The translations under genes and the position numbers were made by a program. The notes under the pieces are model-generated. The model had not been told where the DNA came from. It did no database searches and was given only the letters and a program-made list of their open reading frames with translations. From Acidobacteriota bacterium (GTDB lineage: Bacteria > Acidobacteriota > Vicinamibacteria > Vicinamibacterales > CAVVIG01), in NCBI GenBank assembly GCA_043759095.1, contig JAYVMG010000617.1:1-35152 (forward strand): 35,152 bases of DNA, written 5' to 3'. This document shows positions 1 to 35,152 of this stretch, in pieces; within the stretch, counting starts at the first letter, position 1, and each line of letters starts with the position of its first letter.

Positions 1-1074
1 GGTCACCGGCAGCTCGACCTGTGCGATATCCGGCGACTGCCTGGCGTACGGCGCCGAATGCAGCGGGACGTAGTGAAACGCCGCGCTGATCCCTTCGGCC
101 TTCAGCGCGCGCAACACCCAGTCGCGTTGCGCGGGATCGACAAGTACCGCGAACACGTGCCAGTTAGGACGGCAACCCGCGGGTACGACCGGCAACTGAA
201 TGGCGTCGCGATAGGGCGCGAGCGTGGTCAGCAGGCGCTCGGCCTGCGCGGTCTTTCGCCGCGTGATCTCCGGCAGCTTCTTGAACTGCTCGACCGCCAC
301 CGCCGCCAGAAGGTCCGAAAGGACATGGCTGCTGCCGACGCCCACCCACGTGTACTTGTCGCGCTCCCCGCGCAGAAACGCCGTCCGATCCGTGCCTTTT
401 TCCCGAAGGATTTCAGCCGCCTTGAGGAACGCTTGATCGTCGCGGACCAGCAATGCGCCGCCTTCGCCGCAGACCAGGTCCTTTGTTTCGTGGAACGACA
501 ACGCGCCGAGCGCGCCGAGCGTACCGAGCGCGCGCCCGCCGCACGTCGCGTTCACGCCGTGCGCAGCGTCTTCGATCATGATCAGACGATGCGCCTTTGC
601 AATCGCATCGAGCGCCGCCATGTCGCACGCCATCCCGGCGTAATGCATTGGCAGAATCGCGCGCGTCCGCGGTGTGATGCGCCGCGCAACGTCCTGCGGG
701 TCGAGGCCGAGGGTGATCGGATCGATATCGGCGAACACCGGACGCGCCCCAGCCTTGATGACCGCGTTGGCCGTCGACACGAACGTGAAGCTCGGCAGGA
801 TCACGTCGTCGCCAGGAGCCAGGCCCGCCACGATCAGCGCAATCTCGAGCGCGGCCGTGCACGAGTTCACGGCGAGAACGCCGCACGCGCCGGTCGACTC
901 CCGCAGCAGATGCTCGAGTTCGCGGCCTTTCGCTCCGTCTCCCGCGACGTGCGTGCCGGTCAGCACCTCCTGCATCGCCTGCTGTTCGCGCGCATCGAAC
1001 CAGGGTTTGTGGAGCGGCAACCGCGCGGTTCGCACCGGGTTGCCTCCGTCGATCGCCAGCGCCTGCGACGCCAT
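1..1074 (-). CDS. DegT/DnrJ/EryC1 (WecE-like) PLP-dependent sugar aminotransferase; 3' end lies beyond the window edge
   Basis: Not in the ORF track because no stop lies inside the window. My minus-strand translation from ATG 1074..1072 stays open to base 1 (358 codons, in frame). It reads MASQALAIDGGNPVRTARLPLHKPWF..GDDVILPSFTFVSTANAVIKAGARPVFADID..ILPMHYAG..MIEDAAHG..LSFHETKDLVCGEGGALL. The FHETK lysine motif is typical of WecE-type transaminases. The gene starts 2 nt after the stop of the upstream GT2. Confidence 0.85.
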   Translation of the reverse strand, partial: MASQALAIDGGNPVRTARLPLHKPWFDAREQQAMQEVLTGTHVAGDGAKGRELEHLLRESTGACGVLAVNSCTAALEIALIVAGLAPGDDVILPSFTFVSTANAVIKAGARPVFADIDPITLGLDPQDVARRITPRTRAILPMHYAGMACDMAALDAIAKAHRLIMIEDAAHGVNATCGGRALGTLGALGALSFHETKDLVCGEGGALLVRDDQAFLKAAEILREKGTDRTAFLRGERDKYTWVGVGSSHVLSDLLAAVAVEQFKKLPEITRRKTAQAERLLTTLAPYRDAIQLPVVPAGCRPNWHVFAVLVDPAQRDWVLRALKAEGISAAFHYVPLHSAPYARQSPDIAQVELPVT

Positions 1075-1076
1075 CT

Positions 1077-1994
1077 TCAGATCTGCTCCTCGATCGCCGG
1101 TGTGCCGGCGTTCGGATTTCGCCGCGGCGGTCGCACATACGAGATCCAGTCCATCGGACTCAGCCCGGCGTGACGCAGGAGCATCTGCGCCGATCCGAAG
1201 CGGCCACCCTTCAGATGCCGGTACACCGCGCGGGCCTGAACGAACGCAAAGTTGCGCTTGCCGATCTCCAACGTCTCGCCGTCGAGTGGGCACTGCCCGG
1301 ACTGGAGCAGGCGCCAGGCCTCGGCGGTGGCGCGCGCGTACGCCATTTCGCTCTCCGGCTTGACCATCTCCTGCCCGGGGTGAATACGGTAATAGAACAG
1401 ATCGCCCGGAACGAGGAGCACGTTCACCTTCGCGCAGGCATGAAGCCAGAACAGGAAATCGCCGGCAATGTCGACCTCGGGAAACCCCCCGAGTGCCTCG
1501 AACGCCTCCGCGCGAAACATCGCCGACGCTGGGCCCTGCTGAAAAAGCCCGGAGCCCAGCAATTCACGTTCATACGCCAGCCGCGGCGTCAGCAGCATCG
1601 GGCACGGTCCGCCCGGCCAGTTCCGAGGGCCGGTCATGGCAAACGCCGCTCGTGGTTCGGCCTCCAAAGGCTCCACCATCGTCGTCAGGCAGTGGGAATA
1701 CATCACGTCGTCGGAGTCGTGGTACTTCAGGAAACGACCCTGCGCGAGGCCCGCCACCTGACGCCGGTTGCCGTAGTCGCCAAGATTGCGTTCATTGATC
1801 GACACACGGATCCGGGAATCGCGACGCGCGTAGTCGCGCACGATGTCGACCGTGCCATCCGAAGAGCGGTCGTCGCAGATGACCAGTTCGAAGTTGGTTT
1901 CTGTCTGCGCGAGGACGCTCTCGATCGACTCCGCGACGTAGTTCTCGCGGTTGTACGACGTCAGCAGCACGCTGATTCTTGGTGTGGTCGGCAC
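1077..1994 (-). CDS. family 2 (GT-A) glycosyltransferase
   Basis: 305-aa ORF. N-terminal GT2 signature ISVLLTSYNRENYVAESIESVLAQT..VICDDRSSDGT and acidic motif YHDSDDVMY. Confidence 0.9.
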   Translation of the reverse strand: MPTTPRISVLLTSYNRENYVAESIESVLAQTETNFELVICDDRSSDGTVDIVRDYARRDSRIRVSINERNLGDYGNRRQVAGLAQGRFLKYHDSDDVMYSHCLTTMVEPLEAEPRAAFAMTGPRNWPGGPCPMLLTPRLAYERELLGSGLFQQGPASAMFRAEAFEALGGFPEVDIAGDFLFWLHACAKVNVLLVPGDLFYYRIHPGQEMVKPESEMAYARATAEAWRLLQSGQCPLDGETLEIGKRNFAFVQARAVYRHLKGGRFGSAQMLLRHAGLSPMDWISYVRPPRRNPNAGTPAIEEQI

Positions 1995-2012
1995 GGTGTC
2001 GGCTGGTTGTGG

Positions 2013-3284
2013 CTATCGCGGCCAGGCGTACGCGATGCGATGCGCGAGTTCCGCGGCCGTCACTGCCGCCAGCGCCACGAAGCGTGAGCGCTCGAGCGGC
2101 GGCTCGTCCGGACGTGCGAATCCTGATCGCGTGTTGAAACCGGCCGCAAAGCCGAGGCTCCCGGCGACCGCGACTGACTCGTCGTCGCAGTCCGCGCGCG
2201 GCGCCCCGAATGGATACGCGAGCGTGCTGACCGACCGGCCGGTCCATTCTTCGAGCGCCGCCCGGCACGACTGGAGTTCGCGACGCTGCACGTCCGACGA
2301 TGCGCCGGCAAGCGGAGCGTGGGACGCCGTGTGCACGCCGATCGTGAAGCCCTCGTCGGCGAGCTGCCGAACGTGCGCGGCCGTCATCGGCGCCAGCGTC
2401 GGCGCCGTGCTGGCGGATGTCTCGTACTTCCGCGCGACCGCGCGCCACCCTTCATGCGGCAGCGCCCGCGCCTCGTTGACCGCATCCGGCCCGAGCGCGC
2501 GAGCAACGGCGTCGAACCAGAACAGTCGCTGATCCCGGATCGGCTCCGAGCACACGAACATCGTCGCCGGGATGTTGTGCTGCAGAAGAATAGGCCGCGC
2601 CAAATCGAACACGCTCCGGTAACCGTCGTCGAACGTCATCAACACAGGGCGTCTGGGCAGTTCGCAACCGGTCGCCCGTGCCTCGCCAAACGCCGCGAGA
2701 TCGATCGGGTGACAGGTCTCCGCGATCACCCGGCACTGCGCCGCAAACGTCTCTTCGAACACGTGAAGATTTGCGAACGGCATGCCCGGATCGTCGTCCG
2801 CTGACGCGCGAACCCCGTGATAGCAGAGCGCGAGCACGCCGGGAAATGTCTGGTCCTCGAGTTTGCTGGCGTACCAGCCGCTGGCCAGCAGCCCGGCCTT
2901 CGCCGATCCCGAGAACGGTACGGTCGTCATTGCGGCATCCTCACAGAGATAGGTCGGGCTGAACAAGGGCACGATGTCGAACGTATCGGCGCGCGTGACG
3001 CCAGCGCCGAACCGCTCGGTGTATCCGTCGGTCTGCACTTCGAGCACGGCGCCGCTGATGAGATCCCGATGCGCGGATAGAAACACGTTCAGGTAGTAGC
3101 GATTGATCGGCGTGCCGCGATCAAATCCGTAGGTCGCGGAAAACGGCGTTGTGCGGCGGAGATTGCCCCAGCGCGGCAGGCCGTAGCCGCGCACCAGACA
3201 GCGCACTTTCGCGATCAGGCTGGGGCCCGCCAGTTGCCGCGCCCGCGCAGCCATCGTCGATCGGAGGGCGGCGGATGGCGTCAT
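2013..3284 (-). CDS. polysaccharide deacetylase (NodB/CE4-like) carrying an N-terminal methyltransferase-like fragment
   Basis: C-terminal part carries NodB-type motifs: RPVLMTFDDGYRSVFDLARPILLQHNIPATMFV..GVHTASHAPL..LAYPFG. N-terminal ~130 aa (RWGNLRRTTPFSATYGFDRGTPINRYYLNVFL..GAVLEVQTDGYTERFG) resembles the start of glycan-cluster SAM methyltransferases. Start set to ATG 3284 (tcat at 3281-3284 gives an ATGA overlap with the upstream stop) rather than ORF-track 3404. Confidence 0.75.
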   Translation of the reverse strand: MTPSAALRSTMAARARQLAGPSLIAKVRCLVRGYGLPRWGNLRRTTPFSATYGFDRGTPINRYYLNVFLSAHRDLISGAVLEVQTDGYTERFGAGVTRADTFDIVPLFSPTYLCEDAAMTTVPFSGSAKAGLLASGWYASKLEDQTFPGVLALCYHGVRASADDDPGMPFANLHVFEETFAAQCRVIAETCHPIDLAAFGEARATGCELPRRPVLMTFDDGYRSVFDLARPILLQHNIPATMFVCSEPIRDQRLFWFDAVARALGPDAVNEARALPHEGWRAVARKYETSASTAPTLAPMTAAHVRQLADEGFTIGVHTASHAPLAGASSDVQRRELQSCRAALEEWTGRSVSTLAYPFGAPRADCDDESVAVAGSLGFAAGFNTRSGFARPDEPPLERSRFVALAAVTAAELAHRIAYAWPR

Positions 3285-4459
3285 CGCGCCGATCGGATCG
3301 CCGTGCGGACGAGGCGCACGAAGGGATTCGGAATCCAGGATTGATCGAGGCGGCTGCCGTATTGAAGGCGCGACTGCGCGAGCGGGCGATACAACTCGCG
3401 CCACCGCGCGTAGAGCGCCTGATAGTCAACGACGCGATCACGGATATCGAACCGGCTCACGACCGAGTGGCGCGCTGCCGCGCTCATGGCCTCGAGGCGA
3501 TTCCGGTCGCGGTCGAGAGCGGCGATCGCAGCGGCGAACCCGTGGACATCTCCGACGGCAATCCGCTCGCCGTTCACGTCGTTGTCGACGATTTCCGGTA
3601 CACCGCTCGCGATGTCGCTGACGATGGCGGGAAGTCCTGCGCCCATGGCCTCGAGCAGCGCCACAGGGAATCCTTCGTAGCGGGTCGGGAACACGAACAC
3701 GTCCTGTGTGGCGTGCAGGTCGATCAGGTTTGGCGTGGTCATCGTACCCATCCAGCGGACGGTAGGATTGAACGCCCAGCGCAGTTTCAGCGCCGATTCG
3801 TCGGGCCCGCCGCCGGCGACGGTCCAGGCGGCGTGGATACCCATCGCCTGCAGCGCACGATCGATCTCCGGCAGGTCGAAGACGCCCTTCTGCCCCTGCT
3901 CGAGACGTCCGGCGTAGATCACACGCAGCGGTCCGCCGACTGGCTGCCGCACCGACGCGGGGATGGCGATGCCGTACGGCACGTGGAAGATCGTCGCGGC
4001 ACGATGCGGGAGACGCGCAATCAACTCGTCGTACATCCGTCGCGAGTAGGCAATAAAGCCGTGGACGATCGCATCGTGGCGCACCGCGAGGTCGTAGTAG
4101 TACTCGCTGTCGCCGTGCAGCATATAGAGCACAGCGCGTCCGAAGTCGTGATCGGATGCCACAGCGAGGTCGAGCAGATCGCCGGCGACGTAGACGCCGC
4201 CGCCCTTCGGCACCGCGCGAACGACGCGGCGGATCACCGCGTGCAGGTTCTCGATCGGCAGCGTGTACTCGACCAGAGATTGCGTATCGGCAGCCAGCGC
4301 CTGGCCAAATCGCGTGTCGACATGCAGATGGTTATGCGTCAGGACGGCGTCGTAACTGAACGCGTCCGGACGCCGGTACGCGAGCAGGTTTGCGATGATG
4401 TTCATCATGCCGCCCATCTTGTCCGGCAGGACATACACCACGCTCTCGCGATCGGTCAT
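3281..4459 (-). CDS. GT-B fold glycosyltransferase (GT4/GT1-like)
   Basis: FVFPTRYEGFPVALLEAMGAGLPAIVSDIASGVPEIV (E-x7-E region) and GRLEQGQKG. The first ~256 codons of the 650-aa ORF-track ORF are Arg-rich and overlap the FkbM gene. ATG 4459 forms an ATGA overlap with the upstream stop. An alternative in-frame ATG lies at 4465. Confidence 0.85.
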   Translation of the reverse strand: MTDRESVVYVLPDKMGGMMNIIANLLAYRRPDAFSYDAVLTHNHLHVDTRFGQALAADTQSLVEYTLPIENLHAVIRRVVRAVPKGGGVYVAGDLLDLAVASDHDFGRAVLYMLHGDSEYYYDLAVRHDAIVHGFIAYSRRMYDELIARLPHRAATIFHVPYGIAIPASVRQPVGGPLRVIYAGRLEQGQKGVFDLPEIDRALQAMGIHAAWTVAGGGPDESALKLRWAFNPTVRWMGTMTTPNLIDLHATQDVFVFPTRYEGFPVALLEAMGAGLPAIVSDIASGVPEIVDNDVNGERIAVGDVHGFAAAIAALDRDRNRLEAMSAAARHSVVSRFDIRDRVVDYQALYARWRELYRPLAQSRLQYGSRLDQSWIPNPFVRLVRTAIRSAR

Positions 4460-5295
4460 CGCCATGCGCGCACGGTCATCGCCCAGTTCATGGCCTTCCC
4501 TGGAAAGGGCGACTGGGCGCCGGCCAGCGGCTCGCGCCAGGTCAACGCCACGAAATCGTCGATGGCGTAACTGAAACCGGCGCGGGTCAGCAACTCGAGC
4601 ACGCGCGGCGTCGTCCGGACCGACGGATCGAACTCGTGCAGGTCCATCACGATCGCCTTCACGCGATGCAGAACAGGCTCGCAGTCGGCCAGCACGGCGT
4701 CCTCGGCGCCCTCGATATCGAGCTTGAGAAGGTCGATCGGCCCTTCGTCGATCACATCGCGCAGTCGCAGACTCGGCACGGTCGTGGAGGTGCCGTCGAT
4801 CGCACCAGGCAGCGACCCGATCATCCCCGAATCGCTCCCCTCGCATTGAAAGATCAGCGAGCCGGTGGACGTCCAGAGCGCCGCGTGACGCGTGTCGACA
4901 CCGCTCGCGCCGTTCGCCTTCAGGTTGGTGTTCAGAATCGCGAACAACGCGGGGTCCGCTTCGTACGCGGTGATGCTGGCCTGTGGGTAGATGCGGCGGA
5001 AGAACAGGCTCGCCAGGCCGACGTTGGCGCCGCAGTCGAGAATGCGGGGCGCAGGCGACGCGCTCGTGAAGGCGAGCGCGCCCTTCACGAAAATATCTTC
5101 CCACTGCGGGCAGAGCGTCAGCAGATCGGCGTAGCGCACGTCGTAGTCCATCATCCGGATATTGCCGGGCGTGAACCGCGGTGTGACCTCGGCCTCGTGC
5201 CAGGCGTGGCGCCAGGCGGCCTTCTCCGGACACTCGAATATCCGGCGGCGGATCGCGCCGAGTTTTCGGATGGCGCGACGGTACGTCCCGGTCAT
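4456..5295 (-). CDS. FkbM-family methyltransferase
   Basis: ILDCGANVGLASLFFRRIYP..ITAYEADP..LLKLDIEGAE. Start ATG 5295 sits in an ATGA overlap (tcat 5292-5295) with the upstream methyltransferase stop. Confidence 0.85.
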   Translation of the reverse strand: MTGTYRRAIRKLGAIRRRIFECPEKAAWRHAWHEAEVTPRFTPGNIRMMDYDVRYADLLTLCPQWEDIFVKGALAFTSASPAPRILDCGANVGLASLFFRRIYPQASITAYEADPALFAILNTNLKANGASGVDTRHAALWTSTGSLIFQCEGSDSGMIGSLPGAIDGTSTTVPSLRLRDVIDEGPIDLLKLDIEGAEDAVLADCEPVLHRVKAIVMDLHEFDPSVRTTPRVLELLTRAGFSYAIDDFVALTWREPLAGAQSPFPGKAMNWAMTVRAWR

Positions 5296-6038
5296 ACCGC
5301 CCTCAGGACGACGCCGTTGCTCAGATAGCAGTTGGCATTCACGACGATGCCGGTCGACCACATGTTGGAATCGAGCAGACGCACGAGGGCGCGGGCGGCG
5401 AGACGCAGGACGCCGACCTTGACCTTCGCAAACAGCGACCGCGACGTGGGAAGAATGGACGCGTCCTCGATGAGCGTCGCCAGCACCTCGGGAAACCGAC
5501 CCAGGGGCGCCGACGTCTCGACCGCAAATCCGTGATCGGCCGCCAGCCGCTGCACACCGTGCATAGTGAGGCGGCGGAAATCGTAGGGCTCCATGTGCAG
5601 CGGAAACACGAATGGCACCGTCAGCACCACCGCGCCGCCTGACGCACTCAGCCGGCGCAGGCCGGCAAACGCGGCGTCGATGTCGGCGACGTGCTCCAGC
5701 ACTTCGGTACAGAGGATCACCGCGTACGGCTTCGCAGGAGACGGTGCGGCCTCGAGCGTGCTCAGGATGTCCACGGACTTCTGGCTGTTCTGAACGACGT
5801 CCATGCCCACGTAGCGCTGCCCCGCCGACTCGATGAGCGGCCGAAACGGCTGCTCCGCGCACCCGACGTCAAGCACGACGCCCTGCCGCGGCGCGGTCGC
5901 GAGCAGCGGCGGAAGCGTGGATCGCACCCAGGCATTCACCACGCGAACCGTCCACCGGTCGCGCCCGGTCGCGCCCTCGTAGTCGCGGCGGTGACGAAAC
6001 GACGACAGCGCGGCGGTGTCTCCGCTCGGGACGGTCAC
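5292..6038 (-). CDS. class I SAM-dependent methyltransferase
   Basis: Motif I VVLDVGCAEQPF, then AVILCTEVLEHV and GGAVVLTVP. Start assigned to in-frame GTG 6038, which overlaps the upstream stop as GTGA (tcac 6035-6038). The ORF-track extension to 6212 overlaps the asnB-like gene. Confidence 0.8.
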   Translation of the reverse strand: MTVPSGDTAALSSFRHRRDYEGATGRDRWTVRVVNAWVRSTLPPLLATAPRQGVVLDVGCAEQPFRPLIESAGQRYVGMDVVQNSQKSVDILSTLEAAPSPAKPYAVILCTEVLEHVADIDAAFAGLRRLSASGGAVVLTVPFVFPLHMEPYDFRRLTMHGVQRLAADHGFAVETSAPLGRFPEVLATLIEDASILPTSRSLFAKVKVGVLRLAARALVRLLDSNMWSTGIVVNANCYLSNGVVLRAV

Positions 6039-7897
6039 ATCCGCCTCAGGAATTCCCCGAGCACGCCGAGCGCCCAGGGGCGGCTCCAGTGCGCGGCGCC
6101 TCGCTGCCACGCGCGCCAGGTCGCGTCCGGCACGCCGGGCGCAATCCATCCTGTGTCGACCAGATGCGCCATACCCGATCGGACAAACGGCTGCAGTTCG
6201 CCGCCGATCCACGTCGCGAACGGCAGCGTGAATCCCTGCTTCGGCCGATCGACCGCTTCGCGCGGCAGCGGCCGCGCCAGCGTCTCGTGCAGGAGGCGCT
6301 TGTTGCGCATCAACGACGGATGCGCGCCCAGATCCGGCCAGACCGCGTCGAGCAGCACGTGATCGACAAACGGCACGCGGACTTCGAGCGCATGGGCCAT
6401 CGACATCGCGTCGAGATCGCGAAGCAGCTGCGATCCAAGGTAGACGCGCGTCTCCAGGCGCGCGACGTCACCTTCGAGCGTGCTCGAGGCGCCGGCAAAG
6501 AGCGCCGACTCCGCAGCCGCCACGCGTTCGACCGTCGGCGCCCAACGATCGCGCAGCGCCGGGCCGGCGATCTGCTCGACCTCGGCCGGCATGAACAGGC
6601 CACGCTGCGTGCGATACGCGGCATCGGGCCGGCCGTTTCCCGCCATGAAGTGCTGCCAGCGAGAAGTGAGCCGCTCGGGAAGCACCGCGGACACTGCCGG
6701 TCCGACCGCGGGAACGAGTGGCTGCAGCCGCCGCTTCAGGCGCATCGCTGCCGGCAGGCGCGTGAACGACGGATAGCCGCCGAACAGTTCGTCGCCGCCG
6801 GTTCCCGACAACACGGCCTTGATTCCCGTCTCGGCCACCGCCGCCGAGACGTAGTACGCATTCACGGCGTCGAGTGTGGGCTGATCGAGCCTGGCCAGAA
6901 TGCGTGGCAGATCGGCAGCGATGCGCGACGAATCCAGCACGAGCTCGTGATGCGTCGCCCCGAATGCCAACGCGACAAGCCGGGCGTACTCGTGCTCGGA
7001 CGATCGATCGTCGAAGCGCACGGTGTAGGTGTTGAGACCCGAAACGCCCGCCTCGACGGCGGCCGAGAGGATTGCCGACGAATCGATCCCGCCGGACAGA
7101 AACACGCCGACCGGCACGTCCGCAACCAGATGCGCGGCCACGCTCTGCTGCACGGCGCCGCCAACGCGCTCGCGGAGCTCCCCTTCCGTGCAACCTGACA
7201 TCGGTCGCGCGTAGACGCTGGCAATGTCCGCGAACGGTTTCTGCACGCGACCGCCGTCCTGCGACCAGCGCATCCACGAACCGGGCGGCACACTCTCCAC
7301 GCCGGCGACGCAGGTCAGCGACGGAGGCACCGTGCCCCATTGGAGAAAACCGAGCACGCCGGCCGGATCGATCGTCCGCTCGACCAGTCCGGACGAGATG
7401 AGCGCATGCACTTCGGACGCGAACGCGATCGAGCGATCGCCGGCCGCGACGTAGAGCGGCTTGATGCCGAATCGATCGCGGGCCAGCACGAGCGCGTGCG
7501 CATCGGCATCCCACCAGCCGAGCGCGAACATGCCGCGCACCTGCGCCAGTACCGCGGGACCGTCACAGGCGAGCAGCCGCAGCAGCACTTCGGTGTCGCT
7601 CCCGGTGGCGAACCGTTCGCCGCGCGCTTCAAGCGACCGCCGCAGCTCGCGGTAGTTGTAGACCTCGCCGTTGAACACGATGGTGTGGCGGCCATCTGCC
7701 GTCGACATCGGTTGCGCGCCGGACGGCCCGGGATCGATGATCGCGAGCCGCCGATGCACGAGCAACACGTCCCGCCCGGGCGAACGCCACACTCCGTGGC
7801 CATCAGGGCCGCGGTGCGCGAGCGCGGCACCGAGCGCCACGGACGGGTCCGGCGTGATCACGCCATCCTGGCGCGCCACACCGGCAATCCCACACAC
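6035..7897 (-). CDS. asparagine synthase (glutamine-hydrolysing) family amidotransferase
   Basis: 620 aa. GTG-TGT start gives the Met-Cys2 nucleophile (MCGIAGV). HRGPDG and the PP-loop FLSGGIDSS are present. The GTG start overlaps the wza-like TAG stop by 1 nt. Confidence 0.92.
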   Translation of the reverse strand: MCGIAGVARQDGVITPDPSVALGAALAHRGPDGHGVWRSPGRDVLLVHRRLAIIDPGPSGAQPMSTADGRHTIVFNGEVYNYRELRRSLEARGERFATGSDTEVLLRLLACDGPAVLAQVRGMFALGWWDADAHALVLARDRFGIKPLYVAAGDRSIAFASEVHALISSGLVERTIDPAGVLGFLQWGTVPPSLTCVAGVESVPPGSWMRWSQDGGRVQKPFADIASVYARPMSGCTEGELRERVGGAVQQSVAAHLVADVPVGVFLSGGIDSSAILSAAVEAGVSGLNTYTVRFDDRSSEHEYARLVALAFGATHHELVLDSSRIAADLPRILARLDQPTLDAVNAYYVSAAVAETGIKAVLSGTGGDELFGGYPSFTRLPAAMRLKRRLQPLVPAVGPAVSAVLPERLTSRWQHFMAGNGRPDAAYRTQRGLFMPAEVEQIAGPALRDRWAPTVERVAAAESALFAGASSTLEGDVARLETRVYLGSQLLRDLDAMSMAHALEVRVPFVDHVLLDAVWPDLGAHPSLMRNKRLLHETLARPLPREAVDRPKQGFTLPFATWIGGELQPFVRSGMAHLVDTGWIAPGVPDATWRAWQRGAAHWSRPWALGVLGEFLRRM

Positions 7898-8847
7898 TAG
7901 AAGAACCGGCCTTTGATCTTGATCTCGTCGTTCGGCAGGACCTTGTCCTCCATCTTCACGTCCACGTCCACCGACTTGCCGTTCACGACCCGGCCGACCT
8001 TGATGCGCCGATCCGAACCGCGGTCCGACAAGCCGCCCGCGAGGATGATCGCCTGCCCCACGGTCGTGCCTGGATCGAGCACGAACGACCCCGGGTTCTT
8101 GATGAAACCGGAGATGTAGAACCGCTTCGCAATCGGGATGTTGACGATGTCGCCGTCCTGGAGCGTGATGTCGCGGCCGACCTTTCCGAGCTCCAGTTCC
8201 TTGCGGTTGACGGTGATCGGCTCGGGCGCCTTTTCGCCGTTCTTCGGCGGGTGCATGACGAGCACTTCGTTGCTGGCGTTCTGTGTCGGCGATCCGGCCA
8301 GCGCCAGCGCTTCGAGCAGCGACATCGTCGTGCCCTGCAGCGTGACTTTTCCCGGCGAGCGGACCTCGCCGGTCATCAGCACGCTGCGCCCTTTGAACTG
8401 ATCGACCTCGATCCGGACCTGTGGGTTCTTGAGGTAGTCCTTCTTCAGTAGGAACGTGACCTTCTCCTGTGCCTCCTGCAGCGAGAGACCCGCGACCGGG
8501 ACGCGCTGGAGATACGGCATCGAGATCGTGCCGTCGGAATCGACGCGGTACTTGCCCGTCAGGTCGGTCTCGTCGGTCACGATGATCGAGAGGCTGTCCT
8601 GCGGGCCGATGACGTACCCCTCGCCCGGGACGGCCGGACCGTCGTTTTTCGGCGCGACGCCACCAGGCCCTTCGGGTTTCGGAATGTCGAACTCCGGTTT
8701 GTAGGGTGCGCCAGGCACCGGCGGCTGCGCAGGCGACGGCGGCTGCTGCGCGGGCGGCGTCTGTGGTTTCTGCGGCGTCTGCGCGAGGCTCGCGCCGCAG
8801 AAGAGGATCACGAGGACGCCGGCGGTCAGTACTGTGTTCGTACGCAT
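7897..8847 (-). CDS. polysaccharide export protein (Wza / Poly_export + SLBB type)
   Basis: Start ATG 8847 preceded by AGGAAA. Signal peptide MRTNTVLTAGVLVILFCGASLAQT, then a P/Q-rich linker. Poly_export-like core: YVIGPQDSLSIIV..DSDGTISMPYLQRVPVAGLSLQEAQ..NPQVRIEV. The upstream 71 ORF-track codons were rejected. Confidence 0.85.
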   Translation of the reverse strand: MRTNTVLTAGVLVILFCGASLAQTPQKPQTPPAQQPPSPAQPPVPGAPYKPEFDIPKPEGPGGVAPKNDGPAVPGEGYVIGPQDSLSIIVTDETDLTGKYRVDSDGTISMPYLQRVPVAGLSLQEAQEKVTFLLKKDYLKNPQVRIEVDQFKGRSVLMTGEVRSPGKVTLQGTTMSLLEALALAGSPTQNASNEVLVMHPPKNGEKAPEPITVNRKELELGKVGRDITLQDGDIVNIPIAKRFYISGFIKNPGSFVLDPGTTVGQAIILAGGLSDRGSDRRIKVGRVVNGKSVDVDVKMEDKVLPNDEIKIKGRFF

Positions 8848-8860
8848 GATTGTCGTTTCC

Positions 8861-9880
8861 TTACGACTCGGAAATCCGCACGAGCGGAATCCCAAGCTGT
8901 CGAGCCTTCCTGTAGAGATTTGGACGTTGAATACCGAGGGCCTGGGCGGCCGGCGCCATGCGCCAGTCGTGATGCTGGAGAACCGACGCGATGTAGTCGC
9001 GCTCGAACCGCAGGCGGGCTTCCCGCAGGTTGCCGGCCGGCACGAACGGCGCGTGCGCACGGTGCAGCTGAAGCGCCGGCAGGATGTGTTCGATCTGAAT
9101 CACATCTTCGACCACCTCAGCGACGACGCGCTCGATGGCGCTGCGGAGCTCGGCGAGGTTGCCCGGCCAGGTCAGCGCGCCGACGAGGGCCAGCGCGGCC
9201 GGCGTGAACGCGCGCGAGGGACGCCCCGCGGCCACGCACGTGTCTTCGAGCAGACGCGCCGCCAGTGCCGGCACATCGTCGGGACGATCGCGCAGCGGCG
9301 GGAGGTCGATGCGCACCGCCGAGAGCCGGCGATACAGGTCGCCGCGGAAGCGGTGCGCGTGGACGTCGGCGTCGATCCCGGGAGGCGCGCTGGCGACCAG
9401 ACGGAGGGCGGTCGCGACCAGCGTGCCGTCAATCCGCACCTCGCCGTCACGCGCGATTCGCGCCAGCTGCGCCTGGGCGGACGCCCGGAGTTCGGTGACG
9501 TTGTGCAGATACAACGTGCCGCCGCGCGCGGTGGCGATACAGCTGTCGGCGCCGACTGATTCCAGATCCGTTGGCGCGGCCGCCGGCGGGTGCCCGAACA
9601 GCAGGCGGTCGACGCTGGCGGGATCGCCGGCGTCGCAATTGACGGCGATGTATGGGGACGCGGCAGGACGGCCGCGCAGGTGCAATTCACGGGCGACGGC
9701 TTCGACGCCGGCGCCGGGTTCGGCGGTGATGAGCGCGCCGCCATCGAGCGAGGCGCCACGCCTGATCAACTCCTGGACGCGCGCGATCGCAGGCGAGCGC
9801 CCAACCAACTCCACCGCGCCGTGCCCGGGCCGGATGATCCGGGTGGCTCTCGCATCAGCCAACATAAGTGGGTCTGCCAT
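8861..9880 (-). CDS. sigma-54-activator-like AAA+ / Fis-HTH regulator with degenerate ATPase motifs and no GAFTGA loop
   Basis: Start ATG 9880 (MADPLML). The AAA+ core is recognisable (VGRSPAIARVQELI.., FRGDLYRRLSAVRIDLPPLRDRPDDVPAL, WPGNLAELRSAIERVV) and the C-terminal Fis-type HTH is present (AAQALGIQRPNLYRKARQLGI). Walker A reads AEPGAGVE (no Lys). The Walker B position reads LHNV. FGHPPAAAPTD replaces FGHEKGAFTGA. There is no receiver domain. Confidence 0.75.
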   Translation of the reverse strand: MADPLMLADARATRIIRPGHGAVELVGRSPAIARVQELIRRGASLDGGALITAEPGAGVEAVARELHLRGRPAASPYIAVNCDAGDPASVDRLLFGHPPAAAPTDLESVGADSCIATARGGTLYLHNVTELRASAQAQLARIARDGEVRIDGTLVATALRLVASAPPGIDADVHAHRFRGDLYRRLSAVRIDLPPLRDRPDDVPALAARLLEDTCVAAGRPSRAFTPAALALVGALTWPGNLAELRSAIERVVAEVVEDVIQIEHILPALQLHRAHAPFVPAGNLREARLRFERDYIASVLQHHDWRMAPAAQALGIQRPNLYRKARQLGIPLVRISES

Positions 9881-9936
9881 AGCTTGGACTCTTGTGAATC
9901 TAAGGGGATACAGCTTCGCCCCGTCACTTACAGAAA

Positions 9937-9952
9937 AGCAACGAGGTTGCCG
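9937..9952 (-). promoter_or_regulatory. candidate sigma-54 type -24/-12 promoter element
   Basis: Minus strand reads cGGCAAcctcgTTGCTt. GG and GC have the canonical spacing, and 9 of 11 conserved positions of TGGCAC-N5-TTGC match. It lies ~57 nt upstream of the regulator ATG 9880. Confidence 0.3.
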
Positions 9953-10450
9953 CTTGAGAAATCTCAATAGCGACAATAAACGACTTAATATGACACTAAC
10001 GACCTATCGTGTCAATAAAGATACTAGTTTCGATCGTCGCAGATACAGCGACGGATCGCAATCGCTTCAGCCAGTCGTATTAAAGCTATGTATGACAGCG
10101 TTTTACGAGTGATCAGTGGTGAAGCCCACCAGTGGTTATCGGTGTGGCTGGAGTGTATCGATATGGATGCCGTCGCTGTATCGGGCGGGAAACGGTGCGG
10201 GGATCAGTCCTGGCGCGGGGACTCCGTGGGGGTCGGGGACGCGGGGGACGTCGGACGCTGATCCCCGGGAGGGTAGTCATCGCGCGAGCGATCGAAGAGG
10301 CCGTTGACGAAAAACGCGATGCCCATGATCACAAAGAACCCGCCGCGACGCCGATGAGCATCATCAGACCGAACCCTACGCCCATCAGCGTGATGCCGGC
10401 GCGCCGGCGCCTGCCGGGCGCGCTGATTAGACTGGAACATATCTATCCTG

Positions 10451-10479
10451 AATTGTTTCACCCCCTTCCTGAAACAATT
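10451..10479. promoter_or_regulatory. perfect 10-bp inverted repeat AATTGTTTCA-N9-TGAAACAATT (operator or hairpin) upstream of the ECF sigma gene
   Basis: Arms at 10451-10460 and 10470-10479 are exact reverse complements. The loop is cccccttcc. The right arm plus downstream sequence reads GAAACAA-N17-TCTAA, loosely like an ECF -35/-10 pair. Confidence 0.4.
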
Positions 10480-10510
10480 TCGCGAACCGCGTGCTCTAAT
10501 ACGGTGGCGG

Positions 10511-11057
10511 ATGGAAGATCTCCACGAGCGCGAGCTCGTCGAGCGCTGCCGGTCCGGTAACGAGCATGCGTTTCAGGAACTGGTCGATCGGTACAAGGAT
10601 CTGGTGTTCGCCTTGATCGCGCGAACGGTGGTCGATCGATCGCACGCCGAGGATCTGGCGCAGGACGTCTTCCTGCGCATCCACCGCGGGCTTCCGTATT
10701 TTCGCGGCGAAGCGCGTCTCTACCACCTGGATCTACCGCATCGTCGCGAACGTGTGTCTGCAGGAGCAGGCGCGACCGGCCGCCGCGGCCTCGCTCGACG
10801 ATCGGCGAACGCACGCGAAGGCAGTGATGGGAACACCCGATCGGCAGTTCGGGGATCTCGAACTGCGCGATCGACTCGAGAAAGCGATCGCGCGCCTGCC
10901 GGCGAACTACCGGCTGCTGATCGCCGCACACTATCTGCAGGGCGTGCAGTACGAGGGATTGGCCGAGGCGCTGCCGTTGCCACTCGGGACAGTCAAGACT
11001 CAGCTCTATCGGGCGAAGCAACAGTTGAGGCGGATGCTGGAAACGGATCTCAGATGA
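10511..11057 (+). pseudogene. ECF-type sigma-70 family factor interrupted by a single-nucleotide frameshift
   Basis: Region 2 lies in the frame of ORF 10511: MEDLHERELVERCRSGNEHAFQELVDRYKDLVFALIARTV..AEDLAQDVFLRIHRGLPYFRGEARL. The rest lies in the +1 frame from ~10719: (S)TTWIYRIVANVCLQE..LPANYRLLIAAHYLQGVQYEGLAEALPLPLGTVKTQLYRAKQQLR. Removing one nt near taccacc (10721-10727) restores FRGEARL(Y/T)TWIYRI. Confidence 0.8.
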
Positions 11058-11063
11058 TGAGTT

Positions 11064-11543
11064 ATGTTCTGCGACGAAGCGCTCGACGCGGTTGAAGCGA
11101 TCGCCGCCGGCGAGGTGATCCCGGACGGCCGCGTCGCCTCGCATCTGGCGACGTGCTCGAACTGCGCCGCGGCGCTGGTCAGCGCACGGCAACTCGAGAC
11201 GTCGTTACGCTCGCGCCCCGCGCCCGCGGCGCCGGCCCAGTTCACGGCGCGTACGCTGGCGCGCGTGCGGCGCGCGAGATGGCGCAGCGATCAGTTCCTC
11301 GACGTCGGCTTCAATCTCGCGGTGGGCGCGGTGCTCGTAGCGATGATGGGCGGCGTGTGGATGCTACTGCACCGCGCCGGGCTCGCCGGCGTCAGCCGCG
11401 ACGTGGTCGATCTGTTCGGCAGCGGCTTTTTCGTCTTCGCCAGGCGCGTGACGCCGTCGCTGCCGCTCTATGCCGGCGCCGCGCTGCTGCTCGTCAGCGC
11501 GCTCGGCATCTGGTGGTGGGCGGAGAGGGACGCGGCGCTGTGA
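11064..11543 (+). CDS. membrane-anchored anti-sigma factor, zf-HC2 (ZAS) type
   Basis: ATG 11064 lies 6 nt after the sigma stop. H-x3-C-x2-C motif HLATCSNC. Hydrophobic segments follow (FNLAVGAVLVAMMGGVWMLL, LYAGAALLLVSALGIWWW). Confidence 0.8.
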   Translation: MFCDEALDAVEAIAAGEVIPDGRVASHLATCSNCAAALVSARQLETSLRSRPAPAAPAQFTARTLARVRRARWRSDQFLDVGFNLAVGAVLVAMMGGVWMLLHRAGLAGVSRDVVDLFGSGFFVFARRVTPSLPLYAGAALLLVSALGIWWWAERDAAL

Positions 11544-12523
11544 GAGGGCTTAGGGCTCAGGGCCCAGGGCTCACGGCCGGATCGTCAGCCCTCAGCGTTC
11601 AGCGCTCGGCCCTGCCGGTCCGTCCCCTCCTGAAGTGGGCGGGCGGGAAACGCCAGCTGCTGCCCTACCTGCGGCGCTTTTACCCGCCGGCGTTCAACCG
11701 GTACATCGAACCGTTCTTCGGCAGCGGCGCCGTGTTTTTCGACTTGCATGGCGCCGGCCGGCTGCGCGACTGCGACGTCGTACTGATCGACTCGAACGCC
11801 GATCTGATCGGCTGCTACGAAACCGTGCGGACGCAGCCGGACGCCGTCGCGGACGAACTCGATGCTCTCGCCGTCGCGCACGCCAGCGGCGGGCAGGCGC
11901 ACTACTACGCGGTCCGGGACGAACAGTTCAACCCGATCCGCGATCGCCTCCGCGGCGGCGACGGCCGCATTGCGTATACGCCACAGCTGGCGGCGATGCT
12001 CATCTATCTGAATCGCACCGGGTTCAACGGGCTGTTTCGACTGAACGCGCGAGGCGCGTTCAACGTGCCGGCGGGCCGGTACGATCGGCCGAAGATCGCC
12101 GATCGCGAAAAGCTGGCGCGGGTCGCGGAGGCGTTCTCCGCCGCGCGGCTGGTCTGGGGATCGTTCGAATCAGTGCTCAGCCTCGCGACGCCTGGCGACT
12201 TCGTCTATTTTGATCCGCCGTACGCTCCCCTGAGCCGGACGGCGAATTTCACGTCGTATACGGCGCTGCGCTTCACCGCTGACGATCAACGGCGCCTGCA
12301 GCAGATCGTCATCGCGCTTGCCGGGCGGGGCTGTCATGTGTTGCTCAGTAACTCGACCGCCGACGAAATCGCGGCGCTCTACGATCGCAACGCGGATGCC
12401 CGCGCCGCCGGCCTGCGCGCGCTGCGCGTGCCGGCCCGACGGATGATCAACAGCAACGCGGCGCGCCGCGGGCCGGTCGAAGAATATCTGATCACCAACG
12501 TTGCGGTCGCCACCCGGGGCTGA
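11540..12523 (+). CDS. dam: Dam-family (D12 class) N6-adenine DNA methyltransferase, apparently orphan; start codon uncertain
   Basis: LLKWAGGKRQLLPYL, EPFFGSGAVFFDL (FxGxG), LNRTGFNGLFRLN, FVYFDPPYAP (DPPY). The only canonical in-frame start upstream of the conserved core is GTG 11540, which overlaps the anti-sigma stop as GTGA. That choice adds ~30 aa encoded by the heptamer array. The only later start candidates are CTG at 11612 or 11630. Confidence 0.8.
   Translation: MRGLRAQGPGLTAGSSALSVQRSALPVRPLLKWAGGKRQLLPYLRRFYPPAFNRYIEPFFGSGAVFFDLHGAGRLRDCDVVLIDSNADLIGCYETVRTQPDAVADELDALAVAHASGGQAHYYAVRDEQFNPIRDRLRGGDGRIAYTPQLAAMLIYLNRTGFNGLFRLNARGAFNVPAGRYDRPKIADREKLARVAEAFSAARLVWGSFESVLSLATPGDFVYFDPPYAPLSRTANFTSYTALRFTADDQRRLQQIVIALAGRGCHVLLSNSTADEIAALYDRNADARAAGLRALRVPARRMINSNAARRGPVEEYLITNVAVATRG
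11545..11614 (+). repeat. 10-unit in-register heptanucleotide array (AGGGCTY then AGCSCTC type)
   Basis: Units from 11545 in steps of 7: AGGGCTT AGGGCTC AGGGCCC AGGGCTC ACGGCCG GATCGTC AGCCCTC AGCGTTC AGCGCTC GGCCCTG. The first four units give G3N4G3N4G3N4G3 at 11546-11569. Confidence 0.85.
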
Positions 12524-12539
12524 CGCGCGTCAGCCCCGG
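12514..12539. terminator. 26-bp perfect palindrome; candidate bidirectional terminator between convergent genes
   Basis: CCGGGGCTGACGC|GCGTCAGCCCCGG. The dam TGA (12521-12523) and the stop of the convergent gene (tca 12530-12532) both lie inside the stem. No U-tract is present. Confidence 0.5.
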
Positions 12540-13123
12540 CGCACCAGTTCGACGTCCACAAAGCTCCCGGTATCCGGCCAGACGGCGGCGAGCCCGCGAT
12601 CGAGCGCCGTCGCCGCGCCCCACAACGCACGCGGCAGCAGCGTCCACGACTTCAGGCCGCCCGACAACCAGTAGCGTAGCGGCGTGTGTGGCTGATACCG
12701 TGCGATCGACAACCCGGGAAAGCGGCGCTCGAACTCCGCGCGATCGCGCCTGAAGACGATCCAGCAGAGCGCGCCGTTGGCGCCTGTCAACGGTCCCGTC
12801 GACTCGAACGTCCAGCCCGCGTCAGGTTGATACGGTTCGTGATGAATGAATCGCAGCACCGGCCCGCCGATCACGCCCGGATGCTCGTCGACGATCAGCA
12901 CGCGCCCACCGGGACGCAGCACGCGCTCGCACTCCGCAAGCATCGCGCCCACGTCGGGGATGTGATGAAAGACGTTGAACATCAGGATCGCGCGCAACGC
13001 GCCGGTCGCGAACGGCAGGCGCCGCGCATCCAGCACGAGATCAAGTCCCGCATACGGAAGGATGTCCGATGCGATCAGATCAGGAAGCAACTGACAGCGG
13101 CCGGGGTCGTCAAGTTCGCTCAT
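12530..13123 (-). CDS. class I SAM methyltransferase-like protein, N-terminally truncated with a degenerate motif I
   Basis: LVLDARRLPFATGALRAILMFNVFHHIPD..CERVLRPGGRVLIVDEHP..GPLTGANGALCWIVFRRDR. Start ATG 13123 sits in an ATGA overlap (tcat 13120-13123). Where relatives have LELGxGxG, this protein begins MSELDDPGR. Confidence 0.7.
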   Translation of the reverse strand: MSELDDPGRCQLLPDLIASDILPYAGLDLVLDARRLPFATGALRAILMFNVFHHIPDVGAMLAECERVLRPGGRVLIVDEHPGVIGGPVLRFIHHEPYQPDAGWTFESTGPLTGANGALCWIVFRRDRAEFERRFPGLSIARYQPHTPLRYWLSGGLKSWTLLPRALWGAATALDRGLAAVWPDTGSFVDVELVRRG

Positions 13124-13890
13124 CGCGAGACGCCGAGCCGCACGCGGAAGAACCCGATCGCCGTCATCTTGAGCAACATCCACCCGTGACGGAAGCAGCT
13201 GATGTTGGTTTCGCCGTAGGTGCGCGCGAGATAGCGGATCGGGAGATCGACGACACCCAACCCGAGAATCGCGGCGGGAAACAGCATCTCGAAATCGCCG
13301 AACGGATCGAAGTCGCCGAAATCGCGACGCCACGCCGTGAAGCGCGCGTAGTCGTGGCGCCCGAACAGTTTCGCGCCGCAGAGTGCGTCGCCGAGCCGCA
13401 CCGACAACACGCTGCTGAGCGCCTTCGCAAAGAGCACATTACCCAGCCGGTTGAGCGGCCGCATCGCGCCCGACTCGGTGCCGTACACCAGTCGGCTGCC
13501 GTTGACGAAATCCCCGAGGCCGTCGCGATACGCATTGTAGAAACGCGGCAGCGCCGACGGCGGAACGGTCAGGTCCGCATCGAGAATCGTGACGACGTCG
13601 CCGGTGGCCTGGCTGAAGCCGAGCCGCACGGCGTCACCTTTGCCCTTGCCGGTCTGCCGAAACGCGGCAATCTTGAACTCCACCGCGTAGCGCGGGATCA
13701 GGCGTTGAATCTCGTCCCACGTTCCGTCGTGTGAATGCCCCTCGATGAACACGACCTCCAGGCCAGGCAATTCGTCCTTTACCGCGCGCAGACCTTCGAG
13801 CGCACCCTCGATGTTGCCGCGCTCGTTGCACGTCGGCGCGAGGACGCTGATCGACGGCTGCTCCGTCGGCGTGATCTCTGGCGCCAGCAC
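13120..13890 (-). CDS. family 2 glycosyltransferase (Dpm1/polyprenol-phosphate glycosyltransferase-like)
   Basis: ISVLAPTCNERGNIEG..VVFIEGHSHDGT..GKGDAVRLGF..VVTILDADLT. Start assigned to GTG 13890 (MLAPEITPTEQPSISVLAP), 18 nt after the upstream stop. The ORF-track start 14118 overlaps the upstream gene by 210 nt. Confidence 0.8.
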   Translation of the reverse strand: MLAPEITPTEQPSISVLAPTCNERGNIEGALEGLRAVKDELPGLEVVFIEGHSHDGTWDEIQRLIPRYAVEFKIAAFRQTGKGKGDAVRLGFSQATGDVVTILDADLTVPPSALPRFYNAYRDGLGDFVNGSRLVYGTESGAMRPLNRLGNVLFAKALSSVLSVRLGDALCGAKLFGRHDYARFTAWRRDFGDFDPFGDFEMLFPAAILGLGVVDLPIRYLARTYGETNISCFRHGWMLLKMTAIGFFRVRLGVSR

Positions 13891-13907
13891 AACGATGGCG
13901 GCGAAGT

Positions 13908-14471
13908 TCAGATGGGCAGCAACGGGACGGCGGGAAGAATCTTGTTCAGGACGGACCCGAGGCCGAGCAGGCGCAGCGGTGAGTAGATCGCCTCGCGAAC
14001 CCGGACGACACGGAATCTGGCGAGACGCGCGACGTTCCCGAGGTCGGTAAACGTCACGAACGTCGTTGGGGCTTCGGGGCCACGCAATCCAAACCGCGAC
14101 GCCAGCTGATAGATCCACGCGTAGTACGGCTTAGAGAGAATCGCCACGATGCGTGATCCGCGGCCAAGAGACCCGCGCAAGGTGGTGAGCAATCCCTGGA
14201 TGTCGGACGAGTGGTTGAAATTACCGTTGAGGAGAACGGCATCGCGTCGCCCCGCCGCACGCGAGTCGGGCAGCGCGGCGCCGGGCGCCACGGCCATCTT
14301 CTCGGGACATGACACGAGGTTGAACAGCAGCCCATCGTCGTTCGGCAGGCGCGCGTACTGAATCAGGCGATCGTAGTACCGCGTCAGCGACGAGATCTCG
14401 GCTGCCAGCTGACAGTTCGCGCAGACGCGCCACCGCTTCCGGTCAGGCGCGTCAATCGCCGCGGCACGCAT
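13908..14471 (-). CDS. hypothetical protein (weak methyltransferase-like features)
   Basis: ORF with high third-position GC. ATG 14471 overlaps the GT-C stop by 20 nt. Segment AVLLNGNFNHSSDIQGLL..GSRIVAI is vaguely Rossmann-like. No firm motif was recognised. Confidence 0.45.
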   Translation of the reverse strand: MRAAAIDAPDRKRWRVCANCQLAAEISSLTRYYDRLIQYARLPNDDGLLFNLVSCPEKMAVAPGAALPDSRAAGRRDAVLLNGNFNHSSDIQGLLTTLRGSLGRGSRIVAILSKPYYAWIYQLASRFGLRGPEAPTTFVTFTDLGNVARLARFRVVRVREAIYSPLRLLGLGSVLNKILPAVPLLPI

Positions 14472-15960
14472 ACCCCAACAACAGCGCACCCTCGTTGCCC
14501 GGGACGTCTCTGACGTACGTCGGGACGTCCCGCTGATAGACGCGGGTACAGCCGTGGCGCATCATCCCCGGCACGAATGCCTCGTCGAAGACCCGGCTGC
14601 GCAATACCGCATCGAGGTGATAGAAAAACGTCGTTCCTGATCCGGCGTCACGATCGATGGTGCGGGTGACGTACTCGGACGTCATCGGCTGGCCGAAGCT
14701 GCCCCACGCCGGCCCCTCGTTCGCCAGCATCCGGATATCGGGATCATGACGCACCTCGTACCGCAGCCGCTGCGTGTCCCACCCGATGTCGAAGAACACA
14801 AGCTTCGTCCCCGGCATTCGCCGTAACTCGGCGGCCACCGTCCGCCACGGGCCTGTCGGCGCGTCGTGCGGCGCGCGCACAAACGAGAAGGTTGCCGCCA
14901 CCAGGATGCCTGCGGCGCACGCCGTCACGGCGACCTGCGCCCAACGCCCACCCGCGAGGCAGCGATCGGCGCCAAGACCCACCAGCATGCAGAGCGCCGG
15001 AAACGCCGGCGCCAGATACCGAAACGAGAATCCGGTGCGCCCGGCGAGAAAACCGTGCGCTCCCCCAATCTGAACCACGATGACAGTCGCCAGCACGGCG
15101 ATGAACGGGTCGCGATCGCGGACACCACGCCATACACCAACCACCGCCAGGCCGACCGCCAGGTAGCCGAGCCCGGCCGGCATCGCCAGCAGGTAGACCG
15201 GGCCGGAGATGTAGTAGCGCGGATTGACCATCGCCGCGAGCGTCACCCAAATCGCGGGACGTTCGAGCGCCGACTGAAACTGCAGGACGCCGATCGCGAG
15301 GGGGAGAGACAGCACCGCGACGACCGCCAGCGAGAGCAACAGCGGCGCGTGTCGATGGATCGCTCGTCGAGGGTCTGCCGTGACGGCCGTGAACGCGACT
15401 GCCGCCAGTGCGTAGATGCCCTGCGCGAGCAGGGTCCAGACTGCAGGCGGCTGCGAGTATGCCAGTAAGACGGTCGCCACGACGTACCAGACATACGGCA
15501 TGACGCCGTGCCGCGGGCCGCTGATCAGCGACGCGAACGACAAGCAGGACCACAGTGAGAACCAGACCCCGAGCGAGTACGGACGAAGCGTGGGCGTCAG
15601 ATACGAACTGAATCCCGAGAGGAGCAGGACCGCCGTCGCGACGATGCGCGCCAGCGGCGTCAGGCGTGGCGTGCGCAGCAGGGTGATGGCCGCGCAGACC
15701 ATGAACAGCAGCGGCAACAACCGCATGACCGGCTCCGTGTCTCCCAATCGAAGCCACTCGTGGAGCGCGATAAAGAAGAGCGGGGGGTGGCCCTGCGAGG
15801 TCACCGACAGGGTCAGGACATCGCGCAGCGGAGGGACCGCCATGAAGAACGACATCGCTTCGTCCAGAGTGAGTTCGCCGACCGTGAAGTGTGAGAAGGT
15901 GATCAGGAGATACGAGGCAACGACGCAGGTCGCCGAAATGAGCCAGGCCGGTCGGTTCAC
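14452..15960 (-). CDS. GT-C fold integral-membrane glycosyltransferase (ArnT/PMT, GT39/GT83-like)
   Basis: 502 aa with more than 10 hydrophobic segments. The first-loop acidic motif LTLDEAMSFF is followed by GHPPLFFIALHEWLRLG..MRLLPLLF, as in ArnT/PMT-like enzymes. Confidence 0.75.
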   Translation of the reverse strand: MNRPAWLISATCVVASYLLITFSHFTVGELTLDEAMSFFMAVPPLRDVLTLSVTSQGHPPLFFIALHEWLRLGDTEPVMRLLPLLFMVCAAITLLRTPRLTPLARIVATAVLLLSGFSSYLTPTLRPYSLGVWFSLWSCLSFASLISGPRHGVMPYVWYVVATVLLAYSQPPAVWTLLAQGIYALAAVAFTAVTADPRRAIHRHAPLLLSLAVVAVLSLPLAIGVLQFQSALERPAIWVTLAAMVNPRYYISGPVYLLAMPAGLGYLAVGLAVVGVWRGVRDRDPFIAVLATVIVVQIGGAHGFLAGRTGFSFRYLAPAFPALCMLVGLGADRCLAGGRWAQVAVTACAAGILVAATFSFVRAPHDAPTGPWRTVAAELRRMPGTKLVFFDIGWDTQRLRYEVRHDPDIRMLANEGPAWGSFGQPMTSEYVTRTIDRDAGSGTTFFYHLDAVLRSRVFDEAFVPGMMRHGCTRVYQRDVPTYVRDVPGNEGALLLGYACRGD

Positions 15961-16014
15961 GTTCCCCTCGGTGGCGGCGATCTTAACACGCGTCCGGCGA
16001 CCGACGTGTTACGC

Positions 16015-16524
16015 TCACGTTCGTACCGCGAAAGTGGCGGAATTGGCAGACGCGCCGGACTTAGGATCCGGTAGCCGAAAGGCTATGGGGGTTCGACTCC
16101 CCCCTTTCGCACCATGGCTCCATCCACCGATCGAGCGTGCAGGCGGCGAGGACGAACAGACACGGCTCGATGGGGACGCTGTCCCGCGGCGCTGCGAAGA
16201 GCAACGTGTGGACCACGTGACCGCAAGAGGAATCGCCCACACGTACGCGACCCGTGGTGACCACGGGATCACGCCAAGCGACAACAGCGCCGCCGCCAGG
16301 AGCAACGCGCGGAGGCTGATGACCGCTCGCGCGGTCGGCGACCGCGGCGGCGTGTCCGGCCCGCGGGGTTCGTCGCCGCCGGGCCACGGCCCCCATAATT
16401 CCCACAACACCTTGAACCATTGGACGAGAAAACCGGCGGGCGCTCCGGACAGCACGAAGCGCACATAATTCAATTGCTGCGGCCAGACGGCCGCGCGGGG
16501 CGACCGCAGACGCGCGGCGGTCAT
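16015..16524 (-). CDS. hypothetical membrane protein fragment; 3' part unreliable and probably part of a decayed GT-C-like gene
   Basis: ATG 16524 sits in an ATGA overlap with the preceding ORF. The first ~100 codons have high GC3 and hydrophobic stretches (ISLRALLLAAALLSLGVIPW). Beyond that the coding signal moves to another frame. Both frames run antisense into tRNA-Leu. Confidence 0.3.
   Translation of the reverse strand: MTAARLRSPRAAVWPQQLNYVRFVLSGAPAGFLVQWFKVLWELWGPWPGGDEPRGPDTPPRSPTARAVISLRALLLAAALLSLGVIPWSPRVAYVWAIPLAVTWSTRCSSQRRGTASPSSRVCSSSPPARSIGGWSHGAKGGSRTPIAFRLPDPKSGASANSATFAVRT
16028..16114 (+). tRNA. tRNA-Leu (anticodon UAG), class II with long variable arm, CCA encoded
   Basis: Acceptor stem GCGAAAG/CTTTCGC is a perfect 7 bp. 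Anticodon stem CCGGA/TCCGG with loop CTTAGGA. Variable arm TAGCCGAAAGGCTATG. T arm GGGGG-TTCGACT-CCCCC. Discriminator A followed by CCA. Confidence 0.93.
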
Positions 16525-16823
16525 GGCGACCAGGGCGACGGTCGCTGTGTCGAGAGCAGGATGTTCAGCGCAAGCAGCGCCTGTGGCGCATGTGCAGGAG
16601 CGAGCCGCGCCACAGCCGCTATGATGAGAGGGTGCCCAGGCGGGTCGGTGGTGACGATGCCGCTCCCCGAGATGCCGGTGACTTCGGCCAGATAATGGTA
16701 CCTATCGGTCTCGTACGAGGGCAGGGCGAGGCTGCAGACAGCCACGCGCAGCCGGGCCGCCGCGACGATGACGACCGCGAGCAGAACACGCGGGTCGCGA
16801 TCCGATCGCGGCTGATGACGCAC
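16521..16823 (-). CDS. hypothetical membrane protein resembling a GT-C N-terminus (possibly a pseudogene fragment)
   Basis: GTG 16823: (M)RHQPRSDRDPRVLLAVVIVAAARL..LPSYETDRYHYLAEV..DPPGHPLIIAAVARLAP..ALLALNILL. This parallels LDEA..GHPPLFFIALHEWL..LLPLLF of the intact GT-C at 14452-15960. GC3 is high. Confidence 0.35.
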   Translation of the reverse strand: MRHQPRSDRDPRVLLAVVIVAAARLRVAVCSLALPSYETDRYHYLAEVTGISGSGIVTTDPPGHPLIIAAVARLAPAHAPQALLALNILLSTQRPSPWSP

Positions 16824-16844
16824 ACGGCTATTATAAGGATCGGC

Positions 16845-18119
16845 ATGAAGACTGAATTTCTCGACGTCAACGAAACGCGCAAGACGGTGCGCGTCGAAAT
16901 CCCCAGCGCCGCGGTCGATGCGGAAATCGATCGAATCGCGGCAGATTACTCGCGCAAGGCGCGCATCCCTGGCTTCCGGCCTGGCAAGGCGCCGGCCCGC
17001 GTCATCAAACAGCGTTTCAAGGATCAGATCCTGCACGACGTGGCGCACGACATGATTCCGCGCGCGGTCGACGAAGCGCTGCGCGATCGGGGCGTGGAAG
17101 CCGTCGACTCACCCGATGTGCAGGACGTCATCATCGAAGCCGGGCAGCCATTGACGTTTACGGCCTCGTTCGACACCGTGCCGGAATTCGATCCCGGCGA
17201 CCTCGCGGCGATTGCGTTCAAGCGCGCATCGCCGGGAATCAACGACGAAGCTGCGGACCTGGCCATGCAGCGCCTGCGCGATCGCGGCGCGCGTCACGAA
17301 CCGGTCGAAGGCCGCGGCGTCGATCACGGCGACACGCTGACGGTCGACCTCGAGCGCAGCGACGCCGGTGGCGCGCCGGACACGCACAAGGATGTCAGCA
17401 TCGAACTCGGCGCGAAGGCCAACCCGCCCGGCTTCGACGAGCAGCTGCTCGGCCTCGAGGCCGGCGCGACGAAATCCTTCACGCTGCACTACCCCGGGGA
17501 CTACCCGATTGGGGAACTCGCCAACACCGACGTCTCGTATACAGTCACAGTGAAGGGGCTGAAGCGTCGTGTGCTCCCGGAGCTGGACGACGAATTCGCG
17601 AAGGATCTGGGGGTCGATTCTCTGGACGCACTCAAGACGCGCGTCCGCGAAGATCTCGAGCACGAAGCGAAACACGCGGCGGAGCGGGAAGATCGGTCTG
17701 AGCTGATGAAGCAGCTCGCCTCCAAGGTGCCGTTCGACGTCCCGGCGTCGATGGTGAATCGCGAGATCGACCGCCGGCTCGAGGACTTCGCGCGGCGGCT
17801 GATGGATCAGAACGTCGATCCCCGGCAGGCCGGTATTGACTGGAACGCGTTCCGCGAGAGCCAGCGCGAGGTCTCGCGCGAAGCCGTCGCCGCCGCGCTG
17901 GTACTCGACGAGGTGACGCGGCGCGAAAAGCTGGACGTCGGCGACGAAGAGGTCGAAGGCGAGGTCGTGAAATACGCCGAGCGGACGGGCCGAACGCCGG
18001 CGGCGGTGCGCGCGGCGCTCGAGAAAGAAGGCGGCTTGTCCCGTATTTATGCGGGGTTACGCCGGGAGAAGGCAATTGACTTCGTAATGGCGCGTGCTAC
18101 AATTATGGGAGACTCGTAA
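16845..18119 (+). CDS. tig: trigger factor
   Basis: ATG 16845 preceded by [46 protein letters not shown]. 424 aa. Confidence 0.92.
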
Positions 18120-18165
18120 GACACCCCGCTCACGAATCCCCCGACCCATCAGCAGCTACTCCCTT

Positions 18166-18777
18166 ATGCGATATCCGCTTGAAGCCCGGAACCAGTTGGT
18201 CCCCATGGTGGTCGAACAGACCAACCGTGGCGAGCGCGCCTACGACATCTTTTCGCGCCTGCTCAAGGACAGCATCATCTTCGTCGGCACGCCGATTGAC
18301 GATCAGATCGCGAACCTCGTGATCGCCCAGATGCTCTTTCTCGAGGCCGAAGACCCCGACAAGGACATTTTGCTCTACATCAACAGCCCTGGTGGGTCGA
18401 TTACGGCTGGGATGGCCATCTACGACACGATGCAGTTCATCAAGCCGGACGTGCAGACCTACTGCATCGGTCAGGCAGCATCGATGGCGGCGGTTCTGCT
18501 GTCGGCGGGCGCGAAGGGGAAGCGGTTTTCACTCCCGAATTCACGGATTGTCATTCATCAGCCGCTGATGTCTGGATTGGGCGGCCAAGCGACCGATATT
18601 GATATTGCGGCTCGCGAGATCCTGCGCATGCGCGAGCGCCTCAACGAGATCCTGGTCCTCCATACCGGCCAGACCGTCAAACGCATCCAGGACGACACGG
18701 AACGCGACTACATCATGACGGCGGACCAGGGTAAGGAATACGGTATTATTGACGATGTCATCCGGAAACGGGCGTAA
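18166..18777 (+). CDS. clpP: ATP-dependent Clp protease proteolytic subunit
   Basis: [59 protein letters not shown]. Start ATG 18166 leaves a short propeptide as in E. coli ClpP. Confidence 0.93.
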
Positions 18778-18778
18778 C

Positions 18779-18813
18779 AGCTCAAAGGGCTTAGGGCGAA
18801 GGGCTTAGGGCTT
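18779..18813 (+). repeat. 5-unit heptanucleotide array filling the clpP-clpX spacer
   Basis: AGCTCAA AGGGCTT AGGGCGA AGGGCTT AGGGCTT, then AAGC and the clpX ATG at 18818. G3N4G3N4G3N4G3 spans 18787-18810. Confidence 0.85.
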
Positions 18814-18817
18814 AAGC

Positions 18818-20065
18818 ATGGTGAAAAAGGCCGGGGAAACCGAGGTTCTGCGCTGCTCCTTCTGCAACAAGGACCAGAACGACGTCCGGAAGCTCATCGC
18901 GGGCCCGACGGTGTTCATCTGCGACGAGTGCGTCGAGGTCTGCAACGACATCATCGCGGACGATAACCGGTTCGAAAACCGTGGCACTCGTTCGTCGCTG
19001 CCCACGCCGCAGGAAATCAAGAAATTTCTTGACGAGTACGTCATCGGCCAGGAGCGCACCAAGAAGAAGCTGGCCGTCGCGGTCTACAACCACTACAAGC
19101 GCATCGAAATCCAGAAGCAGCCGCGCAGCCGCAACGACATCGAGCTGACCAAGAGCAACATCCTGCTCATCGGCCCCACCGGCACCGGCAAGACACTGCT
19201 CGCCCAGACCCTCGCCAAGCTGCTGTCCGTCCCCTTCACGATCGTCGACGCGACGACGCTGACGGAAGCCGGGTATGTCGGCGAGGACGTCGAGAACATC
19301 ATTCTGAAGCTGCTGCAGGCCGCCGGTGGCGACATCGAGAAGTGCCAGCAGGGGATCATCTACATCGACGAGGTCGACAAGATCTGCCGCAAGGACGAGA
19401 ACCCGTCGATCACGCGCGACGTGTCGGGTGAAGGCGTCCAGCAGGCGCTGCTGAAGATTCTCGAGGGCACGGTCGCCAACGTCCCGCCACAGGGCGGACG
19501 CAAGCATCCGCACCAGGAGTTCTTCCAGGTCGACACCAGCAACATCCTGTTTGTCTGCGGCGGCGCGTTCGTCGGCCTCGACAAACAGATCGACCGCCGC
19601 ATCGGCAAGAAGACGCTCGGCTTCAAGGCGGACATCAAGTCGCTGCGCGCGCGCGACATCGGCACGACGCTCGAGGCGCTCGAGCCGCAGGATCTGATCA
19701 AGTACGGCCTGATCCCCGAGTTCGTCGGTCGCCTGCCGGTCATCGGCACGCTGCACGAGCTCGACAAGCCGGCGCTCGTCCAGATCCTCACGCAACCGCG
19801 CAACGCCATCACGCGTCAGTACATGAAACTGTTCGAGTACGAAAACGTCAAGCTCCGCTTCACCGACGATGCGCTTGATGCGATCGCCGAGGCGGCGCTC
19901 GACCGCAAGATCGGCGCACGCGGATTGCGGATGATCATCGAAGAGCTGATGCTCGACCTGATGTATCAGGTGCCGAATCAGAAGAAGGTCCGCGAGGTCA
20001 CGATCACGCGCGAAGTCGTGCTCGCGAAGGACAAACCCATCACGTTGATTGAGAAAGCCGGTTAA
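18818..20065 (+). CDS. clpX: ATP-dependent Clp protease ATP-binding subunit ClpX
   Basis: Zinc-binding N-terminus [15 protein letters not shown]. Walker [26 protein letters not shown]. 415 aa. Confidence 0.95.
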
Positions 20066-20067
20066 CG

Positions 20068-22460
<2,393 letters not shown>

Positions 22461-22464
<4 letters not shown>

Positions 22465-23141
22465 AGATAGTCGCTGAGTTTGTCACCAGCGCCGCCGCGG
22501 CAGACGGTCTGCCGCGGGACGGCGCAGCCGAAGTCGCGCTGGTCGGGCGCTCGAATGTCGGCAAATCGAGCCTGATCAATGCGCTGGTTCGCCAGCGTGT
22601 TGCGCGGACGAGCGCCGCGCCAGGCAAAACGCGGCTGGCCAACGTCTACCGCGTGACGCGCGGCAGCGGCGCGCCGTTCTACCTGCTGGATCTGCCGGGG
22701 TACGGATACGCGCGCGCGCCGAAGCAGGCGCGCGGCGCCGCGAGCCCGACGGAGATACGGAAGACCAGCCAGGCAGAGTTCGAGGCGGTGGTGCGCGCGG
22801 TGTTCGAACGCGCACCGGCCGGACTCCTGCTGGTGGACGCGCGGCATCCTGGCCTGGCCAGCGATCGTGCAGCGTGGGAGTGGATCAGCGCGGTGGCCGG
22901 AAACGCCGCCGTCGTCGCAACGAAAATCGACAAGCTCGGGCGCGGCGAACGGATCCGCACCGTGAGAGAACTCGAATCCGTGTTTGACACTTCCGTGCTG
23001 CCGGTCTCGGCGGTCACGGGCGAAGGACTGGACGAACTGTGGATACTGATCGACCGAATACTGAACAACAGCCACCTGCCGCGCAGCCGGCAGCCGCAGC
23101 CCCCAAAGCCAACGGCGCCGCCCCCCCAGCGGAAAAGCTAG
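22461..23141 (+). CDS. engB: ribosome-biogenesis GTPase EngB/YihA/YsxC; non-canonical start inferred
   Basis: G1 [14 protein letters not shown] at 22545 onward, [11 protein letters not shown]3 DLPGYGYA, G4 TKIDK, G5 SAVTGEG. The frame is open from 22188 but has no ATG/GTG/TTG before 22653, which lies downstream of the P-loop. The best N-terminal fit to YsxC (MKVTKSEIVISAV) is CTG 22461, overlapping the lon TGA as CTGA. ATA 22467 is an alternative. Confidence 0.8.
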
Positions 23142-24394
23142 ATCTGTCGACGCTCAAGGACATGAGCGTCGGTGCGCTGACCAAGATCGCGAAGGGACTC
23201 GACGTCCCGGGCGCGACCGGCATGCGCAAGCAGGAGCTGATTTTCGAGATCCTGAAGGCGCGCGCTGAAAAGAGCGGGCTGATTTTCTCCGAAGGCGTAC
23301 TGGAGTGCCTGCCGGACGGCTTCGGGTTCCTGCGGGCCCCCGACTACAACTACCTCCCCGGCCCCGACGACATCTACGTGTCGCCGTCGCAGATTCGCAA
23401 GTTCGATCTTCACACCGGCGACACCGTCTCCGGCCAGATCCGGCCGCCGAAGGATGGCGAGCGGTACTTCGCCCTGATCAAAGTGGAAGCCGTCAACTTC
23501 GAGCCGCCGGAACGGGCGCGCGAGAAGGTGTTCTTCGAGAACCTGACCCCGCTCTATCCGCAGTCGAAGATCCTGCTCGAGACCGACGCCGAGAACCTCT
23601 CCGCCCGCGTGCTCGACATGATGGTGCCGATCGGCAAGGGCCAGCGCGGCCTCATTGTCGCGCCGCCGCGCACCGGCAAGACGATGCTGCTGCAGAACAT
23701 CGCCAACAGCATCACGCACAACCATCCCGAGGTGTACCTGATCGTGTTGCTCATCGACGAGCGGCCGGAAGAAGTCACCGACATGCAGCGCTCGGTGCGC
23801 GGCGAGGTGATCTCGTCGACGTTCGACGAGCCCGCGCAGCGCCACGTGCAGGTCGCTGAGATGGTGATCGAGAAAGCCAAGCGCCTCGTTGAGCACAAGA
23901 AGGACGTCGTGATCCTGCTCGACTCGATCACGCGCCTGGCGCGGGCCTACAACACGATCGTGCCGCCGTCGGGCAAGGTCCTGTCAGGCGGCGTCGACAG
24001 CAACGCGCTGCAGCGACCGAAGCGCTTCTTCGGCGCGGCGCGCAACATCGAGGAGGGCGGCTCGCTGACGATCATCTCGACCGCGCTCGTCGACACCGGC
24101 TCGCGGATGGACGAAGTGATCTTCGAGGAGTTCAAGGGCACGGGCAACCTCGAGATCCATCTCGATCGCAAGCTGACGGATCGCCGCGTGTTCCCGTCGA
24201 TCGACATCCAGAAAAGCGGCACACGCAAAGAAGAACTGCTGATCCCGAAGGAAGACCTCAGCCGCGTGTGGGTGCTGCGGAAAGTGTTGACCCCACTGTC
24301 GCCCGTCGAAGCGATGGAACTGCTGCTGTCGCGGATGGCGAAGACGAAGACGAACCAGGACTTCCTGGCGTCGATGAGCAGCGGCAAGTCGTAA
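23039..24394 (+). CDS. rho: transcription termination factor Rho with a P/A/Q-rich N-terminal extension
   Basis: [37 protein letters not shown] aligns with the E. coli Rho N-terminus. GFGFLR and [15 protein letters not shown] are present. The only canonical start upstream of LSTLKD is GTG 23039. Confidence 0.9.
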
Positions 24395-24469
24395 AAGTCA
24401 AAACGGAAAACCGAAAAGCTAAAACTCGGACTTTTGGCTTTTCAGTCTTAGCTTTTCACTTTCTACCTG
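24393..24469 (+). repeat. mirror-arranged heptanucleotide array downstream of rho (AAAANNN x5, then NNNCTTT-type x5); includes a terminator-like hairpin
   Basis: In-register units AAAAGTC AAAACGG AAAACCG AAAAGCT AAAACTC | GGACTTT TGGCTTT TCAGTCT TAGCTTT TCACTTT CTACCTG. GAAAAGCTAAAA (24413-24424) pairs with TTTTGGCTTTTC (24432-24443), giving 12 bp with one G-U pair and a 7-nt loop. Confidence 0.8.
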
Positions 24470-24541
24470 TCTCCCCCGATTCGATCTCTAATCGCGCCGA
24501 GCGCGCCGATGATGTCGTCGGTGATCATGGGAAGATTGTTT

Positions 24542-25510
24542 ATGCGCAATCGCACGTTTGGCCGCACGGGATGGCAGGTCTCTGAAGTCGGGTACGGCAT
24601 GTGGGGCATGGGCGGCTGGACCGGGTCTGATGATCAGGAGTCGCTGCGCGCGCTCGACCGGGCGCTCGCGCTCGGCTGCAACTTCTTCGACACGGCGTGG
24701 GCGTACGGGCAGGGCAAGAGCGAGGCGCTGCTCGGCGAGGCGCTGCGCACGCATCCCGACGCGACCGCGTACGTCGCGACGAAGATCCCGCCCAAGAACA
24801 TGAAATGGCCCGGCAAGGCGGAGTATCGGGTGGAGGACACCTATCCGCCCGATCACATCCGCGCGTACACCGAACAAAGTCTCGCGACCCTGGGCACGCC
24901 GATCATCGACCTGCAACAGTTCCACGTCTGGAGCGACACGTGGGCCGACGATGACGGGTGGCAGCGAGCGGTCGATGACCTGAAGCGCGAGCGCCTCGTC
25001 GCGCACGTGGGCATCAGCATCAACCGGTGGGAAGCGACCAACGTGATGCGCGCGCTGGCGACCGGGCTCATCGACAGCGTGCAGGTGGTCTACAACATCT
25101 TCGATCAGGCGCCGGAGGACGAACTGTTCCCCTACTGCCTGGCGCACAACATCGCCGTCATCGCGCGCGTGCCGTTCGACGAGGGGAGCCTGACGGACAC
25201 GCTCACGGCAGACTCGACGTGGCCCGACGGCGACTGGCGGAACCTCTACTTCAACCGAAATCACTTGAGCGCGACGCTCGCCCGGGTCGACCGCCTGGGT
25301 CCGCTGGCGCCGGAAGGGATGGATCTGCCCGAACTGGCGCTCCGCTTCATCCTGGAGCACCCGGCGGTCAGCACGACGATTCCCGGGATGCGGCGTCCGG
25401 CGCACGTCGAGCGGAATCTGGCCGTCAGCGACGGGGCCCGGCTCCCACCCCGCCTGGGGGAAGCTCTCAAGACCCACCGCTGGGATCGCGTACCGAACGC
25501 GACCCCGTAG
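24542..25510 (+). CDS. aldo-keto reductase family oxidoreductase
   Basis: MRNRTFGRTGWQVSEVGYGMWGMGGW..LDRALALGCNFFDTAWAYGQGKSEALLGEAL. ATG 24542 is preferred over 24509 on N-terminal pattern and the upstream GGAAG. Confidence 0.88.
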   Translation: MRNRTFGRTGWQVSEVGYGMWGMGGWTGSDDQESLRALDRALALGCNFFDTAWAYGQGKSEALLGEALRTHPDATAYVATKIPPKNMKWPGKAEYRVEDTYPPDHIRAYTEQSLATLGTPIIDLQQFHVWSDTWADDDGWQRAVDDLKRERLVAHVGISINRWEATNVMRALATGLIDSVQVVYNIFDQAPEDELFPYCLAHNIAVIARVPFDEGSLTDTLTADSTWPDGDWRNLYFNRNHLSATLARVDRLGPLAPEGMDLPELALRFILEHPAVSTTIPGMRRPAHVERNLAVSDGARLPPRLGEALKTHRWDRVPNATP

Positions 25511-25515
25511 GCGTC

Positions 25516-25524
25516 TGATATAAT
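25516..25524 (+). promoter_or_regulatory. candidate extended -10 promoter element (TGaTATAAT) for rpmE
   Basis: TGATATAAT at 25516-25524, 33 nt upstream of the rpmE GTG. No convincing -35 was seen. Confidence 0.4.
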
Positions 25525-25556
25525 GATTGTTTCCCGGAGAGACCAAGGAGCACGTT

Positions 25557-25829
25557 GTGAAGGAAGCGATTCACCCGAAGTATTTCGATGTCGACGCGCG
25601 TTGTGCCTGTGGGGCGACCTGGAAGACCAAGTCGACCAAAGAGGAGCTGCACCTCGAAATCTGCTCGAGCTGCCACCCGTTTTTCACCGGCAAGCAGAAG
25701 CTGCTTGATACCGAAGGCCGCGTGGAGCGGTTCAACAAGAAGTTCGGCGCGCAGACGTCTGAGAGCCGTAAGACCGCCGCCAAGGCGACGAAAGCCAAGA
25801 AGGCTGCAGCGACGACCGTCACCCACTAA
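25557..25829 (+). CDS. rpmE: 50S ribosomal protein L31 (zinc-binding type)
   Basis: GTG 25557 lies 6 nt after AAGGAG (25545-25550). (M)[48 protein letters not shown]. Lys/Ala-rich C-terminal tail. Confidence 0.9.
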
Positions 25830-27165
25830 GCAGGGAGGGGAGTGCGAGTCTCTCCCCTTCCATCTTCCGCTCGATGCGCGACAGCCGATGTCGCACCGAC
25901 TCGGTCCACGCACCTCCCGCTCCACTCTCCAGACTCAGCAAAGCAAACGCTTTCGCCGCGGCCAGATCGCGCCGGCGGTGCTCGTGATGAATGGCCAACG
26001 CTTCGGTCGCCTCGCGCGCGATCGGCGCCGGGCAGCCGCGGGTTTCCATCACCTCGCTCCAGCACGACGCGGCTTCGTCATGACGCCTGGCGCGGCGGCA
26101 GGTCAACGCCAGCGCGCGCAGCGCATCGATGCGGATCGGATCGTATGCGCCGCGCGGCGATCGGCAGCGCTCCAGCGCGCGCCGGTAGGCGGCGGTGGCG
26201 CGATCCTCGAACCCACTGCGCGCGTAGACATGGCCGAGCGCCAGCGCTTCTCGCGGGTCAATGACCGCGTCAGGTCCGCTCCGGGTCATGTGCAGCAGCC
26301 GCGCGGTGAGCGCCGCCAGAGTCAGCAGGTCGAGACGGTTGTGCTCGAGGACCGCTTCGAGCGGGCGCGCGTCGCCGCTGCGCACGAACTGAAAATATCG
26401 AGCGGGAATCTCGAAGCCCGGCACATCCCCCACGCGTCGCACGCCGAAGAGCTGCCGTTCGAGCGCCTGCAGCGAGCAGCTGTTCTCGCGCCCCTCTGAT
26501 TGTGGCGCAGGACTTTGAGTCCTGCGATCGCGCGTCTTCCAGAAGCGCCGCGCCGGATGCAGCACGTCGATGTGCGGCACGGCGCCGCCGTTCCATGGCA
26601 GGCGGTGGTATAGAAATCGGCTCTCCAGCAACGGCGCGTCGAATGACTTACCGTTGAAGCTGACGAGCGCCCCCGCGTGCGCCAGTTCACCCGCGACCGT
26701 TTCGAGCAGCGGCCGCTCGTCGGCGTGCTTCGCCAGCAGAAACTGGCGAGTCGTGAACGATCCGTCGGCGTCGAACCAGGCGCAGCCCACGAGAAACGCC
26801 AACGTGCCGGCGCCACCGCTCAAACCGGTCGTTTCGAGATCGAAAAACACGAACGGCGGACGCGCAGGCGCGCCTCCACTACTGCCGGTGAACATCGGCG
26901 CCTCACCGGACGACTGCGCCAGCTGCGACGCCAGCTCGCCGATCCGCTCGCGTCCGTGCTGCGCCGACGGCTCCCAGCGCCGATCGACCACGAAGCAGCC
27001 GCCGCGCCACTCGCCACCCAGCGCGGCGCTGAGGTCGGGTAGGACAGATGGGGCAGGTAGGTCGGGTGCGTCGGGTAGGCCTGGTAGATCAGGTGTGGCG
27101 CACGGTTTTACCCGTGCGTTTGCTGGCGACACAATCCCGCGGATACGATCGGCGAACGCGCTCAA
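25819..27165 (-). CDS. mrfB: MrfB/YprB-like DEDDh (RNase H fold) exonuclease with C-terminal TPR-like region
   Basis: [23 protein letters not shown] (compare B. subtilis YprB FFFDTETTGLGGGAGNTIFLLG). [12 protein letters not shown] and [12 protein letters not shown] complete the DEDDh motifs. N-terminal [16 protein letters not shown] also matches the YprB pattern. Start inferred at TTG 27165, overlapping the helicase TGA as TTGA. The ORF-track extension to 27510 lies inside the helicase gene. The next in-frame ATG (26895) would delete the conserved N-terminus. Confidence 0.8.
27038..27100 (-). repeat. 7-unit 9-nt periodic repeat inside mrfB-like, encoding a (D/G/V)LP tripeptide-repeat linker
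   Basis: Plus strand: GGTAGGACA GATGGGGCA GGTAGGTCG GGTGCGTCG GGTAGGCCT GGTAGATCA GGTGTGGCG. Minus-strand translation: [21 protein letters not shown]. Confidence 0.75.
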
Positions 27166-29567
27166 AACGGGACAACCTCCTCGTTCGACGAGGACTCCGT
27201 CGCGCCGATCTCCGCCGGCGGAACGTCGAGGAGCAGGTCGAGGATCCTGAGCGCCGCGCTTTTTGCGAGCGGCCCCGTGTTCCCCACCGGGCCCACGCAA
27301 CCCGGGCACCCGTTTTCGCACGGGCACTCGGCGATCAGCTTGTGCGTGCTCGTCAACAACTCGCGGTGCAGCTCGTAGAGCGGCGCGCTGAAGCCGATGC
27401 CGCCGGGATAGTTGTCGTAGACGAAAATCTTCTGAGGGCTCGCCGCCGCGCCCTGGCCCCCATCGGCCTCGCCACTGTCGATCGAGATGCCGATGTCGTG
27501 CCCGTCGCACATCAGCAGCAGCTGCGCGACCTGCTTCAGCGCGAAGCCCAGTCCGACCACGCCGTCGCGGCGATCGTCTGACGCGTACGGCAGCACGCCC
27601 ATCACACTAGCTGGAATCGTCAGCCAGTACGCCGTCGTGTGCATCTGCTGCTCCGGTAGATCCAGTTCGCCCGAGCCGACGTTCTCGTTCGTGTAGAACT
27701 TGATCTTTTTGAAGCCGACCACGCGCGACACGACGTGCACTTCGCCGTGGGATCTTCGTGGCGCAACGCTTTGAGCGCTGCGATCGTCAGCGAAGGTGTC
27801 GATTGGCGTCACTTTCGTGTACGTGATCGCGGTCGTGTAATAGTCGCAATCGATCGCGCGCACGAACGCCTTGCGCCCCTCGACATCCAGCCGCTCCACC
27901 TGATACAACGTCCCCTCGACGATGTAGATGGCTTTCGGATGAAGCGTGCCTGGCCCGCTGGTGAAATCGGTTTCGCCGATGACGCGCGACTCCTGTGTGA
28001 TGTCGACGATCACGAAGTTGTCCGACGACACCGATCGCAGACTGACGGCGTCTGCCGGGTACGACTCGTTGGTCCACGTCCACGGCGACGCCTCGTCCGC
28101 GCGGTGCACCAGCCCCTGCTCGGACAGGATGCCGAGGATCTCCTGCACGTTCGGCCGGCCGAACGTTTCCGCAGAGGCGAAGGGCAGCTCGAACGCCGCG
28201 CACTTGATGTGATCGACGAGGATGTGCAGGTTGTCCGGGTCGATGAGCGCGCGCTCCGGTGACGCGTCGAAGAAGTACGACGGGTTGCGGACCACGAACT
28301 GGTCGAGCGGCGCGCTGCTGGCCACCATCACCGCCGCGGATCGGCCACTGCGCCGCCCTGCGCGGCCCGCGCGCTGCCACGTGGACGCAATCGTCCCCGG
28401 GTAACCGGCCATCACCGACACGTCGAGCGCACCGATGTCGATGCCGAGTTCCAGCGCGTTGGTCGAGACGACGGCGCGCACCGCGCCGTCCCTCAATCCC
28501 TTCTCTATTTCGCGACGCCGCAGCGGCAGATATCCACCCCGGTACCCTCGAATTTTTTCAGGACCGCCGGGTATCCCCTCGAAATCGTCCTTCAGATACG
28601 TCGTCAGGATTTCGGTGGAGAGGCGGCTCTGCGCGAAGACGATCACCTGCAGGTTGCGCTTGAGAAACTCGGACGCGACGCGGCGCGTTTCCGCCAGGTA
28701 CGAGCGGCGGATGCCGAGCTGGTGATTCACGACGGGCGGGTTCACGAAGACGAAGAATTTCTCGCCGCGCGGCGCACCGTTCCTGTCCACGAGTTCGAAC
28801 GGCTGCTCGGTGAGGCGTTCCGCCAACTCGCGCGGATTGGCAATCGTCGCCGACGAACAGAGGAAAACCGGATTGGATCCGTAATGCCGGCAGATCCGGC
28901 GCAGGCGCCGCAGGACGTTGCACAGGTGGCTGCCGAACACGCCGCGGTACGCGTGCAGTTCGTCGATGATCACGTAGCGCAGGTTCTCGAACAGCTTGGC
29001 CCATCGCGGATGGTGCGGCAGGATGCCCGAGTGCACCATGTCGGGATTGCTGAGGACGAGGTGCGCGCGCGAGCGAATCGTGCGCCGCGCATCCTGCGGC
29101 GTGTCGCCGTCGTAGGTGAACACGCCGATCCCCTGCGGCTCTAACGCCTCGCACATCGCCTGCAACTCCGCGAGCTGATCCTGCGCGAGCGCCTTGGTCG
29201 GAAACAGATACAGCGCGCGGCTCGATGGATCCTGGAGGATCGCGTTCAGCACCGGCGCGTTGTAGCAGAGTGTCTTGCCCGACGCGGTCGGCGTGATCAC
29301 CACCGTGTGCCGTCCGGCCAGCGCGTGCTCGATCGCTTCCGCCTGATGCGTGTAGAGCTGCTCGACGCCGCGCGAAACGAGCGCAGCCTTCAGCCGTGGA
29401 TCGAGCGCATCGGGAAACGGTGCGAGTTGGGCGGCGACCGCGGGAAGGCGCCGAACCGCGGTGACGTGAAGGTCGGGTGTGTCGGGACGATCGACGTCGC
29501 GGCCGCCGATGCGGTCCAGCGCCGCATCCAGCGCTCCGTCGCTGTGACTTCGTGTGGCGGGGAGCAT
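27162..29567 (-). CDS. mrfA: MrfA/YprA-like DEAD/DEAH-box helicase with C-terminal DUF1998 (four-Cys zinc domain)
   Basis: TPTASGKT, VIIDELHAYRG, QRAGRAGRR. C-terminal YDNYPGGIGFS..CPCENGCPGCV. Start set to ATG 29567. The ORF-track GTG 29633 would sit 3 nt from the divergent permease ATG. Confidence 0.88.
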   Translation of the reverse strand: MLPATRSHSDGALDAALDRIGGRDVDRPDTPDLHVTAVRRLPAVAAQLAPFPDALDPRLKAALVSRGVEQLYTHQAEAIEHALAGRHTVVITPTASGKTLCYNAPVLNAILQDPSSRALYLFPTKALAQDQLAELQAMCEALEPQGIGVFTYDGDTPQDARRTIRSRAHLVLSNPDMVHSGILPHHPRWAKLFENLRYVIIDELHAYRGVFGSHLCNVLRRLRRICRHYGSNPVFLCSSATIANPRELAERLTEQPFELVDRNGAPRGEKFFVFVNPPVVNHQLGIRRSYLAETRRVASEFLKRNLQVIVFAQSRLSTEILTTYLKDDFEGIPGGPEKIRGYRGGYLPLRRREIEKGLRDGAVRAVVSTNALELGIDIGALDVSVMAGYPGTIASTWQRAGRAGRRSGRSAAVMVASSAPLDQFVVRNPSYFFDASPERALIDPDNLHILVDHIKCAAFELPFASAETFGRPNVQEILGILSEQGLVHRADEASPWTWTNESYPADAVSLRSVSSDNFVIVDITQESRVIGETDFTSGPGTLHPKAIYIVEGTLYQVERLDVEGRKAFVRAIDCDYYTTAITYTKVTPIDTFADDRSAQSVAPRRSHGEVHVVSRVVGFKKIKFYTNENVGSGELDLPEQQMHTTAYWLTIPASVMGVLPYASDDRRDGVVGLGFALKQVAQLLLMCDGHDIGISIDSGEADGGQGAAASPQKIFVYDNYPGGIGFSAPLYELHRELLTSTHKLIAECPCENGCPGCVGPVGNTGPLAKSAALRILDLLLDVPPAEIGATESSSNEEVVPF

Positions 29568-29636
29568 GGCGGAGCATCGTACCAAGGAGGCGAACAAATG
29601 GCAAAGGGATCGTTGTGTTAGTCTTCCGCCCACCTC

Positions 29637-30983
29637 ATGAGCACACTAGGCGCTCCGGCGGAACGTCTCCCGAGAACGCTCGGGTTGTGGAGTTCTGTCG
29701 CGCTGGTCATCGGGATCACGATCGGATCCGGCATCTTCCGCTCCCCCGCCGGGATCGCGCAGAAAGTGCCCAGCCCGACGCTGATGATCGCGCTCTGGGT
29801 CGTCGGCGGCTTGATCACGCTGTGCGGCGCGCTGTCGCTGGCCGAACTCGCGGCCGCGCTGCCTGAAACCGGCGGCTTCTACGCGTACCTGCGCGAAGGC
29901 TGGGGGCGTCAGTGGGCGTTCTGCTTCGGCTGGTCGGAGCTCGTCTTGATTCGCGCCTCGGCGCTCGGCGGAATCGCGGTCGTGTTCGGTGAGTATTTTC
30001 TCCGCAGCGTGGGCGTCGATCCGGTCGAACACTACATCGCGGCGCGCGCCCTGTCTGCCGCCGCCATCGCCTTTGCCGCCTGCGCCAACATTGTCGGCGC
30101 CAATGTCGGGGCCGCGATCGTGGGCGTCTCGACGTTCGCCAAATTTTCGGCTCTGGTAGTTCTGGTGGGCGCCTCGTTTCTGCTCGGCGGTGCGCACGGC
30201 GCCAGCGTCTCGCACCTGACGGCGGCAGCACCAGGGCCGATCGGCACTGGAGCGATGGGCCTCGCGCTCGTCAGCGTGCTGTGGGCGTACGACGGCTGGG
30301 GCGACCTGTCGTTCGCGGCCGGCGAGGTGAAGGATCCGCAACGGAACCTGCCCCGGGCCATCATCCTCGGTACGCTGGCGCTGATCGCCATCTATGTCCT
30401 GACCAACGTCGCCTATCTCTACGTCATCCCGATTACGCGGATTGCCAACCCGGCCACGCCGTTGGTGGCGGCGGACACGATGATGGCGTTGTTCGGGCGG
30501 ACCGGCGTCGTGCTGGTCTCGGTGTTCGTGATGATTTCTTCGTTCAGCTCGCTGAACGGCAGCATGCTCGCGTCGCCACGCGTGTTCTTCGCCATGGCCG
30601 ATGATGGGATGTTCTTCGAGTCGATCGCGAGGGTGCACCCGCGTTTCAAGACGCCGTACATCGCGATTATCCTGGCGGCCGTGCTCGGCATGGCGCTCGT
30701 GATGAGCCGAAGTTTCGAGGCGTTGACGGAAACCTTCGTCCTCGCGATCTGGCCGTTCTACGCGCTCGGCATCGCGGCGATCTACCGCCTCCGCAAGCAG
30801 CGGCCCGACATGCCGCGCCCCTACAAGGTCATTGGCTATCCGGTGGTGCCAGCGATCTTCATCGTTTCGGTGGCCGCGTTCGTCGTGAACGCGCTCATCC
30901 ACGAGCCGGTGCCGACCATCATCACCTTCGCGTTGATCCTCGCCGGCCTGCCCGTGTATCACTTCGCGTTCGCGCGGCGCTGA
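29637..30983 (+). CDS. APC-superfamily amino acid permease
   Basis: 448 aa with ~12 hydrophobic segments. LPRTLGLWSSVALVIGITIGSGIFRSP. Confidence 0.88.
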   Translation: MSTLGAPAERLPRTLGLWSSVALVIGITIGSGIFRSPAGIAQKVPSPTLMIALWVVGGLITLCGALSLAELAAALPETGGFYAYLREGWGRQWAFCFGWSELVLIRASALGGIAVVFGEYFLRSVGVDPVEHYIAARALSAAAIAFAACANIVGANVGAAIVGVSTFAKFSALVVLVGASFLLGGAHGASVSHLTAAAPGPIGTGAMGLALVSVLWAYDGWGDLSFAAGEVKDPQRNLPRAIILGTLALIAIYVLTNVAYLYVIPITRIANPATPLVAADTMMALFGRTGVVLVSVFVMISSFSSLNGSMLASPRVFFAMADDGMFFESIARVHPRFKTPYIAIILAAVLGMALVMSRSFEALTETFVLAIWPFYALGIAAIYRLRKQRPDMPRPYKVIGYPVVPAIFIVSVAAFVVNALIHEPVPTIITFALILAGLPVYHFAFARR

Positions 30984-31315
30984 TCTTTTTTCAATCTTTC
31001 CGGTTTTTTTTCTTGATCCCCAGCGCGGTACTGTTACTCTTTTTTCTCGCGCGGGCTTGTCGCCGGTATGTTCCTGCTGAGGAGTTCCGAAGATGGATGC
31101 ACGCGAGCCGCGACTGCGGCGCCGAGGGTTCTTCCTGCACTCGTCCGAAGGCGGCGAACCGGATACCGGCGAACACGAGAACCCCGAAGGGTTCATCGTT
31201 CGCGTGTGCTTCCCGGGAAACCCGGTCCCACGCAAGATGGTCAGCGCCCGCGGTCTGTCGGGAGGCGGCCGATCGCACCGCACCGACGCGGACGACATCG
31301 ACGTCCTGCCGGCGA

Positions 31316-32101
31316 TTAGATCAGGGAGCGTGACTGGCAGCCGTCAACGGTCACACTTGCCCCGCTGATCCAGCTCGCGCGACCCGACACCAGGAACGCG
31401 ACGACCGCCCCGACTTCTTCGGGACGGCCAAACCGCCCGAACGGCAGTTCCCGCCGCACGAACTCCGCCATCCCGTCCGGATCGTCCTGGACGCGTCGAT
31501 CCCACGACCCTCCAGGAAAACGAATCGACCCCGGCGCCACGCTGTTGACGCGGATGTTGTCGCGCGCCAGTTGCTGCGCCATCGCCTTGGCGAGGCTGAT
31601 CTCGGCCGCCTTGACGGCGTTGTAGGTCATGCGGCCGCCTGATTCGCGGCCCCAGATCGAGGCAATCATCACGATCGCGCCGCCGCCGCGCTTCCGCATG
31701 AGCGGCACGGCCAGTCTCGACGCCCGCACCGCCGGAAAGAGCGTCTGATCGAACGACTCCTGCCACTCGGCGTCGCTGGTATCGACGATCCCGGCGCCCT
31801 TGGCCAGGCCGATGTTGTTGACGAGGATGTCGAGTCCGCCGAAGGTCTCTACGGTCCGGGTCACAACGGCGGCCACGCCATCGGCCGTCGCGAGATCCGC
31901 AGCCACGGCAAGCACGCGCGACGGACCATTCGCGCCCGCCAGCGCCGTCAGCTCGGCGGCGGCTTCCTTCAGCGTCGCCTCACCTCGCGCGCAGATCGTG
32001 ACCCTGCAGCCTTCTTCGACCAGCGCGCGCGCAGTGGCCAGGCCCAGTCCTTTGCTCGACCCCGTCACGATCGCCACCTTGTCGTTGAGTCCTAAATCCA
32101 T
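31316..32101 (-). CDS. short-chain dehydrogenase/reductase (FabG-like)
   Basis: KVAIVTGSSKGLGLATA (TGxxxGxG), NNIG, catalytic YNAVKAA (YxxxK). Confidence 0.9.
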   Translation of the reverse strand: MDLGLNDKVAIVTGSSKGLGLATARALVEEGCRVTICARGEATLKEAAAELTALAGANGPSRVLAVAADLATADGVAAVVTRTVETFGGLDILVNNIGLAKGAGIVDTSDAEWQESFDQTLFPAVRASRLAVPLMRKRGGGAIVMIASIWGRESGGRMTYNAVKAAEISLAKAMAQQLARDNIRVNSVAPGSIRFPGGSWDRRVQDDPDGMAEFVRRELPFGRFGRPEEVGAVVAFLVSGRASWISGASVTVDGCQSRSLI

Positions 32102-32150
32102 CGGTCTCTCTGCCCCACCTGACCAACCCGCCTCACCCGACCGACCACCG

Positions 32151-32987
32151 TCATCGGCCCCCGCGGCCTGTCAGGTCGTTCAGCGTCCAGTCGAACGTCG
32201 AATAGGTGACCTGAAACGTGTTCTTCCCGATGAATTCCTTTTCCGTCGCCAGCAGTTTCGGCTGAACGAACGCGAGCGCGGCGCGCTCGATGGGGCTGCG
32301 CGCAGCAAACGCCGCGGGCGCCTGGTCGGCATACGCCGCCGAAAATTCCTTTTCGCGCCACGAGAAGATCGCGCTGAGGCTCACCTTGCCGTTCTCGCGA
32401 TCGATCGCGAGGCACTGCCTTCGGTTGACGCACTCCGCCGCCACATCGGCGAGCTGCTCCTCGATCCGCGACGACACGAACGCCTCGCTGCGGAGCCGAC
32501 CGCTGCCGGCCGCGCCGCGCCCGATCGCAAAATACACCCGTGGATCGTGAAAACCAGCCAGCACGGTCGTCTCGATCTGATCGAGGGTCATCGTGCGCCC
32601 GGCGACGCGATGCGGCAGACGCTCGAACGCGCCGGAAATCTGCCGGATGCTCTTCGCGGGATACTCGGTCGCGCGCCCATGAATCGGATAGTGATCGACA
32701 ATCGTCCGGAGCACCAGCGCGTTGTACGCGTTCAGCCAGAACGCCATCTGCTCGTCGCGCGGAAGTTTGTCCACCGACACCGTGGCCAGCATGTTGGCAT
32801 AGCCGTCGAGCCGCGCATGCTCGGATTTCAGCGCGCGGTAGTAGACGTCGCCGTTGCGGACGTAGAGATCGAGCAGCTGATCGAACGTCTTGCTGCGCGC
32901 GACCTCGGATGATTCCTGCGCCGCCGGCGCCGCGACGATGCAGCACGCGAGCACGACAACCAAGGAACGTAAGGAAGGCAAAGACAT
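32151..32987 (-). CDS. secreted DUF547-domain protein
   Basis: ATG 32987 gives the signal peptide MSLPSLRSLVVVLACCIVAAPAAQ. DUF547-type core MAFWLNAYNALVLRTIV..DPRVYFAI. Confidence 0.8.
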   Translation of the reverse strand: MSLPSLRSLVVVLACCIVAAPAAQESSEVARSKTFDQLLDLYVRNGDVYYRALKSEHARLDGYANMLATVSVDKLPRDEQMAFWLNAYNALVLRTIVDHYPIHGRATEYPAKSIRQISGAFERLPHRVAGRTMTLDQIETTVLAGFHDPRVYFAIGRGAAGSGRLRSEAFVSSRIEEQLADVAAECVNRRQCLAIDRENGKVSLSAIFSWREKEFSAAYADQAPAAFAARSPIERAALAFVQPKLLATEKEFIGKNTFQVTYSTFDWTLNDLTGRGGR

Positions 32988-32994
32988 CGTTCGA

Positions 32995-33795
32995 CTATAC
33001 CCGACTGCCAAGGAAGGCCGCGAGAGCTGCATTGAACAGCTCGGGCTGCTCGAGGTTGCTCAGGTGTCCTGCCTGCGGAATGCGCACGAGTTGGGAACCG
33101 GCAATGCCCTGATGCATCTCTTCGGCAGCAGCAGGCGGCGTCAGCGTGTCCTCGTCGCCGACGACGATCAGCGTCGGGACATGAATCGTGTTCAGGAGCG
33201 GTGTTGAATCGGGTCGCGTCATCAACGCGCGCAAACCGCCGCTGATCGCTTCGGCCGAGCTGTCGAGCATCAACGACCGCACCTGCTCCACCACCGCCGG
33301 CCGGGTCGTCCGGGCCGTCTCGCCCAACACATTCGGGATCATCGCATCGGCGACGGCTGACGGCCCCTTCTCCCGCACGATCTGAAGCATGCGCGTGCGC
33401 CCGGCAATGCCTTCCGGCGTATCCGCCTGCGAGCGCGTGTCGGCGAGGATCAGTCCCTGAACGTAGCGCGCCGCGTAGCGCAACATCGCGAACGCGACGT
33501 AGCCGCCCATCGACAGACCGCCGACGACCGCCAGTTTGATATGCAGGGCATCGAGGAGATCGATCACATCGCCAGCGTAGTCGTCGACAGACGCGGTGGA
33601 CGGATCGCCCGCGCCGCCGTCGTAGCCGCGCAGCTGCGGCGCGATCACATGCCAGCCGGTTTGTGCGAGCGTAAGCTGGCCTTCCCACATGCGCGCGTTC
33701 AGGGGGAACGCGTGCAACAGCACGAGCGTGCCGCGCGGGCGGTCAGTGGAGGGCGGAAGAGCTTCGAGGTAGCGCAGGCGTCCGATGTTGGGCAT
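32995..33795 (-). CDS. alpha/beta-fold hydrolase
   Basis: LVLLHAFPLNARMW, nucleophile elbow GGLSMGGYVAF, C-terminal GHLSNLEQPE. Confidence 0.88.
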   Translation of the reverse strand: MPNIGRLRYLEALPPSTDRPRGTLVLLHAFPLNARMWEGQLTLAQTGWHVIAPQLRGYDGGAGDPSTASVDDYAGDVIDLLDALHIKLAVVGGLSMGGYVAFAMLRYAARYVQGLILADTRSQADTPEGIAGRTRMLQIVREKGPSAVADAMIPNVLGETARTTRPAVVEQVRSLMLDSSAEAISGGLRALMTRPDSTPLLNTIHVPTLIVVGDEDTLTPPAAAEEMHQGIAGSQLVRIPQAGHLSNLEQPELFNAALAAFLGSRV

Positions 33796-33804
33796 CGCAC
33801 TATT

Positions 33805-33923
33805 GTGAACTGAGAACTGAGAACTGAGAACTCAGAACTGAGAAATCGGAGGCACTCTGCACCCTGCACTCTGCACCCTGCACCCTGCACCCTGCACCGT
33901 ACAAGATGCACCCTGCACGGTGT
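33805..33923 (-). repeat. 17-unit in-register heptanucleotide array filling the symporter-hydrolase spacer (plus strand GAGAACT x6, then ACCCTGC-type x10)
   Basis: From 33805 in steps of 7: GTGAACT GAGAACT GAGAACT GAGAACT CAGAACT GAGAAAT CGGAGGC ACTCTGC ACCCTGC ACTCTGC ACCCTGC ACCCTGC ACCCTGC ACCGTAC AAGATGC ACCCTGC ACGGTGT. The sense (minus) strand reads GCAGGGT repeats followed by AGTTCTC repeats. Confidence 0.88.
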
Positions 33924-35152
33924 CAGGCGCGCTTGCGCAACACCGCCGCGAGCGTCATGCTGCCTGTGACGTTGGCCGTCGTGCGGAACATGTCGGGGAT
34001 CGTGTCCACGGCAAGCAGGATGCCGATGCCGTCGATGGGCAGGTTGACGGCCGCGAGCACCGGCACCATCGCGATGATGCTGCCGCCGGGAACGCCGGGG
34101 ACGGCAAATGTGCTGAGGATCACCGTGAACACCATCGAGGCGAGCTGCGCGGGCGACAGCGTGGCCCCGTAGAGGCGCGCGAGAAACAGCACGCCGACCG
34201 GCATCGCCACCGCCGCACCGACGCGGAACACCGACGCGGCCAGCGGCAGGACGAAGCGCGACACGACAGGCGGCAGCTCCGCCCGTTCGGCGCTTTCGAC
34301 CATCGCCGGCATGGCCGCCAGCGACGACCGCGATGCGAACGCCACGGCTTGCGCCGGCGCGCACAACGATATGAAGGCCTTCGGCGACATCCCGCCCGCG
34401 ATGATCCCGATCGGATACAGCAGCACCACGCCGGCCAGGATTGTCAGCAACACGACGAGCACGATATACGCGATGACGGCGCCGGCAGCGGCAAGCCCGA
34501 GCTTCGAGGCCAGGGGCACCGCCAACGCGAACACGCCCACTGGTGCGAACTCGAGGATGCCGGCCACCAGTCGCTGCATCGCATCGGCAACGCCCTGCAC
34601 CACGCGCAACACGGCGTCACGCCGCTCGGCGGCCACACGCGCCAGTGCGATCCCGAACAACACGGAGAACACGATCACCGGCAGCATCGCGCCGTCAGCC
34701 GCCGCCTTCGTCACGTTCTGCGGCACGAGGTCGATGAACCACTGCGCGATCGCCGGCGTGCCTGCCGGCGCCGCCGCGGCGCCCGGCACGGCAGCCGCCG
34801 GTCCGCGCAGCGCCATCGCGGCCTGCTGATCGATCTGAATCCGCGCGAACGCAGGGGTCGCGATTGCGATGGTCATCACCGCGGTCACCGCGAGACAGGC
34901 GACGGCCATCACCGCCGCGCGCGCGCCGACGCGCCCAAGCGCGCCCGATGACGCCAGCGAGCCGACGCTGGCAATCAGCATCGACGCCACCAGCGGCATC
35001 ACGGTCATCCGGATCAGGTTGATGAAGATCGTGCCGACCGGCGCCATCACGGCAAGCAGCGTGGCGACGGCCGGAGATGTGGAGCCGGCCAGCGCGAGGC
35101 CGAGAGAGAAACCGGCGACGAGGCCGATGAGAACCCGGGAGGTCAGTGACAT
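33923..35152 (-). CDS. dicarboxylate/amino acid:cation symporter (DAACS, GltP/DctA-like)
   Basis: 409 aa. The ATG sits exactly at the window edge (35152). RMTVMPLVASMLI, FAPVGVFALAVP, SRSSLAAMPAMV, VPGVPGGSIIAMVPVL..LLAVDTIPDMFRTTANVTGS. Confidence 0.88.
   Translation of the reverse strand: MSLTSRVLIGLVAGFSLGLALAGSTSPAVATLLAVMAPVGTIFINLIRMTVMPLVASMLIASVGSLASSGALGRVGARAAVMAVACLAVTAVMTIAIATPAFARIQIDQQAAMALRGPAAAVPGAAAAPAGTPAIAQWFIDLVPQNVTKAAADGAMLPVIVFSVLFGIALARVAAERRDAVLRVVQGVADAMQRLVAGILEFAPVGVFALAVPLASKLGLAAAGAVIAYIVLVVLLTILAGVVLLYPIGIIAGGMSPKAFISLCAPAQAVAFASRSSLAAMPAMVESAERAELPPVVSRFVLPLAASVFRVGAAVAMPVGVLFLARLYGATLSPAQLASMVFTVILSTFAVPGVPGGSIIAMVPVLAAVNLPIDGIGILLAVDTIPDMFRTTANVTGSMTLAAVLRKRA

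Follow-up and report, generated by a model that had tools for sequence, protein, structure and literature searches.

Where does translation of a dam-like methyltransferase gene begin when the nearest canonical start codon lies on the far side of a tract of imperfect 7-nt repeats, and could such a tract switch the gene on and off? We addressed this question in a stretch of Acidobacteriota DNA of 35,152 nucleotides (the window), which we take to come from a free-living soil acidobacterium; the relatives compared are Acidobacteriota, Vicinamibacterales-like. The product of the gene matched Pfam PF02086 from residue 33 of the ORF that opens at GTG 11540 (E = 2.1e-49, 169 bits versus a cut-off of 22). 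Its core aligned with the solved structures of DpnM (2dpm, E = 1.6e-53) and E. coli Dam (2g1p, E = 7e-38), and both the SAM-binding F-G-x-G and the catalytic DPPY were present (EPFFGSGAVFF and FVYFDPPYAPL). Similarity to DpnM and Dam points to GATC methylation as the predicted specificity; GATC occurs 375 times in the window versus 406 expected. An earlier sequence-only reading had the conserved core begin at LLKWAGGK. LLKW does lie at 11627, but conservation starts two codons earlier, at Arg-Pro 11621. The core showed a dN/dS of 0.057 against the relative L162, and by these comparisons dam is a syntenic, housekeeping orphan gene under strong purifying selection. A pseudogene or an assembly error as the reason for the absent near start was rejected: five assemblies agree and the core has a dN/dS of 0.06.

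Table 1. Features of the dam locus and other heptamer arrays of the window.
Feature	Position	Strand	Description	Basis
ECF sigma-factor gene	10511..11057	+	upstream neighbour; frameshifted in the window's lineage	
Putative anti-sigma factor ORF	11064..11543	+	159 aa; C-terminus ...WWWAERDAAL-TGA; last codons CTG TGA	
Shine-Dalgarno-like GGAGAGGGA	11522..11530	+	inside the anti-sigma ORF, 10 nt upstream of GTG 11540	
Candidate dam start GTG	11540..11542	+	only canonical in-frame start not deeper inside the upstream gene	
Left arm	11545..11577	+	tandem heptamers (AGGGCTN) x4.7	TRF, pattern enrichment
Potential G-quadruplex	11546..11569	+	G3N4G3N4G3N4G3 motif	motif scan
Loop	11578..11582	+	arms proper leave 7 nt, 11576-11582	inverted-repeat search, folds
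Right arm	11583..11613	+	decayed heptamers (TCAGCCC-like x4)	inverted-repeat search
Alternative weak start CTG	11612..11614	+	five codons before LLKW	
Dam core	11627..12523	+	D12-class N6-adenine DNA methyltransferase; LLKWAGGK to stop	
Second AGGGCTT array	18785..18814	+	(AGGGCTT) x4; spacer between genes corresponding to relatives' clpP and clpX	
Two more heptamer arrays	33807..33918		(GAACTGA) x5.4 and (GCACCCT) x9.6; spacer between two minus-strand ORFs	

Two genes precede dam on the same strand (Table 1). The frameshift of the ECF sigma gene is a 1-nt insertion near 10722, revealed when the gene was aligned with its intact counterparts in L161 and L163; L166, an independent assembly, shares this insertion. 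Pfam placed Sigma70_r2 in the frame of 10511-10720 and Sigma70_r4_2 in that of 10752-11054. The ORF that follows had no significant Pfam match; its anti-sigma role is suggested by its position and an HxxxCxxC motif, and in relatives a conserved 159-aa protein partners the ECF sigma gene in the same way. The stop codon of this ORF (TGA 11541-11543) overlaps the candidate dam start as GTGA. A GTG at the overlap is automatic because the conserved C-terminal Leu codon ends in G and is followed by TGA.

We analyzed the tract between the two genes. TRF reported a period-7 array at 11545-11577 with 4.7 copies, 84% matches and the consensus AGGGCTC, in line with the imperfect units noted earlier; adjacent units share 6 of 7 bases at best and no two neighbours match at every one of the 7 positions. 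When up to 2 mismatches are allowed, AGGGCTNAGGGCT occurs 11 times in the window versus 1.4 expected, a count that none of 100 shuffles reached. The repeat described by the sequence-only reading as a 70-nt heptamer array is thus real, but its inverted second arm had been overlooked: 11583-11613 reads TCAGCCC TCAGCGT TCAGCGC TCGGCCC, the reverse complement of the left half. Arms of 31 nt each (11545-11575 and 11583-11613) were 71% complementary in the inverted-repeat search (pair I1). Because the right half is the reverse complement of the left, the whole element is an imperfect hairpin of inverted heptamer arrays, and 11545-11613 is on this evidence a decayed inverted pair, (AGGGCTN)n, a short loop and (NAGCCCT)n.

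The G3N4 x4 motif reported earlier in the left arm was recovered by our motif scan. Such motifs number 4 in the window versus 0.8 expected, two of the 4 being AGGGCTN arrays; as its sequence reads, the motif simply results from having four AGGGCTN units in tandem. The RNA fold of 11530-11640 had a z of -0.05 against dinucleotide shuffles and the spacer alone a z of -1.7, so a selected RNA structure in the window copy was left unsupported. Rfam returned nothing at the site, either for the whole window at the gathering threshold or for 11400-11750 at E <= 1. The sole Rfam match in the window is a tRNA at 16028-16111. Promoter and terminator scans of 11300-11800 gave no sites, and since the hairpin has no T-run it is not an intrinsic terminator.

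We next consider the frame of dam. From GTG 11540 the codons run GTG AGA GGG CTT AGG GCT CAG GGC CCA GGG CTC ACG GCC GGA TCG TCA GCC CTC AGC GTT CAG CGC TCG GCC CTG CCG GTC CGT CCC CTC CTG AAG TGG, and the extension translates as VRGLRAQGPGLTAGSSALSVQRSALPVRPLLKWAGGK, exactly as first read. Direct reading also confirmed that the frame holds no ATG, GTG or TTG from 11543 to the LLKW codons. The claim that GTG 11540 is the sole upstream start was only partly borne out: the GTGA overlap is real, but the frame is open to 11153 and has in-frame GTGs at 11513 and 11516. Both lie inside the anti-sigma gene, and a start at either would also traverse the array. The overlap pair is accompanied by the ribosome-binding-like GGAGAGGGA in the upstream ORF. 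This sequence is built from the codons GAG AGG GAC, where relatives have GAA/GAG CGG GAT, and AGG is a rare choice in the confident genes of the window, at 1.8% of Arg codons. Its role as a ribosome-binding site for GTG 11540 is suggestive, as an observation in a single lineage.

The extension itself does not look like a gene. Its codon usage is poorer than that of all 453 genic 29-codon windows; an untranslated spacer would show the same non-genic codon usage and an equally flat GC content at the three codon positions. Between the window and L162 the extension has a dN/dS of 0.48, a substitution rate near the synonymous rate and no indels at a dS of 0.37. It is most likely a 29-aa, unconstrained, low-complexity N-terminal tail. 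Gene callers differ by 29-30 codons on the dam start. In a sister clade, JGI and NCBI calls start at the second Leu codon of LLKW (TTG). We discarded the calls P0132, P0016 and HEV8211212.1 as proof of a start at this Leu: the frame is open to an upstream GTG, so that second-Leu starts are the caller's choice and uninformative either way.

We compared the orthologous spacers of relatives. They contained hairpins of at least six kinds of unit (AGGGCTN, ATGGCTN, GGTAATC, GCGGATT, AGATTGA or TTGGTGA). Relatives whose Dam is more than 90% identical to that of the window still differ in the heptamer unit, and Dam proteins at least 90% identical to it show three N-terminal states: the window peptide, MRIAADRPIDSPIAKSPGYPIRP... 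and MASRPLLKW. The unit thus differs even among close relatives, and conservation extends to neither the peptide nor the G-runs. The protein-level conservation of the extension that the sequence-only reading had held up against its own proposals was not seen; the peptide varies with the unit. G-runs were absent from orthologous hairpins of GGTAATC, GCGGATT, TTGGTGA, AGATTGA or ATGGCTN units. The hairpins of relatives folded with z = -4 to -12 (-6.6 for L171, a near-perfect example) versus only -1.7 for the window. In a strand test based on G-U wobble asymmetry the plus strand was the more stable one at 5 of 19 loci, which gives no sign that sense RNA is the selected form.

Whereas the units turn over, an upstream start is retained. 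A canonical start preceded the first upstream in-frame stop at 20/20 loci in the dam frame versus 5/20 in the +2 control frame; these loci are non-redundant and phylogenetically non-independent, with ~6-8 independent lineages that lack a near start. An overlap start (GTGA, ATGA or TTGA) followed by an open frame was also found by sequence comparison in L162, L170-L175 and L082. Where the array is of AGGGCT type, the WWW codons and LLKW lie 116, 131, 128, 74 or 62 nt apart, in each case 2 mod 3, and all frames were open from the overlap start. L170-L175 had been found via gene calls that already contained the extension, so that their multiple-of-three lengths are ascertainment-biased; the multiple-of-three length variants of L171-L174 were discounted as evidence on this ground. 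L002 and L084 have exactly one left-arm heptamer fewer (109 versus 116 nt). The shorter array is out of frame with the overlap start, and these relatives carry an ATG five codons before LLKW (the -5 codon). Among relatives, all three frames of dam relative to the anti-sigma stop occur; thus there is no general frame constraint, only one in lineages without a near start.

The position of this ATG is occupied by CTG 11612 in the window: the codon aligns with the ATG start of L002, L084 and L161 (M[SA]SRPLLKW), where CAGCCCTG faces CAGCCATG or GGTCATG, and the proteins P0003, P0014, P0029, P0095, P0121 and P0129 begin there. Because 20/20 loci keep an in-frame start and the relatives with shorter arrays have an ATG, Dam is most likely made from GTG 11540, which would be the codon used by the ribosome.

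How firmly can other readings be set aside? The sequence-only reading had proposed translation through the tract from GTGA as one of two explanations, and had tied it to a phase-variable methyltransferase. The former part is favoured by the start comparison and by the ATG of the shorter arrays, but phase variability gained no support. A switch of this kind would put GTG 11540 out of frame, and Dam off, by gain or loss of one 7-nt unit through slipped-strand mispairing. Seven is not a multiple of three, the tract does separate the core from its only canonical start if GTG 11540 is that start, and lineages do differ by one unit on an evolutionary scale. The long perfect tract typical of such switches is nevertheless missing, and a check of array length among close strains, suggested at the outset, returned a single length: four other assemblies (L166-L169, different samples, 99.1-99.4% identical overall) carry the array without a single base change. 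These depart from the window at 0.6-0.9% of sites and in two other tandem repeats nearby (6-nt and roughly 36-nt). The one-unit-shorter lineages own an ATG and hence are not OFF, the lack of indels against L162 also speaks against frequent slippage, and dam is syntenic and under strong purifying selection. For the comparable repeats of Xanthomonas, Rehm et al. (2015, PMC4692102) considered a part in phase variation unlikely. On this evidence we regard a switch as highly improbable.

The second early explanation was an untranslated leader or spacer, with Dam of normal length made at low translation efficiency from a near-cognate CTG, either 11612 or 11630. The alignment of CTG 11612 with an ATG fits this idea, as do a CTG at -5 in L162, L175 and L082, the orthology of CTG 11630 (the second Leu of LLKW) with the TTG of the sister clade, the non-genic codon usage and near-neutral evolution of the extension, and the solved Dam and DpnM structures, in which 5-13 residues separate the motif from the N-terminus. 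However, CTG initiates very poorly in bacteria, no SD-like sequence precedes either CTG in this C-rich region, and at least four relatives among L170-L174 have CTT, not CTG, at -5. Some relatives should then also lack an upstream canonical start, yet all 20 loci keep one. We find a CTG start unlikely; as a conserved feature, a structured leader with a G-quadruplex is unsupported, given the missing G-runs of orthologues, the unremarkable fold of the window copy and the CTT codons. Rather more doubtful still is the proposal, compatible with either start codon, that a regulatory module for dam is built from the hairpin, from the G-quadruplex or from the two together. The right arm or stem base might sequester the dam start until ribosomes ending at the anti-sigma stop open the stem, or the G-rich arm might form a G-quadruplex that modulates read-through; our doubt covers these variants jointly with the module. 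Arm complementarity is kept while the unit changes across six families, the predicted stems of L161, L084 and L002 have the -5 ATG in their 3' base, GGTAATC-type hairpins have an in-frame GTG or ATG in the loop, conserved 23 codons before LLKW, and the four-unit G3 motif recalls the Xanthomonas class. Against a module stand the decayed window hairpin, the lack of G-runs in most orthologous arrays, and the absence of an Rfam family and of a terminator-like or promoter-like site. The strand test is equally compatible with an origin at the DNA level and with a function of the RNA, and inverted arms could stem from the genesis of the arrays rather than from selection.

Taken together, these results suggest that Dam is probably translated from GTG 11540 through a decayed intergenic heptamer hairpin, with no slippage switch. 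Inverted heptamer hairpins fill the anti-sigma/dam spacer in this lineage and turn over quickly. Stop-free heptamer arrays are open in all three frames and can thus be traversed from any upstream start. According to this explanation, in the window's lineage the near start would have been lost, with the ATG of relatives becoming CTG 11612, while the array length would hold GTG 11540 in frame with dam. Ribosomes would then initiate or re-initiate at the GTGA overlap and produce a Dam with a 29-residue tail, and an open frame and a start codon would be the sole constraints on the tract.

A stronger claim would make the dam spacer a dedicated, rapidly renewing inverted-heptamer module, in which units are swapped wholesale between strains more than 90% identical in Dam and in which the two arms always stay complementary and an in-frame start codon always persists, whether within the loop, at the base of the stem or at the stop of the upstream gene. 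We hold this to be improbable on the sequences compared. If it were true, some further process would generate and swap inverted heptamer arrays, the hairpin would control access to dam translation, for example through coupling with the anti-sigma gene, and array peptides would be repeatedly recruited as N-terminal protein sequence.

Heptamer arrays are not confined to the dam spacer. The AGGGCTT array in the clpP-clpX spacer begins 9 nt past the upstream stop TAA 18774-18776 and contains a further G3N4 x4 motif at 18787-18810. L163 and L164 carry a single AAGGGCTTAGC at this site; the array thus expanded in place. At 33807-33918 the minus strand reads (AGGGTGC)n immediately after the stop of ORF 33923-35152. 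In 172 kb comprising the window and close loci, 31 of 42 tandem arrays had period 7, most of them from the dam-upstream site. Across the clade, stop-free heptamer arrays silently join predicted proteins as 7-residue periodic "N-terminal domains", with SAIRNPQ..., PITRSPDHPIRP... and RGLRAKGSGL... as examples. Recognising repeat hairpins keeps such arrays from being mistaken for conserved parts of a protein or for phase-variation tracts. The dam locus is moreover a natural series, in which the flanking genes are constant and six unit families, one-unit lengths and alternative starts vary; it is usable for studying the origin of heptamers, their inverted pairing and their effect on the expression of a downstream gene.

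How does the element compare with known systems? In phasevarion methyltransferases (Mod and others, with an SSR in the ORF), as here, the start and the methyltransferase domain are separated by a repeat whose unit length is not divisible by three. The window differs in its short imperfect tract, the lack of length polymorphism among strains, its syntenic orphan Dam and the alternative start found when the unit number differs. The GTG 11540/TGA overlap with GGAGAGGGA in the upstream ORF resembles ATGA/GTGA translational coupling, re-initiation being putative here. MacGregor (2015, PMC4679880) described heptamer repeats absorbed at ORF ends. The TAACTGA direct repeats of Beggiatoaceae, Cyanobacteria and Bacteroidetes (PMC4679880) and the cyanobacterial STRR heptamers lie, like the window array, upstream of starts or overlapping stops, and sometimes become part of an ORF, at its N- or C-terminal edge, as 7-residue periodic peptides. 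The window even has a TAACTGA-like array, (GAACTGA) x5, at 33807. TAACTGA repeats, however, are mostly direct arrays with one dominant unit, whereas many unit families and inverted pairs are found here.

The closest likeness is to the G-rich intergenic heptamers of Xanthomonas and Nostoc, GGGAATC and GGGGAYT (Rehm et al. 2015, PMC4692102), which number 70-75 inverted pairs per Xanthomonas genome. They share with the window a 7-nt unit containing a G3 run, arrays of about four units, a frequent inverted array giving a stem-loop, and no association with contingency genes. The placement agrees too: the flanking ORFs are co-oriented, the G-rich strand is the sense strand and the array lies no more than 50 bp past the stop, beginning 2 nt after TGA 11543. 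The host belongs to another phylum, Acidobacteriota, for which our literature search found no description of heptamer repeats specific to Acidobacteria. The unit is AGGGCTN, and the array sits within the only canonical frame of the downstream gene. Because the orthologous units of relatives are not G-rich, G-quadruplex potential is not the conserved property, unlike in the Xanthomonas/Nostoc type. With these differences, the element is an ordinary member of the described class of intergenic heptameric repeats.

We read directly the tract between dam and the putative anti-sigma ORF upstream. As the sequence-only reading had held, the GTG overlaps the upstream stop, and from there to the LLKWAGGK codons that open the conserved Dam core (11627) ATG, GTG and TTG are all absent in frame; the GTG frame translates as VRGLRAQGPGLTAGSSALSVQRSALPVRPLLKWAGGK. 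The heptamer repeat and the G-run motif are likewise real: the window contains 11 copies of the two-unit pattern AGGGCTNAGGGCT (≤2 mismatches) versus 1.4 expected, a count reached in 0 of 100 shuffles, and four G3N4G3N4G3N4G3 motifs are present versus 0.8 expected, two of them supplied by AGGGCTN arrays. The claim of a 70-nt array stood for the period-7 repeat but overlooked that the second half is a reverse complement. The element at 11545-11613 is an imperfect heptamer hairpin.

Coordinates of the dam-upstream tract and associated features
Feature	Position	Strand	Details
ECF sigma-factor gene	10511-11057		split by a 1-nt insertion
ORF upstream of dam (putative anti-sigma)	11064-11543	+	ends GCG CTG TGA
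GTG overlapping the upstream stop as GTGA	11540-11542	+	sequence reading
Period-7 array	11545-11577		4.7 copies, 84% matches, consensus AGGGCTC (Tandem Repeats Finder)
G3N4G3N4G3N4G3 motif	11546-11569
Reverse complement of first half	11583-11613		arms 31 nt, 71% complementary, 7 nt apart
ORFs between dam and tRNA	12524-16027	-	~3.5 kb
tRNA	16028-16111
Stop of clpP counterpart	18774-18776		TAA
Second array	18785-18814		AGGGCTT x4, 9 nt past the TAA; forms a G3N4 x4 motif
Start of clpX counterpart	18818		ATG, just after the second array
Two adjacent arrays	33807-33918		between two minus-strand ORFs; sense strand (AGGGTGC) x9.6 directly after the upstream stop, (TCAGTTC) x5 before the next start

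By its matches, the gene downstream of the array is a D12-class adenine methyltransferase: the translation contains FGSG and DPPY motifs, PF02086 matches from residue 33 of the ORF read from the GTG (Pfam, E = 2e-49), and among solved structures the closest are those of DpnM (E = 1.6e-53) and E. coli Dam (E = 7e-38). The nearest genomes are Acidobacteriota / Vicinamibacterales metagenome-assembled genomes, and the gene order in relatives is ECF sigma, a 159-aa partner (putative anti-sigma), dam, a tRNA-like sequence, trigger factor, ClpP and ClpX. No restriction enzyme gene was found near dam, which is therefore a syntenic orphan. Purifying selection on the Dam core is strong (dN/dS 0.057 at dS 0.37, window versus the homologous locus L162).

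The insertion in the window's sigma-factor gene lies near 10722 (CTCTACCACC versus CTCT-CCACC in relatives L161 and L163) and leaves regions 2 and 4 in separate frames; it is probably real because the independent assembly L166 has it too. Genes in L166 that match the minus-strand ORFs downstream of dam carry methyltransferase and glycosyltransferase domains. These ORFs are missing from L163, L171 and L175, where the tRNA-like sequence and trigger factor come directly after dam, so the block is an insertion or lineage-specific island. In L001 (JANYHS010000047.1), whose Dam is 95% identical, the sigma / anti-sigma pair is absent and, upstream of 3001, dam with a GGTAATC-type hairpin comes straight after sequence homologous to window ~10150-10200.

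We retrieved the relatives' DNA with the Dam core only, making the sample independent of N-terminal gene calls. In nearly all close relatives, an inverted-heptamer hairpin fills the spacer from the anti-sigma stop to Arg-Pro-LLKW, and its unit varies. Predicted spacer folds have z of -4 to -12 in relatives, the window copy only -1.7.

Heptamer units of the spacer hairpin in the window and homologous loci
Left arm	Right arm	Loci
AGGGCTN	NAGCCCT	window, L082, L162
ATGGCTN		L083; partly L002, L084
GGTAATC	GATTACC	L001, L081, L085, L088, L095
GCGGATT	AATCCGC	L086, L087, L090, L161
AGATTGA	TCAATCT	L091
TTGGTGA	TCACCAA	L094

Three N-terminal states occur within the window's own Dam protein cluster (at least 90% identity): the window's peptide (proteins P0123, P0125, P0126, P0130), MRIAADRPIDSPIAKSPGYPIRP... 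(GGTAATC type) and MASRPLLKW (L161, GCGGATT type, whose ATG stands five codons ahead of LLKW, at position -5). Among the best 120 database homologues, "N-terminal extensions" range from 0 to 71 residues, and most of the longer ones are the translated local array, such as SAIRNPQSAIRNPQ, PINHPITRSPDHPIRP and RGLRAKGSGL...SALSPQPSAL. Since the unit differs between relatives, even within this cluster, neither peptide nor G-runs are conserved at the site; what recurs is the architecture.

Is the array translated, and from which start? The 29 codons between GTG and core have a geometric mean relative codon frequency of 0.19, lower than all 453 genic 29-codon windows (median 0.47), use AGA and AGG (0.9% and 1.8% of Arg codons), are flat in GC across codon positions and evolve at about the synonymous rate (dN/dS 0.48, window versus L162). 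This poor codon usage, flat GC and dN/dS count against long-standing coding. In favour of translation, a scan of the dam frame from LLKW in the upstream direction reaches ATG, GTG or TTG ahead of the first stop in 20/20 non-redundant loci, versus only 5/20 in the +2 control frame; the +1 frame says nothing here, since CTGAAG itself includes a TGA. These lineages are not independent of one another, and the loci without a near start represent perhaps 6-8 independent cases. In-frame length variants of 131, 128, 74 and 62 nt were left uncounted because they were found via protein calls that include the extension. Of the 20 loci, 13 show no start within six codons apart from a TTG that coincides with one of the Leu codons of LLKW; each of these 13 has one farther out, 15-37 codons upstream and often a few codons from the last stop. 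Many homologues of the GGTAATC type carry an ATG or GTG in the hairpin loop, exactly 23 codons ahead of LLKW. The AGGGCTN type has its start at the stop-start overlap (GTGA, ATGA or TTGA), and both arms are open in frame. L002 and L084 have one left-arm heptamer fewer (109 versus 116 nt from the WWW codons, near the anti-sigma 3' end, to LLKW), so that the overlap start is no longer in frame; at -5 they have ATG (CAGCCATG, GGTCATG) versus CAGCCCTG in the window.

A canonical upstream start thus appears to be kept by selection, and translation probably runs through the array from the GTGA overlap, as proposed, although a GTG is bound to appear wherever a Leu codon with a final G precedes TGA. 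Also in favour of translation, in the window GGAGAGGGA lies 10 nt before the GTG, with codons GAG AGG GAC versus GAA/GAG CGG GAT in relatives. Dam would start at GTG 11540 (or farther up at GTG 11513 or 11516) and would carry a 29-residue array-derived tail whose sole constraint is an open frame. A weak CTG start is improbable: CTG 11612 occupies the exact orthologous position of the relatives' ATG and is also CTG in L162, L175 and L082, but it is CTT in L170-L174, and no SD-like sequence precedes it or CTG 11630. The structured leader is not supported as a conserved feature. No Rfam family, promoter-like or terminator-like site was found at the tract, and the plus-strand hairpin is the more stable in 5/19 loci. 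Without a sense-RNA bias, arm complementarity may owe as much to how the arrays form in the DNA as to an RNA function. The G4 motif is a product of four AGGGCTN units, recurs at 18787-18810 and has no counterpart G-runs in orthologous arrays of other units; it is best read as incidental.

At ~2480-2500 of L087, GCAATGTCTCGCCGCTCCTGAAGTGG resembles the relatives' ATG TCT CGC CCG CTC CTG start minus one C; with that C missing the ATG is out of frame, and the only start remaining is a far upstream ATG, one codon past a stop. More distant Vicinamibacterales (L008-L013, L106, L111) have TACAAT or TGGTAACAT boxes 6-8 nt before the dam GTG, an arrangement suggestive of leaderless dam transcripts there.

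The phase-variable methyltransferase that the sequence-only reading offered as one of two explanations is not supported by the comparisons. The units are imperfect, and the array is base-for-base identical in L166-L169 (four other assemblies, different samples; 99.1-99.4% identity to the window over ~5 kb). Compared with the window, the same assemblies carry an additional CGGCTG copy (6 nt) at ~12150 in dam (AARLRLVWG versus AARLVWG in the window) and an additional ~36-nt tandem copy at 10192-10228, beside a G-rich motif at 10217-10247: nearby repeats vary, whereas the dam-upstream array is constant. The window and L162 show no indels relative to each other at dS 0.37. The sole one-unit difference lies between lineages and is accompanied by an alternative ATG, so neither length state is OFF.

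The further heptamer arrays in the window make the tract one of a repeat class of this genome rather than dam-specific. In the clpP-clpX spacer, where the window has four units, L163 and L164 show just one AAGGGCTTAGC, so arrays can expand in place. The GAACTGA unit at 33807-33918 resembles TAACTGA repeats described in Beggiatoaceae and cyanobacteria. These observations are chiefly of use for annotation and as a natural series on heptamer-repeat turnover.

Among simple-sequence repeats of bacteria, heptamers are reported to be over-represented. In Xanthomonas and Nostoc, G-rich arrays of GGGAATC / GGGGAYT have been described, with four units preferred (Rehm et al. 2015, PMC4692102); each Xanthomonas genome has 70-75 inverted pairs that can fold into stem-loops, and the authors judged a phase-variation role unlikely. 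TAACTGA arrays lie just 5' of start codons and are occasionally absorbed at ORF ends (MacGregor 2015, PMC4679880). The window element matches the Xanthomonas/Nostoc-type intergenic class on every sequence-level feature tested. New relative to that class are the phylum and the unit, as well as the complete replacement of one unit by another at a single orthologous site; array sequence also appears to have been taken up as the 5' end of a housekeeping gene, which is likewise new.

Follow-up and report, generated by a model that had tools for sequence, protein, structure and literature searches.

Heptanucleotide arrays next to stop codons in a Vicinamibacterales genome and their turnover among related species

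The stretch of DNA analysed here (35,152 nt; the window) comes from a metagenome genome of the Vicinamibacterales (Acidobacteriota) with a GC content of ~65%. Arrays of heptanucleotide units lie at four gene junctions: between a 159-aa ORF and a gene for a D12 Dam methylase (array 1), between clpP and clpX (array 2), between rho and an aldo-keto reductase (AKR) gene (array 3), and, on the minus strand, between genes for an SDF symporter and an alpha-beta hydrolase (array 4). This assignment of the flanking genes agrees with an earlier note on the same DNA. The name 'anti-sigma' given there to the 159-aa ORF is plausible only: the ORF follows an ECF-type sigma gene, but its match to zf-HC2 (E = 0.065) is below threshold. 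All four arrays adjoin the upstream stop codon, and two of them (1 and 3) consist of inverted pairs; both points were absent from the earlier note. The features are listed in Table 1.

Table 1. Repeat arrays and an associated stop/start overlap, in positions of the window
Feature	Position	Strand	Units and context
GTGA stop/start overlap	11540..11543	+	GTG overlaps upstream TGA
Array 1, 5' arm	11545..11572	+	AGGGCTT AGGGCTC AGGGCCC AGGGCTC; starts 1 nt past TGA of 159-aa ORF
Array 1, centre	11573..11586	+	ACGGCCG GATCGTC, two degenerate units; loop of degenerate hairpin
Array 1, 3' arm	11587..11614	+	AGCCCTC AGCGTTC AGCGCTC GGCCCTG; degenerate reverse complement of 5' arm
Array 2	18786..18813	+	AGGGCTT AGGGCGA AGGGCTT AGGGCTT; direct only
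Array 3, 5' arm	24393..24427	+	AAAAGTC AAAACGG AAAACCG AAAAGCT AAAACTC; first unit overlaps rho TAA
Array 3, 3' arm	24428..24462	+	GGACTTT TGGCTTT TCAGTCT TAGCTTT TCACTTT; complements 5' arm
Array 4b	33805..33846	-	(AGTTCTC) x ~6 on sense (minus) strand; ends ~10 nt before hydrolase ATG
Array 4a	33854..33916	-	(GCAGGGT) x 9 on sense (minus) strand; two degenerate units, phase kept after

The partition into heptamers was confirmed base by base and gave 10, 5, 11 and 17 units for arrays 1 to 4. Tandem Repeats Finder reported period 7 at 11545-11577, 18786-18814, 24400-24425, 33807-33844 and 33852-33918. In a sliding test (21-nt windows with 15 or more matches at lag 7, local shuffles as control) six period-7 segments were found compared to 0.65 in the shuffles, all six inside the four spacers, while periods 4, 5, 8, 10 and 11 stayed at background. 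The same arrays with the same unit numbers are present in assemblies from other samples and in NCBI metagenome genomes. The four arrays are thus real and non-random. As already noted earlier, they are unlike CRISPR, since their units are 7 nt long and contiguous, whereas CRISPR repeats measure 24-48 nt and are separated by unique spacers. In an Rfam search of the window at the gathering threshold the sole match was a tRNA-Leu (16028-16114), and no array fell into any family. The single register ascribed to the units holds within one motif, array 4 returning in phase after its two degenerate units; across motifs it is in part trivial, since a common frame exists for any pair of period-7 arrays. 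Of the five or more motif families described before, four remain: AGCGCTC is a degenerate inverted arm of AGGGCTN, and the T-rich units of array 3 stand in the same relation to AAAANNN. Array 2 lies 8 nt past the clpP TAA and 4 nt ahead of the clpX ATG, and holds a perfect 14-nt higher-order block (100% identity), a tandem duplication. Array 4a begins ~4 nt past the symporter TGA (33923-33925).

Array 1 probably departs from the non-coding character that had been assigned to all arrays. The recorded gene calls place the whole of it inside dam, and the GTG at 11540 is the sole canonical in-frame dam start upstream of the KWAGGK motif. With this GTG as start codon, array 1 would be translated as a 27-codon N-terminal extension. 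Such arrays can lack stops in every frame; by providing or hiding start and stop codons they distort gene calls, as at the dam N-terminus.

We compared the window with 80 related species/loci (1.44 Mb in total, ~20 kb per genome). Genes in these loci were mapped by a home-made codon-usage ORF picker, whose output for L001 matches the recorded calls. The set contains 198 period-7 arrays, compared to 6-10 arrays for each of the periods 4, 5, 10 and 11 and 34 for period 8. The test for intergenic enrichment proposed in the earlier note was positive: of the 198 arrays, 173 are in intergenic DNA, which makes up 15% of the sequence, and counts restricted to such DNA were 165 against 0.7 after shuffling. 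The median array starts 5 nt past the upstream stop codon, and 67 of 108 start no more than 10 nt away. Among spacers of 80-200 nt, occupancy is 20% for co-directional, 22% for convergent and 2% for divergent ones. Where spacers leave room, the stop codon is abutted in 27/65 and the start codon in 7/65, distances to starts being less reliable than those to stops because the start codons of the ORF picker are approximate. Head-to-tail 7-nt units (at least 3-4 copies), an excess of period 7 and a bias to non-coding sequence, which define intergenic heptanucleotide long simple sequence repeats, were all found; within the window the exception to the bias is array 1, probably in the 5' end of dam. 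Within one group of soil Acidobacteria such arrays form a large population, of which those in the window are members.

Many of these elements are inverted. Two detected complementary arrays occur in 31 of 143 elements, and ~30 further elements have a complementary 14-mer nearby. The median hairpin comprises 39 pairs with -56 kcal/mol, and the elements have a characteristic size of ~105 nt. Stems are built from 6-bp helices parted by single mismatches, and the distribution of helix lengths has peaks at 6 and 13. Of the 23 pairs in the orthologous clpP/clpX hairpin, 8 are compensatory, so that pairing is maintained. Elements of relatives fold with z-scores from -3.4 to -5.6. The window's own elements fold weakly (-0.8 to -2.2); array 1 (z = -0.8) is a decayed hairpin, and for two of the four arrays a classical hairpin is impossible. 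None of 25 hairpins is followed by a T-tract, and a scan of the window for consensus terminators and promoters gave nothing at any array. We therefore reject an intrinsic (Rho-independent) terminator.

Among the 143 elements 119 distinct motifs were counted, and up to nine elements with several motifs occur inside 21 kb. Units containing CTGA are ~4-fold enriched (e.g. GAACTGA in array 4), and arrays of GGGGATT and GGGGATC occur in the relatives L062 and L074, respectively. Motif sharing among non-homologous loci is 25% within a genome and 5.4% between genomes (permutation p < 0.0005); for loci more than 600 nt apart within-genome sharing is still 23%. In the window genome two loci carry AGGGCTN, and AGTTCTC of array 4 recurs in the next spacer, beyond the window (this spacer was taken from L087). 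Orthologous junctions differ strongly. At the clpX/lon junction the window has no element, and each of L007, L008, L010, L011, L013, L025 and L027 has a hairpin there, with a different motif in every case. Array 3 is wholly missing in L090, a ~94% relative. The 3' side of rpmE has an ordinary hairpin in the window and a heptamer hairpin in L090. Even the end of rho differs between ~94% relatives, the last Ser codon and stop reading TCGTAA or AGCTGA, and ~10 of the ~40 rho 3' junctions recovered have unrelated arrays from the stop codon onwards, the nearest relatives of each being without one. Lengths of orthologous spacers are kept (90/94/91, 110/111 and 126/116/124) while their motifs differ. 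Between species motifs are thus replaced, and the slot, the element size and the complementarity of the arms are kept.

Several explanations were weighed against these observations. Chance or an assembly artefact is practically negligible: nothing was found in its favour, and shuffle controls and independent assemblies refute it. Phase variation, where a change in unit number would switch the adjacent genes, seemed attractive for dam, as a 7-nt change in the predicted 5' coding part would shift the frame and phase-variable methyltransferases are a known class. However, unit numbers, which differ between species, are the same in all available strains of 99-99.8% identity. The arrays are thus not fast slippage loci, and the units are imperfect, which suppresses slippage; the remaining arrays flank housekeeping genes. 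Phase variation was rejected on account of these identical unit numbers and is highly improbable. Slippage-driven growth, proposed in the earlier note, would agree with the perfect 14-nt block duplications and with the differences in unit number between species; strains at 99% identity show no change. That the arrays are strand-specific RNA elements adjusting the flanking genes, as G-quadruplexes, platforms for protein binding or Shine-Dalgarno-like signals, is very unlikely as well; RNA-level roles had been a candidate in the earlier note. Arrays 1 and 2, alone among the four, show at least four G3 tracts with short loops (four tracts and 4-nt loops, sense strand), arrays 2 and 4 end 4-10 nt short of the start codon that follows, GGGNATC-type heptamers form G-quadruplexes in vitro (PMC4692102), and CspB binds one protein per heptamer (PMC4679880). 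The G-richness of the sense strand, noted earlier for the three GGG-containing families, turned out to be a small-sample coincidence: direct-only arrays in relatives comprise 16 G-rich and 18 C-rich cases. A metagenome scan for (AGGGCTT)3 gave at least 120 matches, of which the high-GC subset alone was used (5 sense, 4 antisense); the mid-GC matches were set aside as eukaryote-type, telomere-like (TTTAGGG)n satellites. Neither conservation of G-tracts nor a strand preference was found. Most motifs have no G-runs, G-tracts are gone in strains L004, L005 and L006, and elements lie nearer to the stop than to the start codon. The loss of the fourth G-tract of the clpP/clpX array in 99.3% strains argues against a G-quadruplex or strand-specific platform.

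A different possibility, which we regard as rather doubtful, is that the hairpins are non-autonomous mobile or actively copied elements (MITE- or REPIN-like), moved by a trans-acting enzyme with a preference for gene 3' ends. The within-genome sharing of motifs, also beyond 600 nt and in the window genome itself, the presence/absence and motif replacement between ~94% relatives including the altered rho end, the scattered rho 3' junctions and the characteristic element size would all fit. On the other hand, there are nearly as many motifs as elements, and all-against-all BLAST of the 143 elements with their flanks, where several best matches were mere overlaps of extraction windows, found similarity confined to the repeats, with no conserved termini, loops or target-site duplications. 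No transposase was linked to the elements within the ~20 kb per genome, and the preserved spacer lengths fit a change in place. A dedicated system of the Vicinamibacterales that makes or maintains heptad hairpins is unlikely too. It would combine seeding at stop codons, 4-5 units per arm, homogenisation into genome-specific motif 'dialects', wholesale replacement between sister species and a trans factor reading periodicity or structure rather than sequence; this factor may be a transposase or nuclease specific for hairpins, or a protein with a cold-shock domain that binds one heptamer per monomer.

Known repeats provide a closer frame. The earlier note named the STRR heptamers of heterocystous cyanobacteria as nearest analogue, and they remain the best comparison in being intergenic, in several families per genome and in co-directional spacers. 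Our arrays are not STRR proper, since the motifs differ from those of STRR (CCCCAGT, TTGGTCA, CAACAGT) and the organism belongs to the Acidobacteriota, a different phylum, and has a different GC content (~65%); STRR are moreover mostly described as direct repeats. Along with other Nostoc heptamers, the STRR of Calothrix/Nostoc also share a possible overlap with start codons (bioRxiv 10.1101/2022.06.06.494920). The genomic context, previously called very different, has the same features as published for Xanthomonas GGGAATC and Nostoc GGGGA(C/T)T arrays, which lie near stop codons, are scarce between divergent genes and include some inverted pairs with the capacity for stem-loops (Rehm et al. 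2015, PMC4692102). As in our data, those arrays are intergenic, often of ~4 units and close to the stop of the upstream ORF, and the same genes flank them in related species with varying length and sequence. In Xanthomonas and Nostoc, however, a single G-rich motif prevails and, downstream of ORFs, prefers the coding strand, and inverted pairs occur only sometimes, whereas more than 100 motifs without strand bias and common inverted hairpins were found here. Beggiatoaceae TAACTGA and Geobacter elements (PMC4679880, PMC2700814) likewise form sets of 2-6 intergenic heptamers at many loci, and the enrichment of CTGA-containing units is a further parallel, but they are single motifs, mostly direct and just upstream of starts. 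Heptanucleotides are the most abundant long simple sequence repeats of 5-11 nt, non-coding and of proposed slippage origin (Mrazek et al. 2007, per PMC4679880); hairpin pairing, stop-codon abutment and motif turnover, all present here, do not figure in that survey as far as it is summarised there. Within the literature library searched, no description of heptamer repeats in Acidobacteriota/Acidobacteria or Vicinamibacter was found. The arrays are a new instance of the intergenic heptanucleotide class known from STRR, Xanthomonas, Beggiatoaceae and Geobacter.

In architecture the elements resemble REP/BIME/REPIN sequences, which are extragenic imperfect palindromes near gene 3' ends, with ~100-nt hairpin units and genome-specific families. 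Many REPs lie within 15-20 nt of a stop codon; at 15 nt or less they stall terminating ribosomes, and they stabilise the 3' end of the upstream mRNA (PMC12306157). In contrast to our elements, REPs have one to few conserved sequences per genome, show no internal period of 7 nt and are linked with RAYT transposases. Here periodicity and architecture are conserved rather than sequence; the 119 motifs counted among 143 elements are far from a few families. Our preferred reading, which we hold with modest confidence, is that heptamer (less often 8-nt) elements occur throughout the Vicinamibacterales as a local form of known repeats, with a presumed REP-like role after stop codons. Slippage-type tandem duplication would add further units, and the two arms would evolve in concert through selection for pairing or intrastrand template switching. 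The transcribed hairpin would act as a REP-type stem-loop directly past the stop codon, protecting the 3' end of the upstream cistron, attenuating read-through and possibly hindering the terminating ribosome. Direct-only and decayed arrays, most of those in the window, would be by-products or remnants, and neither a motif-specific nor a strand-specific function would be involved. Any function must be dispensable, since close relatives have no element at rho/AKR and clpX/lon. Tandem duplication alone leaves the stop abutment, the unrelated motifs at the same junction and the preference for 7 unexplained; the abutment cannot result from duplication alone because duplication separates flanks and consumes none.

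In many bacterial genomes heptanucleotides outnumber all other long simple repeats. The Vicinamibacterales, with hundreds of species-level genomes, provide a data set that is dense, diverse in motifs and comparatively tractable, where the same housekeeping junctions (clpP/clpX/lon, rho) have the element variously present, absent or rewritten across the lineage. Any explanation has to meet three regularities: abutment to the stop, compensatory change in the paired arms, and the sharing of motifs within genomes. If a dedicated system were true, it would give a mechanistic answer to why bacterial genomes favour heptamers, a question asked since the first STRR reports.

The four period-7 arrays of the window are real. 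The unit partition was reproduced on rereading the four regions, and Tandem Repeats Finder called period-7 arrays at all four places. A lag-7 sliding test agreed, with 6 segments compared to 0.65 in shuffled sequences, all 6 inside the four spacers; in the same test, periods 4, 5, 8, 10 and 11 stayed at background level in the window. Assembly artefacts were ruled out, since identical arrays with the same unit numbers are present in independent assemblies from other samples. Pfam supported the flanking genes as Dam, ClpP/ClpX, Rho/aldo-keto reductase and SDF symporter/hydrolase, whereas the "anti-sigma" assignment is plausible at most. The sole strong non-heptamer tandem repeat of the window has a 9-nt unit (CGCGCCGAG x 3.6) and lies within coding sequence at 502-533. 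A tRNA-Leu (anticodon TAG) was found at 16028-16114, upstream of the tig-clpP-clpX-lon cluster.

Period-7 arrays of the window, with the gap to the upstream stop codon that each of the four adjoins
Array	Location	Position	Units	Gap from stop codon
1	dam	11545-11614	10 units: AGGGCTT AGGGCTC AGGGCCC AGGGCTC, 2 degenerate, AGCCCTC AGCGTTC AGCGCTC GGCCCTG	1 nt
2	clpP/clpX	18786-18813	4 AGGGCNN units	8 nt
3	rho/AKR	24393-24469	5 AAAANNN units, then 5 NNNCTTT units	overlaps stop
4	symporter/hydrolase	33805-33923	17 units in two runs; sense (minus) strand (GCAGGGT)n, then (AGTTCTC)n	about 4 nt

Array 1 and array 3 each consist of an inverted pair. What had been listed as a separate AGCGCTC family is the degenerate reverse complement of the first half of array 1; in array 3 the T-rich units stand in the same relation to the first half. 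In their window versions both fold weakly (z = -0.8 and -1.3). Array 2 holds a 14-nt perfect block, which is evidence of tandem duplication. The single register noted earlier carries little information across unrelated motifs. AGGGCTN occurs at two loci of the window's own genome. The window belongs to a 75-kb metagenome contig, and just past position 35152 lies a fifth heptamer spacer of 182 nt (DinB_2/symporter, L087:1462-1643), composed almost wholly of heptamers: (TCAAGTC) x about 9, (TGAAATC) x about 5 and (AGTTCTN) x about 4. The last is the motif of array 4, here on the opposite side of the symporter gene. Most elements of this window are direct-only or decayed; they probably have little function and represent remnants.

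Metagenome genomes of Vicinamibacterales (Acidobacteriota subdivision 6) are the nearest to the window. In 80 species-level relatives, sampled over 1.44 Mb of the region around clpX, 198 period-7 arrays were found, compared to 34 for period 8 and 6-10 each for periods 4, 5, 10 and 11. The intergenic enrichment considered in the earlier note is clear: 173 of the 198 arrays are intergenic, in 15% of the sequence, and intergenic DNA alone contains 165 period-7 arrays versus 0.7 after shuffling. Merging of neighbouring arrays gave 143 elements. Per 100 kb, closer clades carry 9-17 of them and the loci furthest away 3.4, although GC is similar; the elements are therefore a lineage trait and not an effect of composition. 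Octamer arrays share the architecture of the heptamer elements, with inverted pairs at heptamer-type positions (L010:11253-11355, L011:11249-11365, L028:7819-7893 and 13764-13843, L025:18947-19068). Thus, the phenomenon is not strictly one of period 7.

All four arrays had been claimed to be intergenic, but array 1 probably is not. Recorded gene calls begin dam at position 11540, with a GTG that shares bases with the upstream TGA (GTGA), and no ATG, GTG or TTG occurs in the dam frame between this codon and the conserved RPLLKWAGGK motif. Dam as called is extended at its N-terminus by 27 residues, for which the heptamer array codes (11540-11625). In relatives Dam starts 3-9 codons ahead of RPLLKW; in the loci L012 and L008 its ATG is within the last heptamer unit, and L002 uses a GTG located in a hairpin loop.

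Many elements are long hairpins. In 31 elements two detected arrays have complementary consensus sequences, and for about 30 single arrays a complementary 14-mer lies no more than 90 nt away. The medians for paired elements are 105 nt in span, 39 pairs and -56 kcal/mol. The peaks in helix length, at 6 and 13, correspond to 6-bp helices with a single mismatch every 7 nt, and variation within arrays is mostly confined to one or two unit positions. None of the 25 hairpins tested is followed by a T-tract. The 119 distinct canonical heptamers show compositional tendencies only (AGCC and CTGA are enriched about 4-fold).

The elements are placed with respect to the upstream gene. They start at a median of 5 nt past its stop codon (67/108 within 10 nt) and end a median of 49 nt before the next start codon. 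Where at least 40 nt of spacer were free, 27 of 65 elements lie in the first tenth, on the stop side, and 7 in the last tenth. Among spacers of 80-200 nt, an element is carried by 20% of the co-directional, 22% of the convergent and 2% of the divergent ones. Structures of gene 3' ends would be expected to be distributed in this way. The G-rich sense strand seen in the window turned out to be a coincidence of four cases, since orientation is balanced and G-tracts are lost in relatives. Direct-only arrays in co-directional spacers have a G-rich sense strand in 16 cases and a C-rich one in 18. On high-GC metagenome contigs (AGGGCTT)3 was found 5 times sense versus 4 times antisense, 11 times in convergent and 4 times in divergent spacers, and never in coding sequence. 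Strains at 99.3% identity have a mutation in the fourth G-tract of the clpP/clpX array, and a 93% relative retains just two G3 tracts. Metagenome matches to (AGGGCTT)3 at 41-58% GC (L108 and other mid-GC loci among L094-L213) lie on contigs in which (TTTAGGG)n-type repeats predominate; these are probably telomeric or subtelomeric DNA of eukaryotes and unrelated to the heptamer elements.

Between strains of 99-99.8% identity the four arrays differ by two SNPs only; the unit-number polymorphism envisaged earlier is absent from all four at this distance. GCA_025350535.1, a relative of about 94% identity, differs from the window in the motif of its dam-proximal hairpin, GGTAATC, and has 13 nt in place of the rho/AKR element. 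The Rho proteins are identical; their last Ser codon and stop differ at all positions (TCG TAA at window 24386-24394, AGC TGA at L090:1543-1552). This difference coincides with the start of the heptamer element, which suggests that the end of rho was rewritten on gain or loss of the element. After rpmE a (GAAGTCT)n/(AGACTTC)n hairpin is present in the relative (L090:2926-2992), and in the window an ordinary short GGGGAG/CTCCCC hairpin occupies this site (25830-25860) and overlaps the convergent gene at its 3' end. At the clpX/lon junction an array is present in 22 of 78 genomes. The junction measures 2 nt in L002, L006, L012 and the window (20063-20070, between the clpX TAA and the lon TTG start). 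In L007, L008, L010, L011, L013, L025 and L027 a hairpin of about 100 nt fills the space between stop and start exactly, and no two of these genomes have the same motif there; no Shine-Dalgarno sequence is visible in these heptamer or octamer hairpins of related species. Among roughly 40 recovered rho 3' junctions, about 10 have unrelated arrays beginning at the stop codon. Congeneric species keep the length of orthologous spacers while motifs drift or are replaced. In one clade, 8 of 23 pairs of the clpP/clpX hairpin show compensatory changes. Motif sharing is much commoner among different loci of one genome than between genomes (25% versus 5.4%, p < 0.0005).

REP-type stem-loops protect upstream mRNA and, within about 15 nt of a stop codon, interfere with the terminating ribosome (PMC12306157). 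In their hairpin form the elements would act most like these, because they prefer 3' ends, avoid divergent spacers, keep their arms complementary, replace an ordinary hairpin in the same slot and lack a U-tract. The concerted change of both arms would reflect either selection for pairing or template switching. A mobile origin, or one driven by a trans-acting factor, seems unlikely to us, and is kept alive by three questions: why 7 nt is preferred, why elements are seeded at stop codons and why motif sharing is genome-specific.

Intergenic heptanucleotide repeats have been known since the STRR reports. The likeness to STRR-type heptamers noted earlier holds, and the arrays are securely classified as the Vicinamibacterales version of this kind. 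Arrays of (GGGGATT)n/(AGGGATT)n and (GGGGATC)n were seen in two related loci (L062:13633-13688 and the L062 rho 3' junction; L074:8553), and GGGGATT and GGGGATC are the same motifs as described for Nostoc and Xanthomonas. The gene-relative distribution reported for the repeats of these two genera (Rehm et al.) matches that of the elements here. Heptanucleotides are the most abundant class of long SSR according to Mrazek et al., as summarised in PMC4679880. The repeat kind and several of its regularities are already known. In the literature searched we found no report of such repeats in this lineage, of its motif diversity, of the frequency of paired hairpins or of turnover at fixed housekeeping junctions. 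The Vicinamibacterales elements will not surprise SSR specialists, yet they provide a good system for an old question on heptamer repeats.

Follow-up and report, generated by a model that had tools for sequence, protein, structure and literature searches.

A two-part heptanucleotide repeat array with natural copy-number alleles between a symporter and a hydrolase gene of an uncultured soil Vicinamibacterales bacterium

The DNA analyzed here, a stretch of 35,152 nucleotides referred to below as the window, is contig C617 of G000, a 4.5-Mb MAG (65% GC, 667 contigs) of an uncultured soil member of the Vicinamibacterales. Near its end, on the minus strand, it encodes an SDF/DAACS symporter (33923-35152; PF00375, E = 1e-80) and an alpha/beta hydrolase (32995-33795), which is followed by genes for DUF547 and SDR proteins; these gene assignments agree with those of the initial annotation. 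On the sense (minus) strand, the DNA from the T of the symporter stop codon TGA (33925) to the G of the hydrolase ATG (33793) comprises 133 nt, or 19 heptamers in a single register. At lag 7 the self-match of this spacer reaches 0.69, whereas other lags give about 0.2. Its units are, in order, TGACACC, GTGCAGG, GTGCATC, TTGTACG, six copies of GTGCAGG/A, GTGCCTC, CGATTTC, five copies of TSAGTTC, ACAATAG and TGCGATG, and they form two motif parts, a GTGCAGG-type part (A) and a TCAGTTC-type part (B).

The stop codon (33923..33925, minus strand, as for all features of the spacer) supplies the first three bases of the unit TGACACC and is part of the base of a predicted stem. It is followed by the 5' arm of part A (CACC GTGCAGG GTGCATC TTGTACG, 33898..33922), the direct arm of part A with its six GTGCAGG/GTGCAGA units (33856..33897), two in-register junction units (GTGCCTC CGATTTC, 33842..33855, with CGAGTTC in alleles L183 and L190) and the five TCAGTTC/TGAGTTC units of part B (33807..33841). 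The hydrolase start codon (33793..33795), which is ATG here and GTG in most relatives, forms the closing three bases of the 19th heptamer. TRF resolves the plus strand into two abutting period-7 arrays, GAACTGA x5.4 at 33807-33844 (93% matches) and GCACCCT x9.6 at 33852-33918 (80% matches). Thus, the continuous period-7 register described in the initial annotation is confirmed as 19 heptamers, counting stop and start bases, as are the switch of motif within it and the perfect adjacent triplicates (3 x ACCCTGC from 33875 and 3 x GAGAACT from 33812). The ranking of merged period-7 arrays likewise places this array as the longest of the window, and it is the third-longest of the genome. No Rfam family matched the spacer, the sole match in the window being a tRNA at 16028-16111. 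The array was found in seven independent assemblies, which rules out an assembly artefact as the source of its presence. The symporter gene of the window differs from that of every other same-species contig at nine positions (34928-35054, about 225 nt or less from the contig end), one of them non-synonymous (V35I), and this cluster reflects either a strain mosaic or an assembly join.

Same-species contigs were obtained by exact-protein look-ups, and spacer lengths were counted from stop to start inclusive; an exact 26-mer across the -10 box and the start gave no matches in the metagenome contigs. The seven same-species assemblies carry four alleles, with 18 units (L183, GCA_031367445.1), 19 units (the window, L187, L188 and L189/L184), 20 units (L190) and 21 units (L186/L182), and their alignment shows length differences of whole 7-nt units only. 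The GTGCAGG arm has 5, 6, 7 or 8 units and the TSAGTTC part 4-6, and the two parts vary independently. The alleles also differ by SNPs between unit variants: unit position 7 is either G or A, TCTCAG alternates with TCTGAG, and the inverted arm has C/T changes. The flanks, including TTCACAATAGTGCGATG, are identical across alleles inside the aligned stretch. Over 4142 downstream bases, L182 shows only 2 differences from the window and nevertheless has two additional units, whereas L183 and L190 are 0.7-0.8% divergent from the window. The alleles were read from short-read assemblies, in which assembler error is possible, with an array (112-126 nt) shorter than both k = 141 and the read length. 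The initial annotation had regarded slipped-strand length variation as plausible for this array and had named invariant length across strains as the contrary outcome; the whole-unit alleles and unit-variant SNPs show that the length does vary. Thus, the array gains and loses whole 7-nt units between natural populations, as replication slippage would produce. The four alleles, at no more than 0.8% divergence, provide a clean natural case of copy number changing unit by unit within an uncultured soil acidobacterium.

In contrast, a short array in these populations holds a constant length. The 5-unit array between clpP and clpX (window 18775-18817) is 40 nt long in all 10 same-species contigs inspected (L191-L200), which come from overlapping samples, and this fixity is as expected if slippage rises with copy number. 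Another array of the window, a mirror heptamer array after rho (24385-24470), was compared in L224-L227: it is equally long in three same-species contigs, between which there is a single C/T SNP, and is wholly missing in L226 (GCA_025350535.1) despite an identical Rho protein. The last codons of rho are AGC-TGA in the array-less L226 and TCG-TAA in the window; the serine and stop codons differ because the first unit of the array supplies them. Thus, an array may be present or missing at one and the same stop codon among close relatives.

The array had been described as linking the symporter to the hydrolase genes in an operon, and this part of the initial annotation does not stand, as the hydrolase has another upstream neighbour in most relatives and a -10 box of its own. 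No single gene precedes the hydrolase across the GTDB relatives and approximately 55 metagenomic orthologues; the neighbour there is either divergent or unrelated and co-directional. The symporter occupies this place only in the window species and in the distant relative L075, where its TAA overlaps the -10 box and no array is present; the symporter/hydrolase junction therefore works without one. The -10-like box of the window, CACAAT (33802..33807), lies 6 nt upstream of the ATG and is found as (T)CACAAT or TACAAT in most aligned relatives. Most of them (alignment A2; L002-L007, L022-L086) share the arrangement ACTCGAC-N17-(T)CACAAT-N5-6-GTG/ATG, whatever gene lies upstream. A conserved -10 box 5-6 nt before the start points to a leaderless promoter of the hydrolase itself. 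Across the genome, -10-like hexamers peak at 3-4 times background where their ends fall at -9 to -7 relative to the start codon, and the position of CACAAT matches this peak. The hydrolase is thus probably leaderless and transcribed from its own promoter, which would explain the missing Shine-Dalgarno sequence, an absence correctly noted before.

This promoter call is based on conservation and not on a consensus score. A consensus scan of 33500-34200 detected neither a sigma-70 promoter nor an intrinsic terminator, and no -35 consensus was found upstream of the candidate leaderless -10 hexamers of the genome. The candidate -35 hexamer of the hydrolase, TTCTCA (33825..33830, 4/6 matches to TTGACA), is built of repeat units and is located 17 nt upstream of the -10 box. 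The array can therefore extend right to the -10 box of a presumed leaderless promoter, overwriting the -35 region.

Direct heptamer repeats, TAACTGA, have been described in marine Beggiatoaceae, Cyanobacteria and Bacteroidetes (MacGregor 2015, PMC4679880), and the present array, too, consists of heptamers just upstream of a start without a Shine-Dalgarno sequence, its plus-strand unit GAACTGA being one base from TAACTGA. It might act, as has been proposed for the Beggiatoaceae repeats, as a binding array for a sequence-specific RNA- or DNA-binding protein, and one that replaces the Shine-Dalgarno sequence in hydrolase initiation. The GAACTGA unit is, however, antisense to the hydrolase and ends 10 nt before its ATG, whereas the Beggiatoaceae repeats run forward and typically end 1 nt before the start; membership of the TAACTGA family was rejected on these grounds. 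Moreover, a single motif dominates there (PMC4679880) against dozens here, with motifs changing from array to array and from species to species, and the conserved -10 box offers a simpler, leaderless explanation. A binding array is therefore very improbable.

An array of variable length that abuts and overlaps a presumed promoter could also be a contingency locus, in which slippage switches or tunes, by phase variation or as a rheostat, either the hydrolase/DUF547/SDR genes or the symporter. SSR contingency loci include the 7-bp repeats in the hmw promoters of Haemophilus influenzae, which the present array resembles in being a heptamer SSR close to a promoter and in having a copy number that varies naturally. 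The candidate -35 hexamer itself is TTCTCA in two alleles and TTCTGA in the other two. In contrast to those loci, however, the unit number leaves the -35/-10 and promoter-to-start distances unchanged. The units lie upstream of and across the -35 hexamer and do not form a variable spacer, and all four alleles have the same -10 box, the same 17 nt between -35 and -10 and the same distance from the -10 box to the ATG. The array is also non-coding, so that no reading frame is touched. The adjoining genes are ordinary metabolic or transport genes and not surface or virulence genes, and the genome has hundreds of arrays (about 300) beside genes of every kind. Rehm et al. likewise concluded against such a role for the repeats of Xanthomonas (PMC4692102). 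Thus, the regulatory or phase role suggested earlier is not supported by the geometry of the alleles; a phase switch is unlikely, and contingency of any form improbable.

Folding of the sense RNA gave -57.8 kcal/mol (z = -2.75), compared with -41.3 kcal/mol (z = -1.1) for the antisense strand. The predicted structure is an imperfect stem-loop of about 30 pairs (33866..33930, minus strand), which extends 5 nt into the symporter ORF (GCGCCUG) and encompasses its stop codon. The 5' arm of the predicted stem consists of the ORF end GCGCCUG, including the UGA, and of CACC-GUGCAGG-GUGCAUCUUGUA; the 3' arm is made of the direct repeats. The irregular units GCATCTTGTAC are a decayed inverted copy of the repeat, from whose reverse complement (GCACCCTGCAC) they differ by three C>T changes. 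Alleles L183 and L190 read GCACCTTGCAC in place of GCATCTTGTAC. The two polymorphic stem positions have C or U opposite G and alternate between G-C and G-U, so that the predicted pairing is kept. This pattern is suggestive of a maintained stem, with just two C/T sites involved and transitions being common anyway. A stem with the stop codon is predicted in all four alleles (-56 to -64 kcal/mol). Parts A and B had also been considered as two arms of one hairpin, an arrangement rejected since they are not complementary and only the 14-nt decayed inverted arm pairs with A.

The predicted stem is not followed by a U-tract or T-run, and a scan for intrinsic terminators found no terminator-like site. 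In enterobacteria, 3' stem-loops of the REP/BIME type stabilize or partition operon mRNAs. The array shares with these elements an extragenic predicted stem-loop right after a stop codon, the lack of a U-tract and hundreds of dispersed copies in the genome. It differs from them in being made of tandem heptamers instead of a conserved palindrome of about 35 nt.

The same sense strand carries five G3 tracts, three of them spaced by N4, as the initial annotation had described. In addition, approximately 100 other arrays of the genome are of the GGGCTNN type, which fits G3N4, and the G-rich strand is preferentially the sense strand. These features would accord with a G-quadruplex in the sense-strand DNA or RNA that regulates transcription or translation, like that proposed for the GGGAATC repeats of Xanthomonas. 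However, the quadruplex itself did not hold up. No motif of four G3 tracts with N1-7 loops occurs in the array, and the only G4-type motif (33862..33892, minus strand) has loops of 4, 4 and 11 nt and passes only the relaxed N1-12 rule. With G4 formation allowed, RNAfold returned the same hairpin (about -57 kcal/mol) as normal folding, so that the hairpin is preferred. Allele L183 has GTGCAGA for several GTGCAGG units, which removes G3 tracts, and in the clpP-clpX spacer 5 of 10 contigs have AGG as the fourth tract instead of GGG, a G>A SNP that breaks a canonical G4 motif. A quadruplex is accordingly a most doubtful explanation of the array.

Tandem arrays also occur in this genome beside genes of the PF05635 family (23S rRNA intervening-sequence proteins), of which it has three. 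One (C536:3284-3592) is enclosed by inverted AGGGCTN/NAGCCCT heptamer arms within a cassette at C536:3162-3811, the second (C63:990-1280) has an AAAGCGA array on one side (region C63:900-1280), and the third (C621:6046-6354) is flanked by CCCACCCGA 9-mer arrays (region C621:6046-6500). The family is present in 48 of 61 relatives. The symporter/hydrolase array might then be a gene-less relative of such hairpin cassettes, with its stem as an RNase III substrate at which the symporter transcript would be severed from downstream RNA; a predicted stem of about 30 pairs would be long enough for this enzyme. However, none of the PF05635 cassettes of the genome has GTGCAGG or TCAGTTC arms, and the symporter/hydrolase array encloses no ORF. 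Its two parts are not complementary to one another, which leaves only the short decayed inverted arm, and this origin thus has a rather small chance of being correct. Samples of 60-80 kb from six relatives contained 0-3 heptamer arrays each, too few to associate heptamer load with PF05635.

The array belongs to a large genomic population. At a TRF score of at least 40, the whole genome contains 318 period-7 arrays, whereas period 6 accounts for 15 arrays and period 8 for 70; a block-shuffled genome gave one period-7 array, with 26 nt as the longest. The period-7 arrays represent 59 canonical units, led by AAGTCTC, AGCCCTG, AGCCCTC and AATCCGC. For genome-wide statistics our own gene calls were used, which are crude (ORF and codon-usage scoring, with uncertain start codons). 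In co-directional spacers, arrays of at least 28 nt start at a median of 3 nt past the upstream stop, and the median distance from their end to the following start is 16.5 nt. In spacers with 60 nt or more of leftover sequence, 32 arrays are no further than 15 nt from the stop, compared with 10 that are this close to the start. Each kb of spacer holds 0.81 arrays between convergent genes, 0.71 between co-directional genes and 0.22 between divergent genes, a 3-4-fold depletion of the last. The share of coding arrays drops with array length, and 3 of the 30 arrays of at least 70 nt were classed as coding.

Strict mirror pairs, X(n)-revcomp(X)(m), account for 30 of the 136 arrays of at least 35 nt and fold with about -0.54 kcal/mol per nt. 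In co-directional spacers, the G-rich, better-folding strand is the sense strand in 49 arrays and the antisense strand in 26, a modest bias (p about 0.01). Among TGCA-type arrays, RTGCAG is on the sense strand in 7 of 9, which is not significant alone. A near twin of the symporter/hydrolase array is located at C162:9606-9750, where (GCGTGCA)x13.7 runs from a stop codon to a GATTTC junction and (GAGAGTT/GAGACTT)x6 continues into the next gene; with 145 nt, it is the longest merged period-7 array of the genome.

Relatives have heptamer arrays as well, but with other motifs. Period-7 arrays of various units are found upstream of 14 of 55 orthologous hydrolases, and the sampled relatives have 0-0.037 arrays per kb compared with 0.07 in the window genome. 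The sequence (GAGACTT)x3 reaches a high frequency in only three genomes (G000, G014 and G046), and its reversed control does so in G006, G009 and G047. The GTDB relatives L002-L007 have no orthologous array at the hydrolase locus. One of the two motifs of the window array is present in L024 (82% amino-acid identity), which has a TTCTSAG array fused to TTCACAATAG as in the window, so that the part B motif adjoins an identical -10 box, with a different upstream gene and no GTGCAGG part. Since L024 has part B without part A, part B is either older than part A or recurring.

Heptanucleotide long simple sequence repeats (LSSRs) are reported from large, GC-rich genomes of non-pathogens (Mrazek, Guo & Shah 2007, as summarized in PMC4679880 and PMC4692102). 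The symporter/hydrolase array is a member of this class, which is defined by head-to-tail units of 5-11 nt in runs exceeding chance length: it has 17-19 tandem units, beyond chance, in a genome where period 7 is over-represented and mainly non-coding, and it changes in copy number by whole units. As far as the class is portrayed in these summaries, the agreement extends to period 7 as the commonest period, the intergenic bias, the GC-rich genome and copy changes by slippage, whereas the 59 canonical units found here, in many unrelated families, differ from the one or few motifs per genome given there. The searchable literature contained no description of heptanucleotide LSSRs in Acidobacteriota or Vicinamibacterales. 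The GGGAATC/GGGGAYT repeats of Xanthomonas and Nostoc are intergenic, closely follow stop codons (by a few nt), have their G-rich strand in the sense orientation and are depleted between divergent genes; their inverted pairs may form hairpins, their length and sequence at the same locus vary in close relatives, and they have no link to gene function (PMC4692102). Similarly, the array studied here begins at a stop codon with its G-rich strand in sense orientation, and the arrays of its genome are depleted in divergent spacers, include hairpin-capable inverted pairs, vary in length and sequence between close relatives and show no tie to gene function. Unlike those repeats, it has no four short-loop G3 tracts, its hairpin is predicted to win over a quadruplex, and it combines two unrelated motifs in one register.

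Thus, the array is a two-part heptanucleotide microsatellite, or long simple sequence repeat, within a genome- and lineage-wide population of such arrays in the Vicinamibacterales. The explanation that we favor, with a probability of roughly two thirds, is slippage-driven turnover of a tolerated spacer, one half of which forms a predicted 3' stem-loop of the symporter mRNA, while the other is a harmless filling upstream of a leaderless -10 box. The alleles demonstrate that the array lengthens and shortens by whole 7-nt units, as slippage would have it, and the array would occupy the sole dispensable DNA between the symporter stop codon and the hydrolase -10 box. The stop-proximal GTGCAGG part, together with the short decayed inverted arm, is predicted to form the long imperfect sense-RNA stem-loop that contains the stop codon. 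This stem-loop would most likely serve as the 3'-end structure of the symporter mRNA, acting in termination, exonuclease protection or RNase III entry; alternatively, it may have no function. The promoter-proximal TCAGTTC part would cover the -35 region, which appears to be low in information in this genome. Because the units are alike, unit gain or loss would leave the promoter geometry unchanged, and the spacer would therefore be hypermutable but functionally buffered, without an on/off switch. Transcription start, 3' end and processing of the transcripts are inferred from the sequence.

A more far-reaching proposal treats the heptamer arrays of the whole lineage as modular RNA-level 3'-end hairpins akin to the PF05635-enclosing arms. 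Such modules would have entered the genome at stop codons, in some cases with replacement of the final codons as in rho, would stay foldable on the sense strand through wobble-preserving changes and would be processed by RNase III; the symporter/hydrolase array would then be a decaying, slippage-inflated example. We consider this proposal speculative and unlikely to be correct. In the favored reading of a tolerated, slippage-prone spacer, the locus adds useful constraints, and the overall picture of heptamer repeats is unchanged. The bacterial preference for 7-nt tandem repeats has been a curiosity since 2007. For annotation, the lesson is that transcript data should be in hand before such an array is called an operon linker, a G4 switch or a phase-variation locus.

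Further repeats were observed near the hydrolase start in relatives. Seven orthologous loci (L047, L049, L050, L054, L060, L063 and L086) have hairpin arrays of heptamers, such as (GAAGTCT)n...(AGACTTC)n, placed between the conserved -10 box with the old start and the conserved coding sequence for LGRLRY (alignment A2, columns about 1000-1240). Insertion of these arrays, at the 5' end of the gene or slightly inside it, implies that the start has been displaced. The same-genus relative L007 has, instead of a heptamer array, a GC-rich inverted repeat, GGCCTGAAGGCCGT...ACGGCCTTCAGGCC, upstream of the hydrolase (1370-1460), which is a different kind of intergenic palindrome.
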